Shown here piece after piece: positions 1-64,000 of a stretch of 64,000 nt of DNA. Both the position numbers and the translations under genes were made by a program. The stretch is from assembly GCF_965240435.1 (NCBI RefSeq), contig NZ_CBDEKO010000003.1; one strand, written 5' to 3'. The notes beneath the pieces were generated by a model that was not told where the DNA came from, ran no database searches, and was given only the letters and a program-made list of their open reading frames with translations. The stretch comes from Moorena producens. GTDB taxonomy: Bacteria; Cyanobacteriota; Cyanobacteriia; Cyanobacteriales; Coleofasciculaceae. Every line of letters starts with the position of its first letter. Within the stretch, counting starts at the first letter, position 1.

Positions 1-375
1 TGTAGTAAAGCCAGAAACTAAATTCGCCTCAATGGTGTGAACATGATAACAAGCTTTAGCATCTGGGAATAAAGAGTAGATACTTTGATCAATGCTTGTT
101 TCAGCTCAAGGACGAGATTCAGGTGATGTTTTTTCTACCACCCTGCCATCAGTGGCTATGGGAATAAAGTCTTTGCTGCCTAGCTGCCCTTTATGGCATC
201 CACTCGCAGTAATCCAGAAGCTGCCATCGGGCTGTTTAGCAGAGAGGTTACCGGCTGTCCCCACCATCCAACCTAATTGATAGAAGTGACTAGCAGCACT
301 GATTAAGGTTGGTCTTGGATCAATAGCTGAACGTAATTGCTGGTCATTGCCGATTGAGGAGCCATGATTAACCAT
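1..375 (-). pseudogene. mtnB: Methylthioribulose-1-phosphate dehydratase (class II aldolase/adducin family), partial at the window edge, with an in-frame TGA at 106-108
   Basis: ORF 106..420 reads ...TAGNLSAKQPDGSFWITASGCHKG..., which matches the MtnB N-terminus (SGNLS, TASG). After the stop at 106-108 the same frame continues AETSIDQSIYSLFPDAKACYHVHTIEANLVSGF to position 1. That stretch matches the MtnB H-x-H region. The start is probably MVNHG at ~375, 4 nt after the mtnX stop. Confidence 0.6.
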
Positions 376-1024
376 TGTTCCACCGCTGGGATAGCTGTTG
401 TTGTACATCAAAAAAATCATCCCACGGAATGTAGGGCTTTTGGCGCTCCTCCAGGTATTTGCTGAGGCGATCGCGGGCGAATACTACCGGGGCTTTCAGG
501 CTCATATTAAAGTCCGTTACCGAATCTCCAATGGCGATCTGCTCTTGAGCTGGGTGTTGTGCCATAACCCGCACTTTAGACACAAGTTCTGTATCTCCTT
601 CAAACTCAGAGGTTACCTTTAGAAAATTACTGGTAGTTTCCACATCAACAGCATAAATAGCTGCTACCCGCTCAAGTAAGGATTTTTTCCCCGTGCTTCC
701 CTGGCTCAGAACCGTTTCCACCATGCACCGCAAACCACCGGAAACCACAATAAAAGGAACATTCTGAGTTTCAAGAAAGTCTAACAATTGCTCTAAACCA
801 GGCCGAATCGGTTTGGATTCGGCATAGGCAATAATGTCAGGATAGCTGGCTGAAGGAATTGACTCTAGCATCTGGCGCACACCTTCCCTTAGAGTCAGCT
901 TCATACTGTACAGCTGGGGCATAATTTGGGCGGACAACTCGGGAGCAAATTGTTTGAGCATGCCCACAAAGGTTTCAACGGCGGTAATGGTACCGTCGAA
1001 GTCGCAGAATACAACTCGATTCAC
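368..1024 (-). CDS. mtnX: HAD-superfamily phosphatase, 2-hydroxy-3-keto-5-methylthiopentenyl-1-phosphate phosphatase-like
   Basis: N-terminal DFDGTIT HAD motif I and a later GDSVTD motif. It sits between mtnW and mtnB as in Bacillus-type methionine-salvage clusters. Confidence 0.6.
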   Translation of the reverse strand: MNRVVFCDFDGTITAVETFVGMLKQFAPELSAQIMPQLYSMKLTLREGVRQMLESIPSASYPDIIAYAESKPIRPGLEQLLDFLETQNVPFIVVSGGLRCMVETVLSQGSTGKKSLLERVAAIYAVDVETTSNFLKVTSEFEGDTELVSKVRVMAQHPAQEQIAIGDSVTDFNMSLKAPVVFARDRLSKYLEERQKPYIPWDDFFDVQQQLSQRWNNG

Positions 1025-1275
1025 AATGGTATTTAGTCTAAGAGTGCTCAGTCCTGAGTAAGAACTGTCGCTGTTGATGATATGTTCACGATCAATAGTA
1101 TTACTATAGGCATTACTCTAGCATTTATCAAAAAGGTGAGGTGCTTAATACCTTGGGGGTGCGTGGGATTAGGTATTACTGTGTGATGATTACAGAGTAT
1201 GGTAAATAAATCAAAATGTACCCCATAATCATGATAAACACCATCTTGTCATTACCCCATAACCCGATTACCCGA

Positions 1276-2376
1276 TTACCTCCGAGATGAATGTATGGCT
1301 TCAAAAAATGCTTTAACGCCAGCAGCAGGACCATCGGGATGATCCATAATGCCAGTTCCAGCATTAAGAATAACCTCTTGTCCGTAATCTCCTACAACCT
1401 TAGGCACAATCCCGGCATGAATGCCAGCGGAGGGGATAGGAAATACATTACGCGATCGCAAACTATCTCGAATTCGCTTTTCCTCCTCTGGGTCAAAGGG
1501 TAAACTACCATAATGGGCGGGATATAGCACCGCATCTGCCCCACCATGAGCCATCAGGGTTCCCAACACCACTGAGTAAGCCATCCCGTGGTTAGGGGCT
1601 CCACAGAGTGCTCCTGCTAAGGCCGGATGGGCAAAAATCGGTACATTAATCTCTGGATCAGCAGCTAGGGCTTCTAGGACAGAGAAACCGTAGGTCAAGA
1701 CATTCAGCAGCAGGGCATTTGCACCTTCTTTAACCAAGGTATGAGCTTTCTCAAGCAATTTGTCAGCCGAACCAGTTACATTAACGGCATAGAGTACGGT
1801 GCGCCCAGTTTGCTGTTTTATTTCATCGAGTACCTTACGGCAGACTTCTAGACGTTTCAGGGTTGGTGCTATCTCCAAATCCCCCAGAATCTCATCATCT
1901 TTAATAATGTCAAGTCCAGCTCCAGCAACCTCTTGTAAAATTTTCCCATGGTCTTCCGCTGAGAGTCCCAACGCTGGCTTAAAAATTGCCATAATCAGGG
2001 GACGGTCAACTACTCCTAGTCTTTCCCGAATCCCGGTAATTCCGAATTTGGGATGCCTACCGTAGTGTTCTGGCAAGCGCACTGCCATGACTTTAGCTGG
2101 TCCTGCCATGGAGTATTTACCAAAAATCATGGTTAGTAGAGTAGGGATATCGTTTTCCACATTAGCTTCAGGAAAACGGATGGTAGCCAAACCAGAACCA
2201 TCAGGGTTAATGACACCTTGAACAACAGTACCAAGATGGGAGCGAAACACATTTTCGAGATGGGCAAAACGAGCATTCCAGGTGCCTGCGGTTTGCCCAA
2301 CAGCAATCACTTTCGCTTGTTTTTCGACATCAACACCGCGAGGAAAGCGGTAGTCAACTTCAATGGACATATTCAA
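1276..2376 (-). CDS. mtnW: RuBisCO-like protein (form IV RLP) / 2,3-diketo-5-methylthiopentyl-1-phosphate enolase
   Basis: 366 aa with the RuBisCO large-subunit core motif GAGLDIIKDDE (compare GGLDFTKDDE). It lacks a RuBisCO small-subunit partner and sits in the mtn cluster. It is intact. Confidence 0.8.
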   Translation of the reverse strand: MNMSIEVDYRFPRGVDVEKQAKVIAVGQTAGTWNARFAHLENVFRSHLGTVVQGVINPDGSGLATIRFPEANVENDIPTLLTMIFGKYSMAGPAKVMAVRLPEHYGRHPKFGITGIRERLGVVDRPLIMAIFKPALGLSAEDHGKILQEVAGAGLDIIKDDEILGDLEIAPTLKRLEVCRKVLDEIKQQTGRTVLYAVNVTGSADKLLEKAHTLVKEGANALLLNVLTYGFSVLEALAADPEINVPIFAHPALAGALCGAPNHGMAYSVVLGTLMAHGGADAVLYPAHYGSLPFDPEEEKRIRDSLRSRNVFPIPSAGIHAGIVPKVVGDYGQEVILNAGTGIMDHPDGPAAGVKAFFEAIHSSRR

Positions 2377-2398
2377 TAAGTTATGAACTGGGATATTC

Positions 2399-3398
2399 TC
2401 AAACAGCTACTAACGGCTTCATCCGAATTTCCGTACCCGTGTATACCGGAATCCAGCCTTCAGTAGTGATCAAGTAGCGCACAGCTTTAACCCGTCGTGA
2501 TGGTGTCAGATAAAACCAATGTTCAGTATTCGCTGGGACATTAATGTACTCCTGAGGCTGCACACTCAACTCCATTTGGCTGCCATCAGGACGTACAAAC
2601 CCAAAAACCCCAACTCCTGCAAATATGTAGCGCACTTCATCGTCAGTATGGTAGTGACAATCCGTGAAGTACCCCAACCTGCTTAGCTGAGGTTGGGGCA
2701 AACCATTCTCAGTTCAATCAGGGACGGTCTTATTCGTCTTCAGGGCTTCCCGCTTCATCCGCCAATGCCTCAACCAGCGAACTGGAATTGGTCTTACTCA
2801 GCGTCCACAGGCAGACATCCGCCTTCCGCAGACGTATAACTTTTACGACAGACTTACCATGGAATTACAGCTCAATGGCTAACCAGCTGGGGCAAGTCTC
2901 TTCCCTGAGCTCCGCTAGTACTTTGTATACCTAATAGGTCATTAACAACGCGCTTGATATTTAGACGTTTTTTTAGGTAGCCTTTTAGTCGGTCAGGCGG
3001 GTCAGCAACCATCTTCATTATAACCTGAATCCTTTTGAGTTGCAAGTTATCGTTTCGCTATCCATCCCCACCTTGGAAGAAGGTGGGGATGAATAGCGAA
3101 TTTTGTTTCCTTTGGAAAGGAGCTTATCAAGATTAGGTATGTCTGGGTAAAGAACGATTAAGTCACGGGATTGATAGCCAGCGGTTTGCTTAAGTTGTTC
3201 AAAGTAGCTATCTAAAGCTTTCAGTACTTTCTCCTTTTCAATATCACTGAGGGTGTCTTGCTCTAGAAGGCGGTGAATTTCTGGGTTGTCCCCTACAGAC
3301 CAGTGATTTAGCTGAATCTTCAGAGGCGCTAATTCTTGGGCAATATCACTTAGCTCGGTATAGGTTGTACCATCTTCAAGTCGCAAAACCGCCATCAT
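2399..3398 (-). pseudogene. mtnD: Acireductone dioxygenase (cupin), split into an N-terminal ORF (3018..3398) and a C-terminal ORF (2399..2701) by a ~440-bp insertion
   Basis: N-terminal ORF MAVLRLEDGTTYTELSDIAQELAPLKIQ...YPDIPNLDKLL parallels B. subtilis MtnD up to the LDELL position, then diverges and stops. The C-terminal ORF starts at TTG and carries the ARD metal motif HYHTDDEVRYIFAGVGVFGF plus the cupin C-terminus TEGWIPVY. Confidence 0.6.
2676..3116. mobile_element. MITE-like, hairpin-ended, non-coding insertion inside mtnD
   Basis: The sequence between the two mtnD homology blocks has no ORF. A perfect hairpin CATCCCCACCTT-cttcc-AAGGTGGGGATG lies near one end (3056-3084). A second hairpin CCCCAACCT-cagctaagc-AGGTTGGGG lies at the other (2668-2694). 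The boundaries are approximate. Confidence 0.35.
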
Positions 3399-3639
3399 GT
3401 ACCTCCTGTTGGCTGTTCGATCTCCAAAGCCCTATATTATAATATTAAGCATTCATCTAGGTCAACCCACACCAGCCATCCAAACAGTATTATTAGGTAT
3501 CAAAAGGCATAAAACCCTTCCATAAAGGCTGTTTTAGAATAAAGTTCGCCCAGTTTTCCTCAGAAAGGTTAACATAAATTAATATAAGAAGCTAAATTCT
3601 ATATTTGCCACATCCTCGAATCTATGGAGGTAACAACGA

Positions 3640-5481
3640 GTGAATAAAAAGTGGAGAAACGCAGGGCTGTATGCACTCCTAGCCATAGTGGTGATCGCCC
3701 TTGGTACAGCATTTTTGGACAAACCGTCCCCAAGTCGAGATACGTGGCGGTACGACCAGCTGATTAGCCAAGTCGAGAGCGGCAAGGTGGAAACCGTTAG
3801 AATCAGTGCTGACCGCAGTAAAGCGATCGCGATCGCTCAAGATGGTCGTCAGGTAGAGGTCAATCTCCCCAATGACCCACAACTAATCAACCTTCTGAAT
3901 AATAACGGTGTAGATATTTCAGTTCTACCCCAGAGTGATGAAGGCTTCTGGTTCAAGACCTTAAGCAGCTTCTTCTTCCCGATTCTGCTCTTGGTGGGAT
4001 TGTTTCTATTACTGCGGCGTGCCCAGAATGGCCCAGGTTCTCAAGCCATGAACTTTGGCAAGTCTAAGGCTAGAGTCCAAATGGAACCCCAAACTCAGGT
4101 AACCTTTGGGGATGTGGCAGGTATTGAGCAAGCCAAGCTAGAGCTTAACGAAGTAGTAGACTTCCTCAAAAATGCTGACCGCTTCACTGCTATTGGGGCT
4201 AAAATTCCCAAGGGAGTCCTGCTCGTGGGACCTCCAGGAACCGGTAAAACTCTCTTAGCTCGTGCAGTAGCTGGGGAAGCAGGTGTTCCGTTTTTCTCCA
4301 TCTCTGGTTCTGAGTTTGTCGAGATGTTCGTAGGGGTTGGTGCTTCTCGGGTGCGAGACCTATTTGAGCAAGCCAAAAACAATGCTCCGTGTATTGTATT
4401 CATTGATGAAATCGATGCTGTGGGACGTCAGCGGGGTGCCGGTTTAGGCGGTGGTAATGATGAACGGGAGCAAACCCTCAACCAGTTGCTGACTGAAATG
4501 GATGGGTTTGAAGGTAATACCGGTATTATCATTATTGCTGCTACCAACCGCCCAGATGTTCTTGATGCTGCCCTACTACGCCCTGGTCGTTTTGATCGAC
4601 AGGTAGTAGTAGACCGTCCTGATTATTCCGGACGTTTGGAAATTCTCAACGTTCATGCTCGTGGGAAAACCCTGGCCAAAGATGTGGATCTCGAGAAGAT
4701 TGCCCGTCGGACCCCTGGTTTCACCGGAGCAGATTTATCCAACTTGCTCAATGAAGCAGCAATTTTGGCAGCCCGTCGCAACTTAACCGAAATCTCTATG
4801 GATGAGGTGAATGATGCCATTGACCGGGTACTTGCAGGGCCAGAGAAGAAAGACCGGGTAATGAGCGAGAAACGCAAAACCCTCGTAGCGTTTCACGAAG
4901 CAGGTCACGCCCTTGTGGGTGCCTTAATGCCTGATTATGACCCAGTGCAGAAAATTAGCATTATTCCTCGGGGTCGTGCTGGTGGTTTGACTTGGTTCAC
5001 CCCTAGCGAAGACCGGATGGATTCAGGCATGTTTTCCCGTTCTTACCTGCAAAATCAGATGGCAGTGGCCTTAGGTGGTCGGATTGCTGAAGAAATTATC
5101 TTCGGTGAAGAAGAAGTGACCACAGGTGCTTCCAATGACTTGCAACAGGTGACTCGGGTGGCACGGCAGATGGTGATGCGCTATGGTATGAGCGATCGCC
5201 TTGGCCCAGTAGCCCTAGGACGGCAGAATGGCAGTATGTTCCTAGGTCGGGATATTGCCTCAGACCGGGATTTCTCAGATGCCACAGCATCAACCATTGA
5301 TGAAGAGGTTCGCAAGCTAGTTGATGAAGCCTACGAACGGGCTAAGAATGTAATTCTTGGCAATAAGCACATCCTCGATAAGCTTGCTGAAATGCTGATT
5401 GATAAAGAAACCGTAGATGCTGAGGAACTCCAAGAGATTCTAAGCACTAACGATGTCAAGATGGCTGCGATCGCTCTTTAA
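3640..5481 (+). CDS. ftsH: ATP-dependent zinc metalloprotease FtsH
   Basis: 613 aa with N-terminal TM helices, Walker A GPPGTGKT, the SRH region, the zinc motif HEAGHA and the FtsH C-terminal domain. It starts at GTG. Confidence 0.95.
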
Positions 5482-5737
5482 CACAAGGCGATTTGGGCAA
5501 TCACCTAGGTAAATACAATGGTGAATACAATAGCCTCTAGCTATTAATCATCCTTAACAGGATACAGCAACAGGACAGTGTAACTAAGCACTGTCCTGTA
5601 TTATTTTGAGATTAAATCTTAAACAAGCATAACGATATAATTATTTCTGTTAAAAATTCCATAAGCTAATTTAAATAATAAGTCAGGGGATCCTATAATC
5701 CGACTGATTTTATTTGTGATAGTATAATCAAACCAAA

Positions 5738-5818
5738 GCTAGGGGTGCCTGAGCAACCAGGCTGAGATTACACCCTTAGAACCTGAGTCCGGTTAATACC
5801 GGCGGAGGGAAGCTGTGA
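5738..5818 (+). promoter_or_regulatory. TPP (thiamine pyrophosphate) riboswitch, THI element
   Basis: AGGGGTGCCTGAGCAACCAGGCTGAGATTACACCCTTAGAACCTGAGTCCGGTTAATACCGGCGGAGGGAAG carries the THI-box hallmarks (GGGGTGCC, CTGAGA, ACCTGA-CCGG-TAATACC). It sits directly 5' of thiC. A TATAAT lies at 5723-5728. Confidence 0.85.
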
Positions 5819-7207
<1,389 letters not shown>

Positions 7208-7237
7208 TTTAATCATCAATCAACTAAACCTTTTAAA

Positions 7238-7272
7238 AAAACCGGTTTCTGAGCAGAAGCCGGTTTTTTTGA
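7238..7272 (+). terminator. Rho-independent terminator after thiC
   Basis: AACCGGTTTCTGAGCAGAAGCCGGTTTTTTTGA: a GC-rich imperfect stem followed by a T7 run. Confidence 0.7.
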
Positions 7273-7308
7273 CTTTTACTGCCACGTACCTATTAGAGCG
7301 CTACGGGC

Positions 7309-7436
7309 TGGGAATCGGGAATCGGGAATCGGGAATCGGGAATCGGGAATCGGGAATCGGGAATCGGGAATAGGAAATACCAAATAGGAAATAGGGAATA
7401 CGCAATAAGGAATACGCAATTGGGAATAGGGAATAG
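7309..7436. repeat. STRR-like heptamer tandem array (GGGAATC x8, then degenerate GGAAATA/GGGAATA)
   Basis: Direct reading of the sequence. Confidence 0.9.
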
Positions 7437-7655
7437 ACAAGAAGCAATAGAAAAGCCAAGTTACACAGCTTTTAGCAATTATCAGCTCACCATTATTTGT
7501 AAATACATGATCGCGTATTTAGTAAATAACTATATGTAGAATTTATGAAGCTATTTCATATAAACTCGATAATTATAACGCATCTCCTAAAATTAGATGC
7601 TTCACAGCTGATTAACCAGTTGATTTAAGATAAAACTCAGGGAATTTTCAGATGA

Positions 7656-8423
7656 GTGACTGATGGTAGTGATAGAGCTAAGATAAAACACACAAAGGAT
7701 AAAAAAATGACAACTCGTGATGAATTTTGGACTATGGCAGATCATTCTCGACTGGAAGCTGAATATCTAGCTGATGAGAAACTGCAATATTTACAACATG
7801 CCCCACTGGAAGCTTTACAGCAGATATGTATCCAGTACCGTCATTTTACCAAAGAGTTTCCTGATAATCTGGCAATTCTAATTTCAAAAGCTCCTTATGG
7901 AAAATTTAAAAGCTTAACCGCTGAAATACTAGCAGAAGAGTTAGGTGAAGGAGATCATGAGAAGAATCATCTCCAACTCTGGGATAAGTATCTGTTAAGT
8001 ATTGGTCTAAATCAAGAGTTATTTGAGGACTCTCTGAGCGAAGAAAATAATATTTTGCTTGATGAAATAAAGCAACTAACATTAAACAAGCCTACCACCT
8101 ATGTTATTGGATTATGTGGCATGGGTGGAGAGTGTCTTTGCCAAGTTTATCTGTCTACTATGTACAAATATCTTGTCAAAAACCCATACATAAAAGAAAA
8201 CAAACAGATCATTGATTGGGAATTTTGGAACTTTCATGTTGGCGAAGCTGATATTATCCATCGTCAAAAGGTCAGAGATGCCATTAATGAGATAGTTGAT
8301 GCCGATCCATCTACCGTAGATGATTTAACCGCTGGCTATCAGAAAGCCAAACATAATTGGGATACATTTTGGACGAATAACTACAAATTAGCCATGACTA
8401 AGCAGATGGCAGCTGTAAATTGA
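7656..8423 (+). CDS. Heme-oxygenase-like-fold protein (TenA/PqqC/CADD iron-containing redox enzyme superfamily)
   Basis: Helical protein with AEELGEGDHEKNHLQLW and ...QYRHFTKEFPDNLAILISKAP blocks reminiscent of PqqC/CADD/TenA. The start is probably MTTRDEFW (~7707). The call rests on weak motif resemblance. Confidence 0.4.
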   Translation: MTDGSDRAKIKHTKDKKMTTRDEFWTMADHSRLEAEYLADEKLQYLQHAPLEALQQICIQYRHFTKEFPDNLAILISKAPYGKFKSLTAEILAEELGEGDHEKNHLQLWDKYLLSIGLNQELFEDSLSEENNILLDEIKQLTLNKPTTYVIGLCGMGGECLCQVYLSTMYKYLVKNPYIKENKQIIDWEFWNFHVGEADIIHRQKVRDAINEIVDADPSTVDDLTAGYQKAKHNWDTFWTNNYKLAMTKQMAAVN

Positions 8424-8462
8424 GTGAATAATTGAGTGAATAACTGAGTGAATAACTGAGTG
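8420..8462. repeat. Tandem 11-12-mer repeat TGAGTGAATAA x3.5, overlapping the stop codon of the upstream gene
   Basis: Direct reading. Confidence 0.8.
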
Positions 8463-8501
8463 GCATAGAAGTAAGTAGAGTTCATCAATCAAATCACTCT
8501 A

Positions 8502-8556
8502 CTGCTATAAGAAATATCGAATCCTCACAAATTGACCCGATATTTCTTATAGCAGT
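8502..8556. other. Perfect 18-bp inverted repeat (CTGCTATAAGAAATATCG ... CGATATTTCTTATAGCAG) with a ~18-nt loop
   Basis: Direct reading. It lies between the HO-like gene and cysE and could be a terminator or a protein-binding palindrome. Confidence 0.6.
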
Positions 8557-8669
8557 TGGCAATTTAATCAGGTACATCTGAAAACCATGAACGACACACA
8601 GGACAAGGAAAAGCAAAAAAGCCGATGCCTGATAGTTCACTGCTAACTGCTATATTAGCTTGACTCAAA

Positions 8670-9485
8670 ATGAAACAAAAATCAGAAATGAAGCATTCTC
8701 TTGAAGCTTTGGAGAAACATGGCCAAACCACAGCTTCATCTACATTAGGCTTGTGGGATTCTATTCGAGCAGATTTTGAGGCTGTGTTTGAGAAAGATCC
8801 TGCTGCATGCTCTTGGCTTGAGGTGTTAACTTGCTATCCAGGCTTACAGGCAGTTACGGTTCATCGCTTTGCTCATATCTTATATCGCCACCGTTTATTT
8901 TGGCTGTCTCGCTTCGTATCCTACATTGTCCGTTGGCTAACAGGAATTGACATTCATCCAGGTGCTACCCTTGGTCGGGGCATATTTATTGATCACGGTG
9001 CAGGTGTAGTAATTGGGCAAACCGCCATCGTTGGAGATGGAACCTTAATTTATCAAGGCGTTACTTTAGGTGGGACTGGTAAACAACTAGGTAAACGTCA
9101 TCCTACTGTGGGAAAAAATGTAATCGTCGGAGCAGGAGCAAAAATTCTTGGGGACATTGAAATTGGTAACAATAGCCGTATTGGAGCAGGCTCAGTAGTT
9201 TTACGCTCTGTTCCTAGTGACTGCACTGTCGTTGGGATTCCCGGACGGATAGTTAGGCAATTCGCCAAACCGATTAGTCCACTTGCTCACAGTAACATCC
9301 CGGATCCAGTAGCTAATGTGGTTGATAAACTTATCCAAAGGATAGATGAGTTGGAAATCAAACTAAACCAATTGCAGCAGTGTAGAGAAATGCAGTTCAC
9401 CGAAAAGCTGTTGTGTCAAGCTCCAGCTATCAACTTATCTCACAATACTAATTTAGATAGCCGCCAGCTAGCAAAAGTAGATTAA
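8670..9485 (+). CDS. cysE: Serine O-acetyltransferase
   Basis: Left-handed beta-helix hexapeptide repeats (GIDIHPGATLGRGIFIDHGAGVVIGQTAIVGDGTLIYQGVTLGG) and a SATase N-terminal block (DPAA.SWLEVL..YPG). It has a C-terminal coiled-coil extension. Confidence 0.85.
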   Translation: MKQKSEMKHSLEALEKHGQTTASSTLGLWDSIRADFEAVFEKDPAACSWLEVLTCYPGLQAVTVHRFAHILYRHRLFWLSRFVSYIVRWLTGIDIHPGATLGRGIFIDHGAGVVIGQTAIVGDGTLIYQGVTLGGTGKQLGKRHPTVGKNVIVGAGAKILGDIEIGNNSRIGAGSVVLRSVPSDCTVVGIPGRIVRQFAKPISPLAHSNIPDPVANVVDKLIQRIDELEIKLNQLQQCREMQFTEKLLCQAPAINLSHNTNLDSRQLAKVD

Positions 9486-9488
9486 CTA

Positions 9489-11063
9489 TTGTTAATACAG
9501 GAGACAAATGTCTTGGAAATCATAATTGCTACTATGCCTTTGTGGGTAGCCATAGTAATGCTAGTGGTATTGCAGCGACCAAGCCAACAGGCAGGACTTG
9601 CTACTTTGATAGCTGCTATGGGATCAACACTACTATTTCCTGTTTTTCGTTTGTTTCCTGGGCAATTACTACTTGCTTTGGTCAAGGGACTTGCGACATC
9701 ACTATCAGTTTTCTATGTGCTATTTCCCAGTTTGCTACTTTACTATCTGCTCAAGTCTGTAGATGGTATGAGCCTTTTAGGACGGGGTATTGCTCGCTTA
9801 GTTCCTGAGCGAGACTTACAGGTGTTGCTGCTAGTGATTGGGTTCGCTCCTTTTGCCGAGTCAGTTAGTGGATTTGGAGTTGGTACCATTTTAGTAATTC
9901 CACTGTTTCTCGCATTAGGTTATAGTTCTGCTCAGTCAGCTATACTGGGTATTTTGGGTCAAATGGCTGTACCTTGGGGAGGATTAGCCATAGGTACAGT
10001 TCTTGGAGCAGAAATAACTAATCTAGATCCTAGTATTCTAGGTTCGACTACTGCTGTTTTGACTGCTCCTCTGCCCGTAGTTTACGGACTGGTGGCACTA
10101 GCAGTGAGTGGCGGAAAGAAATCCGTGCAACGCCGATGGCCAGAAGCGATCGCTGCCGGAGTGCTTCTTACCATAGGAGTTTGGGGGTTCAGTTGGATTC
10201 CTGGGGTTGAACTTGCCGGTGTACTTGGCAGCACAGTGGTGATGTCATTCTTAGTGGTGTGGGCAAACCGAAAACTATTTCATAAACTATTTCATAAGGC
10301 AAAACGAAAAAGACCAGTAAATCTAGTCAACACTGCCCGTAATAGTTCCGAAAAAACGGCTCATGATTCGGCTAAGTATGGTATTACTAAAGTATCCCTC
10401 TGGCAGGTAATAGCTCCCTACGGAATTCTGACAGCAATTCTGCTGATCTCTCGCTTAGTTGTTCCTCTAAAAATTTGGCTGAAGAGCCATTTTGTGATAT
10501 CAATAGCTGCCATAAATCTAAATCTACCGCTGCTTTACAACCCAGGCTTTTATTTACTTTTGACAGCTTTGGCTACAGTCACAATTTTGGGAACAGTCGT
10601 ACACAAACTGCAAGTGATAACAATACAAGCTTGGCAACAATTTATCCCTGGAGCCATCGCACTCGCCTGTTTTCTAGCAGCCTCTCAAGTTATGCAAGCC
10701 AGTGGCATGATAGCTAGTCTAGGCATGGCCGCAGCAACACTTGGTGACAAGTATATATGGGTTGCACCTTGGTTAGCTGCTCTAGGAGGCTGGATTACTG
10801 GTTCAAATACTGCGAGTAATGCCCTACTTTCCCAATTACAACAAGAGGTAAGCATTCAGTCTGGCTTACCACTAGAGTGGCTGATGGGAGCTCAGAATGG
10901 AGCTAGCGCCCACGCCACGATGATTTCACCTGCTCGCGCTATTATTGCTGCCACTGCTGTTGGGTGGTCTGGAGCTGAAGTCTTCTTGCTCCGGCAGATG
11001 GGACTAGTGGTTCTAGGAGCAGTGGCAGTTATTATGTCACTTCTGGTTTTGGCTGTACCATAA
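9489..11063 (+). CDS. L-lactate permease (LctP) family transporter
   Basis: 524-aa polytopic membrane protein. Blocks GFAPFAESVSGFGVGT and GWITGSNTASNALLSQLQ parallel the LctP signature regions (GFCFGAFLEGAAGFGAP, GVFLTGSDTSSNALFAALQ). Confidence 0.7.
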   Translation: MLIQETNVLEIIIATMPLWVAIVMLVVLQRPSQQAGLATLIAAMGSTLLFPVFRLFPGQLLLALVKGLATSLSVFYVLFPSLLLYYLLKSVDGMSLLGRGIARLVPERDLQVLLLVIGFAPFAESVSGFGVGTILVIPLFLALGYSSAQSAILGILGQMAVPWGGLAIGTVLGAEITNLDPSILGSTTAVLTAPLPVVYGLVALAVSGGKKSVQRRWPEAIAAGVLLTIGVWGFSWIPGVELAGVLGSTVVMSFLVVWANRKLFHKLFHKAKRKRPVNLVNTARNSSEKTAHDSAKYGITKVSLWQVIAPYGILTAILLISRLVVPLKIWLKSHFVISIAAINLNLPLLYNPGFYLLLTALATVTILGTVVHKLQVITIQAWQQFIPGAIALACFLAASQVMQASGMIASLGMAAATLGDKYIWVAPWLAALGGWITGSNTASNALLSQLQQEVSIQSGLPLEWLMGAQNGASAHATMISPARAIIAATAVGWSGAEVFLLRQMGLVVLGAVAVIMSLLVLAVP

Positions 11064-11271
11064 AATCTCTATTTTTAGATAGAGTAAGTATCAAATAAAT
11101 CACTGAACATAAATTATGTTAATTATGTGATTAAGAAAATTAAAGTTGCTCAAACCCTTTCTGTTCCAAGATACCCGATCACCCATCCGAAGTTCCCTGG
11201 TCTGAACAGTCAACTTGAATTATGTCTGGCTACCGACTATGATATGTAAATCCTAGAGATGGTGTAGCCAA

Positions 11272-11643
11272 ATGACCCAGCTGAAATGCCCTAAATGTGA
11301 AGGAACCTTAGAAGCAGTTGTGTATTCAAGGATTCCTGTAGACCGCTGCAGCAGCTGTCAAGGGATCTGGTTTGATTCCATGGAAGCTCAACTGTTGAAG
11401 GACATAAAAGGCTCCGAGATTATAGATACAGGTGACCCGAAAACAGGGAGTAACTTTAATGAAATTAGAGATATTAATTGCCCGAAATGCCAGACAAAAC
11501 TGACCAAAATGGTTGATCTAAAACAGACTCATATTCGGTATGAAAAATGCCCGGTATGCTATGGTATATGGTTTGATGCTGGTGAATTTAAGGATTATAA
11601 GGAAGAGGGAATAGCAGACTTTTTTAAGGATATTTTTAGCTAA
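11272..11643 (+). CDS. Tandem zinc-ribbon (TFIIB-type zf) domain protein
   Basis: Two copies of CPKC-x15-CxxCxGxWFD. Confidence 0.5.
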   Translation: MTQLKCPKCEGTLEAVVYSRIPVDRCSSCQGIWFDSMEAQLLKDIKGSEIIDTGDPKTGSNFNEIRDINCPKCQTKLTKMVDLKQTHIRYEKCPVCYGIWFDAGEFKDYKEEGIADFFKDIFS

Positions 11644-11784
11644 TTAATAGCCTAATTAGCAATTTAAAATTTAAATTAATTGGCTGCGACTGGGAAAACC
11701 TATGGGAAAAGGTAGTAGCTTGACCACGATGCTAATTTCCCTGATCAAGCAGGTTCGAGATGCTCAAGTCCGAAATGATCAACT

Positions 11785-13623
11785 CTATTGGGCTGGTTTT
11801 GGTAAAGTGATGATAAATTCACTATATGCTCCCACTTCAGTTTCCAGCTTCAAGGTTCCTCCATGCTGACCGACGATGATATCATGGGTCATTGATAATC
11901 CTAATCCTGTTCCTTCTCCAGTGGGTTTAGTGGTAAAGAAAGGATGGAAAATTTTATCTTTAATCTCCGGTGGTATCCCTATACCATTGTCACGGATGCG
12001 GATTTCTACCATCTGCTCCAGATTTTGGGTTTTGACCCGCAATGTCGCGGTAAAGGCTTTCTCCACCTGATCTGGATCTGACTGATAAGATTGCTGTTTG
12101 GTTTGAACCGCATAGCAACTGTTGTCAAGTAGGTTAATGAAGGCGCGGCTAAGATCATTTGATACTAGCTCTAATGGTTCAATAGAGTTATCGTAATCTG
12201 TGTCAATGATAATATTGAAGCGATTGTCAGAGGCTCGCTTGCTGTGATACACCAACTGTACTGCTTCGGCTAAAAGTTCATTAAGGTCAGTCAGTTGATG
12301 TTGAGAGCTCTCGGTTCGTGCGTGCAGCATCATACTGCTAATAATGCTATCGGCTCTGTTCCCGTGCTTATTGATAGCTAGGGAATTTTCTTTGATGTCG
12401 GTTAGAATCTCTTTGAGATAGTCTAGAGCGTCTGGATCGAGATGTTGAGATTGGTTGTCAAGTTCTTCAATCGCTTCCTCCACCAGCTCAACGGAACCTT
12501 CAGCATAGTTGTTAACAAAGTTGAGAGGATTTCTGAGCTCATGGGCAATACCTGCGGTTAACGCCCCGAGGGAGGCAAGTTTTTCTTGGACAACAATCTG
12601 CTGTTGAGCAGCTTTTAATTCGACGGTTCTTTGTTCTACTTTCTCTTCTAGGTTGTGGGAATAGTCTTCTAGTTGCCCATTGGCTTGCTGCAAATCCTGA
12701 TTCAGTTGAGAGAGTTCCGCGAGTAATCGCTCCCGCTCGGCTTCGGCTCGTTTACGTTCGGTGATGTCTTGAAAGGCTGCGATCGCATAAGCCACATTTC
12801 GCTCTTGATCATAGATCGGTGTACCCCAAGCTTCTACAGGAATCATCTTATCCCGTTGGCGTATTTCCATATCGTCAACTGCCACACTCTCCCCCTGCAA
12901 CGCCCTCAAAATCGGATTCTGTGCTTTCGGGTAAAGTTGCTCAGTTCCAGCGAGATAAATCTGATAAGTGTCTTGTAACTGTGACTTTTTAGCTGACTCT
13001 ATGATGGCTCTGTCTGAAATCTGCTGTCCAGCTTTATTGATCAAATAAGGCTTACCCTTGGCATCAGTTACACATACTCCCACAGGCATGGCTTCTAAGA
13101 ACTGCCTCAAGCGATTCTCATTTTCATGGAGTTGGGAAATTAAATCAGCTTGTTCGCGGTTGGATTTTTCTAGCGCTTGATTCATTGTCTGGAGTTGAGC
13201 ATTTTTTTCAGCTAGCGCCTTATCCTGAGAATAACTATACAATGCCTCTTTTACAGTGATTCTGAGGTCGTCAGCCTGCCAAGGCTTAGGGATATAACGA
13301 TATAATTTAGCATAGTTAATGACATTTCCCACCGCTTCCAAATCCGCTTGCCCAGTCAACATAATTTTGAGGGTTTTCGGTGAAATAGTATGAATGCGTT
13401 TTAGTAATTCATCCCCTTTCAGATTGGGCATGATGTAATCAGAAATAACCAGGGCAACTTCATAGTCATCCTCTACTAATTCTTCGAAGACTTCTAACGC
13501 TTCTTCCCCACCTTGGGTCATTTCAATCAGATAGTTATCTCCCAAACTAGTTTCTAGCTCTATTTTCAGGCTATCTAGGATGGTTTGTTCGTCATCAACA
13601 CAGATAATGGCAGTTCGATTCAT
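11785..13623 (-). CDS. Hybrid sensor histidine kinase (N-terminal REC, PAS, HisKA, HATPase_c)
   Basis: N-terminal receiver (VCVDDE...ISDYIMP..KGDEL), a coiled coil, PAS, the H-box IAHELRNPLNF and the N/G1/G2 boxes (NLLDNSCYA, DNGIGIP, GTGLGLS). Confidence 0.85.
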   Translation of the reverse strand: MNRTAIICVDDEQTILDSLKIELETSLGDNYLIEMTQGGEEALEVFEELVEDDYEVALVISDYIMPNLKGDELLKRIHTISPKTLKIMLTGQADLEAVGNVINYAKLYRYIPKPWQADDLRITVKEALYSYSQDKALAEKNAQLQTMNQALEKSNREQADLISQLHENENRLRQFLEAMPVGVCVTDAKGKPYLINKAGQQISDRAIIESAKKSQLQDTYQIYLAGTEQLYPKAQNPILRALQGESVAVDDMEIRQRDKMIPVEAWGTPIYDQERNVAYAIAAFQDITERKRAEAERERLLAELSQLNQDLQQANGQLEDYSHNLEEKVEQRTVELKAAQQQIVVQEKLASLGALTAGIAHELRNPLNFVNNYAEGSVELVEEAIEELDNQSQHLDPDALDYLKEILTDIKENSLAINKHGNRADSIISSMMLHARTESSQHQLTDLNELLAEAVQLVYHSKRASDNRFNIIIDTDYDNSIEPLELVSNDLSRAFINLLDNSCYAVQTKQQSYQSDPDQVEKAFTATLRVKTQNLEQMVEIRIRDNGIGIPPEIKDKIFHPFFTTKPTGEGTGLGLSMTHDIIVGQHGGTLKLETEVGAYSEFIITLPKPAQ

Positions 13624-14039
13624 AATTCGACTAAAGCATCCTGAATTGTTAAAATTAATTCCCGAGTATTCCAGGGTTTATGTAAACATCGATATAAGTT
13701 AGCATATTGTTTCGCCCGTTCAACCGCTTCCTCATCAGCTTGTCCCGTTAGCATCACTTTAATAATATCGGGATATTTATGATGGACATTAATCAGAAAT
13801 TGATCCCCTTTCATTCCTGGCATTAACCAATCGGAGACAATAATCAGAATTTGTTCTCCATTATCATAGAGTTCATCAATGATTTCCAAGGCTTCATCAG
13901 CACTTTCAGCAAATTCATAGAGATACTTATCTTCAAAAGCTGCTTGAAGTTCCATCTCCAAGCTTTTCAAAATCGATATTTCATCATCAACACATAAAAT
14001 TACGGCGTCAGACATGACTAGTTCCCTCATTGAATTCAT
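13620..14039 (-). CDS. Single-domain response regulator (CheY-like REC)
   Basis: VILCVDDE...IVSDWLMPGMKGDQF...LTGQAD. It overlaps the downstream kinase by 4 nt (ATGA), which suggests translational coupling. Confidence 0.85.
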   Translation of the reverse strand: MNSMRELVMSDAVILCVDDEISILKSLEMELQAAFEDKYLYEFAESADEALEIIDELYDNGEQILIIVSDWLMPGMKGDQFLINVHHKYPDIIKVMLTGQADEEAVERAKQYANLYRCLHKPWNTRELILTIQDALVEL

Positions 14040-14511
14040 ACCAATTCTGGCCGATTACGGCTACAGATCAATTTCATCTGGCCATCTCCCGATCTGGCGA
14101 TCTCCCGATTTCCCCATCTGCATCTGTAATCCTACTTTGAAAAATTGCTATCAATAGTCAGAGAAACGGTCGAGATGGGTTGAGTAGGCAAGGTCGCGTT
14201 CGCTAGCCAACGCCCTTCGGGCTAATCCCATAAGTAATCTTACGGTCTTGATCGAAGATGACAAGTTTTTGGTAAGCCTCACACACCCCTCGATAAACCA
14301 GGGTTCTAAGGCGCTTAGTAAATTTCCTCAGTGAGCCGATAGCCTGGGAGTGTAATCATTATTGGTTACTATGGATGATTTAATGACATGGACTGCAACT
14401 AGTCACAGTTTTGACACTCCCCGCTCTTGCCTAGACCGGGTTTTTTTTCCTTGGACCATTGTTTATGAACTAGCTAAACTTATAACTAGCTACACTTATA
14501 ACTAGCTACAC

Positions 14512-14553
14512 TTATAAAGTTCCCCAGCAATCCTGTCCAAATAACAGTTTCAG
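14512..14553 (-). promoter_or_regulatory. Copy 1 of a recurring promoter module (minus-strand sense CTGAAACTGTTATTTGGACAGGATTGCTGGGGAACTTTATAAG)
   Basis: -35-like TTGGAC, a 17-nt spacer, then -10-like TATAAG. The same module recurs at 23960, 27043 and 32537. Confidence 0.45.
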
Positions 14554-14563
14554 GTTGATCATC

Positions 14564-16054
14564 TCAATGTACCTCCTCAGCCATCGGCTGTGGCTGCTGA
14601 ATCGGTAAGGAAACTGTAAAGGTAGTTTCACCAGGTACGGACTCCACCTCCATGTGTCCGTGATGTTTCTCTACAATTTTCCTAACAATATCTAATCCCA
14701 AACCACTGCCTTCTCCAGCGGCTTTCGTGGTAAAGAACGGCTGAAAGATTTTGGGCTGAATTTCAGGAGGAATCCCTTTGCCAGTGTCAGTAATGCTGAC
14801 CTTGATTTGGTCATCTTGCTGCCTCACATTAATGGTTAAAGTCCCCTTGTTCTCCATAGCTTGGAGAGCATTGTGAATCAGATTCGTCCAGACTTGATTG
14901 AGTTCATCAGGATAGCACCGGATAACTGGCAAAGAATCATCATAGTTTCTGTAGACGTCTACGCCATGTTTGAGTTGGTTATGATAAAGAGTCAAGACCG
15001 TGTCAATGCCGTCAGTAATCTGTGCATCTATCTTTTCCCCACTAGAGTCATAACGAGCATAAGTTTTCAAGGCAAACACCACTTTTGTGGCTCGTTCCAC
15101 GGCAGTGGTAATGTTGCGAGTACTCGTATAGAGGTTAGCTAACTGATAGGCAGTGGTTAAAATCATTTCGTTGTCTGGGTCTTTCAGGAGAGGCAAAAAC
15201 TCTTCAAAGTCCTCATAAACACCAATTCCCGCCAATAAATTGGCTAGCTTGACTGCTTTATCAATAGCGTAGGATTCCAGTTGGCTTTTCAACCTTCGTT
15301 TGAGTTGACGTTGCTCTCGGGTAGATAGAGGGGTAGTCTGTCGGCTGGAGTATTGGAGTAAGGCCAACACATCGGACTGACGTTCTGGCGAGAGTCCTTG
15401 AAAAAATGAGGGTAATTGGTGGAGGTGGTCGTTGAAGAAGTTAGACAGATTGCCCACACAGGAGCGAATTGCTCCCAGGGGAGTATTGATTTCGTGAGCG
15501 ATTCCTGCAACCAGTTGTCCAAGAGCAGCGAGTTTTTCTTGGGCGATTATCTGGCTTTGGGCAGCTTCGAGCTGTTCTAGGGTGTTTTGCCACCTCGCTT
15601 CTGCTGACCTTCGCTGTTCAATTTCCTCTTTAAGAAGGGCATTTTGCTCCTTGAGGGCCTTTGCCTGACATTGCAGTTGCAAATGGGTTCTAACTCTGGC
15701 TAATACTTCCTCTGACTGAATCGGTTTGGTCAGATAGTCCACTGCTCCGAGAGAAAAACCCTTGACCTTGTTCACGGTCTCGCTCAGGGCTGTCATAAAA
15801 ATCACAGGAATTTCACGGGTTAACGGATTTTCCTTCAGCCGATGGCACGTTTCAAATCCATCAATTCCTGGCATCATCACATCTAACACAATCAGATCTG
15901 GCGGTTTATAGTCAACCTGTTCAATGGCGCTTTCGCCATCAGTGGCGACTGCAACTTTGAAACCAGCACTGATCAATGTTGTGGATAGTACTTCTAAATT
16001 GGTGGCGATATCATCTACAATTAATATTAGTTGTTGATCCTGGCCATTGATCAT
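14564..16054 (-). CDS. Hybrid sensor histidine kinase (N-terminal REC, coiled coil, HisKA, HATPase_c)
   Basis: REC (LIVDDIATN...LDVMMPGIDGFE), H-box IAHEINTPLGAI, G-boxes (DTGKGIP, GSGLGLD). Confidence 0.85.
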   Translation of the reverse strand: MINGQDQQLILIVDDIATNLEVLSTTLISAGFKVAVATDGESAIEQVDYKPPDLIVLDVMMPGIDGFETCHRLKENPLTREIPVIFMTALSETVNKVKGFSLGAVDYLTKPIQSEEVLARVRTHLQLQCQAKALKEQNALLKEEIEQRRSAEARWQNTLEQLEAAQSQIIAQEKLAALGQLVAGIAHEINTPLGAIRSCVGNLSNFFNDHLHQLPSFFQGLSPERQSDVLALLQYSSRQTTPLSTREQRQLKRRLKSQLESYAIDKAVKLANLLAGIGVYEDFEEFLPLLKDPDNEMILTTAYQLANLYTSTRNITTAVERATKVVFALKTYARYDSSGEKIDAQITDGIDTVLTLYHNQLKHGVDVYRNYDDSLPVIRCYPDELNQVWTNLIHNALQAMENKGTLTINVRQQDDQIKVSITDTGKGIPPEIQPKIFQPFFTTKAAGEGSGLGLDIVRKIVEKHHGHMEVESVPGETTFTVSLPIQQPQPMAEEVH

Positions 16055-16363
16055 TGTTACACCTTTTTATAGAGTGGTCGAAGCAAGTAACCAATTAATA
16101 AATCGTTGCTAAACCATCCTGATAACTCCTAATAACCCTAACCATAAATCTATCAGCATTACTTCCTAATAGTTAAACCGTAAAACTAGGATTTTATTAA
16201 TGTTAATCCCATTCCCTAAAACTTTGCTCTCATTATCCATGACTGTTTGCTTAGCCGAAAAGTAGGCTATTGCCTGATCCCTGGCAAGGGTAGCATGGGC
16301 TTAGGGCGTTAACTGACGGCACCTCAAGTAGTGTGGGCGTAGGCGGATAGGCTTACCTCTTAA

Positions 16364-19300
16364 CTAATTACGTTCCAGGTATTGTTTGATGAAATCTTGG
16401 ATTTTTTTAACCTGAAAGCCTTGAGCGAATTGCTGGATATGTTGGACAAAAATCGCAAATTTATCATCGGATTTATCCAGAGTATCCACTTGTTCTAGAA
16501 TTTCGCTGATTAAGCCTGTTCTGGCCAAATCATAGAGCTGAGCAAGTTTTTCAGCTGGGGGAGGGATAATCTCTGTAGTTTGACATGAGATGTTTTCAGC
16601 CATCATCTTTTCTCGTTCTTCTTTTCCTTCATACACCCATTCCAGTCTCAGATGCATCCGTAATATCTCGAATAGTTTTTCTGAATCTACTGGCTTGGGC
16701 AGAAACTCGTCCGCCCCAGACTCAATACTCTTGTGTTGGTGAGTATCAAATACGCTGGCTGAGCAAGCAATCACCACTACTGACTGTAATTGGGGAGATT
16801 CTCGCAGCTGTCGGATCAATTCCCAACCATTCATCCCTGGCATGAGCAAGTCCGTAATAATTACCTCAGGCTGACACTGAGCTTTCTCCAAACCCTCTTG
16901 ACCGTTGGTGGCCTCCACCAGTTCAAACCCAAGGGGGGCAAGCAGATTAACCAAAACCATGCGATTTTCCCATTTATCATCCACCACCAGGATTTTCCGC
17001 CCCTGGCCTTTGAAGCCAATGATCCCTGTTTGAGAAGCCATGGGGGCATGTAAGCTTTCTGTGGCTTCTGGCAACTCCAAATCAAACCAAAACACACTGC
17101 CAATTTCCGGCTGGCTCCTGACTTCTAAGGTAGAGTTCATCATACACAGGAGTTTCTGAGTAATTGCTAATCCCAATCCTGTCCCTTCTGCTTTGCGAAA
17201 GGGATTTCCTACTTGCTCAAAGGGTAAAAAAATCTTTTGTAATTGCTCTGGGGTTATACCAATCCCAGTATCTTCCACTTGAAACCGGATTTTTGTCCTT
17301 TTTTCTTTGTTAAGCTCCCTTGTGAAGGAGGGTGATGGGGAGATATCCTTTTGGGTAGATTCAAGGACACTCACTTTCAAGGTTACTTCCCCAGAGTCAG
17401 TAAACTTGATGGCATTACTTAGGAGATTCATCAGTACTTGTCGTAGGCGTTTCTCATCCCCATAGATGCCATTGGGAAGTTGAGAAAGGGGTTGGTAAGT
17501 AAATACAATGTCCTTCTGATTAGCGCGGATACTGCAGATGTCAACCAGGTTTTCCAGAAAGGAGGAAAAATGAAAATTTCTAGGAACGAGTTCCATTTTC
17601 CTGGCTTCAATTTTGGATAGATCTAGAATGTCGTTAATCAGGGTTAACAAGTGTGAACCACACTGATGAATGATGTGGACGCCTTTGAGTTCCTCAGGAG
17701 TCATGGTTTTGGACTTTTTGAGGATTTGGGTGTAGCCGAGGATACCATTAAGGGGAGTTCTTAGTTCGTGGCTCATGTTAGCCAGGAATTCGCTTTTGGC
17801 ACGATTGGCAACTTCCGCAGCCTCTTTAGCATGTTGCAGTGCGGCTTCCGCTTGGTTGCGAGCAGTGACATCAACCATAACCGCTAGAGACCGAACCACC
17901 TGACCTAACTCATCTTGTTCAGCAATAGCGGAAAGAAGCACGTCAATGATTTCTCCATTCTTGCAAATCACATGATAGGGAACATCCAAGCACATTTCTG
18001 TCTCAAAACATTTAGGCAGAAACACCCCTTGGGTGTACTGGCGTGATTCTGTTAAAAAATCAGTTGATTGTCTTCCAATAACTTCATTACGATCGTAGCC
18101 TAACTTCTTTTGCCAGTAGTTACTGACACTGAGCAATTTACCATTGCTATCAATCGAATGCAGCATAACTGGTGTATTTTGATAGAGCGTGCGAAAGCGT
18201 TCTCTGCTCAGCCGCAGCTCCTCCTCGGCCTGTTTGCGATCGCTAATATCTTTATGGGTTCCTGCCATTCGTTTCGGGTTGCCCTTGTGATCATGAGCCA
18301 CGACTTTACCGTAAATGGCAATCCATTTCCATTGACCAGATTTGGTTCGTACTCTATGGTCACAGGCAAAGAGAACCGAACTATTTTTTAGACAAGCATT
18401 CAGCAACGACTTTACCAAGGCTTTATCCTCTGGATGTATCAGCTTTTCCCAACTGCTGAGGTATCCTGGTAGTTCATCCACATCATAGCCCAGCATTTCT
18501 AACCACCGGGGACTGTAATAAACCTCTCCAGTCATGATGTTCCAGTCCCAGAGTCCATCACCGGATCCTTCTAAAGCTAGCTGCAAGCGTTCCTGACTCA
18601 GTCCCAGTTCCTCTTCTGCGTGCTGATGCTCTACCTTAGCCCGTGCTAGTAAACCAGAACCAATACCAATTAGCACCACTAAACTACCATAAAGCAGCCC
18701 TAGCGGCTTCCAGGAATCACGGGAGCGTTCATTTATCACCTTAGGGGAAATGTAGGTGACAATTTTCCAGGTATCGGAGTTAGCATCGATCGTAGTGGGA
18801 TCAGAAAAACGCTTTTGTACAGGAGTTTTACCTGTTTGCATCTCGTAGAAAGGATGAACAGTGGTAAAGGTAAACTTACCGTTAGTAGTTTCAAATTGCC
18901 CCTGATCAGCCTTAGAAATCCGTTGCCATTCTTTTGGAAACCCCTTGGCAAAGGTACGGTCCTTGCGGTTAGGATACATGAATCCCCATTCATCCTCTGG
19001 CTTGGTTCCCTTCAGCCAAAATCCCTCACCATTCAACAGCATCATTTCCCCTAATGACGTATTATTTTCGGCTTCCAAACTATTGATGAAATGTTTAGGA
19101 AAATAGTTAATCATGACGATGCCCCGTTTCTGACCATAACTGTCAAACACAGGGCTACCAACGCGAATCACTGGCTTCAGGGGGTGTTCAATTTTTCCAT
19201 TTTCGACATTCAGGTCTAGGGGAGAGACAAACATTTCTCCCTTTGGCAAAGCTAAGGTTTTTTGAAACCAGTAACGATTTGCCTTGACTTGCAGTTGTTC

Positions 19301-19744
19301 CTCAGGCACAATAACCGGCTGACCTTGGTTAAAGTTGACTCTAACAATTTCTTTACCAGTTGTATCCAGAAAGCGAATTTGGTCATAAAGCCCTTTCTCT
19401 CGAACCAGGATCAGATATTCTTGAGTAAGGGCCATGCGCCACCTTTCAGTTTCTTCGGTAGCATCACTGGTGCTATCTAACATTGCCCGTAACTCATTTT
19501 GATTGGCTAGGAATCTCAAGTCTGATTCAATGACATGGAAATCACTAGCTGCTCCTTGAGCTGCCATCTCAACATTACGAATTTCATTAAGGTTGACTTC
19601 TGTTGTGTCAACCTTAACCTCGGTGCGATGCATGAGCACTAGAAAACTTCCTATCCCTATCGTTAAAGGTATAAAAATAGCTAAAAAGTAGTTTAATTCG
19701 GCTATAGGGCTAATTTTTTTGATAGTTTTCATTGCTCCGATCAA
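16364..19744 (-). CDS. Sensor hybrid histidine kinase paralog A (TM, periplasmic Cache-like domain, TM, 2x PAS, HisKA, HATPase_c, REC, conserved C-terminal tail)
   Basis: 1126 aa. H-box [20 protein letters not shown]-boxes, REC ([12 protein letters not shown]...TDLLMPGMNGWE). The tail is ...LYDLARTGLISEILEQVDTLDKSDDKFAIFVQHIQQFAQGFQVKKIQDFIKQY. Confidence 0.9.
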   Translation of the reverse strand: MIGAMKTIKKISPIAELNYFLAIFIPLTIGIGSFLVLMHRTEVKVDTTEVNLNEIRNVEMAAQGAASDFHVIESDLRFLANQNELRAMLDSTSDATEETERWRMALTQEYLILVREKGLYDQIRFLDTTGKEIVRVNFNQGQPVIVPEEQLQVKANRYWFQKTLALPKGEMFVSPLDLNVENGKIEHPLKPVIRVGSPVFDSYGQKRGIVMINYFPKHFINSLEAENNTSLGEMMLLNGEGFWLKGTKPEDEWGFMYPNRKDRTFAKGFPKEWQRISKADQGQFETTNGKFTFTTVHPFYEMQTGKTPVQKRFSDPTTIDANSDTWKIVTYISPKVINERSRDSWKPLGLLYGSLVVLIGIGSGLLARAKVEHQHAEEELGLSQERLQLALEGSGDGLWDWNIMTGEVYYSPRWLEMLGYDVDELPGYLSSWEKLIHPEDKALVKSLLNACLKNSSVLFACDHRVRTKSGQWKWIAIYGKVVAHDHKGNPKRMAGTHKDISDRKQAEEELRLSRERFRTLYQNTPVMLHSIDSNGKLLSVSNYWQKKLGYDRNEVIGRQSTDFLTESRQYTQGVFLPKCFETEMCLDVPYHVICKNGEIIDVLLSAIAEQDELGQVVRSLAVMVDVTARNQAEAALQHAKEAAEVANRAKSEFLANMSHELRTPLNGILGYTQILKKSKTMTPEELKGVHIIHQCGSHLLTLINDILDLSKIEARKMELVPRNFHFSSFLENLVDICSIRANQKDIVFTYQPLSQLPNGIYGDEKRLRQVLMNLLSNAIKFTDSGEVTLKVSVLESTQKDISPSPSFTRELNKEKRTKIRFQVEDTGIGITPEQLQKIFLPFEQVGNPFRKAEGTGLGLAITQKLLCMMNSTLEVRSQPEIGSVFWFDLELPEATESLHAPMASQTGIIGFKGQGRKILVVDDKWENRMVLVNLLAPLGFELVEATNGQEGLEKAQCQPEVIITDLLMPGMNGWELIRQLRESPQLQSVVVIACSASVFDTHQHKSIESGADEFLPKPVDSEKLFEILRMHLRLEWVYEGKEEREKMMAENISCQTTEIIPPPAEKLAQLYDLARTGLISEILEQVDTLDKSDDKFAIFVQHIQQFAQGFQVKKIQDFIKQYLERN

Positions 19745-19916
19745 CTAGTTTAGTTTTTGCTAGTTTTTAAAAAGTATTCTGTTCACTGTTACCCTTTAAT
19801 TGTTCCCTTTAATTACAAAAAAACTGTAGTCTTATTTTTTTTGTTAAAAAAATAGTCACTACTTCTGCTGCCGCAACTATATATATTGTGTATAATTTAG
19901 TTATGACTCAATCCTA

Positions 19917-19982
19917 TAGCAAAGGGAACAGGAAGCAGGGAGTAGGGACCATGGACCATGGACTAGGAACTAGGGAACAAAA
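19917..19982. repeat. Heptamer repeat block (GGGAACA/GGGAGTA/GGACCAT) forming an inverted partner to the array at 20108-20182
   Basis: Direct reading. Confidence 0.8.
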
Positions 19983-20107
19983 ATTATCAAAATTATTACA
20001 CAGATTGCTATACACAATATAGAGTTTTATGCCTGGTTTTATGGTTTTTTAATTAACAAATTAATTTATAGTTTTTTTTAGCCTAATGAGTTACACAGGA
20101 TTTTTTC

Positions 20108-20182
20108 CCTCTTCCCTACTCCCTACTCCCTACTCCCTACTCCCTACTCCCTACTCCCTACTCCCTACTCCCTGCTCCCTTT
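20108..20182. repeat. STRR-like heptamer tandem array CTCCCTA x10
   Basis: Direct reading. Confidence 0.9.
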
Positions 20183-20192
20183 GCTATAATAA

Positions 20193-22760
20193 TTATTGCT
20201 CCCGATATTGCTGAATAAACTGTCGTATTTTCTTGAGTTTAAAGTCTTCGGCTAATTGACGGAGATGTTGACTGAATGGGATTAACTTATCATCCGTTTT
20301 TTCCAGGATTTCCACTTGTTTTAAAATGTCGCTAATTAAGCCAGTCTTCGCCAAATCGTACAGGTGGTCTAGTGCTTCTTGTGAGGGCGGCACCATCGAC
20401 TTTTTAGTTTTGAGGGGGGATGGTGGCTGGGTCGTGACGTTTTTATCTTTATCTTCTTCTTCTTCTTCATAAACCCATTCTAGTTTCAGATGTACCCGTA
20501 ACTTCTCTAATAGCTTTTTTGACTCTACGGGCTTGGGCAAAAAATCATCTGCTCCCGCCTCACTACTTTGGTTCTGGTGATCATCAAACACACTGGCTGA
20601 ACAAGCGATCACTGGCACTGATGAGAATTGGGAGGATTCTCGCAACCTTTGAATCATCTCAAAACCATCCATCTGTGGCATCAATAAGTCAGTAATAATC
20701 AGATCCGGTTGGAAGTCTGTGGCTTTCTCTAAACCCTCTTTACCATTGCTCGCTTCTTTTAGTTCAAAGCCAAGGGGAGCTAACAGATTCACTAGTACCC
20801 AGCAATTTTCTGGTTTATCATCCACCACCAGAATTTTGCGCCCTTTGCCTGACAAACCAATGATTGTCTTGTCAGGAGCGATCGCATCAGTTACCCCTGT
20901 CGCTTCTGGCAACTCCAAATCAAACCAAAATACACTGCCCACACCCAGCTGGCTTTGCACTTCCAAAGTAGAGCCCATCATCTCAAGCAGTTTCTGAGTA
21001 ATGGCTAATCCCAATCCGGTGCCTTCGGCTCGAGTTAAGGCATTCCCCACCTGCTCGAAGGGCAACACTATGCGTTCGATGTGTTCCGGACTCATACCAA
21101 TACCGGTGTCTTCAATTTCAAACCGAATTGTTCTGATCAGTCCATGGTTGTTTTGTTTTTTGTCTTTCTCCTTTGTTAAGGGCTTTGACTCGATGACATT
21201 TACCTTCAAGGTCACAATTCCCGTGTCAGTAAACTTAATGGCATTACCCAGTAAGTTAATTAGTATTTGTCGCAGCCGTTTTTCATCGCCATGGATGTGA
21301 TTGGGAAGTTGATTCTGGGGTTGGTAACTAAAGAAAAGGTCTTTCTGATCAGCCCGGATGCGACAGATGTCAACTAGATTTTCTAGAAAGGAGGGAAAAT
21401 GAAAATTCCTTGGGTACAGTTCCATTTTCTTGGCCTCGATTTTAGAAATGTCTAAAATATCGTTAATCAGGGTGAGTAGGTGGTTGCCACATTGGTGGAT
21501 AACACGGATGCCCTTGAGTTCCTCAGGGGTCATGATTTTAGAGCGTTGGAGGATTTGGGTATAGCCGAGGATGCCATTGAGGGGAGTGCGCAGTTCATGA
21601 CTCATATTGGCCAGGAACTCACTTTTAGCACGGTTGGCAATTTCAGCGGTTTCTTTAGCTGCTTGTAATTCTTGGCTGAGGAGCTGTTGACGTTGGACTT
21701 CTGCTTCTTTGGATGCTAAAAGATGCTTTACTTGTTTAATCAGATGATTCAAAGAAGTACCTAAGACTCCTATTTCATCTTGGGATATGATCGGGGCTTG
21801 TAGAGTAAAATCATCATCTTTAGTGACGCGCTGGGCTACCTCTGTTACTTGTTTAATGTTACGGATAATCAACAACGTGACCCTGTTGGCAACTAAGCTG
21901 GTAATTGCGGACCCCAGCAAGCACAAAGCACTGATACTTAACCACAACTGTCCCTGCACCTGCTCGAGAGGTGCGGCGGAGTAAAGTAAAACCAGTTTGC
22001 CCCCCTTGCCATTGATCCCAGTGATCTCTACAGTTTTGGCAATGTAGTTTTTCTCGGCAATAGTGACCTGCACTGGTAGGGATTGGATTGGCGGTGGCTG
22101 CCAAGGAGTGTTTTTAGCATCGGTTAAGGTAGAGGCAGTAACCTCAGAATCGTAGAAGGTAACCAGGTGATGGTGCCTATGGGGGCGTAATTGTTCGAGC
22201 CATTCATCGCTAATGGTAATGCCAACGATTATTCCCCCTAAGATTTCCTGGGCAGACTTCACCGAGGTTAGACCGACTAGAAGCGATGCTGTATTGTCTT
22301 CAGCTGGCAGGAAATCGAACAAATCCATGCCAATGCTTGCCGCTTGGTTGAGTGTCTCGTCAATTAGCTCAACTTGGTTAAGGTCTGCCTGCCGCAGTTC
22401 CAGCAATACAGACCCGTTCTTGTCTACGAGTTTAAGCAGATCGAGCTGATAAGATAACTGTATCGGCAGTAAATACTGAAATAGCTTTTCCCGGTTCCCT
22501 GTCGCAACCAATGTGGAAACTTTCTGTTTGTCAGCTATCCACCTTGCTTTCAGAAATAGAGTTTCTTTTTCCTGTTCAAAGGCATGCAATTGTACGGATG
22601 AGAAGTTCTCGATCTTATTTTTCAGTTGCAGTTCTATACGCTTAGTGAAAAAATAGCCCAAACTAAAGGTTCCTACTATCCACATGCCCAGGAACACAGA
22701 GAGCATCGGCCATAGTATTTTTGCTCTGAGGGAAAGTTTCGAGTACATCTGTCGGAACAT
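20193..22760 (-). CDS. Sensor hybrid histidine kinase paralog B (TM, periplasmic domain, TM, HAMP, HisKA, HATPase_c, REC, conserved C-terminal tail)
   Basis: The track ORF runs 20193..22955, but the likely start is [11 protein letters not shown] at 22760, 7 nt after the stop of the upstream PstS-like gene. The transmitter and receiver are ~90% identical to paralog C. Confidence 0.9.
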
Positions 22761-22767
22761 GTCACTA

Positions 22768-23628
22768 CTACTCCTGTTCCTGGCTAGATGGTATAAACCC
22801 TGATTCGAGCAGATGGTTGCCTCCTTCTTTGCTAAAGGCGAAGTCAATAAAGGTTTCGGAGATATCTGAGGGGGTCTGGCGATAGACGATGCCAAGACGA
22901 CGCACCATTGTATACTTACCTGACTTAATGTTTTCGGGGGTGGGTTCCACGCCATCGAGGCTGAGGCGGTTCACAGGTAGCTGATTAGCGATCGCATAGG
23001 CCAGGGAAAAAGCACCGATGCTGTAGGGTGTACTCTGAACTGCTGCAATTAAATCAGCTTCGTGGCGCAAAATCACTGCTTCTGGAGCATTCTTGAGGTC
23101 TGACCCAAGGTAATATTTCCGCAATAGTTTCTTGGCTGACTCATCCTCATGTCGATCCAGCACGATAATTGTTGCGTCTGGTCCCCCTACCTTTTGCCAA
23201 TTGGTCACCTTGCCGCTGTAGATTGCCTTGAGTTGTTCGGTTTGCAAGTTGGTCACTCCTGCGACACTAGGGTGAGTTGCTACTACTAAACCATCTTTAG
23301 CGATTTCCCGATATACTAAAGAGCCATCATCCTCCTCTGGTTTCAACGTTCTGGTAACAGTACCAAGATCAACCAATTTGTCTTTAGTGCCAGCGATCCC
23401 ACCAGGGGATTGACTTTTTGGCAAAAAGGTAATGACTGTGTTTTCAGTCTTGGCTTCATAGGCAGCAGCTAATACCTTCATGGCTGGATAGGGACTCCCT
23501 GCCCCAGTAATCTTGATTTCCTGCTGGGCTTGTTGGAGATTGGTGGCTTGCTTGCTGTTGGGGGTGCAGCTTACCAACATGGCTAGGCTCGTCCCTAGAG
23601 CTAGAGTAAACCAGGTATTTAACTTCAT
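22768..23628 (-). CDS. Periplasmic substrate-binding protein, PstS/PBP-like-2 family
   Basis: Lipoprotein-like signal peptide (LAMLVSC) and an ITGAGSPYP...GGIAG...IGAFSLAY pattern typical of phosphate-binding-protein-like PBPs. It lies immediately upstream of kinase B and is probably co-transcribed with it. Confidence 0.65.
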
Positions 23629-23959
23629 TAGACATCTCCAATAAACTATTAATTTTACTCTTGATAATCACGAGTTTTTGGTGAGCCTCAGACATGCCTT
23701 GAGCAACTTAGGTTCTAGTGCCAGAGTCAATGCCATAAAGGTGCAACACGACCCTTTTTGAAGGAGACAAGGGAGCCTGTTAAAGGTTTGAATGAATTGA
23801 TTGAAACCGTCTTTGACAATCACGATTGATTGGTTAAGTTCATTTTTAATCTAGTCATAGAATATCCTCCTCAAGAGAGATGCAGCCATTGTCTTTTATT
23901 ACTATTATATTTAAACTATTGCGAATACTTTCCAGTTATGGTATTCTACAATAGCCATA

Positions 23960-24001
23960 TTATAGAGTTCCCAGCTAATCTTACCAAATAACAGTTTCAG
24001 C
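23960..24001 (-). promoter_or_regulatory. Copy 2 of the recurring promoter module (CTGAAACTGTTATTTGGTAAGATTAGCTGGGAACTCTATAAT)
   Basis: -35 TTGGTA, a 17-nt spacer, -10 TATAAT. It is followed by a conserved leader and a 12-codon relic ORF. Confidence 0.5.
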
Positions 24002-24092
24002 TTAATCTCTAGTTTATTTCATTACTTTTTCCATGGGATATCATTGGTTATACTCAGATATTGCACAAAGTTTAAAATTTATCTGTAAAGGC

Positions 24093-24192
24093 AGGGAACA
24101 GCGGATCTGGGAACAGCGGATCTGGGAACAGCGGATCTGGGAACAGCGGATCTGGGAACAGCGGATCTGGGAACAGCGGATCTGGGAACAGA
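24093..24192. repeat. Tandem 15-mer GGGAACAGCGGATCT x~6.7
   Basis: Direct reading. One inverted copy (CCAGATCCGCTGTTCCC) lies at 24474-24492. Confidence 0.9.
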
Positions 24193-24461
24193 CTATTTTT
24201 GGTTTTGTACAAAAAATTATTTTTAGTTAGCAAATTATGTAAAAATTTTCAAAGGTATGTGAAGCGTTAAAATTTACTAACCCAAAATAATCTTGTGGAT
24301 TTGTTATTAATATTTAATTGTGATATAGCATTGATTATATGCTTATACTTATAAGCTACATTTAATTTTATTACCTATACTCCCTACTCCCTACTCCCTT
24401 TACTATATAGCGTTTATCATAGCTATGAGGTACAGATATTTTTTTTACTTATTACCTATTC

Positions 24462-24565
24462 CCTGCTCCCTGTTCCCAGATCCGCTGTTCCCTGTTCCCT
24501 ACTCCCTACTCCCTACTCCCTACTCCCTACTCCCTGCTCCCTACTCCCTACTCCCTACTCCCGTT
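24462..24565. repeat. STRR-like heptamer arrays (CTCCCTA/CTCCCTG), the 3' flank of kinase C
   Basis: Direct reading. A smaller block lies at 24379-24405. Confidence 0.9.
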
Positions 24566-24575
24566 GCTATAATAA

Positions 24576-26903
24576 TTATTGCTCCCGATATTGCTGAATA
24601 AACTTTCGGATTTTCTTGAGGTTAAACTCTTCGGCTAATTGACGGAGATGTTGGCTAAATGGGATTAATTGATCATCAGATTTTTCCAGGATTTCCACTT
24701 GTTTTAAAATCTCGCTAATTAAGCCAGTCTTCGCCAGATCGTACAGCTGGTCTAGTGCTTCTTTTGAGGGGGGCACTATCAAGTTTTCAGTTTTGAGGGA
24801 GGATGGTGCCTTGGCCGTGACGTTTTTATCTTTATTTTCTTCTCCTTCATAAACCCATTCTAGTTTCAGATGTCCCCGTAACTTCTCTAATAGCTTTTTT
24901 GACTCTACTGGCTTGGGCAGAAAATCATCCGCTCCCGCGTCAATACTGTGATGCTGGTGATCATCAAACACACTGGCTGAACAAGCGATCAATGGCACTG
25001 ATGAGAATTGGGAGGATTCTCGCAACCGTCGGATCATCTCAAAACCATCCATCTGTGGCATCAACAAGTCAGTAATAATCAGATCCGGTTGGAACTGTTT
25101 AGCTTTGTCCAAACCTTCTTTACCATTGGTTGCTTCTTCGAGTTCAAAGCCAAGGGGAGCGAGCAGATTCACCAATACCCAGCGATTTTCTTGTTTATCA
25201 TCCACCACCAGAATTTTGCGCTCAATGCCAAGGAAACCAATAATTGTCTGATCAGGAACAATCACATCAGTTACTTCTGTAGCTTCTGGCAAGTCCAAAT
25301 CAAACCAAAATACACTGCCCACACCCAGCTGGCTTTGCACTTCCAACGTAGACCCCATCATCTCAAGTAGTTTCTGAGTAATGGCTAATCCCAATCCGGT
25401 GCCTTCGGCTCGACTTAAGGCATTCCCCACCTGCTCGAAAGGCAACACTATGCGTTCGATGTGTTCCGGACTCATACCAATACCGGTGTCTTCAATTTCA
25501 AACCGAATTGTTCTGATCACTCCATGGTTGTTTAGCTTTTTGTCTTCCTTTGTTGTTAAGGGCTTTGACTCCAGTACATTTACCTTGAAGGTCACTGCTC
25601 CAGTGTCAGTAAATTTAATCCCATTACCGAGTAAGTTGATTAGTATTTGTCGCAGGCGTTTTTCATCGGCATGGATGTGATTGGGCAGTTGAGCAAAGGG
25701 TTGGTAACTAAAGGAAATTTCCTTCTGATCAGCGCGGATACAGCAGATGTCAACTAGGTTTTCTAAAAAGGAGGGAAAATGAAAATTCCTTGGGTACAGT
25801 TCCATTTTCTTGGCCTCGATTTTAGAAATGTCTAAAATATCGTTAATCAAGGTCAGTAGGTGGTTGCCACATTGGTGGATGACACGGATGCCCTTGAGTT
25901 CCTCAGGACTTATGATTTTAGAGCGTTGGAGGATTTGGGTATAACCGAGGATGCCATTGAGGGGAGTGCGCAGTTCATGACTCATATTGGCCAGGAACTC
26001 ACTTTTGGCACGGTTGGCAATTTCAGCGCTTTCTTTAGCCCCTTGTAATTCTTCCCTCAGGAGCTGTTGACGTTGAATTTCTACATCTTGAGCTGCTAAC
26101 AGTGTTTTACTGGTATAGAAGGCTAATAAGGCTGCGGTTGAAATTGATGCAATCATGCTAATCAAAATGATTCGAGTCCGAAGCCTTTCAGAAGCCTCTA
26201 GGACAGCTTTGGCATGTGGTCTTTCCTCCTCAACCTCCTCTATTATTTCCTCAAGATCATAGACGAAACTCCTGAGGTTTAGCCCTAAAGGACTCTTGCT
26301 TAAATCTAAAAACTTTTTTTGGGCTTTCTCGATGTGTTCTGGGGTCAAATTCGACGGATCAATTTGCCGCAATAGTGCCTCTATACGTTGGGTGTATACT
26401 TGTATTAGGCTGTCATAATTTTTGATAAGGTTATTTAAAAGTTCAAGTTCCTCTGCTAGCTCATCCACCTCTGGATTTTTGTAAGAGTCTTTTAAGGCCA
26501 ACCAGTTTTGCTGGGCTAATCTGGAATGCTTTTTAAAACGAGAATACTCTTCATGAAAAATCTCTGGTTGCTGGAACAAAACAGCAAAGTATTGATGGTG
26601 TATTTGTACTTCCAGCAGGTAACGTTGCAAGTCCATGAGAAGCTCGCTTTCTTCTAAGGTATCTTCTCTTAAGTTCTGAGCATAGTTTTGGTAGTTATTG
26701 CCAATAAGGAGTCCAACTGTTGTTCCCAGGACAGCAATCCCAAGGGCAATACCATACCCATAGGCAATCTTTTGAGTGATACTAAGGCGATTTAGCTGCT
26801 TTCTGAACCAAACAACAGGAGCTGTTAAGGGATGGGATGAGTTGGTTGAAACCATATTTGACAATGAAGATGTGGTGCTTGGGTCTGTTTTTAATTTAGT
26901 CAT
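24576..26903 (-). CDS. Sensor hybrid histidine kinase paralog C (TM, helical sensor region, TM, HisKA, HATPase_c, REC, conserved C-terminal tail)
   Basis: The track ORF starts at 26933. The start MTKLKTDP at 26903 is preferred because a GAGGAGGA RBS lies 6 nt upstream of it. Confidence 0.9.
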   Translation of the reverse strand: MTKLKTDPSTTSSLSNMVSTNSSHPLTAPVVWFRKQLNRLSITQKIAYGYGIALGIAVLGTTVGLLIGNNYQNYAQNLREDTLEESELLMDLQRYLLEVQIHHQYFAVLFQQPEIFHEEYSRFKKHSRLAQQNWLALKDSYKNPEVDELAEELELLNNLIKNYDSLIQVYTQRIEALLRQIDPSNLTPEHIEKAQKKFLDLSKSPLGLNLRSFVYDLEEIIEEVEEERPHAKAVLEASERLRTRIILISMIASISTAALLAFYTSKTLLAAQDVEIQRQQLLREELQGAKESAEIANRAKSEFLANMSHELRTPLNGILGYTQILQRSKIISPEELKGIRVIHQCGNHLLTLINDILDISKIEAKKMELYPRNFHFPSFLENLVDICCIRADQKEISFSYQPFAQLPNHIHADEKRLRQILINLLGNGIKFTDTGAVTFKVNVLESKPLTTKEDKKLNNHGVIRTIRFEIEDTGIGMSPEHIERIVLPFEQVGNALSRAEGTGLGLAITQKLLEMMGSTLEVQSQLGVGSVFWFDLDLPEATEVTDVIVPDQTIIGFLGIERKILVVDDKQENRWVLVNLLAPLGFELEEATNGKEGLDKAKQFQPDLIITDLLMPQMDGFEMIRRLRESSQFSSVPLIACSASVFDDHQHHSIDAGADDFLPKPVESKKLLEKLRGHLKLEWVYEGEENKDKNVTAKAPSSLKTENLIVPPSKEALDQLYDLAKTGLISEILKQVEILEKSDDQLIPFSQHLRQLAEEFNLKKIRKFIQQYREQ

Positions 26904-27042
26904 ATATATCCTCCTCAAGGGAGATGTAGCCATTATTTTTTAGTACTATTAAAAACTATTGCGAATTATTTAATAATTGTGGGGTTGTACATACCGGGGT
27001 TGTAGATACAATTGTAAATAAAGTGGTAAATACAATAGTTAT

Positions 27043-27085
27043 ATTATAGAATTCCCAACCAGTCTTACCCAAGTAACAGTTTCAG
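27043..27085 (-). promoter_or_regulatory. Copy 3 of the recurring promoter module
   Basis: Minus-strand sense CTGAAACTGTTACTTGGGTAAGACTGGTTGGGAATTCTATAAT. Confidence 0.5.
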
Positions 27086-27156
27086 TCTCCTATCAATTAC
27101 CCTTGCTTCTTTCGTTTGGTATTTATAGTGTTAGTCACCAGGTTGATCTAATTACT

Positions 27157-29382
27157 TTACAGGTATTGTTTGATGAATTCTCGAATTTTTTTGATTTGAA
27201 ATTTTTCGGATAATTGACGGATAGCTTGGGAAAATGGTATAAATATATCATCATTTTTTTCTAGCTCATCGACTTCCTCTAAAAGGTCATTGATTAAGCC
27301 TGACATAGCCAGATCGTAGAGGTAGACTAGTTTTTCTTTTGGAGGACTAACAATTTGTGTTGTTTGAAGTGATATGTTTTTATAATTATGATTTTTTTGT
27401 TCTTGACATTCAACAACTTTTTTATGATTTTTGTGAAAATTTATTTCATGGTATTCTGGATAAGTTTGTACGTCTAAATCTATAGTAAAAATACTCCCTT
27501 TGCCTGGTTTACTCTCGACATTAATGTCACCTCCCATCATCTTGACAAGTTTCTGGGTAATTGCTAAACCCAGTCCAGTACCTTCCACATAACCAGAGAT
27601 ATTTTCTAGCTTTTCAAAGGGCAAAAATAGTTGAGATAATTGCTCGCTATTCATCCCAATACCGGTGTCTTTTACTTCAAAGCGAATAGTGGTAAGATGT
27701 TGGAGTTTATTTGTTATTTCATCTTTAGCATTTTTCCTTGATTCAAGGACACTAACCTTAAAGGCTACTCCCCCTGTTTCAGTAAATTTAATGCCATTGT
27801 CGAGTAAGTTAATCAGCACTTGTCGCAAGCGTTTTTCGTCAACAGTAATTGCTCTAGGTAGTCGAGAAGTCGCTTGGTAACTATAGGAAATACCCTTTTG
27901 GTCTGCTTTCACCTGACAAATTGCCACGATGTCCTTCAAGAAGGTACCAAAATCAAGCGTTTGGGGGTGGAGTTCTAATTGATCAGCTTCAATTGTACAG
28001 AGGTCTAAAATCTCATTGATCAGGCTGAGCAGATTAGAGCCGCACTGCTCGATAATATCAATACCTTTTTTGTCGTTAGCAGTTAGACTAGTTGATTTTT
28101 TCAGGATTTGAGCGTAACCCAAAATACCGTTGAGGGGAGTACGGACTTCGTGGCTGATGTTGGCAAGAAATATACTTTTAGCACGGTTAGCAGCTTCACT
28201 TTCCACTGCTGCCCGAACTGCTGCTTCTTTAGCTTTCTGGAGTTCCACTGTCCGTTGCTCAACTCGCTGTTCTAGCTGTCTTTCACTCTCCACCAGTGCT
28301 GCTACTGCTGAGATGCGATCGCTAATATAGATAGCTAGCAATATGGTCAGTAATAGTCCCCCCAAGGAAACAGTCCAGGGATACCAGGTTCTTCGACTCG
28401 CTATATATTCGGAATTGGGCTTAGACAGAATCAACCATTTCTGTCCTGAGACATCAAGAATTACAGTATGGTGTAACCCATTTCTGAGGGTAGCAAGGTT
28501 TTCGTCCTTCAAGTCCTTTGATGCTTTGGGTGTACTAGATGAATAGGTATAGAGCAATCGCTCGTCTGTTGGCGCAGATTCGTGAAACAGATAAACATCA
28601 ATCCCCCTCGGTTGTCGATACTTTAAAGCCCTGTCTACAATGTCTCCAATCAAAAACGCACTTGAGGCAAAACCTTCCAGATTTTGGCGACGGGATATAA
28701 CTGAATTAGTAGGTGTATTTTGTCGATAAATTGGCCATAAAATTAGGAATCCTAGTTGGTGCTGGGTGTTTTTATGCATTAATTTCATCGGTGCAGTTGC
28801 GATCGCTTTGCCACTATCCCGTGATAATTCCAAAGCTTCTAAACTTAGAGAATTCGAGGCTAGGTCAAATCCCAACATTGTCTCATTATCGTGGTATGGC
28901 TCAAGAAAATAGACCGGAAAATATTCTTCTCTGGGTTTAGCCTTAATCAGCTCTCCCTGAGGATTCTTTTCTGTAATTTTAAAGTTAGGAAAATCCTCTT
29001 GTTTGGCAGCTTGTTCGTAAGCGGATCGTTGCTCATGGGGTACCCAAGGAATCCACTGTAGGGCTTGAATATCTGAATGATTTGACAAGTAAGGCTTGAC
29101 AAACGTCCGAAATTCCTGACGAGTCACTTTTTCGGAGGCAGCATAGACCCCAACAATCGATTCCAGTTGGTGTAGATTTTTCTCAAGGCTTCTTTGGAGC
29201 AAGGAAACAATATCCTTGGCATCTTGTTCAAACTCTTTTTCGATGGTTTTGTTTTCCAAATTCCAAGTTCCCATGAACGTTAGTAGGGAAAACATAACCC
29301 CTGTAAAAATAGTTATTGCTAGGGGCAGAGAATGGACTGTTTTTTGGAGATTTATTAGAGTATTAAGTAGTTTGTTATTCAT
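27157..29382 (-). CDS. Sensor histidine kinase paralog D (TM, CHASE domain, TM, HisKA, HATPase_c, conserved C-terminal tail, no REC)
   Basis: The periplasmic region (EFRTFVKPYLSNHSDIQALQWIPWV...YFPVYFLEPY...LGFDLAS) is CHASE-like. It has an H-box and G-boxes, and the tail is ...LYDLAMSGLINDLLEEVDELEKNDDIFIPFSQAIRQLSEKFQIKKIREFIKQYL. Confidence 0.85.
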   Translation of the reverse strand: MNNKLLNTLINLQKTVHSLPLAITIFTGVMFSLLTFMGTWNLENKTIEKEFEQDAKDIVSLLQRSLEKNLHQLESIVGVYAASEKVTRQEFRTFVKPYLSNHSDIQALQWIPWVPHEQRSAYEQAAKQEDFPNFKITEKNPQGELIKAKPREEYFPVYFLEPYHDNETMLGFDLASNSLSLEALELSRDSGKAIATAPMKLMHKNTQHQLGFLILWPIYRQNTPTNSVISRRQNLEGFASSAFLIGDIVDRALKYRQPRGIDVYLFHESAPTDERLLYTYSSSTPKASKDLKDENLATLRNGLHHTVILDVSGQKWLILSKPNSEYIASRRTWYPWTVSLGGLLLTILLAIYISDRISAVAALVESERQLEQRVEQRTVELQKAKEAAVRAAVESEAANRAKSIFLANISHEVRTPLNGILGYAQILKKSTSLTANDKKGIDIIEQCGSNLLSLINEILDLCTIEADQLELHPQTLDFGTFLKDIVAICQVKADQKGISYSYQATSRLPRAITVDEKRLRQVLINLLDNGIKFTETGGVAFKVSVLESRKNAKDEITNKLQHLTTIRFEVKDTGIGMNSEQLSQLFLPFEKLENISGYVEGTGLGLAITQKLVKMMGGDINVESKPGKGSIFTIDLDVQTYPEYHEINFHKNHKKVVECQEQKNHNYKNISLQTTQIVSPPKEKLVYLYDLAMSGLINDLLEEVDELEKNDDIFIPFSQAIRQLSEKFQIKKIREFIKQYL

Positions 29383-29504
29383 AATATTACCTTTGCTTAG
29401 TCACTTATGACATCAATCTTAATGTTTGTAATTAGTCATTATCTGAAATCTAAAAAATAGGCTACAGATAACTTGTTATGAAATCAACAAGGCATAGTCT
29501 GAAT

Positions 29505-32336
29505 TCACTGAATATAGTCTTTAATAAAATTTCTAATTTTTTTCAACTGAAAATTTTGAGCTAATTCACGGATATGTTGGACAAAATCACTAGTGTTTGG
29601 ATCAGATTTTTCTAGGTTATCGATTTGTTTTAAAAGGTCATTGATTAAGCCTGCCCTAGCCAGATCGTAAAGTTGGGAAAGTTTCTCGACTGGAGGAGTC
29701 ACAATCTCTAGGGTTTGAGATGAGATGTTTTTCTTCTTCCTACTTCCTCCTTCCTGCCTTGCTTGATAAATCCATTCCAGTTTCAGATGCACTTGTAACA
29801 TCTCTAGTAGCTTTTCTGCCTCTACTGGTTTAGGCAAAAAATCATCCGCTCCAGCCTCACTACTTTTTTCCTTGTCGGTGTCAAATACACTAGCCGAAGA
29901 CGCAATCACTACTTTTGAGTGCAATTGGGGGGATTGTCGCAACTGTCGGATCATCTCAAAGCCATCCATCTGTGGCATCAACAAGTCAGTGATAATCAGG
30001 TCTGGTGGAAATGCTGTGGCTTCCTCTAAACCCTCTTGACCACTGCTAGCCTCCACTAGTTCAAATCCCAGGGGAGCCAGCAGATTTACAATCACCCAGC
30101 GATTTTCTTGTTTATCATCCACCACCAGAATTGTGGGTGGCTGACCTTTGAAGCCAATAATCCCTCTTTGAGGAGTCATGGGTTTGGATGCAGCTGTGGT
30201 TTCTTTTAACTGCAAATCGAACCAAAACACAGTGCCAATGCCCAACTGGCTGCTTACTTCTAACTTAGACCCCATCATCTGAACCAGTTTCTGAGTAATG
30301 GCTAATCCCAATCCGGTCCCTTGTGCTTTATTTAAGGGATTCCCCACTTGCTCGAAAGGCAAAAATATCCGTTCGATTTGTTCCGGACTCATGCCAATAC
30401 CCGTGTCTTCAATTTTAAATCGAATTGTTGTTAACAGTTCTTGGCTATTGGTCATGTGTCCATTCTCCTTCTCCCTTGATTTAAGGACACTTACTGTAAA
30501 CTTAACGTCTCCAGTGTCAGTAAACTTAATCCCATTACCCAGTAAGTTAATCAGCACTTGTCGCAGGCGTTTTTCATCAGCGTGTATGCCGGTGGGAAGT
30601 TCAGAAAGGGGTTGGTAAGTAAACAAAATGTCCTTGTTTTGAACTCTGATTTCGCAGATGTCAATCAGGTTCTGAAGAAAAGATGGAAAATGAAAATCTG
30701 TCCGGTAGAGTTCCATTTTACCTGCTTCAATTTTGGACAGGTCTAAAATGTCATTAATCAGGGTTAGCAGATGATTACCACATTGATGGATAATGTCAAT
30801 CCCCTTGAGAGACTGATCAGACAAGCTTTTGGAGCGTTTCAGGATTTGGGTGTAACCGAGGATGCCATTGAGAGGGGTGCGCAGTTCATGGCTGATGTTG
30901 GCGAGAAATTCGCTTTTGGCACGGTTGGCCACTGCGCTTTGCGCCGCAGCGCGAACGGCTGCTTCTTTTGCCTGTTTGAGGTCTTCCTCAGCTTGTTTGC
31001 GATCGCTAATATCGGTTCTGATCGCCAAATACTGGTAAGGTTTGTCTCTATCATCCAAGAACGGTACAATGGTGGTATCGACCCAGTAATAGGTGCCATC
31101 TTTCGCTTGATTCTTAATTTCTCCCTGCCAAACTTGACCACTAGCAATAATTGACCAGAGGTTTCGGAAGAATTCCTTGGGGTGGTAATTGGAATTGATC
31201 AATAGATGGCTTTGTCCAATCAGTTCTTCCCTAGAATATTTAGAGATATGACAGAACCGATCATTGACATAGGTAATTACCCCTTTTTGGTCAGTAATAG
31301 CTAGGATTGAACCTTGATCTAAAGCATACTTGAAATCTGATAATTCTTTGACTGACCTTTGCAGTTTTTCCTCTGTTTCTTGTTGTTTAGCAATCTCTAA
31401 GACCAGACGTTTATTCACATGTTCTAGTGTACAATAGGTACGCTGATAATCCAGTATTAATCCTACTAGGGGGATCAGGTAGGCAATAATTTTGAGGAAA
31501 TGGGCGATATGGAAATGACTGTCGAAGAGTGCTTGTGAACCAAAAGCCATGTGGAGTTGGGCGACTGTATCGGGAATAGTACTCACAATTAAGGAGTAAG
31601 AGAACAGACTGGGATACCGTTGGTGAAAGCTTGGGTAAATAAAAATGCCAGCAGCAATAAACAGAAGCAATGGCAGGATGTCCCATGGTCGGGGGATAAT
31701 GAAGTTGGGAAATGTTGTTTCCGGCAGAAGCTCCCTGGTTGCACAGATGTGAATTATGCCATAGGCAATCAACCCAAACCCCAAGCTGACAATAATGACA
31801 AAACCCAAGCTGCTGGTTTGGTTTTTTTCTACCCAGCTTCTCCTTGAGAAAAGGCTAGTTCCTAGAATTAGGATTAGTGCATTGAAAAGCCGACAGAGTG
31901 TCCAGGTAAATGGAATTAAATTCCGATTATCGGCGACAGCATCAATTAAGTGCTCAGCAGCCACAGTATTAAAGGTATCCATCACACCAGCAAAAAAAAG
32001 TGATAGGCCGATGATAGGAACGATTGGGTCTTTGGTGATACTATAGTTTGTGAAGGCTAAGCAAACCGTAAAAACAGCCGTACAGACAGCACTCCACTCC
32101 AGGAGTGTGTGTACAAAACTTCCGGACAGGACGGAGTGCATGGCATCATGAAGTTCATGGGGTTCCCATTCAGAGGCTGCCGAGAGGTCAAACAGTTCCT
32201 GATGGGTACTAAAATCAACCCCTAATTGATGCAGAAGATAGGGTAAAATGCAGATAAAAACCACTGTCCAAACCAATGGTTTGGGGAATCTAGTTTGGCC
32301 GACAAGCCTGGCTTTTATCATAGTTTTCATTCCCAA
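29505..32336 (-). CDS. Sensor hybrid histidine kinase paralog E (multi-TM MASE1-like membrane domain, PAS, HisKA, HATPase_c, REC, conserved C-terminal tail)
   Basis: ~300-aa polytopic N-terminus, PAS (VNDRFCHISKYSREELIGQ), H-box [22 protein letters not shown] (ILVVDDKQENRW...[12 protein letters not shown]) and the tail. Confidence 0.9.
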   Translation of the reverse strand: MGMKTMIKARLVGQTRFPKPLVWTVVFICILPYLLHQLGVDFSTHQELFDLSAASEWEPHELHDAMHSVLSGSFVHTLLEWSAVCTAVFTVCLAFTNYSITKDPIVPIIGLSLFFAGVMDTFNTVAAEHLIDAVADNRNLIPFTWTLCRLFNALILILGTSLFSRRSWVEKNQTSSLGFVIIVSLGFGLIAYGIIHICATRELLPETTFPNFIIPRPWDILPLLLFIAAGIFIYPSFHQRYPSLFSYSLIVSTIPDTVAQLHMAFGSQALFDSHFHIAHFLKIIAYLIPLVGLILDYQRTYCTLEHVNKRLVLEIAKQQETEEKLQRSVKELSDFKYALDQGSILAITDQKGVITYVNDRFCHISKYSREELIGQSHLLINSNYHPKEFFRNLWSIIASGQVWQGEIKNQAKDGTYYWVDTTIVPFLDDRDKPYQYLAIRTDISDRKQAEEDLKQAKEAAVRAAAQSAVANRAKSEFLANISHELRTPLNGILGYTQILKRSKSLSDQSLKGIDIIHQCGNHLLTLINDILDLSKIEAGKMELYRTDFHFPSFLQNLIDICEIRVQNKDILFTYQPLSELPTGIHADEKRLRQVLINLLGNGIKFTDTGDVKFTVSVLKSREKENGHMTNSQELLTTIRFKIEDTGIGMSPEQIERIFLPFEQVGNPLNKAQGTGLGLAITQKLVQMMGSKLEVSSQLGIGTVFWFDLQLKETTAASKPMTPQRGIIGFKGQPPTILVVDDKQENRWVIVNLLAPLGFELVEASSGQEGLEEATAFPPDLIITDLLMPQMDGFEMIRQLRQSPQLHSKVVIASSASVFDTDKEKSSEAGADDFLPKPVEAEKLLEMLQVHLKLEWIYQARQEGGSRKKKNISSQTLEIVTPPVEKLSQLYDLARAGLINDLLKQIDNLEKSDPNTSDFVQHIRELAQNFQLKKIRNFIKDYIQ

Positions 32337-32536
32337 TATGGCTTTCGGTTTGATGAGTGATCAAGATGAGGAAGGTCTTTAGGTAAGACTTGGCTAAATC
32401 ATCCATGGCACCAATAGGCAATACCAAGTAGGGTTCTAGTGCTAGATTCGATTGACTCAGTGATGGGATAGCCTGGAGCTGTAATCATTTAGGGTTATAC
32501 TCATTGAACAATATGGACTTCTGTGAGGCCAGTTAC

Positions 32537-32575
32537 ATATAGAGTTCCCGGCTAATCCGACCCAAATAACGGCGT
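32537..32575 (-). promoter_or_regulatory. Copy 4 of the recurring promoter module (partial)
   Basis: Minus-strand sense TTATTTGGGTCGGATTAGCCGGGAACTCTATATG. It lies upstream of kinase E with the conserved leader between them. Confidence 0.4.
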
Positions 32576-32621
32576 TGTATAGGGGTTTTAAATTGGGTGA
32601 GGTACAGATTCCTCGGTTTTA

Positions 32622-32773
32622 GGGAACAGGGAACAGGAAACAGGGAACAGGGAACAGGGAACAGGGAACACAGAACACAGAACACAGAACACAGAACACA
32701 GAACACAGAACACAGAACAGGGAACAGGGAACACAGAACAGAGAACACAGAACAGAGAACAGAGAATAGGGAA
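32622..32773. repeat. Heptamer tandem array (GGGAACA / CAGAACA, ~21 units)
   Basis: Direct reading. Confidence 0.9.
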
Positions 32774-33076
32774 AAAATTATTTGTACCTCATAGCTATGA
32801 AAAACGCTAGACTTGTAGGGGGATGATTGATGGAGATTGGGAAGAGACCCGAAGTGGGGGAGGAGACTGCAAGAAGGGGAAGTAAGCTGTGAGGCATCTT
32901 ATCTGAATTAGCACTATGAATTAGCACTATGAATTAGCACTATGAATGCTACAAATGATTTCTTTGATTGAATCGGCAAGGGGGCAGGGGCGATCAGGAA
33001 AAAGGGAGAAAACTTTCAAGTTTTCCCCCTTACTCAAAAATAGACAAAAAATAGAGAATTTAAGTGCGCGACATCG

Positions 33077-33556
33077 TCAATTAATCGGTATCCACTGGGA
33101 AAACGTAGCCCCTTGACCACAATAGTTATTTTCCTCATCAATGAGATTCCAGACGATAACATCTGAAATCTGGAACCGTTTACCAGTGCTAGAAATGCGG
33201 ACACCTTGATAGTTGCTAATATAGCCCTGGCTTGTCACTTGGTTAAGCAGGCGTAAGCGCTCCTCCCTTTCCATTGGCTCAGCTGAATATTTCGAAGGCA
33301 TCTGAGTCAATTGGTTCCAATCCATTTCCCACAATTCTAAACCTTTCCGATTGCCATAGTTGTAAATGGGGTCTGATTCAGTGTTGTGAGAGAAGACGGC
33401 AAAGGGCGCTTCAAATAGTGCCTGTGCAATTTCGATAGGTGAGCCACTAGTATCGATTAGAGAACGCCCTGTCCAATGATGAAAGCTATTGATTAGACGT
33501 TGGCTCTGGCGAATTACTGCGTCTTGTTGCCAAGGAAATTGGATCTCAGTATTCAT
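33077..33556 (-). CDS. PAS-like / MEKHLA-like small sensor domain protein (tentative)
   Basis: 159 aa, called from overall impression only. It sits directly downstream of the tnpB-only IS. Confidence 0.3.
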   Translation of the reverse strand: MNTEIQFPWQQDAVIRQSQRLINSFHHWTGRSLIDTSGSPIEIAQALFEAPFAVFSHNTESDPIYNYGNRKGLELWEMDWNQLTQMPSKYSAEPMEREERLRLLNQVTSQGYISNYQGVRISSTGKRFQISDVIVWNLIDEENNYCGQGATFSQWIPIN

Positions 33557-33559
33557 CAG

Positions 33560-35160
33560 TTTATTATTGTGTACAGATTTATCACGCTGATGGAACTATA
33601 GTAATCGTGACGCTCCTACACTCTCCTAACGGGTGAGTGTAGGCTTCTAGCACTCCTTAGAGCTACTAGAACTTGCTTCAAGGTACTATTAGTTAGAGAA
33701 CTATCAACAACAGGATTCCCTCTACGCCGTTTTATAGTGGGGAACACGCCCAGCCCCACTCGTTTTAGGTTGATTGCGGCATTGATATCGCGATCGACCA
33801 TCAGCATTTCTTGCTCATCCCAATACTCGCGGATAGAGCAGTCAGTAAATACAAACTCGTCTCGATAGCTCAACAGTTGAGAGGTATAGACAGGGTTACA
33901 CTTTTTCGTTACTGCTCCAGCTTTTCCAGCTATGTAGGCCAGTATCTCAAAGAACTGTCCAAACCCTGCATCCGACCAAGACTTGTTTAATCCCGATTTT
34001 GCGGACTGTCCATTAGGCAAATATCCACCATTAGTATCTGGCTTGGGTTTATTTCGTTTCTTTAAACCAGAAAGGTTCAAATTTTCATAATAGAAAACTT
34101 TTTTTCCGGTTCTAACCAGGAGATGAGCTGTTTTATAGGCATGATCCTTTCGGCTCCTAGCGATCCGTTGATGTATTCTCCCTTCACGCGATTGCAGCTT
34201 CCTCCGAGCTTTACTCCCTTTTTTTCTGGCATTCTTTTTGGTTTCTACCTTTTTGATAACAGCCTGATTTTTGCGGTAAGACTTAAGTGAGGGTAGCTTA
34301 GTATTTTCAGATGTCGCCAGATAATCATCTCCGTACAGGACTGCATCCAATCCCATGGTATTATTCCAAGTAGGAGTAACACTTTCTGGTTTAAAAGTTG
34401 GGACTGTAGGATCCTCTAAACATAAGGTCGTGTACCAACCATCGGCTTTTTTGGTTATTAGGATATTTTTGAGTTTAAACCCGTCAGGTAACGGACGATG
34501 GAGTCGGACTTTAACCCACCCTTTGAGCTTTGTTATCTTCAGCCATATCCATTTATTCTCGATTCTGGCTACAGTAAAAGAGCCTTTACCTTCTATTTTT
34601 AAAGTTCTGTATCTAGCTTGATTTTTGAATCGAGGTTTTCCGCTACGAGTACCCGTTTTATCGCCCTTGATGAATCGATTGAAAGCTAGGTCTGCTCTTT
34701 TACATACGTCCTGTAAAGTATTTGCCGGAACTCGGGTAAAGTCCAGCAATTCCCATGAGTGGACAACTGTTACCAAATCTTTTTTCCAGATTGGCAGAAG
34801 CTTTTTTTGACTAAAGTAACTGGGATTATCTCTAAGCTCTGGGAGGTAAGTAATCAACGGACAAGAATTAACACCAGTACGGTTTTCATTCCACCACCGC
34901 CAGCGATCGCCTAACTGCCAGTTATACCAGTAACGACAAATTCGTAGCCAATCGTTTAGTTGTAATTTTTGTTGAGTAGTTGGATCAGCTCGGTATTGGT
35001 AGTTGAGCAGTATAACAATCACCTCTTGGCTTTTATTGCGCTTTCATATATATAGATAATAACAATCTTTCCGAAAAGTTTCAGCATCTGTGTTTACTCC
35101 CATAAAAAGCTTTTATGATTTACTTATGCCCGCGTTCCAGCTGAACTCCTGCAACTGCTT
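33560..35160 (-). mobile_element. IS200/IS605-family non-autonomous element (tnpB only, no tnpA)
   Basis: A single TnpB ORF wedged between the CHAT gene stop (35163) and the start of the 159-aa gene (33556). A hairpin CCTACACTC-tcctaacgg-GTGAGTGTAGG sits at the tnpB stop, which is a typical omega-RNA / right-end position. Confidence 0.65.
33616..35022 (-). CDS. tnpB: TnpB (IS200/IS605 OrfB, RuvC-like RNA-guided nuclease family)
   Basis: 468 aa. RuvC-I (GLDAVLY), RuvC-II (YYENLN) and RuvC-III (DRDINAAINL) are present. The zinc-ribbon position reads TSQLLSYRDEFVFTDCSIREY, so the canonical CxxC...CxxC is lost. Confidence 0.85.
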   Translation of the reverse strand: MIVILLNYQYRADPTTQQKLQLNDWLRICRYWYNWQLGDRWRWWNENRTGVNSCPLITYLPELRDNPSYFSQKKLLPIWKKDLVTVVHSWELLDFTRVPANTLQDVCKRADLAFNRFIKGDKTGTRSGKPRFKNQARYRTLKIEGKGSFTVARIENKWIWLKITKLKGWVKVRLHRPLPDGFKLKNILITKKADGWYTTLCLEDPTVPTFKPESVTPTWNNTMGLDAVLYGDDYLATSENTKLPSLKSYRKNQAVIKKVETKKNARKKGSKARRKLQSREGRIHQRIARSRKDHAYKTAHLLVRTGKKVFYYENLNLSGLKKRNKPKPDTNGGYLPNGQSAKSGLNKSWSDAGFGQFFEILAYIAGKAGAVTKKCNPVYTSQLLSYRDEFVFTDCSIREYWDEQEMLMVDRDINAAINLKRVGLGVFPTIKRRRGNPVVDSSLTNSTLKQVLVALRSARSLHSPVRRV

Positions 35161-35162
35161 GA

Positions 35163-38100
35163 TTACTCCGCTTCCCCAATCAGGGTAAAAGCTGCCCATT
35201 CCACTGGATTTGGGTACTGTTTAAGAGTCGTAAGCATCGCTTGACGCAGAGCAACTGCTTTGTCAGGTGTTTGTTGTAGCTGGCGATAGAATTCAATCAT
35301 CAGGTCAGCTGTGGAGTCATCAGGTACTTTCCAGAGGGAAACAACCACACTAGGTACACCAGCAGCAACTAAAGAACGGGATAATCCAATCACGCCATCA
35401 CTGGTAACTCTACCTCTACCAGTGTTGCAAGCGCTTAAAACTACTAACTCAGCACTAAGCTTGAGGTCGAGTATTTCACTAGCGCTGAGAAAACCTTTAT
35501 CTGTTTTAGTCGGAGCAAGGGCGATCGCTCCTGGTAAACCTAATCCCTGGAAGTCATTGAGTAAGCCGTGAGTAGCTAGATGTATGATCTTTGCCTTTGA
35601 CATTTGCTCAACTACTGCTGCCTTAGTGGCTTGATTGCCAATCAGGGCTTGAGTATTGAACATCTCAGCGATCGCTAGCGCTTCTGTTTCTGTTCCAGGA
35701 AGAGGGGGCAAACCTTGAGGCATAGTGGGATTACCAATTACTAGCATCTCTTCTCCTGAAACCTGTTGCCGTTGCTGGTTAGTTAAATCCAGCACCTGAA
35801 TCGAGGGAGCAGTGAGCATAGTATGTTTTTCGATCAGGTATTGACCAGAAGCGTCTTGTAGTGCTGGGAAAGGTACTAGAAACAAGGATTCGTGGGGAAT
35901 AAAGGTTACACGAGCTTCGGGATTAGTAGGTAAGAGTTCGGCAATTGGTTCAATGAGCAGTTGATGCAGTTGTTTTAATCGTTCAGTTTGACCAGCTCTC
36001 TCTGTTTTAGTCAATCTTTCACTGGGAACTAAATCAACTAGGGATGGGCTTCTTCTGAAAAAAATCGATTTACGAGTGATACCAACCAATTTGTCAAGAG
36101 ATGTATCCAGATTAGTTAAATCAACCTGACGAAAAGCGATTTTACCTGTAGGTTTAATTACCCAAATGTAAAGCTCTTTGTCTTGAAGTTGCCGCACACC
36201 TTGGGCTTCGACAACTTCTTTGATAATCGAGTATAAAACTATTGTCGAGTTTTGTTTTTCAGTAATTTTTTTAATTTGTTTGATCTTCGGAGGAGCAATC
36301 GGTTTGTGATTTTTGAGGTTTGGTTCAGACTCTGATAAACCTCTCGCTAATAGTTCAACAAAGGCTCTTGCTCGTCCTCTTTCAGTAATTTCTAGGGCTT
36401 GATTGAATTGTTTTCGTTCTACTAAATACTCTTGTAAAGTGCTATAAGTTGTTTCATGAGTTTCAAATATTGATACTCTCTCAAGGTCATTGCTGCCTAA
36501 GTTTGACCGCAAAGACTCCCAAATTTCAATGGCAGCAAAGAGAGCCTCATTTGCTTCTTGAGGATTTCCGGCTTGATAGAGAGCATCACCTAAGTTACTC
36601 AAAGCTCGTCCCTTGGCGTGGCGATCACCTAGTTGCTTGGCAATTTCTAAACTCTGGCGTTGGTAGTTTACTGCTTGGTTGTAGTCTTCTAGAGCATGGT
36701 AAATTATTCCCAAATTTTCTAGGGCTACTAACTCTCCATAGTTATCTTGCAGTTTTTGTGCGATCGCTAAACTCTGCTGAGAGTATTCAATTGCTTGGTT
36801 ATAGTCGGTCAGAGTATAGTACACCAAGCTCAAATTAGATAATGCTCTTGCCTTTCCAGGTAGGTTATCGGATGTTTTAGCGATCGCTAAACTTTTTTCT
36901 TTGTATTCAAGTGCTTTGGTATATTCCTTCTTAGCGTAGTAAGCTAATCCGATATTGCTTACTATATTCCTTTCCCACTCAGACTCATTGGTTGAGTTTA
37001 ATAGTTCTAGACCCTGTTTATAGTATTCAATAGCTTTGTCATAGTTTCCTATTGCGCCATAAGCGGCTCCTAAGCCACTTAATGCTTGCCTTTTTCCTAT
37101 TAAGTTTTTCTCTGATTTGGCAATAGTAAAATGCTGTTTATGATAGTCTAGAGCTTTGCCATAGTCTCCCAAGATATAGTGAGTAACTCCGAGGTTATGT
37201 AGAGCTTTTACTTCTCGCAATTGATCGCCAAATTTTCGTGCAAATTCTAAGTTTTTATGATAGCATTCGGCAGCTTGAGTGTAATCTTTAGCAGCCACTT
37301 GTAAGGAAAATCCTTGAGAATTTATGAGTAATTGTTCTTCTTCCAGACACTCTGTAATTTCCAGTACCAGGATTGTCAGTCGTTCTAGTTCAATTGCTTG
37401 AGTCTTGTTTGACCTCTTGCTCTGATTGACCGCCAAATCTGATCGATTAACCTGGGTTGGCAAGGCAGAGTTTTGATGGTCTGACCTTGGTGATGGTGTT
37501 GTTGGGGAAGAATTGGGAGGATTTCCATAATTTACAGGTGCAGGAATTACTCTTATTGGAGGTTCAGGTGGTAGTAGTGGTGGCTCTAGATCTAAAAAAG
37601 GTGGAGCTTCAGGTGCTAGTAAGACTTGAGATTCTGGACTTTGTATAGTGATATTCTGGTTTCTGAAACCTAGAATGGAAGTAATAGTAGAAGTAGCAGT
37701 AACATTTTCTGCATTGATGTCACGACCAGCAACAAGAGTAACGTTGCCACTCTCACCATTACTACTAGCAGCATTTATATCCCCAGCATTAATACTTCCC
37801 TCGGTAGCGAATAATTGAACCTCTCCTCCTTTACCTTCCACAGAGGAAGAATCAACTACCCCAGCACTAGTATCAATACTTCCTCTATCGCTAACGGCAG
37901 TAATATCACCACCATTACCATTATTACTGGAAGCATTGAGACTCCCGGTAGTGATATTACCTTCTGCTCTCAGGTCAATATTTCCACTATCACCACTTAC
38001 CGCCGTTGAATCCAGTGTGCCACTACTAGTATCAATTTCTCCTTGTCTACTATTGAGGAAAATTCTGCCACCATCGGAAGTAATTGATGCTGTCCGAAGA

Positions 38101-39065
38101 TTACCTTCTGCTTCAATAACTACTTGCTTACCAGCACTGATATCCTGCACTACTACATCACCATCTTCGACCTGGATACCAGAACCGATCAGTTGTACTG
38201 TACCCTCACGATTTACCTCAATTCCTGTAGCATCACCGCCGCCAACTGTCAGCAGTTCGGGTAGGGAAAGGGGAGTGAAGGGAACAGTGGCAGAGGGGGA
38301 AACTTCTAAACTGAGAATATTACCTCGCTGGGAAATACGGAGTAAATTTTCTCCAGGCACAGCCTCAATAGTAACTTGACCACCAGGGGCAGTAAGAGTG
38401 CCATTACTGATCACAGTACCACCTACTAAGGTTAAATTCTGCCCCTCTTTAACTGCTAAATCAGCTAAATTGATGATCCCACCTGGTTGGGAAACAGCAA
38501 AATCAAAAGTATTGGGCTTGCCTACCAAGGAAGCATAGTCATTGCTACCAATGGCATTAAACCATCCGCCATCAAAACCAATACCAGTAGCAGTGGTGGC
38601 GGTAAAAGAAGCAGGTAAATCGATGCTGGCACCAGCACCAAAGACAATCCCAGCGGGGTTAATCAGGAATAAATTCGAATTACCCCCTGTAACCTGGATT
38701 AAGCCATTAATTACAGAAGCATCACCACCAGTGACTCGCCCTAGGATATTTTCGATATTAGGATTAGAGAGAAAGTTGGCAATCTGACCTTCACTCAGAC
38801 CAAATTTCTGGAAGCTATGAAAGAGATTCGCACCATCTCCCGACAGCTGACCGCCATCAATGTTGAATTGGTTACCCTCAGGGTTGACAACAGTACCAGT
38901 ACCATCGTTGGCTTCAACTATCGGTTGCGCCTGCACAGGGGTTGGCAACGGGCAATAGGTCAAATAGGTTGAAGAACAAACAAGCAGGAAAAACTTAGTA
39001 GCTGCTGATCTTCCCTGACCAATGATCTGGCTCAACAGGTGAAGACAGCTCAATATTAGTCTCAT
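35163..39065 (-). CDS. Secreted filamentous-hemagglutinin-N-terminal (TPS) domain, Gly/Ser-rich beta-helical repeats, Pro-rich linker, TPR repeats and C-terminal CHAT protease domain
   Basis: 1300 aa. Signal peptide, then TPS domain ([12 protein letters not shown]...LFHSF..F...[34 protein letters not shown]). Linker [13 protein letters not shown]. About 8 TPR units (AxxYYxQxLxIAK-type). CHAT His/Cys dyad ([10 protein letters not shown] ... [11 protein letters not shown]). Confidence 0.8.
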
Positions 39066-39640
39066 CAGTGATAGAATTCATAGGGAATCTGGGTCGAATA
39101 CACCCTTTTCAAGAAAGTAGACCTAGATTTAACAGGGGGTTACTAGAGCGGATTTGGTATCAAAGCTCTACTGCTTAATTATTTGTTTTTGAGAAATCCC
39201 CCTTGGGATGAGGACACTTGGTTTAATCTTTGGGAAATATCGAGCATGTCAGTTTCCTTTAAACTATGTATTTATCAGGGCTAATTCCTCCGTTTTATGC
39301 AGATTGTTGGTTTTTGTTACAAAACTTAACATAATGGACTTTACATACTTGACTTTAGATAATTGACTGTAAACACATACTCTAGGGCGTGTCTGCTTGC
39401 CTCAATAGCCCATGGCACTGAGAGTGGGATCGAGACAAAAAAGCGTTCGCGTAGCGGCTTGTACCGAGCATCGCCCTTTGTCATGATCGATCTGAGGGGG
39501 TGACAGGTCGGCTATAGTCCTGTTGAATATGAATGCCATAGCCAGAGGGCAAATCTCTCCACGGTGCCCCTGTTCTCAACATCCCGAGCATGCCCTAAAC
39601 CAATAATTCCTCCACCTCCTGTTAGTTTAAAAAATCTTAG

Positions 39641-41716
39641 TTAACTTGGATTACCTAGCAGTTTATGTCGGAGCTGCTTAATGCGATCGCGTAACTTTGC
39701 TGCGGTTTCAAATTCCAAGGTCTTTGCTGCTTCCTTCATCTGTTCTTCTAACTGATTAATCAACTCCGGAATCTTCTCCAAAGGTACATCATCCACCTGT
39801 TCAAACACCGCTTCCAACTGTTGGGAATTCAACCGTCGGGAGACATCCAAAAATGTTAAAATCGGGTTGTTGGCGGTTTTGCGAATCGGCTGTGGTATAA
39901 TGTTATTTTTGATGTTATACTCAATTTGAATCTTACGACGGCGATTAGTCTCATCAATCGCTTTTCTCATGCTTTTTGTAAAGGTATCAGCATACATAAT
40001 GGCTTGCCCTCGGACATGACGTGCTGCTCTGCCTATAGTTTGAATAAGCGATCGCTCTGCCCTGAGGAACCCTTCCTTATCGGCATCCAAAATTGCTACC
40101 AGAGAGACTTCCGGCAAATCCAACCCTTCTCGCAATAAGTTAACTCCAACCAATACATCAAATTCACCCTGGCGCAACGCCTGCAAGATTTCAATCCGTT
40201 CAATAGAGTTAATATCCGAGTGCAAGTAGCTTATCCGAATATCCCGTTCTTGCAGATACTCTGTCAAATCCTCAGCCATGCGCTTGGTTAAGGTTGTTAC
40301 CAGCACCCTTTCCTGACAATCCACCCGCTGCTTAATCTCAGCCAACAAATCATCTACTTGACCTGCTGTAGGACGGACAAAGATTTCTGGGTCAAGCACT
40401 CCGGTAGGACGAATGATCTGTTCCACGACTCGTTCTTGAGATTGTTCCATCTCCCAATCCCCAGGAGTAGCAGAGACAAAAATACACTGATTCACCTTTG
40501 CCCAGAATTCCTCTGCCTTCAGGGGTCGATTATCTGCTGCACTAGGTAAGCGAAAGCCATGGTCAATCAACACTTGCTTTCGAGCGCGATCGCCATTGTA
40601 CATTCCCCGAATTTGCGGCACCGTAACATGGGATTCATCCACTACCAAAAGCCAATCTTCGGGAAAATAATCAATCAAACACTCTGGTGGTTCCCCAAGC
40701 TGGCGTCCAGCCAAGTGACGAGAATAGTTTTCCACACCATTGCAGTAACCAATTTCGAGCAACATTTCCAAATCATAGCGGGTACGCTGTTCCAACCGTT
40801 GCGCTTCTAGCAAGTTCCCAGCTTGCTCCAATTGAGCCAAACGTTCCTCAAGCTCTACCTTAATAGCATTACAAGCTTCTTCTAACCGTTCATCGGGAGT
40901 AACAAAGTGACGAGCAGGGTAAATATTTACTCCCTCTACACTTTGGAAAATTCCACCGGTAACTGGGTCAACGTAGTGAATAGCATCAATTTCATCTCCG
41001 AAGAATTCTACCCGAATAATTCGGTCTTCATAAGCCGGGCCAATTTCTAACACATCCCCCTTCACCCGGAACCGTCCGCGTCCCAATTCTAAATCATTCC
41101 GGGAATACTGTACTGAGACTAAATCCCGTAAGAGTTGGCGTTGGTCAACTTCGGTATTCACCCGCAGAGGAATCGAAGCTTTTAAATATTCTGAGGGGAT
41201 ACCCAAGCCATAGATACAGCTAATGGAAGCCACCACAATTACATCCCGCCGTTCAAAAAGCGATCGCGTAGCTGAGTGCCTCAGCATATCAATTTCATCA
41301 TTAATTGACGCGGTTTTCTCGATGTAGGTGTCAGTGACCGGGATATAAGCTTCCGGCTGGTAGTAATCATAGTAGGAAATGAAATACTCCACCGCGTTAT
41401 GGGGAAAAAACCCCCGCAATTCGTTACATAACTGGGCAGCCAAGGTTTTGTTGTGGGCAAGTACTAGGGTAGGTTTGCCAACTTTTTCAATTACCGATGC
41501 CACGGAGAAAGTTTTGCCTGTTCCCGTAGCACCCAGTAGAGTTTGGATACGGTTGCCAGCCTTGAGGTAAGTGGTGAGTTGGGAAATAGCTTGGGGTTGA
41601 TCCCCTGTTGGTTGAAAAGGGGCTTCGAGGTTAAATAGCATTTTAGACGCTTCTGGCACAGTTAAAAAAAAATCCGTAAAAATACTATCTATAATTTCAT
41701 CATAATTTTTGTACAT
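39641..41716 (-). CDS. uvrB: Excinuclease ABC subunit B
   Basis: 691 aa with Walker A GATGTGKT, helicase motifs, and the C-terminal UVR domain ([17 protein letters not shown]). Confidence 0.95.
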
Positions 41717-42180
41717 TTATAGGTACTGATGGATAGATTATTACCCAAAGTCATTGTCTTGATGCAGTCGCTCATGGTGGAAACCCCCTGTTCCCTTGCT
41801 GCATCGCTAGATAGTTTTAAGACTTGCCCAAAATCCGGAGGGGAGGATGACAACTATCTGCTTAAATGCTAATTACTGAAATCATAATTATTACGGATAA
41901 ACAATATACTTTAGCGGGAATTAATAACGGTTTATTATTAAGTTTATGACTAGCATAATTTATAATTTTGCATCAAACTTTTCTTTAAAATTAGAGCATT
42001 TTTATAATTTACTTAACCAAGCTTTTTTTGTACTACAGCGTTTTTCATAACTATGAGTAACACAGTTTTTTTTTAAGCACATACACATAATTAATTGCCT
42101 ACTCAAAATCTCTGTAACCCTTCCCCTGCAATGCTTTTATTTTTATACAATGTGCAATTCATTTTGTGTACCTGCTTATG

Positions 42181-42286
42181 TTCCCTATTCCCTATTCCCT
42201 ATTCCCTATTCCCTATTCCCTATTCCCTATTCCCTATTCCCTATTCCCTATTCCCTATTCCCTATTCCCTATTCCCTATTCCCTAA
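42181..42286. repeat. Heptamer tandem array TTCCCTA x15
   Basis: Direct reading. A second block AGTCAGG/AGTTAGG lies at 42502-42539. Confidence 0.9.
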
Positions 42287-42825
42287 AAATTATCAATTTG
42301 TACCTGATATAATTGAAAACCGCTGTAATAATTAATTGATTATTAAATTTATGATTATATCCGGAAAACTATGAAACACTAATCATATATAATATCAAAA
42401 ACTACCCAACAAATAAATGATTGTTAATTTTGGGAATGATTAATCGGTAATTGCGAGGGAGATAAGTAGGGTTTGCTGAAAAAGTCTTTTGGTAAGGGAT
42501 TGAGTCAGGAGTCAGGAGTCAGGAGTTAGGAGTTAGGAGAATTATATAGAAGGTAGGAGGAGGAATTATCCCTTGATTTTTCTGCCCTTGTCTGCCCAAA
42601 ATCCTAACTTTTTGAGCTTTTTGGACTGAAAAGCTTTCACTTTTTTCGACCAAAAAAGGCTAAAACCTTTATCTGTCAATGCTTTGATAGTTAATCAGCA
42701 AGCCCTAATTATTACCGATTATACCTGAAAACGCCCCAATTAATCGAGAATTATATGTAGTCAAAAAAATCAATAAACTCTATAAACGTTTATTAATTTC
42801 ATCTCAAGATAAAAAAATCGTAATT

Positions 42826-43275
42826 ATGAACTATATAAATGCTATTCAGCGGATTGAAATATTGTTAGTCCAAGATAATCATGGGGACTTAGATCTGACC
42901 AAAGCTACTTTAAAAAATAGCAATATTCGCAACAATCTGCAGACGTTTACCAATGGTAAGGAAGCTATGGCATTTCTACGTCGAGAGTCCCCTTATACTA
43001 AGGCACCCCGTCCCGACGTAATTTTGCTGGATTTGAATCTACCAGTGATGGATGGTCGTGAAGTGTTAGCACAGATTAAATCTGATCCAAAATTGAGTCT
43101 GATTCCAGTGATTATTCTCACTTCCTCAGATTCTGACCAGGACATCCTCACAAGCTACAAGCTAAACGCCAATGCCTACGTCACTAAGCCCTTTGAATTA
43201 GAGCAGTTTGTCAAAGTATTGAAGTCAATTGAAAACTTCTGGCTAAGTATTGTTAAACTGCCACCCAAAAATTAA
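42826..43275 (+). CDS. Single-domain response regulator (CheY-like REC), orphan
   Basis: ILLVQDN..D...LDLNLPVMDGREVL...LTSS...KP. Confidence 0.85.
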   Translation: MNYINAIQRIEILLVQDNHGDLDLTKATLKNSNIRNNLQTFTNGKEAMAFLRRESPYTKAPRPDVILLDLNLPVMDGREVLAQIKSDPKLSLIPVIILTSSDSDQDILTSYKLNANAYVTKPFELEQFVKVLKSIENFWLSIVKLPPKN

Positions 43276-43329
43276 CCATTGCCAATTCATGCTATAGCGT
43301 TTGTATCTGGGAATAGGTAATAGGTAATA

Positions 43330-43392
43330 GGTAATGGAGAGTTGGTAGTTGACGATTACCAACTCTCCATTACCTATTACCAAAAATTTTGA
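43330..43392. terminator. 17-bp perfect hairpin (TAATGGAGAGTTGGTA-gttgacga-TACCAACTCTCCATTA) followed by a T/A run. Likely a bidirectional terminator between convergent genes.
   Basis: Direct reading. It is flanked by AATAGGT heptamers. Confidence 0.55.
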
Positions 43393-43396
43393 GACT

Positions 43397-43550
43397 ATGT
43401 CTTGATGCAAAGCGCGAGTGGGGGAAACCACGGCAGCGTGGTCATGGGGGGGACCACGGCAGTCGCTCATGGGGGAAACCCCCAAGACCGCGCTGCCTCC
43501 CCAAGACCGCGCTGCCTCCCCAAGACCGCGCTGCATCGCTTTGATCAGTG
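43397..43550. repeat. GC-rich palindromic element with ends GTCTTGATGCA ... TGCATCGCT and an internal triple repeat CCCCAAGACCGCGCTGCCT. A shorter copy lies at 41757-41810.
   Basis: Both copies share GTCTTGATGCA...GCAGTCGCTCATGG(G/T)GGAAACCCCC...GCTGCATCGCT. Confidence 0.6.
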
Positions 43551-43613
43551 ATTAACCAGATTTGATAGTAATAGTCAATTGGCAATTAAAAATTTTTAAT
43601 TGCTGTTGGTATA

Positions 43614-45836
43614 CTACAAATCTTCACTGAGAACTTCATGGAAAGCAAACCCAGGGGCAGCTAGTACAAAGACAATGGTAGGAAGACCAGCAGTTTTTAG
43701 CTGTAAGCTTTCGTAATATTGAGTAAACTTATCGTCTGGTATAGCCATACCCATAAAGATTAAGTCAGCATCAGCGGATGACTCATTAAGAATAGTATTA
43801 AAAGAACGCCCTTCGGAAACCAGCACCTGACAAATAACCCCAATCCGCAACTGTTTCACCCAATTACTTAGGTTTGCCCGTGCTGCTTGAGCTGCTATTT
43901 CATTAGGAACCACCAACTTGAGGTAAATCTCAGCATTTTGCCACTTCAGGTCGCTGCGCAATAGATAGGCGAGGAGCAACATCAGGCTACCATTGGCTTG
44001 CTTACCGCCCCACCAAACATCAATCCGTTGACGACTACCGAAACCCTGCTCCCGATTTTCCCGCAGAATCACTACATTACGCTTTGCCTGGTGTATGTGA
44101 GTAATCAAGCGACAGTAAGGCTGGCGACGGCTAAGGGTTTCGTTATCCCCGAGTAAAACTGTATTGGGAACTAGTGGTCCTATACCGTAAGTGTCTACCA
44201 GTTGCCGGGCTCCGGTAAAGGGATCCGGTGCTGTTACCAAGCGCACTAGAGCTTGTACACTACGCCGTTCCAGATACTCACTGATGGTTTGTTCTAACTG
44301 TGCCTGCTTAGCAACACTATGGGAACTACTGGGTAAAATACTCGAAACGGTCACTAAACCGCGATTATGGGTCAGAGCATCGGCTAACTCTATCAAAGAC
44401 CATCGTTTAGTGGGAGCTCCTGACAGCACCAAGATGTGGGGTCGCCAGTTTTTCGGATCAGGATGATGACTAATCTGAAAAATACCAGTGCGCAACAGTG
44501 CCATCCAAATACCCCGGCGTACATCCCCCCAAGCCGTGCGCAGTTCCCGCTGCTGTAGCCAAAGGTAAACCCCCAAGACAATAACAGCTGCTGCCACTGT
44601 GGCAAAGGCATTGATCAAAAACATTACGATCAGGCAACCCAATGCCCCTAACAGTGACAGAAACCAGTTAACTTTAAAGGAGGGTCGGAACGAAGGACTT
44701 TGCAAAAAGCCCTCAATGGCAGCTGCTACATTCAACACCAGATAGGTGGTCAGAAAGAACATACTTAGCACTGGTGCAATGATATCTAATTTACCAAGGC
44801 AAACTGCAGCAGTAGCTATTCCCAACGTTACAGCGGTACCAATCCGTGGTTCATCATCTCGTCCACTACCCGTACCTAGGAATCGCATCCAACGGGGTAA
44901 TACCCCATCTCTAGCTAATGCCTGTAAAATCCGGGGAGCACCCAGAATACTGCCTAAGGCACTGCTGAGAGTAGCACCCCATACCCCGAGTAGGATTGAC
45001 GGACCCCAAAATGCCATCTGCCTCATAATCAGAGGATTGGCAATTAGGGCATCTCCCCCCACCCGCATTGATAGAATAATTGGTACGATCATATAAACGG
45101 CATATCCTGTGCCTACTGCTGCCAGAGTACCGATGGGAATGGCGCGGATCGGGTTGCGTAGATCACCGGACATATTCACCCCAGCCATGATACCGGTCAC
45201 GGCAGGGAAGAAGACAGCAAAGACACCCCAGAAGGATTCTTTGGAGGTCACCCACAGCTCAATATTAGCTACATCATAAGGATAATCATGGTTACCGACG
45301 AATAGAGCAATCAGGGATAGCACTATCGCAGCCATAATAAAGTATTGAATGCGGATGGCGAGGCTAGCGGAAGTCAAAGCCAGTATTGCCACTAAAATAG
45401 TAGTAATTAGCGCTACATAAAGCTGGTTGAGGTGGGGAAAGGTCTGAACTACGCTCTCGGCAAAACCAATAGTGTATAAGGCGACTGAGAGAGCTTGGGC
45501 AAAGTAAAGGGGAATTCCTACGGCACCGCCAGTTTCAATTCCTAAGGAACGGCTAATCATGTAATACGCACCACCAGCCCTAACAATGCGGTCAGTTGCG
45601 ATCGCAGAAATAGACAGAGCCGTCAAAAAGGTAATACTGGTGGAGAGGGTAACAATGATGAGGGTACCCACTAAACCAACATTACCAAGTACCCAACCAA
45701 AGCGCAGGTACATAATAACCCCCAGGATGGTGAGAATCGACGGGGTATAGACCCCACCGAATGTTCCCAAACCTGAAGTTTTTTCCTGAGTAGGCTCGAC
45801 AACAGGAGATGAGCGGCGACCAAAGAATAACTTCAT
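43614..45836 (-). CDS. Cation-chloride cotransporter (SLC12/CCC-like, APC superfamily) with a C-terminal cytoplasmic domain
   Basis: 740 aa. The TM1 signature LGTFGGVYTPSILTILGVIMYLRFGWVLGN matches the CCC-family motif. It has 12 predicted TMs and a ~300-aa C-terminal domain. Confidence 0.65.
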   Translation of the reverse strand: MKLFFGRRSSPVVEPTQEKTSGLGTFGGVYTPSILTILGVIMYLRFGWVLGNVGLVGTLIIVTLSTSITFLTALSISAIATDRIVRAGGAYYMISRSLGIETGGAVGIPLYFAQALSVALYTIGFAESVVQTFPHLNQLYVALITTILVAILALTSASLAIRIQYFIMAAIVLSLIALFVGNHDYPYDVANIELWVTSKESFWGVFAVFFPAVTGIMAGVNMSGDLRNPIRAIPIGTLAAVGTGYAVYMIVPIILSMRVGGDALIANPLIMRQMAFWGPSILLGVWGATLSSALGSILGAPRILQALARDGVLPRWMRFLGTGSGRDDEPRIGTAVTLGIATAAVCLGKLDIIAPVLSMFFLTTYLVLNVAAAIEGFLQSPSFRPSFKVNWFLSLLGALGCLIVMFLINAFATVAAAVIVLGVYLWLQQRELRTAWGDVRRGIWMALLRTGIFQISHHPDPKNWRPHILVLSGAPTKRWSLIELADALTHNRGLVTVSSILPSSSHSVAKQAQLEQTISEYLERRSVQALVRLVTAPDPFTGARQLVDTYGIGPLVPNTVLLGDNETLSRRQPYCRLITHIHQAKRNVVILRENREQGFGSRQRIDVWWGGKQANGSLMLLLAYLLRSDLKWQNAEIYLKLVVPNEIAAQAARANLSNWVKQLRIGVICQVLVSEGRSFNTILNESSADADLIFMGMAIPDDKFTQYYESLQLKTAGLPTIVFVLAAPGFAFHEVLSEDL

Positions 45837-46439
45837 ATGTCTAAAACACGAATATAGTGCATTAAGCTAATCTGACTATAGGGAATAGGGAATAGGTAAC
45901 AGAGATTTTCATTGCTTTGGTGTGGGCGAAACGCCCATGGGTTTCTGACTTGAAAAAGCCGTCGAGGCAAGCAAGTGCGAAGCGTCCTCGGTGAAATACC
46001 AGAGATGTTCATACTTTGTTCTTTGTTGTAAATTCATTTTTGATGGGGGTATAGCTGGAAAATTTTTCAAGTCCTTGGCAGACAATGTCAGTTGGTGAAT
46101 TGATCCAGGTCCATGAACAACTCCACCAGTTCTACCCCCAAGCCACCGACATTGCAACTCAAGGATGTTACAACGTTGGTAGCCTGGGCTTTTGGTTCAA
46201 CATTGGATCAATTTCACACCACAGGACTAACTGCTGTCATGGGGTTTTGGGCAAACAAGTAGAAACTGCTAATGAAACGAAGAGAACAGAAACGATAGTC
46301 TTTTAATCTGACAGTCTTTTAAGCTGACTACAGAATTAACTTGCGCGCATTCCCAACTTTATGCACCCCAATCACGAATTTAAGACATTTTTTGCTCAAT
46401 GACCAATTATTCAATATCGGTAATATCAACTCCGGTTAA

Positions 46440-48050
46440 TCACTTCGTTGATCAATCCAGTCATGAAGCTTCCACCACCTGGCTATCGCCGTTCGCGTAG
46501 CGTGGCGATAGCCAGGTGGTGGTGTCTTATACTAACTTATAACTACCCCTAGTCCATAAGTCACACAAGCAAGCCCAGCTTCTAGGCGGTCGTCGAGATC
46601 TTTTGCTGGAACGACCCTCACTGTCATTTCTGCGAGTGAGTTTAAACACACCTCTAGCACCGATGTTGTAAGCGCCGTTTAAGTCTGCATTAAACCGCTT
46701 ACCTGAAGGGAAGGTTGCCAAAGAGTATTTTTTAGAATTTCTCTTAACCGTACCAGAGCCATCAAAAGCCAATTTTGAAGTATAAGCCGCAACGACTTCT
46801 ATCACTTTTCCACCCAATTCAGCCCATTTCATTTCTGTGAAGTCGCGGATTTTTGCCTTGAGCCATCCGTGGAATCTTTGTTTTAAATTAGACCGCTTTC
46901 GTCCACCTTTTGGCTTCCACCCTTTAAGATTCTCGAATACAATGGCTTCCGAGTTGAACTTTTCAGCAATTTCAACAATCCCCTTGGAAACAATATGGCC
47001 AATTTGGTTATTGATTCTTTGGCATTTTTGATAAGTTTTGGAGCAAAAACCTTTATGTAGTTTTCCTCCTTTTCCCATCGTCTTCGATGCTCTTGCTGAT
47101 ACGGACTTTAGTCGTTTGTCCCTGCGGTCTATGTCTCTTCCAAGATGAATAAAATCACGATGGATTACAGTGCCACTATGGGTTACAACTGCTACGGTAG
47201 CGGTAGTATTAATCCCTAAATCTACCGCAGTTATGTTAGCCTCTGGCTTGCGTTTTTCTGGTTTGCAAGTAAACGGAACAGACAGATGACAGTACCTATC
47301 GTTAAAAATCAACGAAGGGGACATCATTTTGTTTGTAGCTATCTTATGACGCTCTCTTAGTCCAGTTATTTGAACTGTAGTCCAAACCCAATCCTTGCCG
47401 TTAAAAACTTTGATTTCGACTTGATCAAAGCCATGTAGTTTATAGCATTGACCCTTGTACAGAGCTGGATAGCAGCCAGTATCAGCGTTTAACCTTGGTG
47501 GCTTGCTATCTTTTCTTTTTCGGACACCAGACTGCCATTCACGGTATCGAGTCACATAACTACTAACCTGCCCAGCGGCAAAGGCGATTGCTGATCGGCG
47601 ATAATAACTGGGAAATTTATAAAAAGCTTTATTGAATTGAGGGTATTTAATTAAGGCTCGCTTGGCCGTCTTATGCATCAGACGCTCGACAGCAGGAGTT
47701 AACTGATCTGCTGTTAAACAACCTAACTCAGACCAATGAGTGTAAATCACACCAAGCAAGTACCGACAAGCGCGGCGATAAACCTTAACCGTTTCCCCAA
47801 ATAGTAGTTTTTGCTCGGAAGTTGGGTTAAGTCGCCACTTGTCTGTTCTTATGACCTTGGTCGGTGTTTTCACGCTTTCTAATAAACTCGTTTATAGTTA
47901 ATATTTTAGCTCACAAAAGGTAATACGGCAATCAAGTAATTAATGTTCCAGGTTTTAAAGTTGGTATCAGCGTGGAGTAACCCCCACCTGAACCTTCGCG
48001 CAGCGTGGCCGTAGGCCAGGTGGGGGAATGCGTCTCACGGCTTGTTCAAG
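46440..48050 (-). mobile_element. IS200/IS605-family non-autonomous element (tnpB only), with subterminal hairpins at both ends
   Basis: Right-end hairpin CACCACCTGGCTATCGCC-gttcgcgtagcgt-GGCGATAGCCAGGTGGTG at 46462-46512. Left-end hairpin CCCCCACCTG...CAGGTGGGGG with a similar TTCGCGCAGCGTGGC loop at 47978-48030. Confidence 0.7.
46527..47873 (-). CDS. tnpB: TnpB (IS200/IS605 OrfB family)
   Basis: 448 aa. RuvC-I AVDLGI, RuvC-II IVFENL, RuvC-III NADLNGAYNIG. The zinc-finger position (YTSKLAFDGSGTVKRN...SLATFPSGKRF) has no cysteines. Confidence 0.85.
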   Translation of the reverse strand: MKTPTKVIRTDKWRLNPTSEQKLLFGETVKVYRRACRYLLGVIYTHWSELGCLTADQLTPAVERLMHKTAKRALIKYPQFNKAFYKFPSYYRRSAIAFAAGQVSSYVTRYREWQSGVRKRKDSKPPRLNADTGCYPALYKGQCYKLHGFDQVEIKVFNGKDWVWTTVQITGLRERHKIATNKMMSPSLIFNDRYCHLSVPFTCKPEKRKPEANITAVDLGINTTATVAVVTHSGTVIHRDFIHLGRDIDRRDKRLKSVSARASKTMGKGGKLHKGFCSKTYQKCQRINNQIGHIVSKGIVEIAEKFNSEAIVFENLKGWKPKGGRKRSNLKQRFHGWLKAKIRDFTEMKWAELGGKVIEVVAAYTSKLAFDGSGTVKRNSKKYSLATFPSGKRFNADLNGAYNIGARGVFKLTRRNDSEGRSSKRSRRPPRSWACLCDLWTRGSYKLV

Positions 48051-48152
48051 AAGAGCGGCAGTATATTGTACTTAACCGGACAATTCTATGTAGAATTCTG
48101 TTGGGCTAGATAGTCAGCCCACAGCCTGCGATACCATTCAACTGTAGCGTGA

Positions 48153-48536
48153 ATGACAATAAGCACTATGGAGCCTGATTCTCTACCGACAGAGTTAATT
48201 TTGACCCACCCACGTCAGACTATTGGCAATGTTCAACTGGATTGGATACCTCAACCCGGTAACTATCTCGACTTTAAAGGTAAAACCTACACAGTTTTAG
48301 AGCGCCACCACCGCTACTGTCTTAAGTCAGGGCGCTATCGTTTGCATAAAATTGCTCTGTATGTGCAGTCTTCTCCACACCCTAGTGAAAAAAGCCTGCT
48401 CCAGGGGCGTTGGGTGATTGGGGATGCCAGCTGCTATTTCAATGCTCACTCTGAATTGATTCGTTGTGCTGTCAATCCAGACGGACCCTGTGATTCTTGC
48501 CGCTTTTATGAACCCTTGAAAACCGGAACTAACTAG
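48153..48536 (+). CDS. Hypothetical protein (127 aa)
   Basis: ORF only. It lies between the IS left end and a clean terminator. Confidence 0.4.
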   Translation: MTISTMEPDSLPTELILTHPRQTIGNVQLDWIPQPGNYLDFKGKTYTVLERHHRYCLKSGRYRLHKIALYVQSSPHPSEKSLLQGRWVIGDASCYFNAHSELIRCAVNPDGPCDSCRFYEPLKTGTN

Positions 48537-48557
48537 GGCTTGCTGAATAAAAGTAGG

Positions 48558-48596
48558 AGGCTTGCTAGATAAGGGTTTCAAGCCTTTTTTTTCCAA
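48558..48596 (+). terminator. Rho-independent terminator (AGGCTTGCTAGATAAGGGTTTCAAGCCT plus T9)
   Basis: Direct reading. Confidence 0.7.
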
Positions 48597-48754
48597 TAAG
48601 TGCCAGGAAAAAGCTTTATTATGCTCAAAACATGAGCACAAATGATGAAAATCACTGCTTGTCTTGCACGGATGAGCACTCCGGAACTATTGCCTCTTGC
48701 CTCTTGCCTCTTGCCTATCCCTACCCAAATACTTTTTCAGCACACCCTAACTAA

Positions 48755-49756
48755 CTAAGGATTACCTAGAACTTCTCCTACTTCTAAACGCATACCATTG
48801 GCAAAATCCCAAGCAGATTGAGCACGTTTGCCAGCTAATTGCACTTGCTGCAACAACAACAGTCCATTTCCAGTTTGAATAATTGGACCGATTCCCTTCG
48901 CAATCTTTACAACTTCTCCAGGACGACCTGAACCAACATCAAGAGTAGACCACTCCTGCGATCGCATTTTTAACTGTGAAGGCAACTCGGATAAGTAAGC
49001 CGAATCTAAGGGAGCAGTGGCACTGATTTTCAGAGATTTACCCCGAAATGAGGTAACGCAGTTTGGGAAAAATCCCCGAATCTGATTGTGTAACTCCAAG
49101 TTAGACCGTGACCAATCTAGGCCATAATCTGACTTTTGAATCAGTGGTGCATAGGTAGCCTCAGAGTGATCTTGAGGAATTGCTTGGATGTCCTGTAACT
49201 CTTGCTTCAGGAGGGTTTCAATCAACAAATCAGCTCCCAAATTGCTCAGAGTTTTTGCCAAATCCTGGGCAGTATCCAATAGTCTGATTGGTGTATATGC
49301 TTTCAAGAGCATTGCTCCAGTATCCATTCCAGCATCCATCAACATCGTCGTGATGCCAGTTTGGGCTTCACCATTATATAGACACCACTGGATCGGAGCT
49401 GCTCCGCGATACTTAGGCAAAATTGAGCCATGTACATTGATACAACCTACCGTAGGCATATCCAGAATCTCTTGGGAGAGAATCTGCCCATAGGCAACCA
49501 CCACAAAAGCATCAGCCTTTACCTGCCTGAGCTGAGTTAGGGTTTCCCTATGCTTTTTCAGGCGCTGCGGTTGCCAAACTGGTAGTTTATGTGCTAATGC
49601 TATTGATTTTACTGGGGAAGGAATCAGCTGGTTACCACGTCCTCGACGCTTATCCGGCTGAGTCACCACACCCACCACCTCAAATTCAGGATGGTTCAAC
49701 AAACCTTCCAAACAAGGTAGAGCAAATTGGGGAGTACCAAAGAATACAACTCGCAT
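48755..49756 (-). CDS. fmt: Methionyl-tRNA formyltransferase
   Basis: Formyl_trans_N (VVFFGTP.FA...VVTQPD...RG) and the C-terminal domain. 333 aa. Confidence 0.9.
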
Positions 49757-49767
49757 CTAGAAATTAC

Positions 49768-49807
49768 CAATGACTAATGACTAATGACTAATGACTAATG
49801 ACTAATC
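49768..49807. repeat. Heptamer tandem array TAATGAC x6
   Basis: Direct reading. Confidence 0.9.
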
Positions 49808-50665
49808 CACAGCAATTTCCACCCGACGATTACGTTGCTGATTAACCTCAGTATCATTAGCGACCAAAGGACGAGTTTCTCCGTAGCCAATAATCAGCCA
49901 ACGGTATGGATCGTCTAAAGCACTACTAAGATACTGCTGAACTGCTTTGGCACGCTTAAATGAAAGGTTTCGATTCTCTTTGGCTTCGCGGGGGTTGTCG
50001 GTGTGGATAGCAATCCGGATTGTACTGCCGGGATAGGCTTGCAAATCTGTGACAATTTTCTCTAGGATCAAACCTGCTTCTGGGCGTAACGTACTTTTAC
50101 TTTTCTGAAATAAAATATCACTGGGCAACGTGACTTTCAACTTGTCGGCAGCCGAGGCAGCTAATCGATTGCCATTGCTATTACCAACTAATGGAGCATC
50201 GCTACTTAGAGTCGATGGTTCCTTGAGGAGCAAAGTGATCCCTTGGATGCGCTTTTCGAGAGATTCATTCCCTCCCGAGGTTCCCAATTGAGTTTCCAAC
50301 ATTGTCACGTCCTCACTCAATCTCTTCAGTCGCTTGTCTAACTCACTTAGCTGAGCTTTGACCTGGACTCTTTGAACCGGTGTCAATTGTTTTAGTAGAT
50401 TGGCTTCCGTTGGTTCCCGAATTGAACTAAAATTGAAAAACCTTGATTCTTGCTTGTTATCCAGATGCTCCAGTAATTTTAATATCAGGGGTTTTTCTGG
50501 ATTCGGGTTAGGGTAAGCATTGGCAACAACAATGCCAAATATCAAGGCCAAGCCACTCCCTACGCCTAGCAGTAGTAGCCTGAAAATTAAGATCAGTAGG
50601 CAGTTCAGTATACTTATTGAGGTTTCAGGTCTGTTATTGGTGTTGGAAGTAGCGGGTTGAGTCAC
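49802..50665 (-). CDS. OmpA/MotB-domain protein (N-terminal TM, coiled coil, C-terminal OmpA-like peptidoglycan-binding domain)
   Basis: C-terminus ...NLSFKRAKAVQQYL...GYGETRP...NRRVEIAV. Confidence 0.7.
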   Translation of the reverse strand: MTQPATSNTNNRPETSISILNCLLILIFRLLLLGVGSGLALIFGIVVANAYPNPNPEKPLILKLLEHLDNKQESRFFNFSSIREPTEANLLKQLTPVQRVQVKAQLSELDKRLKRLSEDVTMLETQLGTSGGNESLEKRIQGITLLLKEPSTLSSDAPLVGNSNGNRLAASAADKLKVTLPSDILFQKSKSTLRPEAGLILEKIVTDLQAYPGSTIRIAIHTDNPREAKENRNLSFKRAKAVQQYLSSALDDPYRWLIIGYGETRPLVANDTEVNQQRNRRVEIAVD

Positions 50666-51152
50666 ACCGAATTTTGTTAGATCTCCTTCAACATAATGAG
50701 GCAGGATTCTCCAATTGTACTCCGTTAGGGGTCAAACGCGGGTATTTAACATTATATAAGAATTCAAGAAAACAAGGTTTAATTAAAAATGATTATCATA
50801 ACACTAAACCCTCCAAACCAACCAGTTAATTCCAATTCCAAGCCTAACAACTTTTAACAACTTTTGTGTGAGGGCTACCCACTTCAGCCAAGACCTCTTA
50901 GGGGAAGGAAAGAGTGTTAATTGTTAATTTTTCCCTGGCTTATTTTCTTTGTCTGCCTTCGGTAGCTTCATAGTGGAGGGTAATGGTAACTGACTGAGTC
51001 AAAGTGTAAGAAACCCCCTCCGTAATGCAGGGTCGGTAGGGCGAGTTGATCACTTTTGAGCCTTTTACACCTAAAGTTAAGGAACTATAGTCTAGTTTCT
51101 TGGGGTTGCTCCTCTAACTAGAAACGCTAATTAGTAACTGAAAGACCAATCA

Positions 51153-52025
51153 ATGTTGAAAAGGCAATTGAGTTTAGCAGGATGGCTTAAAAATCAACCA
51201 CTAGGACTCTTGTTAGCAACTTTGATGTTGATAACATTTAGCCTATCTGCCGAGAAAGCCAAGGCTAATGAATCCTTAGTAGCCAGTCAATCATCGGTGC
51301 TATCTTCCCAGCCTTTAAGGGAAGTAACAGAAGCTATCAAACCTGATCTAACCGAACCATACGTTCAGAGTGACCCACTCAATAGTCCTTATCCTATTCC
51401 TTGGAATTGGGTGTTGGAAACCCACGCTGAACTGGTTGCTAATCAGAGTTTTGGGTCTAGGTACTATCGCAGCCAATCACTAGTGTCTCCCGATGGCAAG
51501 TATGCTGCCTATAGTCGGATTCAACTACAAGCACAGCCGGAACTGTACCGCAGCCGCATCAGTAGTGTGATGTTTATAGAAAATTTGCAGACTGGAGATT
51601 TGCGCATCATAACTGCATCTTCTCCCTTAGCTAACCATATTAATGATGATAAATTAAGCGGGGCGATCGCTATTCTGATTCCGGTGTCTTGGACAGAGTC
51701 AAGCGATCGCCTTCTAGGGCGGCAATTTGAAGGTTTTTTTAATACCTCAGATGCTTCTGATTACGCAGTAATTTGGGATCGGAACCAAAATACTGTCACC
51801 ACCTTGGCTCCTGAGCGCATTCATTATACTAACGCAATGTTGCTAGGCTGGAGTCAAGCTAATCCAGATCAAGTTCTATTTCAGGCTGGTGAGTTGGGCA
51901 ATGAGTATTGGCCAATGTGGTCTGTTAAACCCAATGGTTACACTGCTCTTACCTTTGAGGATGAACCGATGGTTTATGGTGAATCAGTAGAACACATTTG
52001 GTCTGGTTCCCAGGCACGCTGGTAA
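51153..52025 (+). CDS. Hypothetical secreted protein (290 aa, signal peptide)
   Basis: ORF plus an N-terminal hydrophobic signal-like segment. Confidence 0.4.
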   Translation: MLKRQLSLAGWLKNQPLGLLLATLMLITFSLSAEKAKANESLVASQSSVLSSQPLREVTEAIKPDLTEPYVQSDPLNSPYPIPWNWVLETHAELVANQSFGSRYYRSQSLVSPDGKYAAYSRIQLQAQPELYRSRISSVMFIENLQTGDLRIITASSPLANHINDDKLSGAIAILIPVSWTESSDRLLGRQFEGFFNTSDASDYAVIWDRNQNTVTTLAPERIHYTNAMLLGWSQANPDQVLFQAGELGNEYWPMWSVKPNGYTALTFEDEPMVYGESVEHIWSGSQARW

Positions 52026-52039
52026 TGCCCAAGTATTAA

Positions 52040-52103
52040 GGATAAGGATGAAGGATGAAGGATAAATTTTCATAATTCATCCTTCATCCTTCATCCTTCA
52101 TCG
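52040..52103. terminator. Hairpin built from inverted GGATGAA heptamer arrays (GATGAAGGATGAAGGAT-aaattttcataa-TTCATCCTTCATCCTTCATC) between convergent genes
   Basis: Direct reading. Confidence 0.5.
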
Positions 52104-52111
52104 TTTACCAA

Positions 52112-52345
52112 TTATCTTTGGTGTTGTGCTACCAATTTTTTTAGGTAAGAGTAAGCTTCTTCTGGTGAAAGAGTGAAGATTTGACCTTTGCATAGGATTT
52201 CGTACCTTCCTAAGTAATAACCATGTCCACCAATTAAACCCATCTTTGCGGCTTGATTGCCAAGCTTGGTTAATTCCTGTCGAATTGAATAGTCCAATTC
52301 TTCTATTGGTTGATCAATAACTTGATTAATAGTTTGTTCCTTCAT
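52112..52345 (-). CDS. Hypothetical small protein (77 aa)
   Basis: ORF only. Confidence 0.35.
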   Translation of the reverse strand: MKEQTINQVIDQPIEELDYSIRQELTKLGNQAAKMGLIGGHGYYLGRYEILCKGQIFTLSPEEAYSYLKKLVAQHQR

Positions 52346-52416
52346 GTTTGACCGCTCCTCGTTTATTTATAATACTGCTTTATGCACCCCATAACCCATC
52401 GACCTGGCGATAGCGG

Positions 52417-53031
52417 TCAACAAATTGGGCACTTGCCTGGATTAACTGCATGAATGTACTCACTTCCTGATGTCGGCCATCCCCGTTTATAGGATGCTTC
52501 TTCAGGTTTACCCCAACCTAACTGCAATATAATTTCCCAAAAGTTGTAATTCTTATATTCATAGAGATTTGCCCATTCCGTTTTTTGGGCGACCTCTTTT
52601 ACATCATTGGGCATAATTTTTTGATAGTCTTTACCAAAATTAATACTTAGGTATAAGTCCATACCTTGGATGCCTGTATACCAAAACTCTAAGAGGTCAG
52701 CTTTGGCAGCTTTAAGGATTTTCAGGTCACTGTCTAGGGCCGCTAACTGCTCATCAATAGCAGGATAACGTAGAGTCTTTCCTTTCATAGTCAGTTCGCG
52801 CCAAATAATGCCTGAAACTTGGTGTTCCCGTTGGTAGCTGTGAACTGCGGCTTTAAAGTCGTTATAAGCACTGAACTTTTGAATTCCCTCCGGTTTCAGA
52901 AAGCGATCAATCACAGGGTTACCAGACACCGAAGCTGCCAGATTAAGACGTTGCCCATTCATGCACGAACGACGTTCTTGAGCCAAAATTTCGATTAGCT
53001 CCTGTGTGCTGTAAACCTTGGACATCAGCAC
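52417..53031 (-). CDS. Hypothetical protein (204 aa, C-terminal CPIC)
   Basis: ORF only. Confidence 0.4.
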   Translation of the reverse strand: MLMSKVYSTQELIEILAQERRSCMNGQRLNLAASVSGNPVIDRFLKPEGIQKFSAYNDFKAAVHSYQREHQVSGIIWRELTMKGKTLRYPAIDEQLAALDSDLKILKAAKADLLEFWYTGIQGMDLYLSINFGKDYQKIMPNDVKEVAQKTEWANLYEYKNYNFWEIILQLGWGKPEEASYKRGWPTSGSEYIHAVNPGKCPIC

Positions 53032-53187
53032 GGATGTTAACTGTACTTACAAATAGCTTAACCCGTAAACGTGACAAAAAAATAGGGTAAACGCCAATGG
53101 CAGTTCACTCATGACTAAAACAATTTTGTTCATGTTACGTTGTGGGAGTTTGATTGGATGGATGTCTACCGCACTAAGCCAATTAAA

Positions 53188-53802
53188 TCACTCTGATGTT
53201 AACTGAGCATTTATATCATTGACAGTGCGCAGCTTTAACTCTACAGATTCTGAACGGGGCAGTAAGTTAAACACTTCCCGAAACACATCATCTATCTGTT
53301 CATAAGGAACTTGTCCAATTTCGTTGAGTACTACCTCTGCATTTTGGTCAATCAGTACTGTCTGGGGAATTAAATCTTGGTAGTAGTATCCCGCTTCTGT
53401 GGGTGTATAGGTAGCATCGGCTAACAAAGTGTCGATGTTGACTGGAATAAAACTCGCTGCCCTACCATAAGGCTCCTGTAACTTAGAGATAGTCACAGAA
53501 TATAGCTTGCAATCCCTACTGTCATCTACGTAGAACACCAACAAAGCTGGCTTTTTCCTGCGCAAAGAATCTTCTAAGGTAATTCGTGGTGGGACTATAG
53601 AGCCATTACCAGCATACAGAGCAAAAATATTACCATCAAAGCTGTCATCATCGAAACTTGCTAATGCTGATGGTGTTCCCAGTAGATACCAGCAGCTCAG
53701 TAAGCCGACAAGAATCAATAGGCATTTGGAAACAAATCTGCGCCTTACACAGGAACTATATGTAATAGTCCTGTATCGGAATCTTGCTAAACCGTCTATC
53801 AT
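53188..53802 (-). CDS. Hypothetical membrane-anchored protein, possibly thioredoxin-like fold without CxxC
   Basis: N-terminal TM. ALLVFYVDDSRDC resembles a thioredoxin beta-alpha unit but lacks the WCxxC motif. Confidence 0.25.
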   Translation of the reverse strand: MIDGLARFRYRTITYSSCVRRRFVSKCLLILVGLLSCWYLLGTPSALASFDDDSFDGNIFALYAGNGSIVPPRITLEDSLRRKKPALLVFYVDDSRDCKLYSVTISKLQEPYGRAASFIPVNIDTLLADATYTPTEAGYYYQDLIPQTVLIDQNAEVVLNEIGQVPYEQIDDVFREVFNLLPRSESVELKLRTVNDINAQLTSE

Positions 53803-54270
53803 ACCGAATTATTAGCCCTTATCTCAAATCCGAGGTGAATCCAAGTCCAAGGGTTTCAAAAATCGCAACAATCACTATAGCAATTGTAATTCAGTTGTGA
53901 ACCCTAGTGCAGGCATATTGGCTGCACTACCAGCATAACTAGACTTAGGCGTGAGTCAACCGGATGAATGATCAATGGTGACGAGGGTGTTTTCTATCCC
54001 AGCAGAGAAATGCTACGGATGACTAACATCATATACTGCACCCACGCGATCGCATATACTGCACCCACGCGATCGCATTCATCAGTTTATCACTGTCAGA
54101 TCAGCAGGAGCGACCCAAGGGCAGTTTACCTGCCCATTGGAACGCGCGCCTGAGATTTCCGATCAGGGAAAATTATCAAAAATCCTCGGTTGCTGATGCC
54201 CAAGGCACAGCTGATCAGCAGAAGTGATGGGCAACACCACTCCAGCTAAAGGAATTGATAGTCAACTACC

Positions 54271-57200
54271 TCAACCCTTGCTACCACAATATCTAGGAAT
54301 ATACCAATTACTCTTAGGTGTAACATTATTCGGTTCAGCCGTCAGGATAATCGTACCATCCTCCCCAACAGTCCAACCCTGAGCTTCCACAATTTTCTTC
54401 GGACGAGAAGGAGTAGGAGTAGAGGCAGTCCGGCGTTTCCCTCTCATCGGCAAGTAACTGACCTCAGGGGTAGGAGTAGACGTAGCTTCTTCGATGTTCT
54501 CTTCTTCAGTATCAAGGGTGATCCAATCTACCAGTACAGACTGTTGATTGATTGGGTCTAGGGGACTCGGGGGTAAGCCACCTCGTCCAGTAACAATGAA
54601 TTCACCCAGTTCATCTACAGCTACTTTTCCACTCCTGGGACAGTTGGCAACAATTAATGCTGAAGGGTCAACTACTGATGTTGGTAAGTTTTCAGGATCC
54701 TGTGCTGAGTTGGTAATATCCCTGGTCACAGGCCCAGATTGACCGCTGCTAAAGCTAATAGCTGCTATTTCACTATCATTATTCTCAAAAGCAAGGGATT
54801 CGATTATCTTTCCAGATGAGTCTGTAAACGCACTGGTATCTTCCAGTACTTTCATATTGAATAAGCCCTCGAGGGTGATGTCGATTCTTCCACCATCCCC
54901 TTTCTGAGCATTAGCAAATATATCGCTACCTTTCTCATCATTAGTTAAAGGCAGCGCTAGTAATACTCCACCAGAAATATCGATATTTCCACCATCGACC
55001 CCATTTCCTGTAGCGCTAGCCAAAATTAGGCTGTTGTTATCGAGTATGATCACTCCTGGTACATTGATATCGATAGTTGCTGCATCTTTGTCTTCGGTTT
55101 TTTGTCCAGTAGCAGCTATAAGTTGGCCGTTGTCTAGGGTTAGAGAATCAGCCTTAATGGTCAGTTTGCCAGCTACTCCTAGCTCGCTCTCACCCACATC
55201 GGTTTCTGGAAAACCATTCTGAGTTAATGGTACAGCGCTTACTGATATTTTGGCTCCATCTTCCACAGTTAGGTTTTCGGTTGTTACTGTCAAGTCTCCT
55301 GCCTCGCTACCTCCGCTGGCTGCCACCGAAATCCTGCTGTCAGGGTCATCATCAAAGATCACAAGGACTTCATTGGATATGTTCAGTTTGATAACGTTTA
55401 TTCGTTCTTCTATGTCTTGGATTTTTGTCTCTATTTCTTCTATGTCTTCTTCCAGTTTTTTGATATTTGCTTCCGTTAGTTGATTCTGGGTTTCCTGGAG
55501 TTCATCCAGCTTTTTGATTAGTTTACGGTTTTCTCTGTTTAGTTTATTATTTTCGTTATCCAGTTGCCGCTTTTGTGATTCCAGAATATTATTGATAATA
55601 ACAATACGTTGCGAGGAAGAGTCGGGAGCACTACCACTAACAATAACTTGCTCTGAAGCATTAATCGTAATGGTGCCAGCATTGCCAGGATCTCCACCCT
55701 CATCATTTAAGGGTTTAGTCTTAATTTCTCCCCCTTCCGTGATGCCTACTATCTCGACGGGATTACTATTTAAGGCAGTAGAAATAATTTTCCCCCCTTC
55801 AGTGACCTTTACTTCCTTAGCATTGATTGTGATTTCACCGCCTTGAAATTTACCGATGCTGCGAGTGCTTATAAAGGAATCATTGGATACGGTTAATTTA
55901 CCAGTTGTGATATTTATCTTTCCTCCCCGAGGCTCGTTTTCAGCAACACTCTCAGCTCCTAGTCGAGTTTCGGTAACTATGCGATTGGCGTTTTTTCCAT
56001 AAATTTCCACAAAATCGGTAGCATTGACTGTAATATTACCTGCTGGGAGTTTGCCCTGAGTAAAAGCTTCTAATTTACCTCCATTTTTAAGGGATAGAGA
56101 GCGGGCTGTAATGGTAATGTTGCCAACCCCTCCTGGGGTGTTTTTCGCTGTTTCTGGGTTTCCCGCTCCAGCATTTACTACAGCTTGGATGTCGCTGTTG
56201 TTAAGCTCAATCTTATCCTTAGCCATTATCTCAATATTTCCAGGATTTCCCTTAGTGTTCGGCCTAGCCTCAGTACTGATAATGCTTCTGTTGCTTAAGG
56301 AAAGTGAACCAGCTTCAATTATTATGTCGTTACCATTACCTGTAGATCCCTTTTGGGATTGTGCTTCAATTTGGGCTCGGTCTGTCATGATGAAGTCTCC
56401 TTCCACTATGATTGTGATCTTGCCCGCCTTTCCATCTCCTTCTGTATTAGTATTTATACCATCAGAACCTGATCTATTAGGTCCAATCATCGTCAGTGAC
56501 CCAACACGGATGTCTATCGGACCGCCGTCACCGGTAGCTCCTGCTTCAGTCTTAGCCGTAATTTCGACTAGACCTCTCTTAGATTTAGGATTGCTCGGAT
56601 TACGAGAATCAAGCAATAAGGAATCAGCTTGGACCTCAATACCCCCGCTCGATCCTTGAGAGCCTTTTTTAGTGATACTCTCAATTTTGCTGCCGAATTT
56701 AACCTCAACTGCTCCCCCAGCCAAGATCGTAACTTTTCCCCCGGTTCCCTTACCGCTATTTTGGCTCTTAATTCTGCTGTTATCAGCCAGGGTAACATTG
56801 CCATTGACCTTTAATGAAATATTCCCGACACTGCCATTTGTTTTGGAATTACGTTGTTCTGTTTTAATGGTACCCTGCCTTTTCAGGAGTACATCCCCAG
56901 TCACATCGATGGTAATGCTTCCGCTATCACCATCTCCCCCTGTTATTGCCGAAATTCCCGGGTTTTGTCTCCTAGATTCGATCACTAGGGAGCCAGTAGT
57001 AATTTGAATGCTTCCTCCTGGTCCACCTTTTAGTTCACCTTTTTTGTCATCAGTTGTTAAGGTAAAGATTCCATGCTGATTTCCCTGATTAGAAGCAATA
57101 ATCGAAACTGAGTCATCAGCGGTGATGATAATATCACCCCCTTTCTGACCATTTCCCTTAGTTGTGGTCAAGATTCCCTGTTCTCTTCGAGCCGTCTCTA

Positions 57201-58281
57201 CTGTCAACGAGCCAGTATCGATAGTAATTTTTCCGCCTTCTCCACCTTCTTGCTCTGTTGTAGTAAAGATTCCCTGGCGTTTTTCTCTAGCAGTAGACTT
57301 AATTAATACTGAGTTATCAGCACTTATAATAATATCACCACTTTGATGACCATTATTCTCAGTTTTAGTAAAAATTCCCCGGTCTTTCTTATTTTCCGAG
57401 TTTTCTACTTCCAAAGACTCAGCAATAATCCTAATCTCACCACCATCAACCTTGCTATCTTTTGCTACGAAAGTTTCTATAGCGCTATTGGTGATTAAAA
57501 CATTCCCTTTCTTGACAGCATCAGGAAAATCTAAACCCAGCTTGTTACCGTCTCTAGTCAATGCTACTTGTCCTGGTGCGCCCAATCCGGCTAACAGAAT
57601 ATTCCCACCTTGATTGGTGCTAATCTTACTATCTTTAACCTCAACATCACCACCAAGTAACAATAGGTTATTAACCGCCAGCTTCTCTAACTTGGCTTTA
57701 CTAGTGTTAATATCACCCGGAATTTGATTAAAGAAAAACACATTAGGATTAACTCTCAACAATGGCGACGGAGGCTCAGGATTAGAGGCACTAAACACTC
57801 CTTGATTCCCAAACCCAATCCCATCAGCAGTAGTGCCCACAAATGAACCGGATACATCCAGCTTGGCTTTATCCCCAAAGAAAATCCCATTGGGATTAAT
57901 CAAGAACAAATTTGCTCCACCATCGACACCCAAGGTTCCTAAAATATTGGAGGGATTCGCACCAGTTACCCGAGAAATAATATTTTCAATCCCAGCTGGA
58001 TTAGCAAAATAAACTCTTTGTCCATCTGTAACATTAAATTCTAAAAAGCTATGGAACAAGTTGATATCTCGGATTGCTCCTCCTTTAATTAAATCAACAA
58101 TTTTCCCATTTATCTCACCAGAGCCCAGGTCTAGCAAAGACCTTTCGGCTGGTGGTAAAGTAGTATCAGGAGTAATCTGAGCATGAGCTTGGTTTATTGG
58201 AAATGCGTACGCTCCACTAATCCCTAAACATAGCGCTAAACCTAACTGAGTGTTATACCGTTTCAAGACATCTAATGCCAT
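54271..58281 (-). CDS. Filamentous-hemagglutinin-family exoprotein (TPS N-terminal secretion domain plus a long beta-helical repeat shaft with an internal coiled-coil segment)
   Basis: 1336 aa. Signal peptide (AYAFPINQAHAQ). TPS domain (INLFHSF..FNV...NIISRVTGANPSNILGTLGVDGGANLFLINPNGIFFG). G/N/T-rich repeats. A ~90-aa charged coiled coil (QKRQLDNENNKLNRENRKLIKKLDELQE...). Cysteine-containing C-terminal region. Confidence 0.85.
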   Translation of the reverse strand: MALDVLKRYNTQLGLALCLGISGAYAFPINQAHAQITPDTTLPPAERSLLDLGSGEINGKIVDLIKGGAIRDINLFHSFLEFNVTDGQRVYFANPAGIENIISRVTGANPSNILGTLGVDGGANLFLINPNGIFFGDKAKLDVSGSFVGTTADGIGFGNQGVFSASNPEPPSPLLRVNPNVFFFNQIPGDINTSKAKLEKLAVNNLLLLGGDVEVKDSKISTNQGGNILLAGLGAPGQVALTRDGNKLGLDFPDAVKKGNVLITNSAIETFVAKDSKVDGGEIRIIAESLEVENSENKKDRGIFTKTENNGHQSGDIIISADNSVLIKSTAREKRQGIFTTTEQEGGEGGKITIDTGSLTVETARREQGILTTTKGNGQKGGDIIITADDSVSIIASNQGNQHGIFTLTTDDKKGELKGGPGGSIQITTGSLVIESRRQNPGISAITGGDGDSGSITIDVTGDVLLKRQGTIKTEQRNSKTNGSVGNISLKVNGNVTLADNSRIKSQNSGKGTGGKVTILAGGAVEVKFGSKIESITKKGSQGSSGGIEVQADSLLLDSRNPSNPKSKRGLVEITAKTEAGATGDGGPIDIRVGSLTMIGPNRSGSDGINTNTEGDGKAGKITIIVEGDFIMTDRAQIEAQSQKGSTGNGNDIIIEAGSLSLSNRSIISTEARPNTKGNPGNIEIMAKDKIELNNSDIQAVVNAGAGNPETAKNTPGGVGNITITARSLSLKNGGKLEAFTQGKLPAGNITVNATDFVEIYGKNANRIVTETRLGAESVAENEPRGGKINITTGKLTVSNDSFISTRSIGKFQGGEITINAKEVKVTEGGKIISTALNSNPVEIVGITEGGEIKTKPLNDEGGDPGNAGTITINASEQVIVSGSAPDSSSQRIVIINNILESQKRQLDNENNKLNRENRKLIKKLDELQETQNQLTEANIKKLEEDIEEIETKIQDIEERINVIKLNISNEVLVIFDDDPDSRISVAASGGSEAGDLTVTTENLTVEDGAKISVSAVPLTQNGFPETDVGESELGVAGKLTIKADSLTLDNGQLIAATGQKTEDKDAATIDINVPGVIILDNNSLILASATGNGVDGGNIDISGGVLLALPLTNDEKGSDIFANAQKGDGGRIDITLEGLFNMKVLEDTSAFTDSSGKIIESLAFENNDSEIAAISFSSGQSGPVTRDITNSAQDPENLPTSVVDPSALIVANCPRSGKVAVDELGEFIVTGRGGLPPSPLDPINQQSVLVDWITLDTEEENIEEATSTPTPEVSYLPMRGKRRTASTPTPSRPKKIVEAQGWTVGEDGTIILTAEPNNVTPKSNWYIPRYCGSKG

Positions 58282-58842
58282 GGCAATGGTTTCTCCTGCT
58301 CCTGGGTCGGGGGATTTTACTTAGGCACTTAAGGTTAATCAATTTCTTGCCATCGATTACGTTAGTATTAATTAACCTAGTTTTGATTAACCTAGTAACA
58401 GCTAATCAGTTTGATTGATAATGGCTTGAGACTGTTATTCTTTGTGGAAAGAATAATTTTAGTTATTATACACCTATAGGTGGCAGCTATTGATGTAAAG
58501 TTTTGTTAATTCAGATTAACTAGGGCTACAGGGAATGCTGATCCAAAGCGCACCTATCCAAAATTGTTGAAATTTTCGATAGTGAATTAATTGGACTGAA
58601 GTTATATAACCTAGCGCTATAGTTAATAGCCGCTTAATAATTAGCGCTATAGTTGCTGAATCAGATGCTTCAACGGAGCAGCTGTGGGATTGACCGTTCG
58701 CACAGCGTTGGGCTTTGCCCGTGCATGTCACGCTACGCGATAGAAAGCAAACGCGATCGCAAACACTCAGTCTCGATACTGTGATCAGTTGTTAGTTGTA
58801 ATAACAACTAATACCCCATAGAGGCGGCAAGCAAGAAAAATA

Positions 58843-59610
58843 ATGATGACTCGTAATTTACTATTAAGTTTGGGAGTGTCAGCACTAGGACTAGCTTTTA
58901 CTCCCTTTGGAGCCAGTGCGTTTACGATTGTTGGTGAGCTCAGTGAAACAGAGTTCCAGAACCTAGCTCCCGAGATATCCCTGTCTGCCGAGAGTCGTTT
59001 TGGATCTGGAACAATAGGAGGAAACACCTTCGAGCTAGATATCCACAAGGTTAACGCTAGTGGTGGTTTTACTAACTTAGATCAGAAAGAATTTAATTGG
59101 GTCAGTGGTGAAGCCGTTGATTTCTTACTGGAGTTCGATGGTATTTCTCAACTTACCTATACCGTTGGTGAGGTGGTTCTTTCGTCTACAGTTACAGAGG
59201 ATAACTTCTCAGATTTGTTTCTACGGACTAGTGCTCGTAAGGATAACAGCAGCATTGTACTGAGCAACTTGATGTTAACCGATAGTGCGATGTCTGCTAG
59301 TCTTCCTGACGCATCCAATGTTTGTAGTAATCCTAATGATTGCGGTTTTTTTGATGCACAGTATTTACACATCAGTAACGTTTTAGGTGCTTTCAGCCTC
59401 ACTGGTCAATCAACTATGACCTGGTCAGAAGAGAATCGGCCCACACAATCTCGACTAGCGTATCAGGTTAAATTAGTGGCTGGTGAGCCCGGAGACAAGC
59501 CCCCTGTTGATGTACCAGAGCCAGCTACGATGTCTGTGTTTTCCCTAGGTGTTATTGGTTTGGTTCTAACTGGTAGTCGTCGCCGCCATCAGCTTGGAGT
59601 TCAGCAATAA
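58843..59610 (+). CDS. PEP-CTERM sorting-domain protein (exosortase substrate)
   Basis: Signal peptide, then C-terminal VPEPATMSVFSLGVIGLVLTGSRRRHQ (PEP motif, TM helix, Arg cluster). Confidence 0.75.
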   Translation: MMTRNLLLSLGVSALGLAFTPFGASAFTIVGELSETEFQNLAPEISLSAESRFGSGTIGGNTFELDIHKVNASGGFTNLDQKEFNWVSGEAVDFLLEFDGISQLTYTVGEVVLSSTVTEDNFSDLFLRTSARKDNSSIVLSNLMLTDSAMSASLPDASNVCSNPNDCGFFDAQYLHISNVLGAFSLTGQSTMTWSEENRPTQSRLAYQVKLVAGEPGDKPPVDVPEPATMSVFSLGVIGLVLTGSRRRHQLGVQQ

Positions 59611-60169
59611 TTTTTTCGATCTTTTTCTTAGCATGATCTTGGCTGTACAACCTAGGAGAGAATGACTTGACAATAGCAATAAAATCCTGCATCAACTCGT
59701 CTTTAGAATTATCCACTTGGTTGACAATTTCTAACTGAATACCTAAACGAGACAGCAGAATCTCCAAGTAATTAATGCCGAATCTACCCAGGCTGTCTTT
59801 ATGCTCTACTAGTAAAATGTCGTAGCCATCAGAATTCAGAAGAGTCGCTAATTGTTGACGATTATCGTTGAGTCCACTTCCTACTTCTTTGATAATTTTG
59901 ACAATCGTGTAACCTTTAGCGATCGCATACTGTTGAAGACGTTGGACTTGAAGCTCAACCTCTGACTTATGCTCAGCAGAGGAGACTCGCCCATAGATAG
60001 CAACTCGTTTGGTGTTTGATGGCTGGGTTTTCTGTTGAGGGAAGTACTCAACGATCACTGAGCCACTTTCAGTTTGGAATGCTGGATGAGGCAACTTACC
60101 TGCCTTCCACCATCTCCAAGCGGTCTGGTAGCTTACTCCCATGTGTTTGGCATAGTCTTTGAGTCGCAT
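59552..60169 (-). CDS. tnpA: IS607-family serine recombinase transposase TnpA (MerR-like HTH plus resolvase catalytic domain), solo
   Basis: N-terminal HTH (YAKHMGVSYQTAWRWWKAG), then VAIYGRVSSAEHKSE with the catalytic Ser. No tnpB partner follows. Its 3' end overlaps the PEP-CTERM gene's 3' end by 59 nt. Confidence 0.75.
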   Translation of the reverse strand: MRLKDYAKHMGVSYQTAWRWWKAGKLPHPAFQTESGSVIVEYFPQQKTQPSNTKRVAIYGRVSSAEHKSEVELQVQRLQQYAIAKGYTIVKIIKEVGSGLNDNRQQLATLLNSDGYDILLVEHKDSLGRFGINYLEILLSRLGIQLEIVNQVDNSKDELMQDFIAIVKSFSPRLYSQDHAKKKIEKIIAELQADGGDDYQLEPNQ

Positions 60170-60870
60170 CTGTGGTAATCACCTCCCTTGTGAGAGATTA
60201 CCACAGATGTTTGCTTATGACTATATTTTATGAATATATGTTTATGACTATACAATCAAGACAAATAGATAGAATCATCAACAGTAGCCAAAATAGTCTG
60301 CCCAATCAGGAAAATTGGCCATGAGTAGAAAACCATTTCAAATCCGCTTTCGATAAGGTACCAATAGAGGGGCGGTCTGGTGCTTTCGATATGGATTTTG
60401 TAGGAGTATGGCTGGTCAGCTCACTGCTGAGAACAGATCCTCTTGGCTTTCATCTGTTCGGTGATGCTTATCTTCCTGTTGGTCTGCCTAGTTACAGGAG
60501 TCGTGTTATTATACACCAATCAGGCTCAGAGTTTAGGGTAGTGGGGTGTGCGGTTACCTTGATTCTCGAGGTGAGATTCGTTACCCTGGCACCGCTTACT
60601 GACTCTAACTAAACCGGAGGGAATGCTTGGCTTCGCTGCACTAAAGCGCTTCGGATTGGCTTAAACATTGGTCTATCTAAAAGCATTTCAAGGATACTGC
60701 TGTGGCCTCCCCTTGTCACTGGATGGCCCTGCACGATCATGGTGCCAACAAGGGGTGAGGTTTTTCCCGAGACTTGAGCAATTTTGCATCTACTTGATAG
60801 ACTGGGGGATCCCATGAGATAATAGTAAATTGTGTTTAATTGTAATATTTGAGTTCTTAGAAAAAAAACT

Positions 60871-61065
60871 ATGGCAAGTAAGAAAGGTGTCCGAATCGTT
60901 ATTACTCTAGAATGTACGGAATGTCGCAGTAACTCCAATAAGCGTTCGGCTGGTGTTTCCCGCTATACCACTAGGAAGAATCGCCGTAACACAACATCAC
61001 GTCTGGAACTGAAGAAATTTTGCCCCCATTGCAACAAGCACACAATTCACAAAGAAATCAAGTAG
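60871..61065 (+). CDS. rpmG: 50S ribosomal protein L33
   Basis: 64 aa with a CxxC...CxxC zinc ribbon, [18 protein letters not shown].... Confidence 0.9.
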
Positions 61066-61200
61066 ATTTGGTCCTTGGTCATTTGTGAATTGAATTTTTT
61101 AATGGAAAATGGACTATTGACAAAGAACAAGGACCAAAGAACAAATGAGTATAATCAGTAACCAGTAACCCAAATAACCAATAACCAATCATAACCAATC

Positions 61201-61416
61201 ATGACTTACTTTCGTAAACGTCTCTCTCCGATCAAACCCGATGAACCGATCGACTATAAAGATGTTGAGTTGCTGCGCAAGTTTATCACTGAACGGGGAA
61301 AAATCCTACCCCGCCGCATTACTAATCTAACGACTCAACAACAACGAAAGCTAACCACAGCCATTAAGCGAGCAAGGTTCTTGGCTTTGCTACCCTATAT
61401 TAATAAAGAAGGTTAA
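61201..61416 (+). CDS. rpsR: 30S ribosomal protein S18
   Basis: 71 aa, ...[44 protein letters not shown]. It follows rpmG, as in the cyanobacterial and plastid rpl33-rps18 arrangement. Confidence 0.9.
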
Positions 61417-61626
61417 GGTGAACAATCACGGTCTTCCTCTGGGATATTTCCCGTGTGAAGAATGAAATATCAAATAAGAAGGATGAAGGATGAAGTATGA
61501 GGGATGAAATGGGGTGATCGATGCCTAAGGAGCGGGATGCAGCAGTGGCCTCACGGGGATTTACCCCACTCGCGCTCTGCATTAAAACATGGTTAACTGA
61601 AAACTTGCGACCCAACCAGGAGTTAC

Positions 61627-61716
61627 ACTGACCACTGACCGCTGAGCACTGACCACTGACCACTGACAAATTCAGACTTCAGACTTCAGACTTCACACTT
61701 CAGAGTTTAGACTTGA
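61627..61716. repeat. Heptamer arrays (CTGACCA x~6, then CAGACTT x~5)
   Basis: Direct reading. Smaller arrays lie at 61145-61200 (TAACCAA) and 61478-61512 (GGATGAA). Confidence 0.9.
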
Positions 61717-61804
61717 CCCCGTCTGCCGAGTTGGGCATCTCAACAACACAGGATAGACTGGGGGGAGGTGGATTTGGTAAACGCTACCCGGGTTATCAGA
61801 ACTG

Positions 61805-63862
61805 GTGGAAAAGGGAACACTAATCGAATTTCGCTTACAAGGAGAACGCCATCTCGCCGTTGTCGATCGTCCAGAAGGCAAGAACCACTTGATTGCTTTG
61901 GATCAACGGGGGAAACTGCACAAGCTCCATCCTCGACAAGTCACCTACGCAGTGGCAGATTCTACTTATAAGCCATCAGAAATACCAGAGTTTCTCGCTC
62001 AAGTACAACCCTATCTAGACCCAGATAGCTTAGAATTAGCCTGGGAATTACTGGTGGAAGAAGGAGAGGCGGTTACCTGTGCTGACATGGCACAGTTATT
62101 ATTTTCTGAGCAAAGTCCACCCCAGTGCTATGCGGCACACTGTATTCTCTTTGAAGACAAAATCTATTTTAAACAAAAAGCACAAATCTATGAACCCCGC
62201 TCCGCTAGCATGGTGGCTGAAATCAAGCATCAACTGGCAGCGGCTCAATCAAAGCACCAGGAACAAGCAGAATTTTTGAAGCGAGTACAACAAAAGCTAG
62301 GGGGTGAGGAAGTAGAGTGGCTTGATAGCGATCGCACTCGCTTTGATGCTCTAGAACGGTTCGTGAGTGAACCAGATAAACCCTCTCGTGCAGTTCAGGA
62401 AACTCTGGAAGCACTAAAACGCCATCAAAACCCAGAAAATGCCTTCGATTTGTTGATAAATCTGGGTTTGTGGCGTCCTCACCAAAAGTACTTGCTGCGT
62501 CATAAAATCCCAACTCAATTTCGTCGTGAGGTACTCGAATTGACCCAGCAATACCTGGCAAATCCTCCTACTGACCCAGATTCAGATCGTTTGGATTTAA
62601 CTCATCTGAAACTCTACACCATAGATGATGAAAGTACCCAAGAAATAGATGATGGGTTGAGTATAGAAGATCTAGAGGATGGCACTCAGCGTCTATGGAT
62701 TCACATCGCTGACCCAACCCGCTTGGTAATGCCAGGGGATAACCTTGACCTAGAAGCACGACGGCGTAGTACCACCATATATCTACCCACAGGCATGATT
62801 CCCATGTTCCCATCGGAACTGGCAACTGGTCCGATGAGTTTAGTTCAAGGTAAAGTCTGTGGGGCACTCAGTTTTGGCGTGATCTTGGATGAAGATGGTG
62901 CCATCTATGACTATCAGATTCACCCCAGCCTGATTAAACCTACCTATCGCCTGACTTATGAAGATGTAGATGAAATGTTGCAGTTAGGGGTACAGGCAGA
63001 AACAGAACTGTTTGCGATCGCTAACTCGGCTGTGCGTCGGCAAAAGTGGCGCAAGTCTCAGGGGGCGATTAGCATCCATATGCCAGAGTCGGTAATCAAG
63101 GTGGGAAATGATGAGCAAATTACCATTGAGGTGTTAGAAGATTCACCATCACGGCAAATGGTGGCAGAAATGATGATTCTGGCAGGTGAAGTGGCTGGAC
63201 GCTATGGTCAACTGCATCAAATTCCCCTACCATTCCGAGGACAACCCCAGCCAGAACTTCCTTCCCAAGAAGAACTACTGCTATTGCCAGCCGGTCCAGT
63301 GCGGTTCTGTGCCATGCGTCGGTGTATGCCTAGAAGTGAAATGAGCATTACCCCAACACGCCACGCTAGTTTGGCTTTGGAAACTTACACCCAGGTAACC
63401 TCTCCGATCCGCCGCTACACTGACTTAATGACTCATTTCCAGCTGAAAGCTCATCTACGGGGTGACCCCCTACCCTTTGAAGCTGAACATTTGCTCGAAA
63501 CGATGCAGAGTGTAACCAGAACAGCTAAGGACGCTAGTGAAGTAGAACGTGATACCAACAAATATTGGGGATTGGAATATTTACGGCGTCACCCAGATCA
63601 GGTTTGGCAAGTATTAGTACTCAGTTGGTGGCGAGAAAACGAGAATAAGGGCAACATTCTCCTAGAAGAGTTAGGTCTAGAATTGCCCATGCGTTTCCAG
63701 CGTTCGGTTCAATTAGGCGATCGCTTACACGTCAAAGTCAGTCACGCTGATCCCCGTAAAGAAGTTATTCATTTTCAAGAACTAGCGAACTCAGAGGCTC
63801 AACTTGCTTTTAACTCAAAGCTAGAAGAGGGCTCAGCTTCTGCTGTGAACAGGTTCGCGTAA
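61805..63862 (+). CDS. rnb: RNB-domain exoribonuclease (RNase II/R family)
   Basis: 685 aa. RNB catalytic block (LYTIDDESTQEIDDGLSIE) and a C-terminal S1-like region. It starts at GTG. Confidence 0.8.
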   Translation: MEKGTLIEFRLQGERHLAVVDRPEGKNHLIALDQRGKLHKLHPRQVTYAVADSTYKPSEIPEFLAQVQPYLDPDSLELAWELLVEEGEAVTCADMAQLLFSEQSPPQCYAAHCILFEDKIYFKQKAQIYEPRSASMVAEIKHQLAAAQSKHQEQAEFLKRVQQKLGGEEVEWLDSDRTRFDALERFVSEPDKPSRAVQETLEALKRHQNPENAFDLLINLGLWRPHQKYLLRHKIPTQFRREVLELTQQYLANPPTDPDSDRLDLTHLKLYTIDDESTQEIDDGLSIEDLEDGTQRLWIHIADPTRLVMPGDNLDLEARRRSTTIYLPTGMIPMFPSELATGPMSLVQGKVCGALSFGVILDEDGAIYDYQIHPSLIKPTYRLTYEDVDEMLQLGVQAETELFAIANSAVRRQKWRKSQGAISIHMPESVIKVGNDEQITIEVLEDSPSRQMVAEMMILAGEVAGRYGQLHQIPLPFRGQPQPELPSQEELLLLPAGPVRFCAMRRCMPRSEMSITPTRHASLALETYTQVTSPIRRYTDLMTHFQLKAHLRGDPLPFEAEHLLETMQSVTRTAKDASEVERDTNKYWGLEYLRRHPDQVWQVLVLSWWRENENKGNILLEELGLELPMRFQRSVQLGDRLHVKVSHADPRKEVIHFQELANSEAQLAFNSKLEEGSASAVNRFA

Positions 63863-64000
63863 ATGCCTTTCCTTGTATAAGGCTTAGATGTCAGCAGTTA
63901 ATGATGTGACGAAACATCATATAGTGTGATTTAACAGTGTAATTTAATAGTGTTATGTAAGTATGTCAACCTACTTACCAGTTGGAAATTCACTTCTACT

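Follow-up and report, generated by a model that had tools for sequence, protein, structure and literature searches.

Decay of a methionine-salvage operon in Moorena, with mtnD split by a gene-less element resembling ISAam1-type insertion sequences

Results

The operon and its retained genes

The window analysed is a 64-kb stretch of one strand of a Moorena genome (identity 95-98% to M. bouillonii PNG and M. producens 3L), with a methionine-salvage operon lying on the minus strand at its start (Table 1). Pfam, NCBIfam and PDB matches agree with the gene order mtnD-mtnW-mtnX-mtnB given in the original prediction. Four other Moorena loci (L001-L004) were used for comparison, which together with the window makes five Moorena genomes. 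Operons of this kind are known from Bacillus subtilis (mtnWXBD, also ykrWXYZ) and, around a RuBisCO-like protein with enolase activity, from Microcystis. The same four enzymes are common to all three: a RuBisCO-like DK-MTP-1-P enolase, a HAD phosphatase, a class II aldolase-type dehydratase and an ARD dioxygenase. In contrast to the B. subtilis and Microcystis operons, the order here is D-W-X-B, two of the genes are pseudogenes, and the RuBisCO-like protein has 366 aa (versus ~407 aa) and does not reach the equivalog cut-offs of NCBIfam.

Table 1 Features of the operon and of the insert in mtnD
Feature	Position	Strand	Description and evidence
mtnB pseudogene (methylthioribulose-1-P dehydratase)	1..375	-	Pfam Aldolase_II 1.7e-21; best NCBIfam match TIGR03328 MtnB
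Premature TGA in mtnB	106..108	-	Replaces TCA (Ser90); translation, relatives' sequence
mtnX (HAD-IB phosphatase)	368..1024	-	Full-length ORF; best NCBIfam matches NF007103 (1.6e-37) and TIGR03333
mtnW (RuBisCO-like protein, probable DK-MTP-1-P enolase)	1276..2376	-	Full-length ORF, ATG at 2370; Pfam RuBisCO_large
mtnD	3398..2399	-	Interrupted
mtnD 3' fragment	2399..2663	-	Cupin part with HxH..E motif; Pfam ARD 2.9e-16
Putative ORF-less mobile element (IS200/IS605-type, ISAam1-like, PATE-like)	2664..3105	-	442 bp; missing from L001-L004; metagenome homologues
Element right end	2664..2703	-	Hairpin CCCCAACCT-loop-AGGTTGGGG (2698..2672), then TAC and terminal TTCAC (2668..2664); invariant in all copies
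Conserved structured RNA, read towards mtnW	2664..3010	-	~345 nt; nhmmer match 3010..2664
Predicted promoter inside the element	3017..3045	-	TTGCAA, 17 nt, TATAAT; extended -10 TGnTAnAAT in other copies
Left-end hairpin	3053..3099	-	21-bp stem, core CCCCACC/GGTGGGG
Transposon-adjacent motif position	3106..3110	-	GGAAA here; TTTAA at the empty site in L001-L004
mtnD 5' fragment	3111..3398	-	Codons 1-96
Candidate operon promoter upstream of mtnD	3436..3465	-	TTGACC, 18 nt, TATAAT; 11/12 consensus matches; consensus match only

The mtnW product matches Pfam PF00016 at 125 bits and contains DIIKDDE, in which the KDDE metal and carbamate motif is kept. Its best PDB match is 4nas, deposited as a ribulose-bisphosphate carboxylase (3.2e-80); next come 2zvi and 2oek (1e-75 to 6e-77), both characterised enolases. 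The scores against NF007095 (2.2e-109, 365.7 bits, cut-off 409) and TIGR03332 (305.3, cut-off 513.6) fall below the equivalog thresholds. We therefore call the protein MtnW-like; with its RuBisCO-like fold, its motif and its enolase relatives, it is probably a DK-MTP-1-P enolase. MtnX likewise scores below the cut-offs of the two MtnX equivalog models (129 versus 292 and 115 versus 303) and passes that of the HAD-IB model TIGR01488 (62.1, cut-off 45), with the DFDGT and GDSVTD motifs present. Both genes are full-length with their motifs, as had been claimed.

mtnB carries a nonsense codon at an invariant serine

The start of mtnB is at 375 or, alternatively, at an upstream ATG at 420, and since the gene leaves the window at base 1, only its N-terminal 125 codons are in view. 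The Aldolase_II domain scores 77 bits and MtnB homology is present on either side of an in-frame TGA at codon 90, which upholds the first description of this site. The position is occupied by Ser in 22/22 MtnB homologues; the codon is TCA in M. producens 3L and in M. bouillonii PNG, and L002 and L003 read ESRPSAETS across it. Two more substitutions, R72P and H96D, are specific to the window, both at sites invariant among the 22 homologues. Thus, despite the class II aldolase match, the MtnB frame is not open, and R72 and H96 are replaced. We propose that the TCA to TGA change at the invariant serine came first and that further damaging substitutions followed.

mtnD is split by a 442-bp insert that is missing from related strains

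The C-terminal fragment of mtnD matches PF03079 at 60.5 bits (cut-off 27), and an uninterrupted ARD frame is not found, since 442 bp with stops in all frames split the gene. Comparison with the orthologous locus in related strains, which had been proposed along with the original prediction, showed that the insert is missing from all four other Moorena loci. In L001-L004 the 5' and 3' fragments are contiguous and the empty site reads ...TCCAAATTTAAGGATTGTCAC..., that is, TCCAAA-TTTAA, the insertion point, and GGATTG. The insertion lies exactly 3' of TTTAA; the net gain is 442 bp (2664..3105), and TTTAA at bases 3106..3110 has become GGAAA, which together with 3111..3118 forms a perfect small hairpin, TTTCC-AAA-GGAAA. 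Of the earlier description of mtnD as split by a ~440-bp non-coding insert, the split stands, now with an exact length, while "non-coding" in the plain sense does not: the insert holds no protein gene, but it has a predicted promoter and a conserved structured RNA.

Set against the four empty sites, the filled one shows neither terminal inverted repeats nor a target duplication, as in IS200/IS605 elements. Also in line with that family, similar subterminal hairpins are found near both ends, both on the minus strand (left, CCCCACC(G/T)..loop..GGTGGGG; right, CCCCAACCT..loop..AGGTTGGGG). A scan with the right hairpin detected eleven homologous copies in cyanobacterial metagenome contigs, mostly intergenic; the corresponding scan with the left hairpin gave zero matches. 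Similarity among the copies ends directly after TTCAC, and this terminal motif (TEM) is invariant in 12/12 loci. The left-end hairpin is kept as CCCCACCG..CGGTGGGG in L085, L088 and L090-L092. Among the six full copies, the left flank is TTTAA in four (L085, L088, L090, L092), ATTAA in L091 and GGAAA in the window.

The insert was without a match in plasmid and phage collections, and a search of its six frames against 5.8 billion proteins retrieved no homologue, hence it hides no intact or decayed gene; tblastn with the ISAam1 TnpB found no remnant within it. Two tnpB genes are present in the window (33616..35022 and 46527..47873), with end hairpins comparable to those of the element; the left-end hairpin resembles the one upstream of the tnpB at 46527..47873. 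No tnpA was found in the window or in the compared loci, and no autonomous relative (tnpA or tnpB) with matching ends was found, so that the assignment to IS200/IS605 is based on architecture and on a likeness of ~40 nt to one published guide RNA. Two observations count against it: the GGAAA, instead of TTTAA, at the left of the window copy, and the absence of a second copy from the 64-kb window and from 80 cyanobacterial mtnW loci (blastn, nhmmer). On balance, the insert resembles an IS200/IS605-type element that has lost or never had genes of its own and is of the ISAam1 kind, in other words a PATE (palindrome-associated transposable element).

A conserved RNA ends at the right edge of the element

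The predicted structure of the element RNA has 52 pairs, 16 of which show compensatory changes; shuffles give 8.0 +/- 1.8 such pairs and slid controls 1-3, and a count of 16 was reached in 0/500 shuffles. Scans of positions 1-4000 and of the insert alone matched the RNA to no Rfam family and gave only hairpin-type chance matches.

The closest published likeness is at the right end. ISAam1 is a TnpB element that belongs to the IS200/IS605 family and comes from the cyanobacterium Acaryochloris marina. Its TnpB uses the TAM TTTAA and its reRNA ends GAAGCCCCCACCTC..AGCGAAGC..AGGTGGTGGGAGCATGTCAC (PMC11224200 Table S1). Aligned with the terminal part of that reRNA, its final hairpin plus TCAC, the right end of the element scores 34, whereas shuffles reach 17.1 +/- 2.3 and 0/2000 score as high. 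TTTAA adjoins the left end in ISAam1; here it stands at the insertion point of the empty mtnD site and at the left flank of four of the six full copies. In both elements the guide RNA (predicted here) ends in a hairpin GAAGCCCC(C/A)ACCT...AGCGAAGC...AGGT(G)G(T)GGG and then, at the right edge, ...TCAC, so that the flanking DNA would supply the guide. The element differs from ISAam1 in lacking tnpB, in having a promoter of its own and in its terminal motif, TTCAC instead of GTCAC. Beyond the terminal hairpin the scaffold is unrelated: the 5' ~270 nt have no counterpart in the ISAam1 reRNA, being unrelated to the stretch of it that overlaps tnpB, and are longer than usual TnpB guide scaffolds, which counts against a guide function. 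The geometry, with the promoter inside the element, no terminator after the right end and conservation stopping at TTCAC, is that of a guide. Because the RNA ends with hairpin and TTCAC at the very edge of the element, transcripts would run on into the flanking mtnD, and the 3' fragment of mtnD is the sequence that would act as the guide.

Selection is relaxed on mtnD and mtnB and purifying on mtnW

On the window's own branch, mtnD and mtnB together show 15 nonsynonymous changes and 4 synonymous ones (mtnD, 9 and 2; the visible part of mtnB, 6 and 2), and mtnW and mtnX together have 2 and 8 (mtnW, 0 and 3; mtnX, 2 and 5), a difference with Fisher p = 0.0045 on small substitution counts. Codons 97-98 were left out of the mtnD counts, since the family alignment puts TTCAC in the element. 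One of the mtnD changes, F162L, hits a site invariant in 33/33 homologues. In all Moorena genome pairs dN/dS of mtnW is 0.05-0.13; that of mtnX is 0.15-0.19. Selection is relaxed on mtnD and mtnB and purifying on mtnW.

Deletions differ by strain: L001 is without mtnB, L002 without mtnX, L004 without both mtnX and mtnB, and L003 is intact. The excess of amino-acid changes in both broken genes and these independent deletions strengthen the view, put forward in the original prediction, that the operon is decaying while its RuBisCO-like protein is spared. The accompanying suggestion of a recent inactivation fares less well: given the 15 nonsynonymous changes already held by mtnD and mtnB, the event is not clearly recent. 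Of the two products thought to be retained, this holds for the RuBisCO-like protein, with mtnW intact in 5/5 Moorena genomes; mtnX is deleted in 2/5, which limits retention to the RuBisCO-like protein.

Discussion

We read the locus as a methionine-salvage operon in which mtnD and mtnB are pseudogenes and mtnD is split by a gene-less, RNA-bearing, 442-bp element of the ISAam1 type, a reading to which we give a probability of roughly three in four. mtnD would have been split by transposition of this element, which carries no protein gene; it would have moved as a single strand, landed 3' of TTTAA and made no target duplication, the similar hairpins near its ends serving a TnpA supplied in trans. 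Such mobilisation by TnpA may be matched by a second borrowed function: the RNA, reading through into mtnD as a TnpB guide (omega/reRNA) does, could be used by a TnpB, for which the two tnpB genes of the window would be candidates. Read-through from the element promoter may also extend into mtnW-mtnX.

The lesions could be sequencing or assembly artefacts in an operon that is intact in the living strain, and the TGA, being a single base, could indeed be a base-calling error. However, the insert is one member of a natural element family and occupies the target motif of that family, mtnB also has R72P and H96D at invariant sites, mtnD has excess nonsynonymous changes, and independent lesions of the same operon occur in three other assemblies, which makes this account very improbable. 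Next to no weight can be given to decoding of the TGA, as selenocysteine or by read-through, with full-length MtnB being made. The codon keeps the frame and falls on a conserved position within the PSxE segment of class II aldolases, but all 22 homologues have Ser, including close relatives whose codon is one base away; there was no sign of either a selenocysteine system or a selenocysteine insertion element, and other invariant residues are also gone from mtnB. The selenocysteine interpretation is rejected because the relatives carry Ser. Redundancy is a less remote explanation, if an unlikely one: a second mtnB and mtnD, or another salvage route elsewhere in Moorena, would keep the pathway while this copy decays. 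The gene that is lost differs by strain while mtnW stays under selection, and single genomes of Caldora (L016, L019) and Mastigocoleus (L034, L037) have two mtnW loci; among the best 80 of 254 matches, though, there is one locus per Moorena genome. The insertion might even be adaptive, the element serving mainly as a mobile promoter and freeing mtnW-mtnX expression from the former control of the operon. Its promoter (3045..3017) points to mtnW, with no terminator after the right end, and the element also points to the next gene in L082 and L086. In L087, however, it points to the end of a convergent gene, and the original promoter candidate (3465..3436) is still there in the window; we find this quite improbable.

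The insert was also considered as a self-splicing group I or group II intron, which would leave mtnD functional after splicing. Deleting 2669-3110 gives an open mtnD frame, the insert folds well (z = -3.9) and the copy in L081 adjoins a real group II intron. Against this, no group I or II Rfam model matches the insert at E <= 1, or at E <= 10 on the insert alone, while the same scan did detect the true group II domain V/VI in L081. That domain lies outside the part common with the window insert and ends ~130 nt upstream of the conserved RNA, so that the intron is a neighbour and not the element itself. The ends, C...TTCAC, fit neither the GUGYG...AY pattern nor the pairing of a 5' exon U and a terminal G; a conserved promoter lies within the element; the other copies lie mostly between genes; and the frame opened on removal is an accident of TTCAC and TTTAA having the same length. 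The lineage-specific changes in mtnD (9 nonsynonymous, 2 synonymous), including the one at the invariant Phe, do not fit a functional gene. With no catalytic core in the Rfam scans and non-canonical boundaries, the intron was rejected, its chances being slim indeed. IStrons of Clostridia, in which a group I intron is fused to IS200/IS605, resemble the insert as IS605-type elements within a gene that have a structured RNA (bioRxiv 10.1101/2023.11.20.567912); in contrast to them, the insert is without a detected group I core. Since the host gene appears to be under relaxed selection, no rescue of mtnD by splicing is expected.

Coming back to the transposed, gene-less element in a decaying operon, gene decay and pseudogenes alone are ordinary. 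Five different lesions of the same four-gene operon across five Moorena genomes, none of them in the RuBisCO-like gene, amount to a natural experiment that touches the long-running question of RuBisCO-like protein function and suggests that the enzyme is useful without its pathway neighbours. The RuBisCO-like protein may have been re-purposed for a role without need of MtnB or MtnD; a function independent of the classical salvage steps, if true, would explain its sole survival through repeated operon decay. The element, in turn, may be a free-living guide RNA: a gene-less IS605-type transposon whose sole cargo is a self-promoted, ~345-nt omega-like RNA with a scaffold mostly unlike known TnpB guides, and which borrows both TnpA and TnpB. 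The full proposal, that the insert represents a family of free-living guide RNAs and that the Moorena RuBisCO-like protein functions without the classical methionine-salvage steps, is a tentative one that we hold to be more doubtful than probable.

With this insert, gene-less IS605-type elements gain a cyanobacterial family that has a long, promoter-driven structured RNA missing from Rfam, and, as the insertion site has matching empty alleles, the insert offers a clean case for studying the persistence of TnpB guide RNAs without a nuclease gene. PATEs, gene-less IS200/IS605 derivatives found for example in Geobacillus stearothermophilus and Haloquadratum, have been described as carrying omega RNAs, and often carry one that needs TnpB in trans (PMC10055086). 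The element resembles PATEs in being ORF-less, in its IS605-like hairpin ends and in making no target duplication. It differs from them in belonging to a cyanobacterial family with a long covariation-supported RNA of ~345 nt and a conserved extended -10 promoter.

Genes of the operon and the stop codon of mtnB

ORF listing and profile searches of positions 1-3398 recovered four genes, all on the minus strand, and together with the comparison with relatives they confirmed every coordinate of the original prediction. The best PDB match of the mtnW product is 4nas (3.2e-80), with the characterized enolases 2zvi and 2oek close behind. The mtnW, mtnX and mtnB genes, complete or partial, all fall under the NCBI equivalog cut-offs, hence MtnW-, MtnX- and MtnB-like are the best names for their products. 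A scan with one genome per species places the window in Moorena: the MtnW-like protein shares 98% identity with its counterparts in L003 (M. bouillonii PNG), L002 (M. producens 3L) and two Moorena MAGs, L001 and L004, and the DNA of the locus is 92-97% identical to that of these relatives. The 250-bp mtnW-mtnX spacer (1025-1275) is common to the window, L001 and L003 and includes a promoter-like site (1131..1103); judged from this sequence, mtnX-mtnB may have a promoter of their own.

Features of the operon, the insert and the tnpB genes
Feature	Coordinates	Strand	Description
mtnD	3398..2399	-	C-terminal part matches ARD cupin family
Insert (element)	2664..3105	-	442 bp, in mtnD
Internal promoter of element	3045..3017	-	TTGCAA, 17 nt, TATAAT in window
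mtnW	2376..1276	-	RuBisCO-like protein, 366 aa; best NCBIfam match DK-MTP-1-P enolase
mtnX	1024..368	-	HAD-IB phosphatase; best match MtnX
mtnB	from 375, past window edge	-	class II aldolase; best match MtnB
tnpB	33616-35022	-	HTH_OrfB_IS605, OrfB_IS605, Cas12f1-like TNB domains; end ...GAAGCCTACACTC-loop-GAGTGTAGGAGCGTCAC
tnpB	46527-47873	-	same domains; end hairpins CCCCCACCTG/CAGGTGGGGG and CCACCACCTGG/CCAGGTGGTGG

The in-frame TGA of mtnB at 106-108 is confirmed. The minus-strand frame reads ...SPESRP-stop-AETSI..., the same codon is TCA (Ser) in M. producens 3L and M. bouillonii PNG, and the 22 MtnB homologues obtained from the loci have Ser here without exception. The 125 visible codons also carry R72P and H96D, at two sites invariant in the 22 homologues, and the window-specific changes amount to 2 synonymous versus 6 nonsynonymous (108 codons compared). 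A lone base-calling error would leave R72P, H96D and the other extra changes unaccounted for; selenocysteine decoding of the TGA is unsupported.

The insert in mtnD belongs to a family of elements

The comparison with orthologous loci, proposed in the original prediction, showed that the insert is missing from four of four Moorena relatives: their mtnD reads without interruption (...CTCCTTTCCAAATTTAAGGATTGTCACTACCAT...), and the window has 442 bases more at that point. In the empty site TTTAA is placed exactly at the position of the present left end of the element (TCCAAA-TTTAA, then GGATTG). Rfam returned neither a family nor a group I or group II intron, even when the insert was searched by itself with relaxed filters, plasmid and phage collections gave no match, and a second copy was absent from the window and from 80 cyanobacterial mtnW loci (the best 80 of 254 matches). 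No protein homologue was found in any frame, which agrees with the predicted non-coding nature of the insert; that description, however, falls short of what looks like an IS605-type mobile element with an RNA gene.

Metagenomes were scanned with the 3' hairpin of the insert as query pattern; of the 12 contigs returned, 11 are homologous to the insert over 70-420 nt (72-85% identity). The genomic contexts of these copies differ, the sole recognized neighbour gene being a cyanobacterial psbB (L091). In the alignment the similarity stops in every copy directly after ...GGTTGGGGTACTTCAC, therefore TTCAC is the last part of the element, which sets the limits of the window copy. The flank upstream of the left end is TTTAA in four copies and ATTAA in one. 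The left-end hairpin (CCCCACCG...CGGTGGGG) resembles the right-end hairpin (CCCCAACCT...AGGTTGGGG) on the same strand, and the copies and the empty-site comparison revealed neither inverted terminal repeats nor a target duplication. The copies share a conserved promoter of the extended -10 type (TGnTAnAAT), followed by ~320-345 nt of conserved sequence, for which RNAalifold gave 52 pairs with 98% of cells paired. Compensatory changes occur in 16 of these pairs versus 8.0 +/- 1.8 in column shuffles (0/500 reach 16) and 1-3 in slid controls, a contrast somewhat inflated by the derivation of the structure from the same eight sequences.

The right-end hairpin plus TACTTCAC stands alone, without the remaining element, in the metagenome contigs L084 (883-940) and L087 (4584-4647); in L084 its loop is inverted between flanks of unchanged orientation. 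L082 and L089 form a subfamily with a different 5' region and extra hairpin insertions within the RNA (e.g. GTTCGCGTAAGCGTCTCCCCTTGGGAGAAG), and an IS630-like transposase fragment lies just 5' of the L089 copy. On L081 (1634 nt) the reverse transcriptase ORF of a group II intron and its domain V/VI (RF00029, 56.6 bits) stop ~130 nt before the conserved RNA of the copy begins; the intron may be a chance neighbour or may have been aimed at the upstream hairpin of the element.

Probable relationship to IS200/IS605 elements

Subterminal hairpins, a fixed right-edge motif and insertion 3' of a short motif are features of the IS200/IS605 family, which moves by single-strand "peel and paste". PATEs, the gene-less derivatives of this family, have in many cases retained a TnpB guide RNA (PMC10055086). 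ISAam1, a cyanobacterial member from Acaryochloris, is reported to use TTTAA as adjacent motif (PMC11224200), and its published guide scaffold ends ...GAGAAGCCCCCACCTCTAAGCGAAGCGTAGGTGGTGGGAGCATGTCAC (PMC11224200 Table S1). The end of our family, ...GGAAGCCCCAACCTCAGCGAAGCAGGTTGGGGTACTTCAC, aligns locally to the latter with a score of 34 (17.1 +/- 2.3 in 2000 shuffles, none as high); the window copy, the loop of which is more diverged, scores 24 (24/2000 shuffles as high). Comparable ends are found in a TnpB element of another cyanobacterial mtnW locus, L017 (...GGGAGAATGTCAC), and in the first tnpB of the window (...GGAGCGTCAC). The hairpin at the left end of the second tnpB, TTCCCCCACCTG...CAGGTGGGGG, resembles the one in the insert. 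On account of these family features, the likeness to the ISAam1 end and the comparable tnpB ends, we interpret the insert as a non-autonomous ISAam1-like element.

The RNA of the element would start at the internal promoter and continue past TTCAC into GGATTGTCACTACC..., exactly the bases that follow TTTAA in the uninterrupted mtnD alleles; its putative target would be TTTAA, then GGATTGTCACTACCATACTG. A homing guide for TnpB would be expected to match the empty alleles after TTTAA in just this way. The 5' ~270 nt of this RNA are without counterpart in the ISAam1 guide. The two tnpB genes of the window are possible trans partners of the RNA. No tnpA is near either of them, and no autonomous partner with matching ends was found in the window or in the recovered loci. 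Directly downstream of the first tnpB is an ORF (33077-33556, minus strand) in which the MEKHLA domain is complete (4.3e-59).

At the left junction of the window copy the five adjoining bases are GGAAA where TTTAA is expected, and together with the bases before them they make up a perfect mini-hairpin, TTTCC-AAA-GGAAA (3118..3106, minus strand). The left-end hairpin (3053-3099, minus strand) is a near-perfect 21-bp palindrome, its 5' arm being the reverse complement of the 3' arm at 20 of 21 positions; in the other copies an internal loop breaks the stem there. Speculatively, a fold-back repair of the left junction after insertion could yield both the mini-hairpin and the palindrome. The window copy is probably without the motif required for excision.

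Repeated decay of the operon and retention of mtnW

The lineage-specific changes of mtnD, excluding the two junction codons, are 2 synonymous and 9 nonsynonymous, among them T131S (Thr in 32/33 homologues) and F162L (Phe in 33/33), versus 3 and 0 in mtnW (Fisher p = 0.027); the neighbouring ftsH has 2 and 0. Pooled, mtnD and mtnB (4 synonymous, 15 nonsynonymous) differ from mtnW and mtnX (8 and 2; Fisher p = 0.0045). The counts are small, all in the same direction: mtnD and mtnB evolve free of constraint, mtnW and mtnX do not. Removal of 2669-3110 leaves an open mtnD frame only because TTCAC and TTTAA are equal in length; given this coincidence and the nonsynonymous excess, a rescue of mtnD is unsupported.

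Compared with the intact D-W-X-B operon of M. bouillonii PNG, each of the other Moorena genomes has a different deletion: 610 bp in L001 (mtnB gone), 848 bp in L002 (mtnX gone) and 1149 bp in L004 (mtnX and most of mtnB gone). With the two lesions of the window the total is five independent events, spread over four of the five genomes and none of them in mtnW; from gene length alone the chance of sparing mtnW five times is ~0.1, thus the sparing is only suggestive. For mtnW all pairwise dN/dS values fall within 0.05-0.13, comparisons between strains with a broken pathway included. The most parsimonious view is that Moorena can do without the classical pathway and that the RuBisCO-like protein retains a selected function. 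Alternatively, the missing salvage steps may be provided from elsewhere in the genome, in favour of which single genomes of other cyanobacteria have two mtnW loci. Such separate pairs, L016/L019 in a Caldora MAG and L034/L037 in Mastigocoleus testarum BC008, show that some cyanobacteria have paralogous RuBisCO-like protein operons.

The original prediction, a recent inactivation or a re-purposing of the RuBisCO-like protein and the phosphatase, thus stands in outline but has to be revised in the nature of the insert and in two further respects. Decay is evident, its recency is not necessary in view of the nonsynonymous excess in mtnD and mtnB; and retention applies to mtnW, intact in five of five genomes, not to mtnX, which is gone in L002 and L004. 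Decaying genes and insertion-sequence hits are commonplace; what gives the locus moderate interest is that the RuBisCO-like protein has been spared repeatedly and that a gene-less element carries a structured RNA and has matching empty sites.

Elsewhere in the window, a TPP riboswitch (5731-5827, plus strand; Rfam RF00059, 71.7 bits) is located directly upstream of a thiC-like ORF (5834..7207).

Follow-up and report, generated by a model that had tools for sequence, protein, structure and literature searches.

Relatives of IS605 can fuse with group I introns, as in the IStrons, and protein-less derivatives of the IS200/IS605 family are found among the palindrome-associated elements (PATEs). 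PATEs, including the omega-RNA-bearing elements of Geobacillus stearothermophilus, have no protein gene, no target-site duplication (TSD) and no terminal inverted repeats (TIRs); they carry subterminal hairpins at both ends, as tnpA/tnpB elements do; they are bounded by a fixed transposon-adjacent motif (TAM) and a fixed transposon-encoded motif (TEM); they are presumed to be mobilised in trans; and they keep the RNA region at their right ends (Meers et al. 2023, PMC10055086). Often they encode omega-RNAs on which TnpB acts in trans (same paper).

The subject of this account is an insert in the acireductone dioxygenase gene mtnD of Moorena producens, within the 64,000-nucleotide stretch of DNA that was analysed (the "window"). 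It shares with the PATEs the features just listed: there is no TSD, no TIR and no gene; the subterminal hairpins are asymmetric; the tip motif and (across the family) the flanking motif are fixed; and copies are dispersed. Unlike the G. stearothermophilus elements, it belongs to a cyanobacterial (Moorena/Coleofasciculaceae) lineage, has TTTAA as its TAM and TTCAC as its TEM, and possesses an unusually long conserved core (~300 nt) with its own conserved extended -10 promoter; a further difference is that the window copy interrupts a gene and no longer has its TAM. We regard it as highly probable that the insert belongs to the IS200/IS605 family as a PATE-like member without protein genes; it probably carries a guide-RNA module and would be moved by enzymes supplied in trans. 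As such it belongs to a known kind of element, and specialists will find nothing unexpected in it.

The interrupted gene and the boundaries of the insert

The mtnD gene, which is read on the minus strand, is split in two by non-coding DNA, as its sequence and translation show. It stands at the head of a methionine-salvage cluster whose other members are a RuBisCO-like protein (RLP), a HAD phosphatase and an aldolase. The mtnD-continuing reading frame resumes at about 2668/2663, and the joined product aligns without a gap to 184-aa acireductone dioxygenases, matches the Pfam ARD domain and finds its best match in a Moorena sp. (91% identity). (A note on relationships: M. bouillonii PNG, M. producens PAL-8-15-08-1 and two Moorena MAGs share an identical FtsH with the window.) The features of the locus are collected in the table.

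Features of the mtnD locus and of the tnpB-only IS in the same window (all on the minus strand)
Feature	Coordinates	Strand	Basis
442-nt non-autonomous PATE-like IS200/IS605-family element, CAAAATTCGC... to ...GGGGTACTTCAC	2664..3105	-	family alignment, nhmmer, no ORF
Mutated target motif (TAM), GGAAA	3106..3110	-	TTTAA in five intact Moorena alleles (Phe97 codon plus AA)
Element-terminal motif TACTTCAC: transposon-encoded motif / right-end cleavage site	2664..2671	-	invariant in 10/10 full copies
mtnD N-terminal fragment, codons 1-96, ending ...LLSK	3111..3398	-	translation, alignment to ARD proteins, Pfam ARD
mtnD C-terminal fragment, G GAT TGT CAC ... stop; without in-frame start codon	2399..2663	-	translation, empty-site comparison
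Left-end (LE) subterminal hairpin, 21-bp arms, 5-nt loop	3054..3100	-	homologous to LE next to tnpA in relatives
Right-end (RE) subterminal hairpin CCCCAACCT/AGGTTGGGG, arms 2698-2690 and 2680-2672	2672..2698	-	covariation, position as in relatives
Promoter-like site TTGCAA, 17 nt, TATAAT; 10/12 matches	3017..3045	-	predicted
Conserved structured core, candidate ~300-350-nt omega-RNA-like transcript ending at right end	2664..3010	-	RNAalifold, pair counts, motif
tnpB-only IS, LE flank TTGAA at 48045-48049, RE ...GGTGGAAGCTTCAT	46463..48044	-	OrfB_IS605 + Cas12f1-like_TNB

The insert measures exactly 442 nt. Its two flanking coding parts lie in different frames, so that its length is 1 mod 3 and not, as a sequence-only reading of this DNA had estimated, a multiple of 3. 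That reading was right to call the insert non-coding and to dismiss an intein: open reading frames reach at most 57 aa, look spurious and are not conserved in frame between copies, and an intein is ruled out by 442 nt with stops in all frames. Searching the element family with TnpA and TnpB (tblastn) returned noise only; the interior consequently holds no recognisable tnpB remnant at the protein level. The insert folds more strongly than shuffled versions of itself (z = -3.85), and the 64-kb window contains no further copy of it.

Where, precisely, does the insert begin and end? Intact mtnD alleles at five Moorena loci (L001, L002, L037, L039 and L040) preserve the empty site as TCC AAA TTTAA|G GAT TGT, while the filled site of the window reads TCC AAA GGAAA CAAAATTCGC...GGGGTACTTCAC G GAT TGT. 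The five empty sites and the family copies together move the ends, which had been taken provisionally as 2676 and 3116, to those given in the table; a profile of the family finds the window copy at 3107..2664 (nhmmer, E = 3.9e-129). The same comparison of filled with empty site confirms the earlier claim that no target duplication accompanies the insert, and terminal inverted repeats are absent as well, CAAAATT... at one end not being matched in inverted form by ...TACTTCAC at the other. Eight of the other copies keep their left end intact; seven of these have TTTAA at the 5' flank and the eighth has ATTAA (a count from which L024, its LE hairpin disrupted by a nested insert, and the truncated L009 are excluded). 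Every one of the 10 full copies has the right tip GGGGTACTTCAC. TTTAA and TTCAC correspond to what Meers et al. 2023 (PMC10055086) call the transposon-adjacent and the transposon-encoded motif, respectively.

What appear to be in-frame Phe-Thr codons directly after the insert, TTC AC(G), are the element's own terminal TTCAC followed by G, in place of TTTAA followed by G. The mirror image of this arrangement--an element GGAAAC...GGGGTAC lying 5' of a native TTCAC--was considered and rejected: the five empty sites have TTTAA, not TTCAC. The mirror model is disfavoured, too, by needing more changes and by the absence of Thr at position 98 from all 105 homologs, and it contradicts the rule, known for the IS200/IS605 family, that the target motif flanks the left end. 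The boundaries adopted here do require one extra event, since the left flank in the window is GGAAA rather than TTTAA: a change of three adjacent nucleotides.

End hairpins, dispersed copies and IS200/IS605 relatives

Both hairpins from which the sequence-only reading had started are real, although neither is quite as described. The one at the left end is longer: its arms (3100-3080 and 3074-3054) are 95% complementary over 21 nt and contain a perfect 12-bp core, CATCCCCACCTT/AAGGTGGGGATG, and the base of the stem shows a compensatory change from C-G to U-A. The one at the right end, which covaries (A-U to G-C in L003) and occupies the same position as in tnpB-bearing relatives, does not lie in the resumed coding sequence, where it had been placed; 8 nt of the element, TACTTCAC, follow it.

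At least 10 other copies of the element, 70-90% identical, are present in five Moorena genomes and two metagenomes; six were recovered by scanning a genome collection with the hairpin and four by scanning metagenomes with an internal block. Two of them, L034 and L036, occupy different sites in one metagenome and are 100% identical over 387 nt (TTTAA plus 382 nt), the identity stopping exactly at the ends, right after TTCAC: the family is dispersed, and it has moved recently. The eight other copies whose ends are complete all lie between genes or at the end of a gene, at the stop codon. (TTTAA, it may be observed, carries TAA on both strands.) BLAST of the insert against the plasmids of PLSDB gave no match, nor did a scan of a viral-contig collection for the element. 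A single-copy sequence without conserved hairpin ends, which the sequence-only reading had said would speak against a mobile element of this kind, is not what was found: dispersed copies are many and their flanking TTTAA is conserved.

The ends lead directly to autonomous elements. The family profile matches the left ends of tnpA(Y1)+tnpB elements of Microseira, Phormidium and Floridaenema (nhmmer, E = 1e-7 to 1e-9) and, more faintly, those of Coleofasciculus (LE, E = 0.004; RE weak, E = 0.013). In Microseira wollei the matching hairpin stands at the end of ~1.8-kb elements in which tnpA (Y1_Tnp, PF01797, E = 8e-39) diverges from tnpB (OrfB_IS605 plus a Cas12f1-like TNB domain). It is because this hairpin adjoins tnpA that it can be placed at the left end. 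The right ends of the relatives consist of a hairpin followed by TAGTTCAT and that of the window element of a hairpin followed by TACTTCAC, so that a common layout, hairpin plus TA(C/G)TTCA(C/T), is shared. The likeness to the IS605-type elements of Microseira wollei (L026/L027/L030) and Coleofasciculus (L041-L044) thus embraces a homologous LE hairpin (TCCCCACC..GGTGGGGA+GGATAGCG), the right-end layout, a GATGAAGCG..GAAAC motif upstream of the right end, and T-rich LE flanks that end in AA (TTGAA, TAGAA, TTCAA). The sister elements of Coleofasciculus, which is of the same family as Moorena, have the left flank TTTCAA and the right end ...GGTCTGGGTAGTTCAT. In contrast to the 442-nt element, the Microseira and Coleofasciculus elements are 1.8 kb long and encode TnpA and TnpB, and their interiors are otherwise unrelated to it. 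The assignment to IS200/IS605-derived palindrome-associated elements, made earlier from the hairpins, is borne out by the match of both ends to tnpA+tnpB elements, by the dispersed copies and by their TTTAA flank.

Could the insert instead be an ordinary MITE, dependent on a DDE transposase and comparable to the cyanobacterial Nezha type, or a repeat of the REP/BIME type? It is small, non-coding and present in many copies in relatives, as such sequences are. We give the proposal next to no credence: a MITE should have the TIRs and the TSD that are missing here, at the ends lie asymmetric subterminal hairpins with homology to the left and right ends of IS605-type elements, and the insert is far longer than REP units.

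Which element, then, might serve the PATE-like insert as parent or helper? The tnpB-only IS elsewhere in the window had been linked to the insert through its end hairpins, and the link holds in part. Its hairpins, CCACCACCTGG and CCCCCACCTG, have the C-rich CCACCTG-type stems of the element, and its architecture is the same, with TTGAA|C...hairpin at the left end and hairpin plus AAGCTTCAT at the right; but hairpin sequences and loops differ, and no similarity between the interiors is detectable, so that parentage does not follow. It is a relative by architecture, not a demonstrated parent or TnpB helper. tnpA is missing from the 64-kb window, and so is any tnpB whose ends match; no autonomous parent with the same interior is present among the loci examined. 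(Two further candidates, a Moorena tnpA+tnpB element in L009 and a tnpB in L024, were set aside: their ends are different.) Among the best 120 matches listed for TnpA of the Microseira clade none bears the name Moorena; the nearest are those of the Coleofasciculus elements, whose ends are related but different.

Insertion can be pictured as follows. The element would have entered a single-stranded target 3' of the TTTAA in mtnD (AAA TTT AA|G GAT) by "peel-and-paste", a route on which no duplication arises. The enzyme would have been a Y1 TnpA with its gene elsewhere; it presumably recognised both subterminal hairpins, and its cuts would have followed the flanking TTTAA on one side and the element's terminal TTCAC on the other.

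The conserved core

Just inside the left end, ~75 nt from it, the other copies carry a conserved extended -10 sequence, TGnTAnAAT. The window copy is a variant: its -10, TATAAT, is without the upstream TG, and a 7-nt insertion provides the TTGCAA that stands as -35 at 17-nt spacing. From promoter to right tip, RNAalifold predicts 14 helices with 77 pairs, with 94% of cells paired. Compensatory changes affect 10 pairs, compared with 3.7+-1.3 in shuffled alignments (none of 500 reaches 10) and 0-3 when the partners are slid, in a set of only nine related sequences. Long blocks remain invariant in copies that are only 70-90% identical, and differences in length are confined to the loops of predicted helices. 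The interior, in short, has a conserved structure. Its sense is LE-to-RE, from the promoter to TTCAC, as expected of an omega-RNA scaffold.

One short motif connects this core with tnpB. GATGAAGCG-N(1-6)-GAA[AG]C occurs nine times in the 715 kb examined, always 29-106 nt upstream of a TA[CG]TTCA[CT] end (81 nt from the tip in the window element); in autonomous elements it sits inside the 3' end of tnpB, and in the PATEs at the equivalent place. With the tnpB-bearing relatives the RNA region has in common only the RE hairpin and the GATGAAGCG..GAAAC motif; the 5' half of the core (for example GACCCGCCTGACTGACTAAAAGGCTACC) has no detectable counterpart in the tnpB-bearing elements that were compared. 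A search of 2300-3500 against Rfam at E <= 10 returned chance matches of miRNA/snoRNA type, on the hairpin only. (A technical note: the right end of the genuine tnpB IS in the window likewise goes undetected by Rfam, and the Rfam result is for that reason uninformative on omega-RNA.)

The core is probably an omega-RNA used in trans, a proposal whose homology argument is built from the one short motif, its position and the structure; we infer that it is transcribed and that it functions in this way. The proposal has several parts: 1) The promoter that the element keeps just inside its left end would drive a structured RNA of ~300 nt. 2) The 3' part of this RNA would descend from the region of the tnpB 3' end and right end. 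3) The sequence immediately beyond the right end, GGATTGTCAC..., would serve the RNA as guide. 4) A TnpB supplied in trans could use the omega-RNA to re-cut TTTAA sites that the element has vacated, with the result that the element is retained.

A different reading accepts the PATE and denies the guide: the ~300-nt core would be a structure for single-strand transposition, an outward promoter cassette, or some other small RNA. It draws on the same motif, which by itself ties the core to tnpB 3' ends, on the 5' half without detectable relative in tnpB-bearing elements, on a cognate TnpB that was not found, and on structure counts that suit folding of RNA and of single-stranded DNA equally. What speaks for a guide is that the conserved extended -10 promoter is aimed into the core, towards the right end; that the core stops exactly at the right end, as omega-RNA scaffolds do; that many G-U pairs occur in the predicted helices and are conserved, a trait more in keeping with RNA than with DNA; and that PATEs bearing omega-RNAs are on record (PMC10055086). 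On balance we consider a core without guide function unlikely, if a serious competitor.

A bolder version of the guide hypothesis can also be entertained. It makes the family a "guide-only" hyperparasite, reduced to two TnpA-recognised hairpins, a promoter of its own and an enlarged omega-like RNA of ~300 nt. On those terms TnpA (for moving) and TnpB (for homing) may both be borrowed from other elements, and half of the conserved RNA--the blocks that come after the promoter, such as GACCCGCCTGACTGACTAAAAGGCTACC--could have a further function that has not been described. This we think decidedly doubtful.

Decay of mtnD and what the family signifies

Since its insertion the element's host gene would have been drifting, and the codons bear marks of this. 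Between the window and M. bouillonii, mtnD differs at 9 synonymous and 17 nonsynonymous codons, while the same comparison gives synonymous/nonsynonymous counts of 18/9 for RLP, 15/8 for HAD, 11/0 for FtsH and 28/1 for ThiC. On the window branch of mtnD, 2 synonymous nucleotide changes stand against 15 nonsynonymous ones, which include residues conserved in relatives: both Phe97, a residue shared by all 105 homologs, and Glu115, found as Glu in 8/8 aligned relatives, are changed. Constraint so relaxed implies a pseudogene; judged by its codons, mtnD in the M. producens window is a pseudogene broken by the element.

A rival reading makes the insert a self-splicing intron--of group I, of group II, or a mini-IStron--that is removed from the mtnD mRNA and leaves the gene functional. 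The idea has its attractions: taking out 442 nt keeps the frame, and if 3110..2669 were taken out, Phe97 itself would return; the insert has a high degree of structure; and IStrons set a precedent for the fusion of an IS605 relative with a group I intron. Like an IStron (CdISt1, for example), the element is of IS605 type, lies in a coding gene and has a structured RNA interior; unlike one, it has no detected group I core, the nucleotides at its splice sites are wrong and its host gene is decaying. The case against splicing is broad: 1) No intron or ribozyme family in Rfam matches at E <= 10. 2) A group I intron needs U at the end of the 5' exon and G at its own end; here the last nucleotide is A in the exon (AAA or GGAAA) and C in the insert. 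3) A group II intron should start with GUGYG; the insert begins GGAAAC or CAAAAU, and there is no match to domain V or to D1-D4. 4) All eight of the other complete-ended copies lie between genes or at gene ends. 5) The codon differences in mtnD, with the loss of Phe97 and Glu115, are those of a pseudogene. 6) That a Phe codon appears in frame follows from the element's TTCAC end, which stands in place of TTTAA. An intron is thus very improbable, and the group I alternative that the sequence-only reading had kept open can be set aside on the grounds of Rfam, junctions and decay alike.

The change of the flanking TTTAA to GGAAA in the window strain would have come after the insertion of the PATE-like element. 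GGAAA (3110-3106) forms with 3118-3114 a perfect inverted repeat, TTTCC-AAA-GGAAA, as can be read directly from the sequence. Two other multi-nucleotide changes are to be seen nearby: 15 nt upstream a GCC to AAG change makes CTT-GAT-AAG, and ~50 nt downstream of the element a GAA to GTT change makes GTTGGGGT, a copy of an arm of the right hairpin. All three complete a repeat or palindrome in their vicinity, and one of them abolishes the TAM. We would speculate that neighbouring sequence served as their template, in the manner of quasi-palindrome strand switching; a side possibility, equally speculative, is that they are hairpin-driven templated mutations tied to the element's single-stranded way of life. 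Without its TAM the window copy should be beyond excision by TnpA; were it excised all the same, codon 97 would read Gly in place of Phe.

For annotation, mtnD of the window is best entered as a pseudogene interrupted by a mobile element, not as two genes or as a gene containing an intron. Most of mtnD has also been lost, independently, in M. producens PAL-8-15-08-1; with the gene broken twice over, methionine salvage through ARD seems to be dispensable in this lineage. As for the element, its family supplies a TAM (TTTAA), a TEM (TTCAC) and a scaffold for use with cyanobacterial TnpBs. It is a natural, protein-less derivative of IS200/IS605 that has conserved a promoter and a structured right-end RNA across 70-90% identity, and the conservation of promoter and RNA fits the idea of guide RNAs as selected cargo.

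TnpB-encoding and TnpB-like segments of the window

The window carries two segments related to tnpB (table). The inferred ends of the tnpB-only element (a slash marks each boundary) are TTGAA/CAAGCC...hairpin and hairpin+AAGCTTCAT/, and a GTTCGCGTAGCGTGGC-type repeat is found in its hairpin loops. The same type of repeat also extends the loop of the right hairpin in two relatives of the mtnD-splitting element (those in loci L013 and L020). The second segment, a remnant, was detected with TnpB from the tnpA+tnpB elements of Microseira, to which it is 26% identical over about 300 aa (E = 4e-9).

Features of the window
Feature	Position	Strand	Remarks
tnpB-only IS200/IS605 element	46463-48044	-	448-aa TnpB; flank 48045-48049
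Second TnpB-like coding remnant	~33913-34818	-	tblastn
GCC to AAG in mtnD	3128-3126	-	specific to window strain
TTT to GGA in mtnD	3110-3108	-	specific to window strain
GAA to GTT in mtnD	2613-2612	-	specific to window strain
TPP riboswitch RF00059	5731-5827	+	Rfam, 71.7 bits

Elements within and beside the family

A 108-nt element is nested in three family copies (L013 6442-7003, L020 3670-4228 and L004 5803-6439): it follows GCTCAGGG and reads TTTGAAGTTACCG...GGTTTCGTCTCCGGG. Its central ~60 nt, lying between inverted repeats, have in L004 the orientation opposite to that in L013 and L020, and an insert related to it splits the left hairpin of a further copy, L024 (~1290-1392). The 108-nt element is perhaps a second hairpin element, very small and either mobile or invertible.

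A different gene-less IS605 derivative of ~445 nt, found in Phormidium sp. R1S1 and Floridaenema flaviceps (L005 3189-3628 and L017 2870-3314; the copies are 96% identical), has the same left hairpin as the window element's family, together with a recognisable tnpB-3'/right-end segment and a TAGTTCAT tip. It is a second PATE lineage, common to more than one genus. In Coleofasciculus chthonoplastes (L041; DS989841.1, 1-2167) the tnpB ORF of an IS605-type element (domains OrfB_IS605 and Cas12f1-like_TNB) adjoins a gene for the reverse transcriptase of a group II intron (600 aa; RVT_N, RVT_1, GIIM and HNH); this arrangement could reflect insertion of such an intron into the IS.

mtnD and the methionine-salvage operon

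The three multi-nucleotide substitutions in mtnD suggest that templated strand-switch mutations occurred around the insertion, since every one of them produces either a local palindrome or a copy of the right-hairpin arm next to it.

Separately and independently, mtnD has been destroyed in M. producens PAL-8-15-08-1 (CP017599.1, 2218-3073), where only about 61 N-terminal codons are left. A different hairpin, CAAAATTCATCCCACAC(T)CA...TGAGGTGTGGGATGAATTTT, its start similar to the window element's left end, follows the remnant; the opposite strand of the replacement segment (~855 bp) holds an ORF of 159 aa.

Relative to M. bouillonii, nonsynonymous/synonymous ratios are near 0 for FtsH and ThiC; thiC (5834-7207) lies directly downstream of the TPP riboswitch, the only Rfam family to attain its gathering score in the window. 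For the RuBisCO-like protein and HAD phosphatase genes downstream of mtnD (368-2376, minus strand) the ratio is about 0.5. Selection may have weakened on the whole salvage operon in the window strain.

Follow-up and report, generated by a model that had tools for sequence, protein, structure and literature searches.

A promoter-like box and the decayed start of a kinase gene are repeated within a two-component gene cluster of Moorena

Introduction

A cyanobacterial family of proteins that combine a Ser/Thr kinase with a histidine kinase (HstK/Alr2258, Pkn40/Pkn41; cbSTKIII) has been described (PMC2176072). The leader segments analyzed here align with residues 1-36 of HstK/cbSTKIII proteins, i.e., with the start codon, the M-I/V-x-L/I-P-G-Y motif, the glycine-loop region and the V-I-I-K lysine. 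In contrast to the proteins of this family, the leader is a stub of ~36 codons interrupted by stops and frameshifts, with no kinase, AAA, GAF or HK region after it. Therefore, the leader represents the relic of a gene and does not belong to the family.

The window, i.e., the whole 64,000-nt stretch of DNA that was analyzed, comes from a species of Moorena, a filamentous marine cyanobacterium. A sequence-only reading of this DNA had described, upstream of four operons, a promoter-like box that is followed in three of them by a shared leader, and had suggested that the leader could be a structured cis-regulatory RNA. We compared the copies of both segments with each other, with their orthologues in other Moorena genomes and with the 5' ends of known genes.

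Results

The gene cluster and its repeated segments

The two-component gene cluster spans 20 kb and is a mosaic, in which five paralogous transmitter modules (A-E) are fused to unrelated sensor modules (Table 1). Some parts of the transmitter show 93-100% identity between kinases B and C. For kinase B, the ATG at 22760 is probably the true start; kinase C likely starts at 26903, where the ATG is preceded by GAGGAGG and separated from box c3 by a 134-nt UTR. The region is repeat-rich, and two TnpB/IS605 OrfB genes lie within the window. No DNA-binding response regulator was found among the genes of the window that were scanned, which lie between 11000 and 58800.

Table 1. Transcription units, promoter-like boxes and gene relics of the cluster (positions are those of the window)
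Feature	Start	End	Strand	Description
Transcription unit 3' of box c1	11785	14039	minus	Receiver-only response regulator (13620-14039) and RR-PAS-HisKA-HATPase kinase (11785-13623)
Transcription unit 3' of box c2	20193	23628	minus	PstS-like substrate-binding protein (22768-23628), then HAMP hybrid kinase B
Hybrid kinase C, 3' of box c3	24576	26933	minus	
Transcription unit 3' of box c4	27157	32336	minus	MASE3-PAS hybrid kinase E (29505-32336); 122-nt gap; CHASE kinase D (27157-29382)
Box c1	14512	14553	minus	CTGAAACTGTTATTTGGACAGGATTGCTGGGGAACTTTATAA; -10 TATAAG
Tandem repeat, 16-nt unit, 3.4 copies	14463	14517	minus	Reduplicates the c1 -10/start-site region
Box c2	23959	24001	minus	TTGGTA, 17-nt spacer, TATAAT
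Box c3	27044	27085	minus	-10 TATAAT; no kinase relic
Box c4	32537	32578	minus	Without CTGAAACTG; -10 TATATG
Kinase-gene relic c1	14206	14359	minus	MITLPGYRLTEEIY, stop, frameshift, ..RLRTLVYRGVCEAYQKLVIFDQD..; profile positions 1-35 of the Ser/Thr-kinase/HK N-terminus
Kinase-gene relic c2, second half only	23646	23749	minus	GTRT, stop, VAQGMSEAHQKLVIIK
Kinase-gene relic c4	32349	32488	minus	MITAPGYPITESIESSTRTLLGIAYWCHG, stop (profile positions 1-21), then degenerate continuation
Kinase C 5'-end relic, between box c2 and leader c2	23750	23958	minus	5' UTR, Shine-Dalgarno, first ~50 codons

The repeated element upstream of four operons was confirmed as four minus-strand copies of a promoter-like box of ~42 nt and three copies of the leader, far more than expected by chance. 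With up to three mismatches allowed, CTGAAACTGTTATTTGG had three matches versus 0.33 expected. The nhmmer model of the box found only four sites in the window, with E values of ~1e-14 to 1e-15, and the next match had an E value of 2.4; the three copies of the leader (~120-150 nt; 14239-14360, 23646-23757 and 32348-32489) were found with E values of 1e-30, 5e-30 and 7e-23, followed by a match at E 0.3. It should be noted that both models were self-built from the very copies that they recover. No further copy of either segment was detected by nhmmer in the window, and none is present upstream of kinase A (19745-20192) or kinase D (29383-29504). The leader was correctly said to be common to three operons, except that the copy at 23650-23745 does not have the first block (ATGATTACA..CCAGGCTATC).

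The unit at 14039 (response regulator and RR-PAS-HK) belongs to a kinase lineage other than that of paralogs A-E, in agreement with the sequence-only reading. Therefore, the repeat was not simply carried along by the duplication of one kinase gene. The 16-nt unit that is tandemly repeated at c1 occurs as a single copy in Moorena sp. SS36440bin_2.

Coding origin of the leader

Read through stops and frameshifts, the three leader copies correspond to the first ~36 residues of the cyanobacterial HstK/cbSTKIII-type kinase family. The relic peptide, corrected by mending the stops and frameshifts, was compared to plasmids using tblastn and matched the first codons of cyanobacterial plasmid genes with E values of 1e-8 to 4e-8. 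Of the 38 records, 36 belonged to the trifunctional serine/threonine-protein kinase/ATP-binding/sensor histidine kinase family, counting those of its members that are annotated as AAA/PAS. These matches start at most 4 codons from the annotated start, with the exception of one record (L027), the annotated start of which is 15 codons further upstream, and the Pkinase domain of the matched family proteins begins at residue ~7-21.

The window was then translated in all six frames without any correction, and the resulting 4016 fragments were searched with a profile of 60 residues derived from ten real N-termini. The top three matches were 14365-14318 (E 0.001), 32488-32402 (E 0.013) and 14355-14206 (E 0.021), and the next one had an E value of ~1. 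When the same profile was applied to 11 Moorena loci, all 10 matches with E <0.5 were leader copies, including the c2 orthologues; for example, those in L003 and L006 read SEADQKPVIIKG (profile positions 21-36). The match in leader copies ends by position ~36, and a longer kinase profile of 169 residues revealed no additional relic pieces past this position. A Pfam scan of the relic peptides, which are too short, gave no match, and in two word-indexed protein searches with such peptides no candidate had three words of 5 residues in common with the query. The search of PDB with phmmer returned a weak match to the N-terminus of the ULK3 kinase (E 0.27) that agrees with the kinase reading and was not taken as evidence. 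No intact parent gene of the stub was found, and a metagenome scan for ATGATTACANNNCCAGGCTATC produced three unrelated chance matches.

Upstream of the PstS-like gene, the relic of the kinase C 5' end is 78% identical to 26800-27043; the frame that opens at its start codon (23858) runs into a stop after 12 codons.

Every copy of the Ser/Thr-kinase relic contains stops or frameshifts, and the orthologues are broken in different ways. Indels between Moorena orthologues include an insertion of 187 nt in L015 and frame-changing events of 2-5 nt in the c4 orthologues, and in M. producens 3L a deletion joins the relic to the receiver domain. The identity of orthologous relics is 0.90-0.93, compared to 0.83-0.94 at third codon positions of adjacent genes, a comparison of low power under which weak constraint is possible because the Moorena species differ by only 5-12%.

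The box as a putative promoter

The box is similar to sigma-70-type (group 1 sigma, type 1) cyanobacterial promoters in its -10 hexamer and in the TTGG.. hexamer located 17-18 nt upstream; in contrast to these promoters, the -35 is weak. The description of a near-consensus sigma70 -35 was overstated, since the hexamers agree with TTGACA at only 3-4 of 6 positions and c2 alone passes a sigma-70 scan. The sequence TATAAT, attributed to all copies, is the -10 hexamer of c2 and c3 (6/6), whereas TATAAG in c1 (5/6) and TATATG in c4 are without the T at position 6. Similarly, the conserved upstream box CTGAAACTG is a feature of c1-c3 and is absent from the fourth site. The spacer and CTGAAACTG that the boxes have in common more likely reflect common descent than function. 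Resemblance to NtcA, HLR1 (RpaB) and Pho-box sites, assessed by eye, was at the half-site level only and with the wrong spacing, and these candidates were dropped. A literature search on transcription starts of Moorea producens revealed no start-site mapping for Moorena.

Because of the -10 TATAAT together with the weak -35, the box probably still works as a promoter. Conversely, it could be a mere residue of duplication, in which case the operons would use other starts or read-through; the c1 copy, which begins 10 nt past the stop codon of the RR-HK at 14564-16054, is a possible example of the latter. The poor -35 hexamers and the single copy that passes the scan are compatible with an inactive box, as are the -10 of c4 and the frequency of promoter-like sites in the region, which is that expected by chance (40 versus 37 in shuffles), and between paralogs the box is no better conserved than the dead relic. 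We nevertheless regard an inactive box as rather unlikely, considering that the box is the sole segment common to all four copies, including c3 with its different UTR, that homology of the orthologues begins at or just upstream of the box, beside hypervariable repeat DNA, and that the perfect TATAAT hexamers of c2 and c3 are at a sensible distance from the genes. Between species, the identity of the box is 0.91-1.00, slightly above that of the neighboring sequence; this fits a functional promoter, and the difference is not significant. If the box works, the four units would be transcribed from related promoters, and co-regulation through a shared promoter input is plausible.

Divergence of the copies and possible selection

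The identity between paralogous copies is 0.74-0.89 for the box core, 0.69-0.78 for the UTR and 0.67-0.80 for the relic. With this uniform divergence of its three parts, the whole segment has the behavior of a single duplicated unit. The associated kinase paralogs are close to saturation at four-fold degenerate sites, with identities of 0.30-0.53 except for the B-C pair (0.81), versus 67-89% for the module copies; thus, either the module spread long after the divergence of the kinase genes, which we assume, or it has been under partial selection.

This contrast is the only observation in favor of a cassette kept by selection as a portable unit of co-regulation. Under such a scenario, a single regulator would act on the box and thereby connect the four sensor operons to a common signal, and the transcribed stub would have gained a post-transcriptional function (for instance, as a protein-binding platform or in translational control) independent of a stable conserved fold. 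We consider selection of this kind improbable.

RNA structure

The view that the box and the leader are a dedicated regulatory module, with the leader a structured cis-regulatory RNA of the riboswitch/attenuator type providing a common input to the operons, has in its favor the conserved blocks in three leader copies and the excess of the similarity of the copies over that of the synonymous sites of the associated kinase genes. The same blocks are accounted for as codons 1-36 of a kinase gene. The proposed structure failed each of the folding, RNAalifold and Rfam tests: the folding z-scores of the leaders are -0.23, +0.81 and +0.32, i.e., no better than shuffles; RNAalifold predicted 0 pairs with an energy of 0 for seven paralogous and orthologous leader copies; and Rfam at gathering thresholds detected nothing in 11000-36000. 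The only Rfam match in the window is a TPP riboswitch at 5731-5827. In addition, the leader is without its first third in c2 and is missing altogether in c3, and the orthologues, with the 187-nt insertion and small indels, change at the rate of third codon positions. Thus, a regulatory RNA of this type is highly improbable and has already been largely refuted. The leader is flanking sequence, a dead gene fragment, carried by segmental duplication/recombination and showing no compensatory changes; the sequence-only reading had itself named both outcomes as refuting.

A short peptide (MIT.PGY..TE.I...) might still be translated from the relic and serve as a functional leader peptide, coupling its translation to downstream expression: c1 and c4 retain the ATG and a similar start of 13 residues, and the c1 orthologue in L015 retains a frame of 14 codons. 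This is scarcely credible, given that c2 has no ATG part, that the frame is destroyed in L011 (MNSSRVFHH followed by a stop) and that a 2-nt deletion in L017 and L020 lengthens it to ~64 codons. The frame lengths of 14, 29 and ~64 codons suggest that only ancestry is conserved, which argues against a leader peptide.

Confinement to the cluster

In the 8.26-Mb record of M. bouillonii PNG, the strict box pattern, which would miss diverged copies, matches the same four sites only; by this pattern, the module is confined to the cluster in one Moorena genome. Outside Moorena, the box pattern has matches upstream of unrelated genes in Nostoc, Komarekiella, Hydrococcus, a Coleofasciculaceae MAG and a Cyanobacteriota MAG; these were considered chance or generic promoter-like sequences, and four non-cyanobacterial matches (Fusobacterium, Christensenella, Flavobacterium and an uncultured bacterium) were treated in the same way. 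That the module is, or is part of, a small MITE-like mobile element with an outward-facing promoter inserted before genes seems very unlikely, for its position upstream of unrelated genes in a repeat-rich region with two TnpB/IS605 OrfB genes in the window is set against the absence of inverted repeats in or around every copy, the location in the cluster of all four matches of the strict pattern in the 8.26-Mb record, and the differing extents and common internal indels of the copies, which fit recombination and not transposition.

Discussion

These results show the coding origin and the decay of the repeated leader, which is not a structured RNA. They suggest, with good though not complete confidence, that a promoter and a truncated kinase-gene stub have been spread by local duplication/recombination within a mosaic histidine-kinase array. 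In this reading, the module represents the 5' end of a former gene, comprising the promoter region, the 5' UTR and the first ~36 codons, and this gene belonged to the trifunctional Ser/Thr kinase/ATP-binding/sensor histidine kinase family (HstK/cbSTKIII type). After the gene had been truncated, local segmental duplication, ectopic recombination or gene conversion placed copies of the stub with its promoter before other units of the 20-kb two-component cluster. Upstream of operon B, the relic of the kinase C 5' end is stacked on the relic of the Ser/Thr-kinase stub. Provided that the box is a promoter, the stub would be transcribed as a long unstructured 5' leader without a function of its own. 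As a decayed kinase-gene start copied with its promoter, the leader is therefore what recombination ordinarily leaves behind in a cluster that evolves fast.

The main value of this analysis is a correction: a conserved leader that looks like a riboswitch or an attenuator is a dead gene fragment. It is also a warning for scans for cis-regulatory RNAs that are based on the similarity of paralogous upstream regions alone, in which the repeat should first be translated. The locus is, furthermore, a clear example of the evolution of sensor kinases by cassette swapping, with one transmitter type and five sensor modules.

The leader resembles cis-regulatory leader RNAs (riboswitches, attenuators and T-boxes) in its considerable length and in separating a promoter-like site from the first gene; unlike them, it matches no Rfam family, does not fold stably and shows neither covariation nor integrity across species. 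The duplication of promoters and 5' ends in tandem arrays of paralogs is similar to the present case in that a promoter-proximal segment with uniform divergence and mosaic junctions is common to neighboring units, and the recent, conversion-like identity of B and C and the strain-specific deletion likewise resemble duplication and gene conversion in such arrays. In contrast to such arrays, copies of the segment now precede non-paralogous genes, i.e., a response-regulator operon, a PstS-like gene with a kinase, and a MASE3 kinase. Therefore, several sensors may have acquired the same type of promoter, and one promoter with its 5' stub, placed before non-paralogous operons, could put several Moorena sensors under the same transcriptional control.

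Origin of the leader sequences

Sequence matches indicate that each leader, the segment downstream of the box (a ~42-nt promoter-like repeat) in copies c1, c2 and c4, is a decayed remnant of one kinase gene, namely its first ~36 codons. Translation of the c1 leader gives MITLPGYRLTEEIY* and then, in the next frame, ..RLRTLVYRGVCEAYQKLVIFDQD..; that of c2 gives GTRT*VAQGMSEAHQKLVIIK (SEADQKPVIIKG in its orthologues at two Moorena loci), and that of c4 gives MITAPGYPITESIESSTRTLLGIAYWCHG*. A peptide joined from the three translations, with stops and frameshifts corrected, was used as a tblastn query against 72,556 plasmids and matched the first codons of large cyanobacterial genes (best-record E 1e-8 to 4e-8), annotated as 'trifunctional serine/threonine-protein kinase/ATP-binding protein/sensor histidine kinase', 'ATP-binding sensor histidine kinase' or 'AAA family ATPase'. 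The match started at the annotated start or at most 4 codons away in 8 of the 9 regions with an annotated kinase gene; in one plasmid-derived region (L027) the annotated start lies 15 codons upstream of the match, and in another (L026) no CDS is annotated there. The Pkinase domain of the matched proteins begins at residue ~7-21, and these kinases belong to the HstK/Pkn40/Pkn41 (cbSTKIII) family (PMC2176072). Because this query was a reconstruction, an edit-free test was also run, in which a 60-residue profile from ten real N-termini was compared with all 4016 fragments from a raw six-frame translation of the window. The best three matches were exactly the leader pieces (E 0.001, 0.013 and 0.021; the next, about 1). 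In 11 Moorena loci the same profile gave ten matches with E <0.5, all of them leader copies, c2 orthologues included. A 169-residue profile gave no match past position ~36; the stub begins with the start codon, includes the glycine-loop region and ends at the V-I-I-K lysine.

The sequence-only reading had proposed that the leader is a structured cis-regulatory RNA, for which we found no support. An Rfam search gave no match in the cluster region, the three leaders gave no more stable folds than dinucleotide-shuffled sequences did (z = -0.23, +0.81 and +0.32), and RNAalifold predicted zero pairs from seven paralogous and orthologous copies. Between Moorena species, relic identity (0.90-0.93) is at the level of third codon positions of adjacent genes (0.83-0.94), and the relic tolerates a 187-nt repeat-containing insertion in L015 (Moorena sp. 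SS36440bin_2), a 2-nt deletion that alters the stop in L017 and L020, and a 5-nt-scale deletion that abolishes the ATG context in L011. The leader is flanking sequence from segmental duplication and its copies show no compensatory base changes, two outcomes that the proposal itself had named as contrary to it. A short-peptide function is unlikely, because the frames are of 14, 29 and ~64 codons or destroyed, and c2 lacks an ATG.

Occurrence and promoter features of the box

Repeat-family search and alignment bore out the box at all four sites, and nhmmer models of box and leader, each built from these copies, matched only the four and the three sites, respectively, in 64 kb. The 17-mer CTGAAACTGTTATTTGG occurs 3 times with up to 3 mismatches, versus 0.33 expected. 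The finer description held in part: CTGAAACTG and TATAAT were claimed for every copy, but c4 lacks CTGAAACTG and has the -10 TATATG, and c1 has TATAAG; likewise, three ~120-nt leaders exist, but that of c2 lacks the first of the conserved blocks. The claim of a near-consensus -35 was overstated, since the hexamers agree with TTGACA at only 3-4 of 6 positions, only the c2 box passes a consensus promoter scan, and promoter-like sites in the region are no more frequent than in shuffles. The box is the sole part present in all four copies, homology in orthologue alignments starts at it or just upstream, beside hypervariable repeat DNA, and two copies have a perfect -10; from this we infer that the box is a putative working promoter of the four units, which may, therefore, respond alike. 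Box and leader searches found no module copy upstream of kinases A and D, no DNA-binding regulator was seen among the window genes scanned, and the papers returned by a literature search give no transcription start sites for Moorena.

An exact-pattern box scan, with one genome per species, placed the window in the genus Moorena; orthologous copies were recovered in M. bouillonii PNG, M. producens 3L and three Moorena MAGs. The 8.26-Mb record of M. bouillonii contains the strict pattern, which diverged copies would escape, only at the same four sites, and this speaks against both a mobile element and a genome-wide regulon. Inverted repeats were absent around every module copy. An identical 32-nt match to the box pattern, GTTACTTGGGATAACTTTTTGGGAATTCTATA, precedes orthologous ORFs of ~415 aa in two Nostocales genera (Nostoc sp. 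B(2019), L009 6196-6227; Komarekiella, L013 5132-5163). It has no connection with two-component genes and probably represents a conserved promoter of these ORFs, not a sequence related to the Moorena box.

Relations among the copies

Copies c1 and c4 are collinear (box, 5' UTR, relic); c1 has ~110 nt extra, part of which repeats its own -10 region in tandem 16-nt units. Besides the box and another UTR, c2 and c3 have in common the 5' end of kinase C (Shine-Dalgarno sequence, start codon and ~50 initial codons; 78% identity). The kinase C-derived piece of c2 is dead, being interrupted by a stop after 12 codons, and the second half of the kinase stub comes next. Two relics are thus stacked upstream of operon B, the signature of recombination between cluster members. 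Between paralogous copies, identity varies little from segment to segment (box core 0.74-0.89, UTR 0.69-0.78, relic 0.67-0.80); therefore, the box is not visibly better kept than dead coding sequence. The kinase paralogs are close to saturation at four-fold degenerate sites (0.30-0.53); the exception is the pair B-C (0.81), whose transmitters are 93-100% identical in parts. This suggests that the module copies are younger than the kinases or that conversion has homogenised them. In M. producens 3L (L018 ~95-210), the c4 stub is fused directly, and out of frame, with the receiver-domain codons of kinase E, implying a ~2.2-kb deletion in that gene or an assembly artefact; such a deletion would show that the region is still rearranging.

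Gene and repeat content

The two-component cluster is densely packed on the minus strand at 11.8-32.3 kb. Its five paralogous kinases, A-E, have a common HisKA-HATPase(-REC) transmitter and C-terminal tail, and unrelated sensor parts. The tail (~70 aa, ..LYDLA.TGLI.DIL.QV..LEK.D....F.QH.RQLA..F..KKI..FI..Y) has no Pfam match, is retained in kinase D despite the absent receiver, and possibly represents a degenerate HPt-like module. There is an overlap of 188 nt between the longest kinase B ORF and the PstS-like gene (22758-22955, minus strand); the true start of the kinase is likely the ATG at 22760, 7 nt past the PstS-like stop, in which case binding protein and kinase would form a tight operon.

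Intergenic DNA of the cluster is rich in 7-, 13-, 15- and 16-nt tandem repeats, and arrays of heptamers (TCCCTAC and GAACAGA types), 15-nt and 13-nt units fill the spacers between kinase genes. A ~250-nt repeat block lies ~10-15 nt upstream of the c4 box in the window and in M. bouillonii, and is absent in four other Moorena genomes. The 187-nt insertion in L015 (~7210-7415, corresponding to window ~14225-14260) lies inside the c1 leader, contains three copies of GATTAGCCCGAAGGGC and GCGATCGC (HIP1-like) sites, and resembles a small repeat element that is expanding from a motif of which the window has one copy (14207-14227). Elsewhere, a TPP riboswitch directly precedes a 457-aa ORF (5834-7207), one of two TnpB-like genes is just upstream of the kinase array with the MEKHLA-domain gene in between, and the TPS protein at 35163-39065 additionally carries TPR repeats and a C-terminal CHAT protease-like domain.

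Features of the window
Feature	Coordinates	Strand	Details
TPP riboswitch	5731-5827	+	Rfam RF00059; 71.7 bits, E 4e-12
RR-PAS-HK	11785-13623	-	
Response regulator	13620-14039	-	receiver only
RR-HK	14564-16054	-	
Kinase A	16364-19744	-	HK_sensor/dCache + PAS
Kinase B	20193-22955	-	HAMP
PstS-like binding protein	22768-23628	-	precedes kinase B, tightly linked
Kinase C	24576-26933	-	
Kinase D	27157-29382	-	CHASE; no receiver
Kinase E	29505-32336	-	MASE3 + PAS
C-terminal tails, kinases A, B, C, D, E	16364-16600, 20193-20420, 24576-24800, 27157-27380, 29505-29730	-	
Tandem repeat arrays	20113-20180, 24496-24562, 32621-32773, 24094-24191, 32904-32947		
MEKHLA-domain protein	33077-33556	-	stand-alone, 159 aa; Pfam E 4e-59
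IS605 OrfB/TnpB-like genes (2)	33616-35022, 46527-47873	-	HTH_OrfB_IS605, OrfB_IS605, Cas12f1-like TNB domains
Very large proteins (2)	35163-39065, 54271-58281	-	N-terminal TPS (two-partner secretion) domains

Interpretation and comparison with known systems

The repetition of box and leader is real. Most likely, a Ser/Thr-kinase/HK gene in the cluster would have been truncated, leaving its promoter, UTR and ~36 codons before a downstream gene, and the stub would afterwards have been copied or converted to further operon starts inside the cluster. A residual point is that identity among module copies exceeds that at synonymous sites of the downstream genes. We attribute this excess to recent copying or conversion; that selection maintains the module as a co-regulation cassette is improbable.

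The leader failed each of the defining tests for a cis-regulatory RNA. As a sigma-70-type promoter the box is only a partial fit, and its role as a promoter is plausible. The stub has its origin in the HstK-type dual-kinase family, but a broken 36-codon piece is all that is left, so it does not count as a member. Duplication of promoters and 5' ends with gene remnants in tandem paralog arrays is an already known kind of event, of which the module is an instance.

What the first reader, a model, noticed from the sequence alone, without database searches (positions are those of the whole stretch)
16364..32336. Tandem array of five sensor-kinase paralogs sharing an uncharacterised C-terminal module
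Five co-oriented genes carry unrelated N-terminal sensor domains: Cache-like with 2x PAS (A), TM-HAMP (B), a helical TM sensor (C), CHASE (D), and a multi-TM MASE1-like domain plus PAS (E). Their HisKA/HATPase cores are near-identical ([19 protein letters not shown]...), and B and C are ~90% identical through transmitter and receiver. All five end in the same ~60-aa helical tail: P-x-EKL-x-x-LYDLA-x-x-GLI-x-x-IL-x-Q-V-x-x-L-x-K-x-DD-x-x-x-x-F-x-Q-[HA]-I-x-x-L-x-x-x-F-x-x-KKI-x-x-FI-x-x-Y. Four of them place it after a REC domain. Kinase D lacks REC and fuses the tail directly to the HATPase domain. The tail is therefore an autonomous module, probably a docking or output domain. The layout suggests a signal-integration hub in which diversified inputs converge on one shared partner recognised by the tail.
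Basis: seen in the sequence. Interest (0 to 1): 0.75.

Follow-up and report, generated by a model that had tools for sequence, protein, structure and literature searches.

The report
Undescribed tail domain on sensor kinases
Five neighbouring sensor kinases of a Moorena cyanobacterium end in the same small four-helix domain, which no domain database describes, which is widespread in bacteria, and which is nearly always encoded just upstream of one particular type of response-regulator gene, so it probably links these kinases to their partner.

Summary
Five co-oriented minus-strand kinase genes (16364-32336) have unrelated sensor domains. All five share a HisKA-HATPase(-REC) cassette and a ~65-aa C-terminal tail (tails 53-60% identical, B/C 88%). 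Kinase D has no REC, and its tail follows HATPase directly.

The module is widespread: 4,164 clusters at 50% identity, always at the extreme C-terminus of this kinase type, sometimes in two tandem copies.

The new result is the genomic context. Tail-bearing kinases are immediately followed by a gene with a distinct receiver type, here called REC* (51-69% identical across phyla). Its outputs vary: kinase, LuxR HTH, sigma-54 activator, GGDEF-EAL. The window has one REC* gene, the REC-kinase at 14564-16054, directly downstream of kinase A. One protein fuses a tail-kinase to a REC*-kinase.

Best reading: an autonomous module that couples or docks these kinases to REC* regulators. This is inferred, not shown.

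The parts
16364..19744 (-). Kinase A: Cache-like sensor, 2 PAS, HisKA-HATPase, REC, tail (1126-aa ORF; likely start at 19732)
   Evidence: ORF. Pfam. An ortholog in another Moorena assembly starts at residue 5.
16367..16579 (-). Tail of A (71 aa including the PPP lead-in)
   Evidence: AlphaFold four helices, pLDDT 88.5 for the tail alone and 90-98 in the REC+tail model.
20193..22955 (-). Kinase B: periplasmic region (weak dCache_3), HAMP, HisKA-HATPase, REC, tail; true start probably ATG at 22760
20196..20405 (-). Tail of B
22768..23628 (-). PBP_like_2 (PstS-type) periplasmic binding protein, stop 7 nt before the start of B; probable ligand-binding partner of B
   Evidence: Pfam E 7.6e-36. Junction sequence. 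The pairing is conserved in other Moorena.
24576..26933 (-). Kinase C: helical membrane sensor without Pfam match, HisKA-HATPase, REC, tail
24579..24791 (-). Tail of C
27157..29382 (-). Kinase D: CHASE, HisKA-HATPase, no REC, tail directly after HATPase
   Evidence: The same REC-less architecture is found in Moorena orthologs and in unrelated metagenome kinases L026 and L035.
27160..27363 (-). Tail of D
29505..32336 (-). Kinase E: MASE3, PAS, HisKA-HATPase, REC, tail
29508..29714 (-). Tail of E
14564..16054 (-). REC*-kinase: N-terminal REC* receiver, coiled-coil linker, DHp with a long insertion, HATPase. Candidate shared partner of the tail-kinases and the only REC* in the window.
   Evidence: Pfam. 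REC* orthogroup 51-69% identical across phyla versus 34-37% to the kinases' own REC. Conserved position downstream of tail-kinases. Only one copy in the window.
13620..14039 (-). Single-domain response regulator; its 5' end overlaps the next gene's end by 4 nt; possible third tier
   Evidence: Gene order conserved in Moorena.
11785..13623 (-). REC-PAS-kinase, possible third tier

Best explanation
The tail is an autonomous four-helix domain of about 65 residues. It belongs to one lineage of TorS/ArcB/BarA-like transmitter cassettes and sits where those kinases carry HPt, at the extreme C-terminus. It has no phospho-accepting histidine.

Its most likely job is to couple the kinase to its cognate response regulator, one that carries a particular receiver type (REC*). 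It would do this by docking that regulator, or by giving specificity, so that phosphoryl groups from the DHp histidine reach REC*. The phosphoryl group could pass directly, or after shuttling through the kinase's own REC.

In this window, five kinases with different sensors carry the same coupling module. The only REC* protein is the REC-kinase at 14564-16054, directly downstream of kinase A. The cluster therefore most likely works as a many-to-one funnel into a second-tier kinase. That kinase could then act on the regulator at 13620 and the REC-PAS-kinase at 11785.

Shown:
- the domain's existence, its fold prediction and its autonomy;
- its restriction to this kinase type;
- the genomic coupling to REC*.

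Inferred:
- physical docking;
- the direction and route of phosphotransfer;
- convergence of all five kinases.
For: **Autonomy and conservation**
- 4,164 clusters at 50% identity match the tail profile at E<=1e-3, and 1,185 at E<=1e-10.
- The match ends a median of 3 residues from the C-terminus. 14 proteins carry two tandem copies.
- Of 51 full-length hits, 51 have HisKA, 50 HATPase and 47 REC, with highly diverse sensors.

**Fold**
- AlphaFold gives four short helices. pLDDT is 88.5 for the tail alone. With 95 homologs in the alignment it is 90-98 across the tail.
- The linker to REC has low confidence and pTM is 0.66, so no fixed packing on the kinase's own REC is predicted.

**Coupling to REC***
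- In Stigonema, Allocoleopsis, Chroococcales, Moorena and two further metagenome or genome contigs, the gene right after the tail-kinase starts with a receiver 51-69% identical to that of 14564-16054. A Chloroflexia locus has it two genes upstream.
- Reciprocal test: 80 metagenome loci were fetched with the REC* profile. 25 encode a tail on the same strand ending 10-250 bp before the REC* gene. Among loci with at least 55% REC* identity and enough upstream sequence, the count is 10 of 17.
- Outputs behind REC* vary: 13 LuxR HTH, 7 kinases, 1 GGDEF-EAL and 1 sigma-54 activator. The constant feature is therefore the receiver.

**REC-less kinases**
- Kinases with a tail but no REC (like D) are also followed by REC* regulators, in L026 and L035. 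The tail's role therefore does not depend on the kinase's own REC.

**Fusion protein**
- P0043 joins sensor-HK-REC-tail directly to REC*-HK-tail in one polypeptide.

**Same slot as HPt**
- Where a REC* gene follows a hybrid kinase without the tail, that kinase has a real Pfam Hpt (L055, L082, L037; L076 only sub-threshold, E 0.005).
- The transmitters score best against TorS, BarA and ArcB models, and the matches stop just before their HPt.
- No HPt motif exists in the window.
Against: - No binding or phosphotransfer data exist. No complex could be modelled here.
- Gene adjacency of a kinase and its regulator is expected for any two-component pair. It shows that REC* proteins are the cognate regulators. 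It does not show that the tail is what recognises them.
- Some tail-kinases have no REC* neighbour: P0038, L010/L012 and L014, and kinases B-E here.
- In HPt-bearing relatives a further C-terminal helical domain follows HPt, and it may be distantly related to the tail (hhalign P 5e-4). If that relationship is real, the tail is an accessory to HPt rather than a stand-in for it, and its role could be regulatory.
- The five-to-one convergence is unsupported outside this gene layout.
Confidence: 0.45

Rival explanations
1. The tail acts within the kinase itself. It could be a dimerisation or regulatory cap that packs on the DHp/CA or on the kinase's own REC and sets the balance between kinase and phosphatase activity. 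In this reading the link to REC* genes only reflects shared ancestry of the whole kinase-regulator pair.
For: The tail is strictly tied to one transmitter lineage. It is always at the extreme C-terminus. Orphan tail-kinases exist. A possibly related C-terminal domain coexists with HPt in relatives, so it need not touch the regulator at all.
Against: AlphaFold gives a low-confidence linker and pTM 0.66 for REC+tail, so no confident packing on the kinase's own REC. The tail persists when REC is deleted (kinase D, L026, L035). Tandem duplication of the tail fits a binding platform better than a structural cap.
Confidence: 0.25
2. The tail is a shrunken, histidine-less HPt (pseudo-HPt). It would be descended from the HPt of TorS/ArcB-type kinases and would retain only receiver binding, as a decoy or a tether.
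Confidence: 0.12
3. The tail recruits something other than the regulator. Candidates are a scaffold or localisation factor, an auxiliary phosphatase-like activity on phospho-receivers, or a small ligand.
For: Conserved acidic positions on predicted helix surfaces (E36 and D39 of the profile, each in more than 75% of sequences; D or E at position 18) are not explained by core packing. Helical phosphatases of receivers (Spo0E, CheZ) are also small helical proteins; this comparison is from general knowledge.
Against: None of the known phosphatase motifs (DxxxQ, ExxN, SQELD) is present. Apart from the REC* gene, no other gene class recurred among the neighbours that were inspected in the loci examined.
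Confidence: 0.1
4. The tail is a real phosphotransfer domain that uses a non-histidine residue or a lineage-specific histidine.
For: It sits in the HPt slot in kinases that have a genuine REC but no HPt. Four of the five tails here have a His at profile position 48, and the REC-less kinase D has Ala there.
Against: That His is present in only 20 of 175 family members, including REC-bearing ones that have K, E, T or L there. No other phosphorylatable residue is conserved. The REC-less D-type architecture needs no relay.
Confidence: 0.04

Closest known systems
HPt domain (Pfam PF01627) of unorthodox hybrid kinases such as ArcB, BarA, TorS and EvgS
   Different: No HxxKG motif and no conserved His. 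No Pfam or hhalign similarity. About 65 aa with 13-15-residue helices, against about 100-120 aa for HPt. Also found directly after HATPase with no REC in between.
Pseudo-HPt proteins (for example plant AHP6, which lacks the phospho-accepting His and interferes with the relay; from general knowledge and the plant surveys listed)
   Same: An HPt-shaped module without the histidine that could still bind receivers.
   Different: AHP6-type proteins are clear sequence members of the HPt family. The tail is not. No bacterial counterpart fused to kinases was found in the literature searches.
Hybrid kinases without HPt that signal to an adjacent regulator, for example Burkholderia AtsR/AtsT (cited in PMC5295037; my recollection of the original JBC 2013 paper is that transfer is direct from the DHp His and that the internal REC modulates it) and Leptospira LvrA/LvrB (hybrid kinase plus REC-kinase)
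   Same: An HK-REC kinase lacking HPt, paired with a regulator or a REC-kinase encoded beside it. The internal REC acts as a modulator rather than an obligatory relay step.
   Different: No shared C-terminal module has been described for those systems. I did not test whether AtsR or LvrA carries the tail. NCBIfam LvrA/LvrB models match only the generic kinase and REC parts, below cut-off.
CheA P2 domain (a dedicated CheY-docking domain of a histidine kinase; general knowledge)
   Same: A non-catalytic kinase domain whose role is to dock the cognate receiver and speed transfer. This is the functional model proposed here.
   Different: Unrelated alpha/beta fold, internal position in the protein, and chemotaxis-specific.

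Membership tests
HPt domain (PF01627) | Match to the family profile | tested here: not met
   The five tails and 60 diverse tails give no Hpt hit at E<=10. hhalign of the tail profile against HPt profiles gives probability 2.3%, 0.3% and 0.4%. The HPt probe sequences were validated: ArcB matched PDB 1a0b exactly, and all 120 listed hits of the probe alignment carry PF01627.
HPt domain (PF01627) | Conserved solvent-exposed phospho-accepting His (HxxKG-type motif) | tested here: not met
   The column-by-column count over 175 tails finds no column with His in more than 20 sequences. D has Ala, and relatives have K, E, T, L or N at the position of the His in A, B, C and E.
HPt domain (PF01627) | Four-helix-bundle fold | tested here: inconclusive
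HPt domain (PF01627) | Located after the receiver of a hybrid kinase, serving a downstream regulator | tested here: met
   47 of 51 full-length family members are HK-REC-tail. A regulator gene follows immediately in many loci.
Hybrid (HK-REC) histidine kinases, HisKA type | HisKA with H-box His, HATPase_c, and a receiver with the catalytic Asp/Asp/Ser-Thr/Lys set | tested here: met
   Pfam HisKA, HATPase_c and Response_reg are above cut-off in A, B, C and E. D has HisKA and HATPase only. H-box [10 protein letters not shown], the acceptor D in TDLLMP, S in CSAS and K in PKP are visible in the alignment.
TorS / ArcB / BarA equivalogs (NCBIfam) | Whole-protein score above the curated cut-off, including the HPt region | tested here: not met
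   The best model is TIGR02956 TorS at 339.7 bits against a cut-off of 676.5. The match ends at model position 846 of 967, before HPt. The same holds for metagenome tail-kinases.
DHp extension | Helices contiguous with the DHp hairpin | tested here: not met
   The tail is separated from HisKA by HATPase_c and, in four of the five kinases, by REC plus a 20-40-residue low-confidence linker.
The tail family itself (no database entry found) | Profile match PPxEELxxL[YF][DE]LAxxG[DNL]IxxIxxxAxxLExxDxxxxPFAxxLxxLAxxFxxxxIxxFIxxY at the C-terminus of a HisKA kinase | tested here: met
   All five tails match. The family has 4,164 representative clusters.
REC* receiver orthogroup (defined here) | N-terminal receiver at least ~50% identical to residues 1-150 of the 14564-16054 protein, with the EEVLARVxxHL helix running into a coiled coil | tested here: met
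   14564-16054 is the only such receiver in the window. Partners in other phyla are 51-69% identical, the kinases' own REC 34-37%, and two other regulator receivers in the window about 27%.

The most novel reading that the evidence does not exclude
The tail, perhaps together with the distantly similar domain that follows HPt in relatives, is a new class of receiver-recognition domain. It would let HPt-less hybrid kinases hand phosphoryl groups to a dedicated regulator family. This would explain how the very numerous HK-REC kinases of cyanobacteria signal despite having few HPt domains. It would also make multi-sensor funnels such as this five-kinase array a general wiring principle.
Probability: 0.2. 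Interest if true: 0.8.

Novelty: new variant of a known kind. Interest (0 to 1): 0.6.

Why it matters
Hybrid kinases make up more than 10% of cyanobacterial two-component proteins (PMC4558063), and most have no HPt partner assigned. How their signal leaves the kinase is largely unknown.

This work gives three usable things. The first is a conserved, easily recognised module present in thousands of such kinases. The second is a defined receiver type encoded next to it. The third is a natural fusion of the two. Together they form a concrete pair to test for docking and phosphotransfer.

For this locus, the result turns a list of five paralogs into a testable circuit. Five different inputs (Cache/PAS, binding-protein/HAMP, a helical sensor, CHASE, MASE3/PAS) would feed one second-tier REC-kinase.

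At the least, the domain deserves a family entry so that these kinases stop being annotated as ending at REC.

Tried and rejected
- **The His in the 'QHI' motif as a phospho-acceptor that goes with presence of REC.** This looked attractive because D lacks both. Rejected, because REC-bearing relatives have K, E, T or L at that position.
- **The single-domain regulators at 13620 and 42826 as the partner.** 42826's receiver is about 27% identical to the REC* type and 13620's gave no reported blastp hit to it. In the loci outside Moorena that were examined, the gene next to the tail-kinase was a REC* multidomain protein, not a single-domain regulator.
- **Confident packing of the tail on the kinase's own REC.** Not seen in the AlphaFold REC+tail model (pTM 0.66, disordered linker).
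- **First protein-database search with the tail alone.** It returned only short fragments, apparently because of length-biased candidate selection. The exhaustive representative search was needed instead.
- **Genome scans with the wider tail alignments.** These failed because no stretch was conserved enough. Only the five-sequence alignment worked, and it found mainly cyanobacteria.
- **afdb50 fold library.** Not available.
- **Promoter and terminator scans of the array.** At chance level.
- **Literature.** Four searches found no description of the module. The AtsR primary paper could not be opened.
Full report
**What is in the window**

Five ORFs lie head to tail on the minus strand between 16364 and 32336. 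Pfam gives the following:
- A: Cache-like HK_sensor_dom_bact, two PAS, HisKA, HATPase_c, REC.
- B: weak dCache_3, HAMP, HisKA, HATPase_c, REC.
- C: no recognised sensor, then HisKA, HATPase_c, REC.
- D: CHASE, HisKA, HATPase_c, and no REC.
- E: MASE3 (not MASE1), PAS, HisKA, HATPase_c, REC.

All five end in the same stretch of about 65 residues. In a tblastn search of the whole 64 kb, the five tails find one another at E 1e-20 to 1e-27 and find nothing else. 24 columns are invariant among the five.

Region by region:
- Transmitters are 55-75% identical (B/C 92%).
- Receivers are 71-76% identical (B/C 89%).
- Tails are 53-60% identical (B/C 88%).
- Sensor regions are unrelated.
- B and C share 90.7% DNA identity over 1546 nt, covering only the C-terminal cassette. 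This indicates a recent duplication or gene conversion of the cassette behind different sensors.

- E carries MASE3.
- The cores are similar rather than near-identical.
- B almost certainly starts at the ATG at 22760, 7 nt after the stop of a PstS-like binding-protein gene (22768-23628).

The window comes from Moorena bouillonii or a very close relative. The tail-A query segment matches NZ_MKZS01000001.1 at 100% and the encoded proteins there are 94-100% identical (A 98.4%). The whole gene order is conserved in at least two other Moorena assemblies.

**Is the tail a known domain?**

No sequence database recognises it:
- No Pfam family matches the five tails or 60 diverse tails, even at E<=10.
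- No NCBIfam model covers it.
- Profiles of 5 or 60 tails hit only designed coiled coils in the PDB sequence set.
- Four literature searches found no description.

AlphaFold predicts a compact bundle of four helices of 13-15 residues each. Mean pLDDT is 88.5 for the tail alone. In a REC+tail model built on 95 homologs, pLDDT is 90-98 across the tail.

**The HPt question**

In favour:
- Eight more HPt or CheA-P1 structures are in the top 50.
- The tail sits where ArcB, BarA and TorS carry HPt.
- The transmitters here score best against exactly those families, and the match ends just before their HPt.

Against:
- Foldseek finds nothing significant and no HPt in its top 50.
- hhalign of the tail profile gives probabilities of 2.3%, 0.3% and 0.4%. 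The three HPt profiles used included HPt domains from kinases that serve the same regulator family. The probe sequences were validated.
- No column of the family alignment has a conserved histidine.

The His in the QHI motif of A, B, C and E is absent from D, which also lacks REC. That looked like a meaningful correlation. It dissolves in the wider family: only 20 of 175 tails have His there, and REC-bearing relatives have K, E, T or L.

The tail therefore is not a member of the HPt family. It may share the general bundle shape.

**How widespread it is and what it travels with**

An exhaustive HMMER scan of 1.84 billion representative proteins found 4,164 clusters at E<=1e-3 and 1,185 at E<=1e-10.

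Among the best 150 hits:
- The match ends a median of 3 residues from the C-terminus.
- 14 proteins carry two tandem copies.

Among 51 full-length hits:
- All have HisKA, 50 have HATPase_c and 47 have REC.
- These sit behind PAS, GAF, HAMP, Cache, CHASE, CHASE2, MASE3, ammonium-transporter or Ser/Thr-kinase inputs.

Named sources are mostly cyanobacteria. They also include Chloroflexota, Rhodothermales and Obscuribacterales. High-GC metagenome contigs also carry it.

The tail is thus an autonomous module, widely conserved and tied to one transmitter lineage.

**The genomic partner**

This is the main new result.

In the window, kinase A is followed after 309 bp by a 496-aa protein (14564-16054). 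It has an N-terminal receiver, a coiled coil and a kinase core.

The same arrangement recurs elsewhere. A tail-kinase is immediately followed by a gene starting with a closely related receiver in Stigonema, Allocoleopsis and Chroococcales, and in two further contigs found through diverse tail-kinases. A Chloroflexia locus has it two genes upstream.

These receivers, here called REC*, are 51-69% identical to one another across phyla. They share a conserved alpha5 that runs into a coiled coil. They are only 34-37% identical to the kinases' own REC and about 27% identical to two other regulator receivers in the window (RR 42826 and the REC-PAS-kinase).

The reciprocal test was to fetch 80 metagenome loci with a REC* profile. 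The results:
- 25 loci encode a tail on the same strand, ending 10-250 bp before the REC* gene.
- Among loci with at least 55% REC* identity and enough upstream sequence, 10 of 17 do.

What follows REC* varies. Of 22 partners, 13 have a LuxR-type HTH, 7 are kinases, one is GGDEF-EAL and one is a sigma-54 activator. The conserved element is therefore the receiver, which is the part a kinase recognises.

Three further observations sharpen the picture:
- Kinases with the tail but no REC, like kinase D, are also followed by REC* regulators. L026 is GAF-HK-tail followed by an NtrC-type regulator. L035 is eight PAS-HK-tail followed by REC-GGDEF-EAL. The tail therefore does not need the kinase's own REC.
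- One protein, P0043, is a natural fusion: sensor-HK-REC-tail joined by about 35 residues to REC*-HK-tail.
- Where a REC* gene follows a hybrid kinase that lacks the tail, that kinase has a bona fide Pfam Hpt after REC (L055, L082, L037; L076 matches Hpt only below Pfam's threshold, E 0.005).

**A complication**

Those HPt-bearing kinases carry a further helical domain of about 70 residues after HPt, ending in an FDFD-x-A-xxx-L motif. Against a thin profile of it, the tail aligns in register over 55 columns with P 5e-4 and probability 32%.

This is a lead, not a finding. If it is real, the tail is the counterpart of an accessory domain that can coexist with HPt, rather than a replacement for HPt.

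**Mechanism proposed**

The tail most likely couples this kinase lineage to REC*-type regulators by docking or specificity. Phosphoryl groups from the DHp histidine would then reach REC*, either directly or after cycling through the kinase's own REC.

Direct transfer by an HPt-less hybrid kinase, with the internal REC as a modulator, has precedent in Burkholderia AtsR/AtsT. The reference is listed in PMC5295037; the mechanistic detail is from my memory of the primary paper, which I could not open.

AlphaFold gives no confident packing of the tail on the kinase's own REC (pTM 0.66 with a disordered linker). That fits a tethered, outward-facing module.

In this locus:
- The only REC* is the kinase at 14564-16054.
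- No HPt-type motif exists anywhere in the 64 kb.
- The layout E-D-C-(binding protein)-B-A-REC*kinase-RR-REC-PAS-kinase is conserved in Moorena.

The most economical reading is five sensors feeding one second-tier kinase, with a possible third tier at 13620 and 11785.

Shown:
- the domain, its autonomy and its distribution;
- the REC* linkage.

Inferred:
- physical docking;
- the phosphotransfer route;
- that B-E use the same partner as A.

**Rivals**

- An in-cis regulatory or dimerisation role is the strongest rival. Adjacency proves the regulator is cognate, not that the tail recognises it.
- A pseudo-HPt origin remains possible at the fold level.
- Recruitment of another factor, or phosphatase-like action on receivers, cannot be excluded.
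- A true phosphotransfer role is unlikely.

**Verdict**

The domain appears undescribed. The specific partner proposed was wrong, and the hub model is still inference.

I rate this a new variant of a known kind: two-component hybrid kinases with an uncatalogued accessory domain and a defined partner receiver. Interest is moderate to high because it offers a concrete handle on how HPt-less hybrid kinases are wired.

Noticed in passing
window 20193-22955 vs 24576-26933: Kinases B and C share 90.7% DNA identity over 1546 nt. The shared stretch covers only the HisKA-to-stop cassette, and their sensor halves are unrelated. This points to recent duplication or gene conversion of the output cassette behind different sensors.
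   Followed up: partly
window 22758-23628: A PstS-like PBP_like_2 binding-protein gene ends 7 nt before the probable real start of kinase B (ATG 22760, AGGAG about 10 nt upstream). The 920-aa ORF call for B overlaps it and is probably too long. The binding protein is a likely co-sensor for B, and the pairing is conserved in other Moorena.
   Followed up: partly
protein P0043 (1569 aa, metagenome): A natural fusion of a tail-kinase to a REC*-kinase that itself ends in a tail: HK-REC-tail(1000-1063)-REC*(1102-1232)-HK-tail(1504-1567). I did not check whether it is a real fusion or a merged gene call.
   Followed up: partly
loci L055, L082, L037, L076, L063, L067 (upstream kinases): Hybrid kinases with a genuine HPt carry a further unannotated helical C-terminal domain of about 70 aa ending in an FDFD-x-A-xxx-L motif. 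L101 and the L020 partner have a similar domain without HPt. It may be distantly related to the tail (hhalign P 5e-4).
   Followed up: partly
window 14564-16054: The REC*-kinase has an insertion of about 110-150 residues between its H-box (AHEINTPL) and the HATPase domain. Pfam does not cover it, and the HisKA match is partial. I did not examine what this insertion is.
   Followed up: no
window 16589-17032 (REC of kinase A) and homologs: In the AlphaFold model, the receiver of this kinase lineage gains two short extra strands: IIGF before beta1 and the invariant W-x-Y after alpha5. W132 and Y134 are invariant in 95 homologs.
   Followed up: no
window 33077-35022: A stand-alone MEKHLA-domain protein (33077-33556, E 4e-59) lies next to a TnpB/IS605 OrfB-type gene (33616-35022), just upstream of kinase E. 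The MEKHLA gene keeps this position in other Moorena.
   Followed up: no
window 35163-39065: A 1300-aa protein combines a two-partner-secretion TPS domain, TPR repeats and a C-terminal CHAT protease domain.
   Followed up: no
loci L001 and L004 (Moorena bouillonii PNG5-198 assembly): In the reference assembly, kinase B is truncated to 561 aa and kinase D is split into 555 aa plus 158 aa. Both are intact in the window. The cause could be frameshifts, assembly errors or pseudogenisation in that strain.
   Followed up: no
locus L014 (Oscillatoria sp. SIO1A7): Two tail-kinases lie in tandem, one with a CHASE2 sensor and one fused to an ammonium-transporter domain. No REC* gene lies within the fetched flank.
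   Followed up: no
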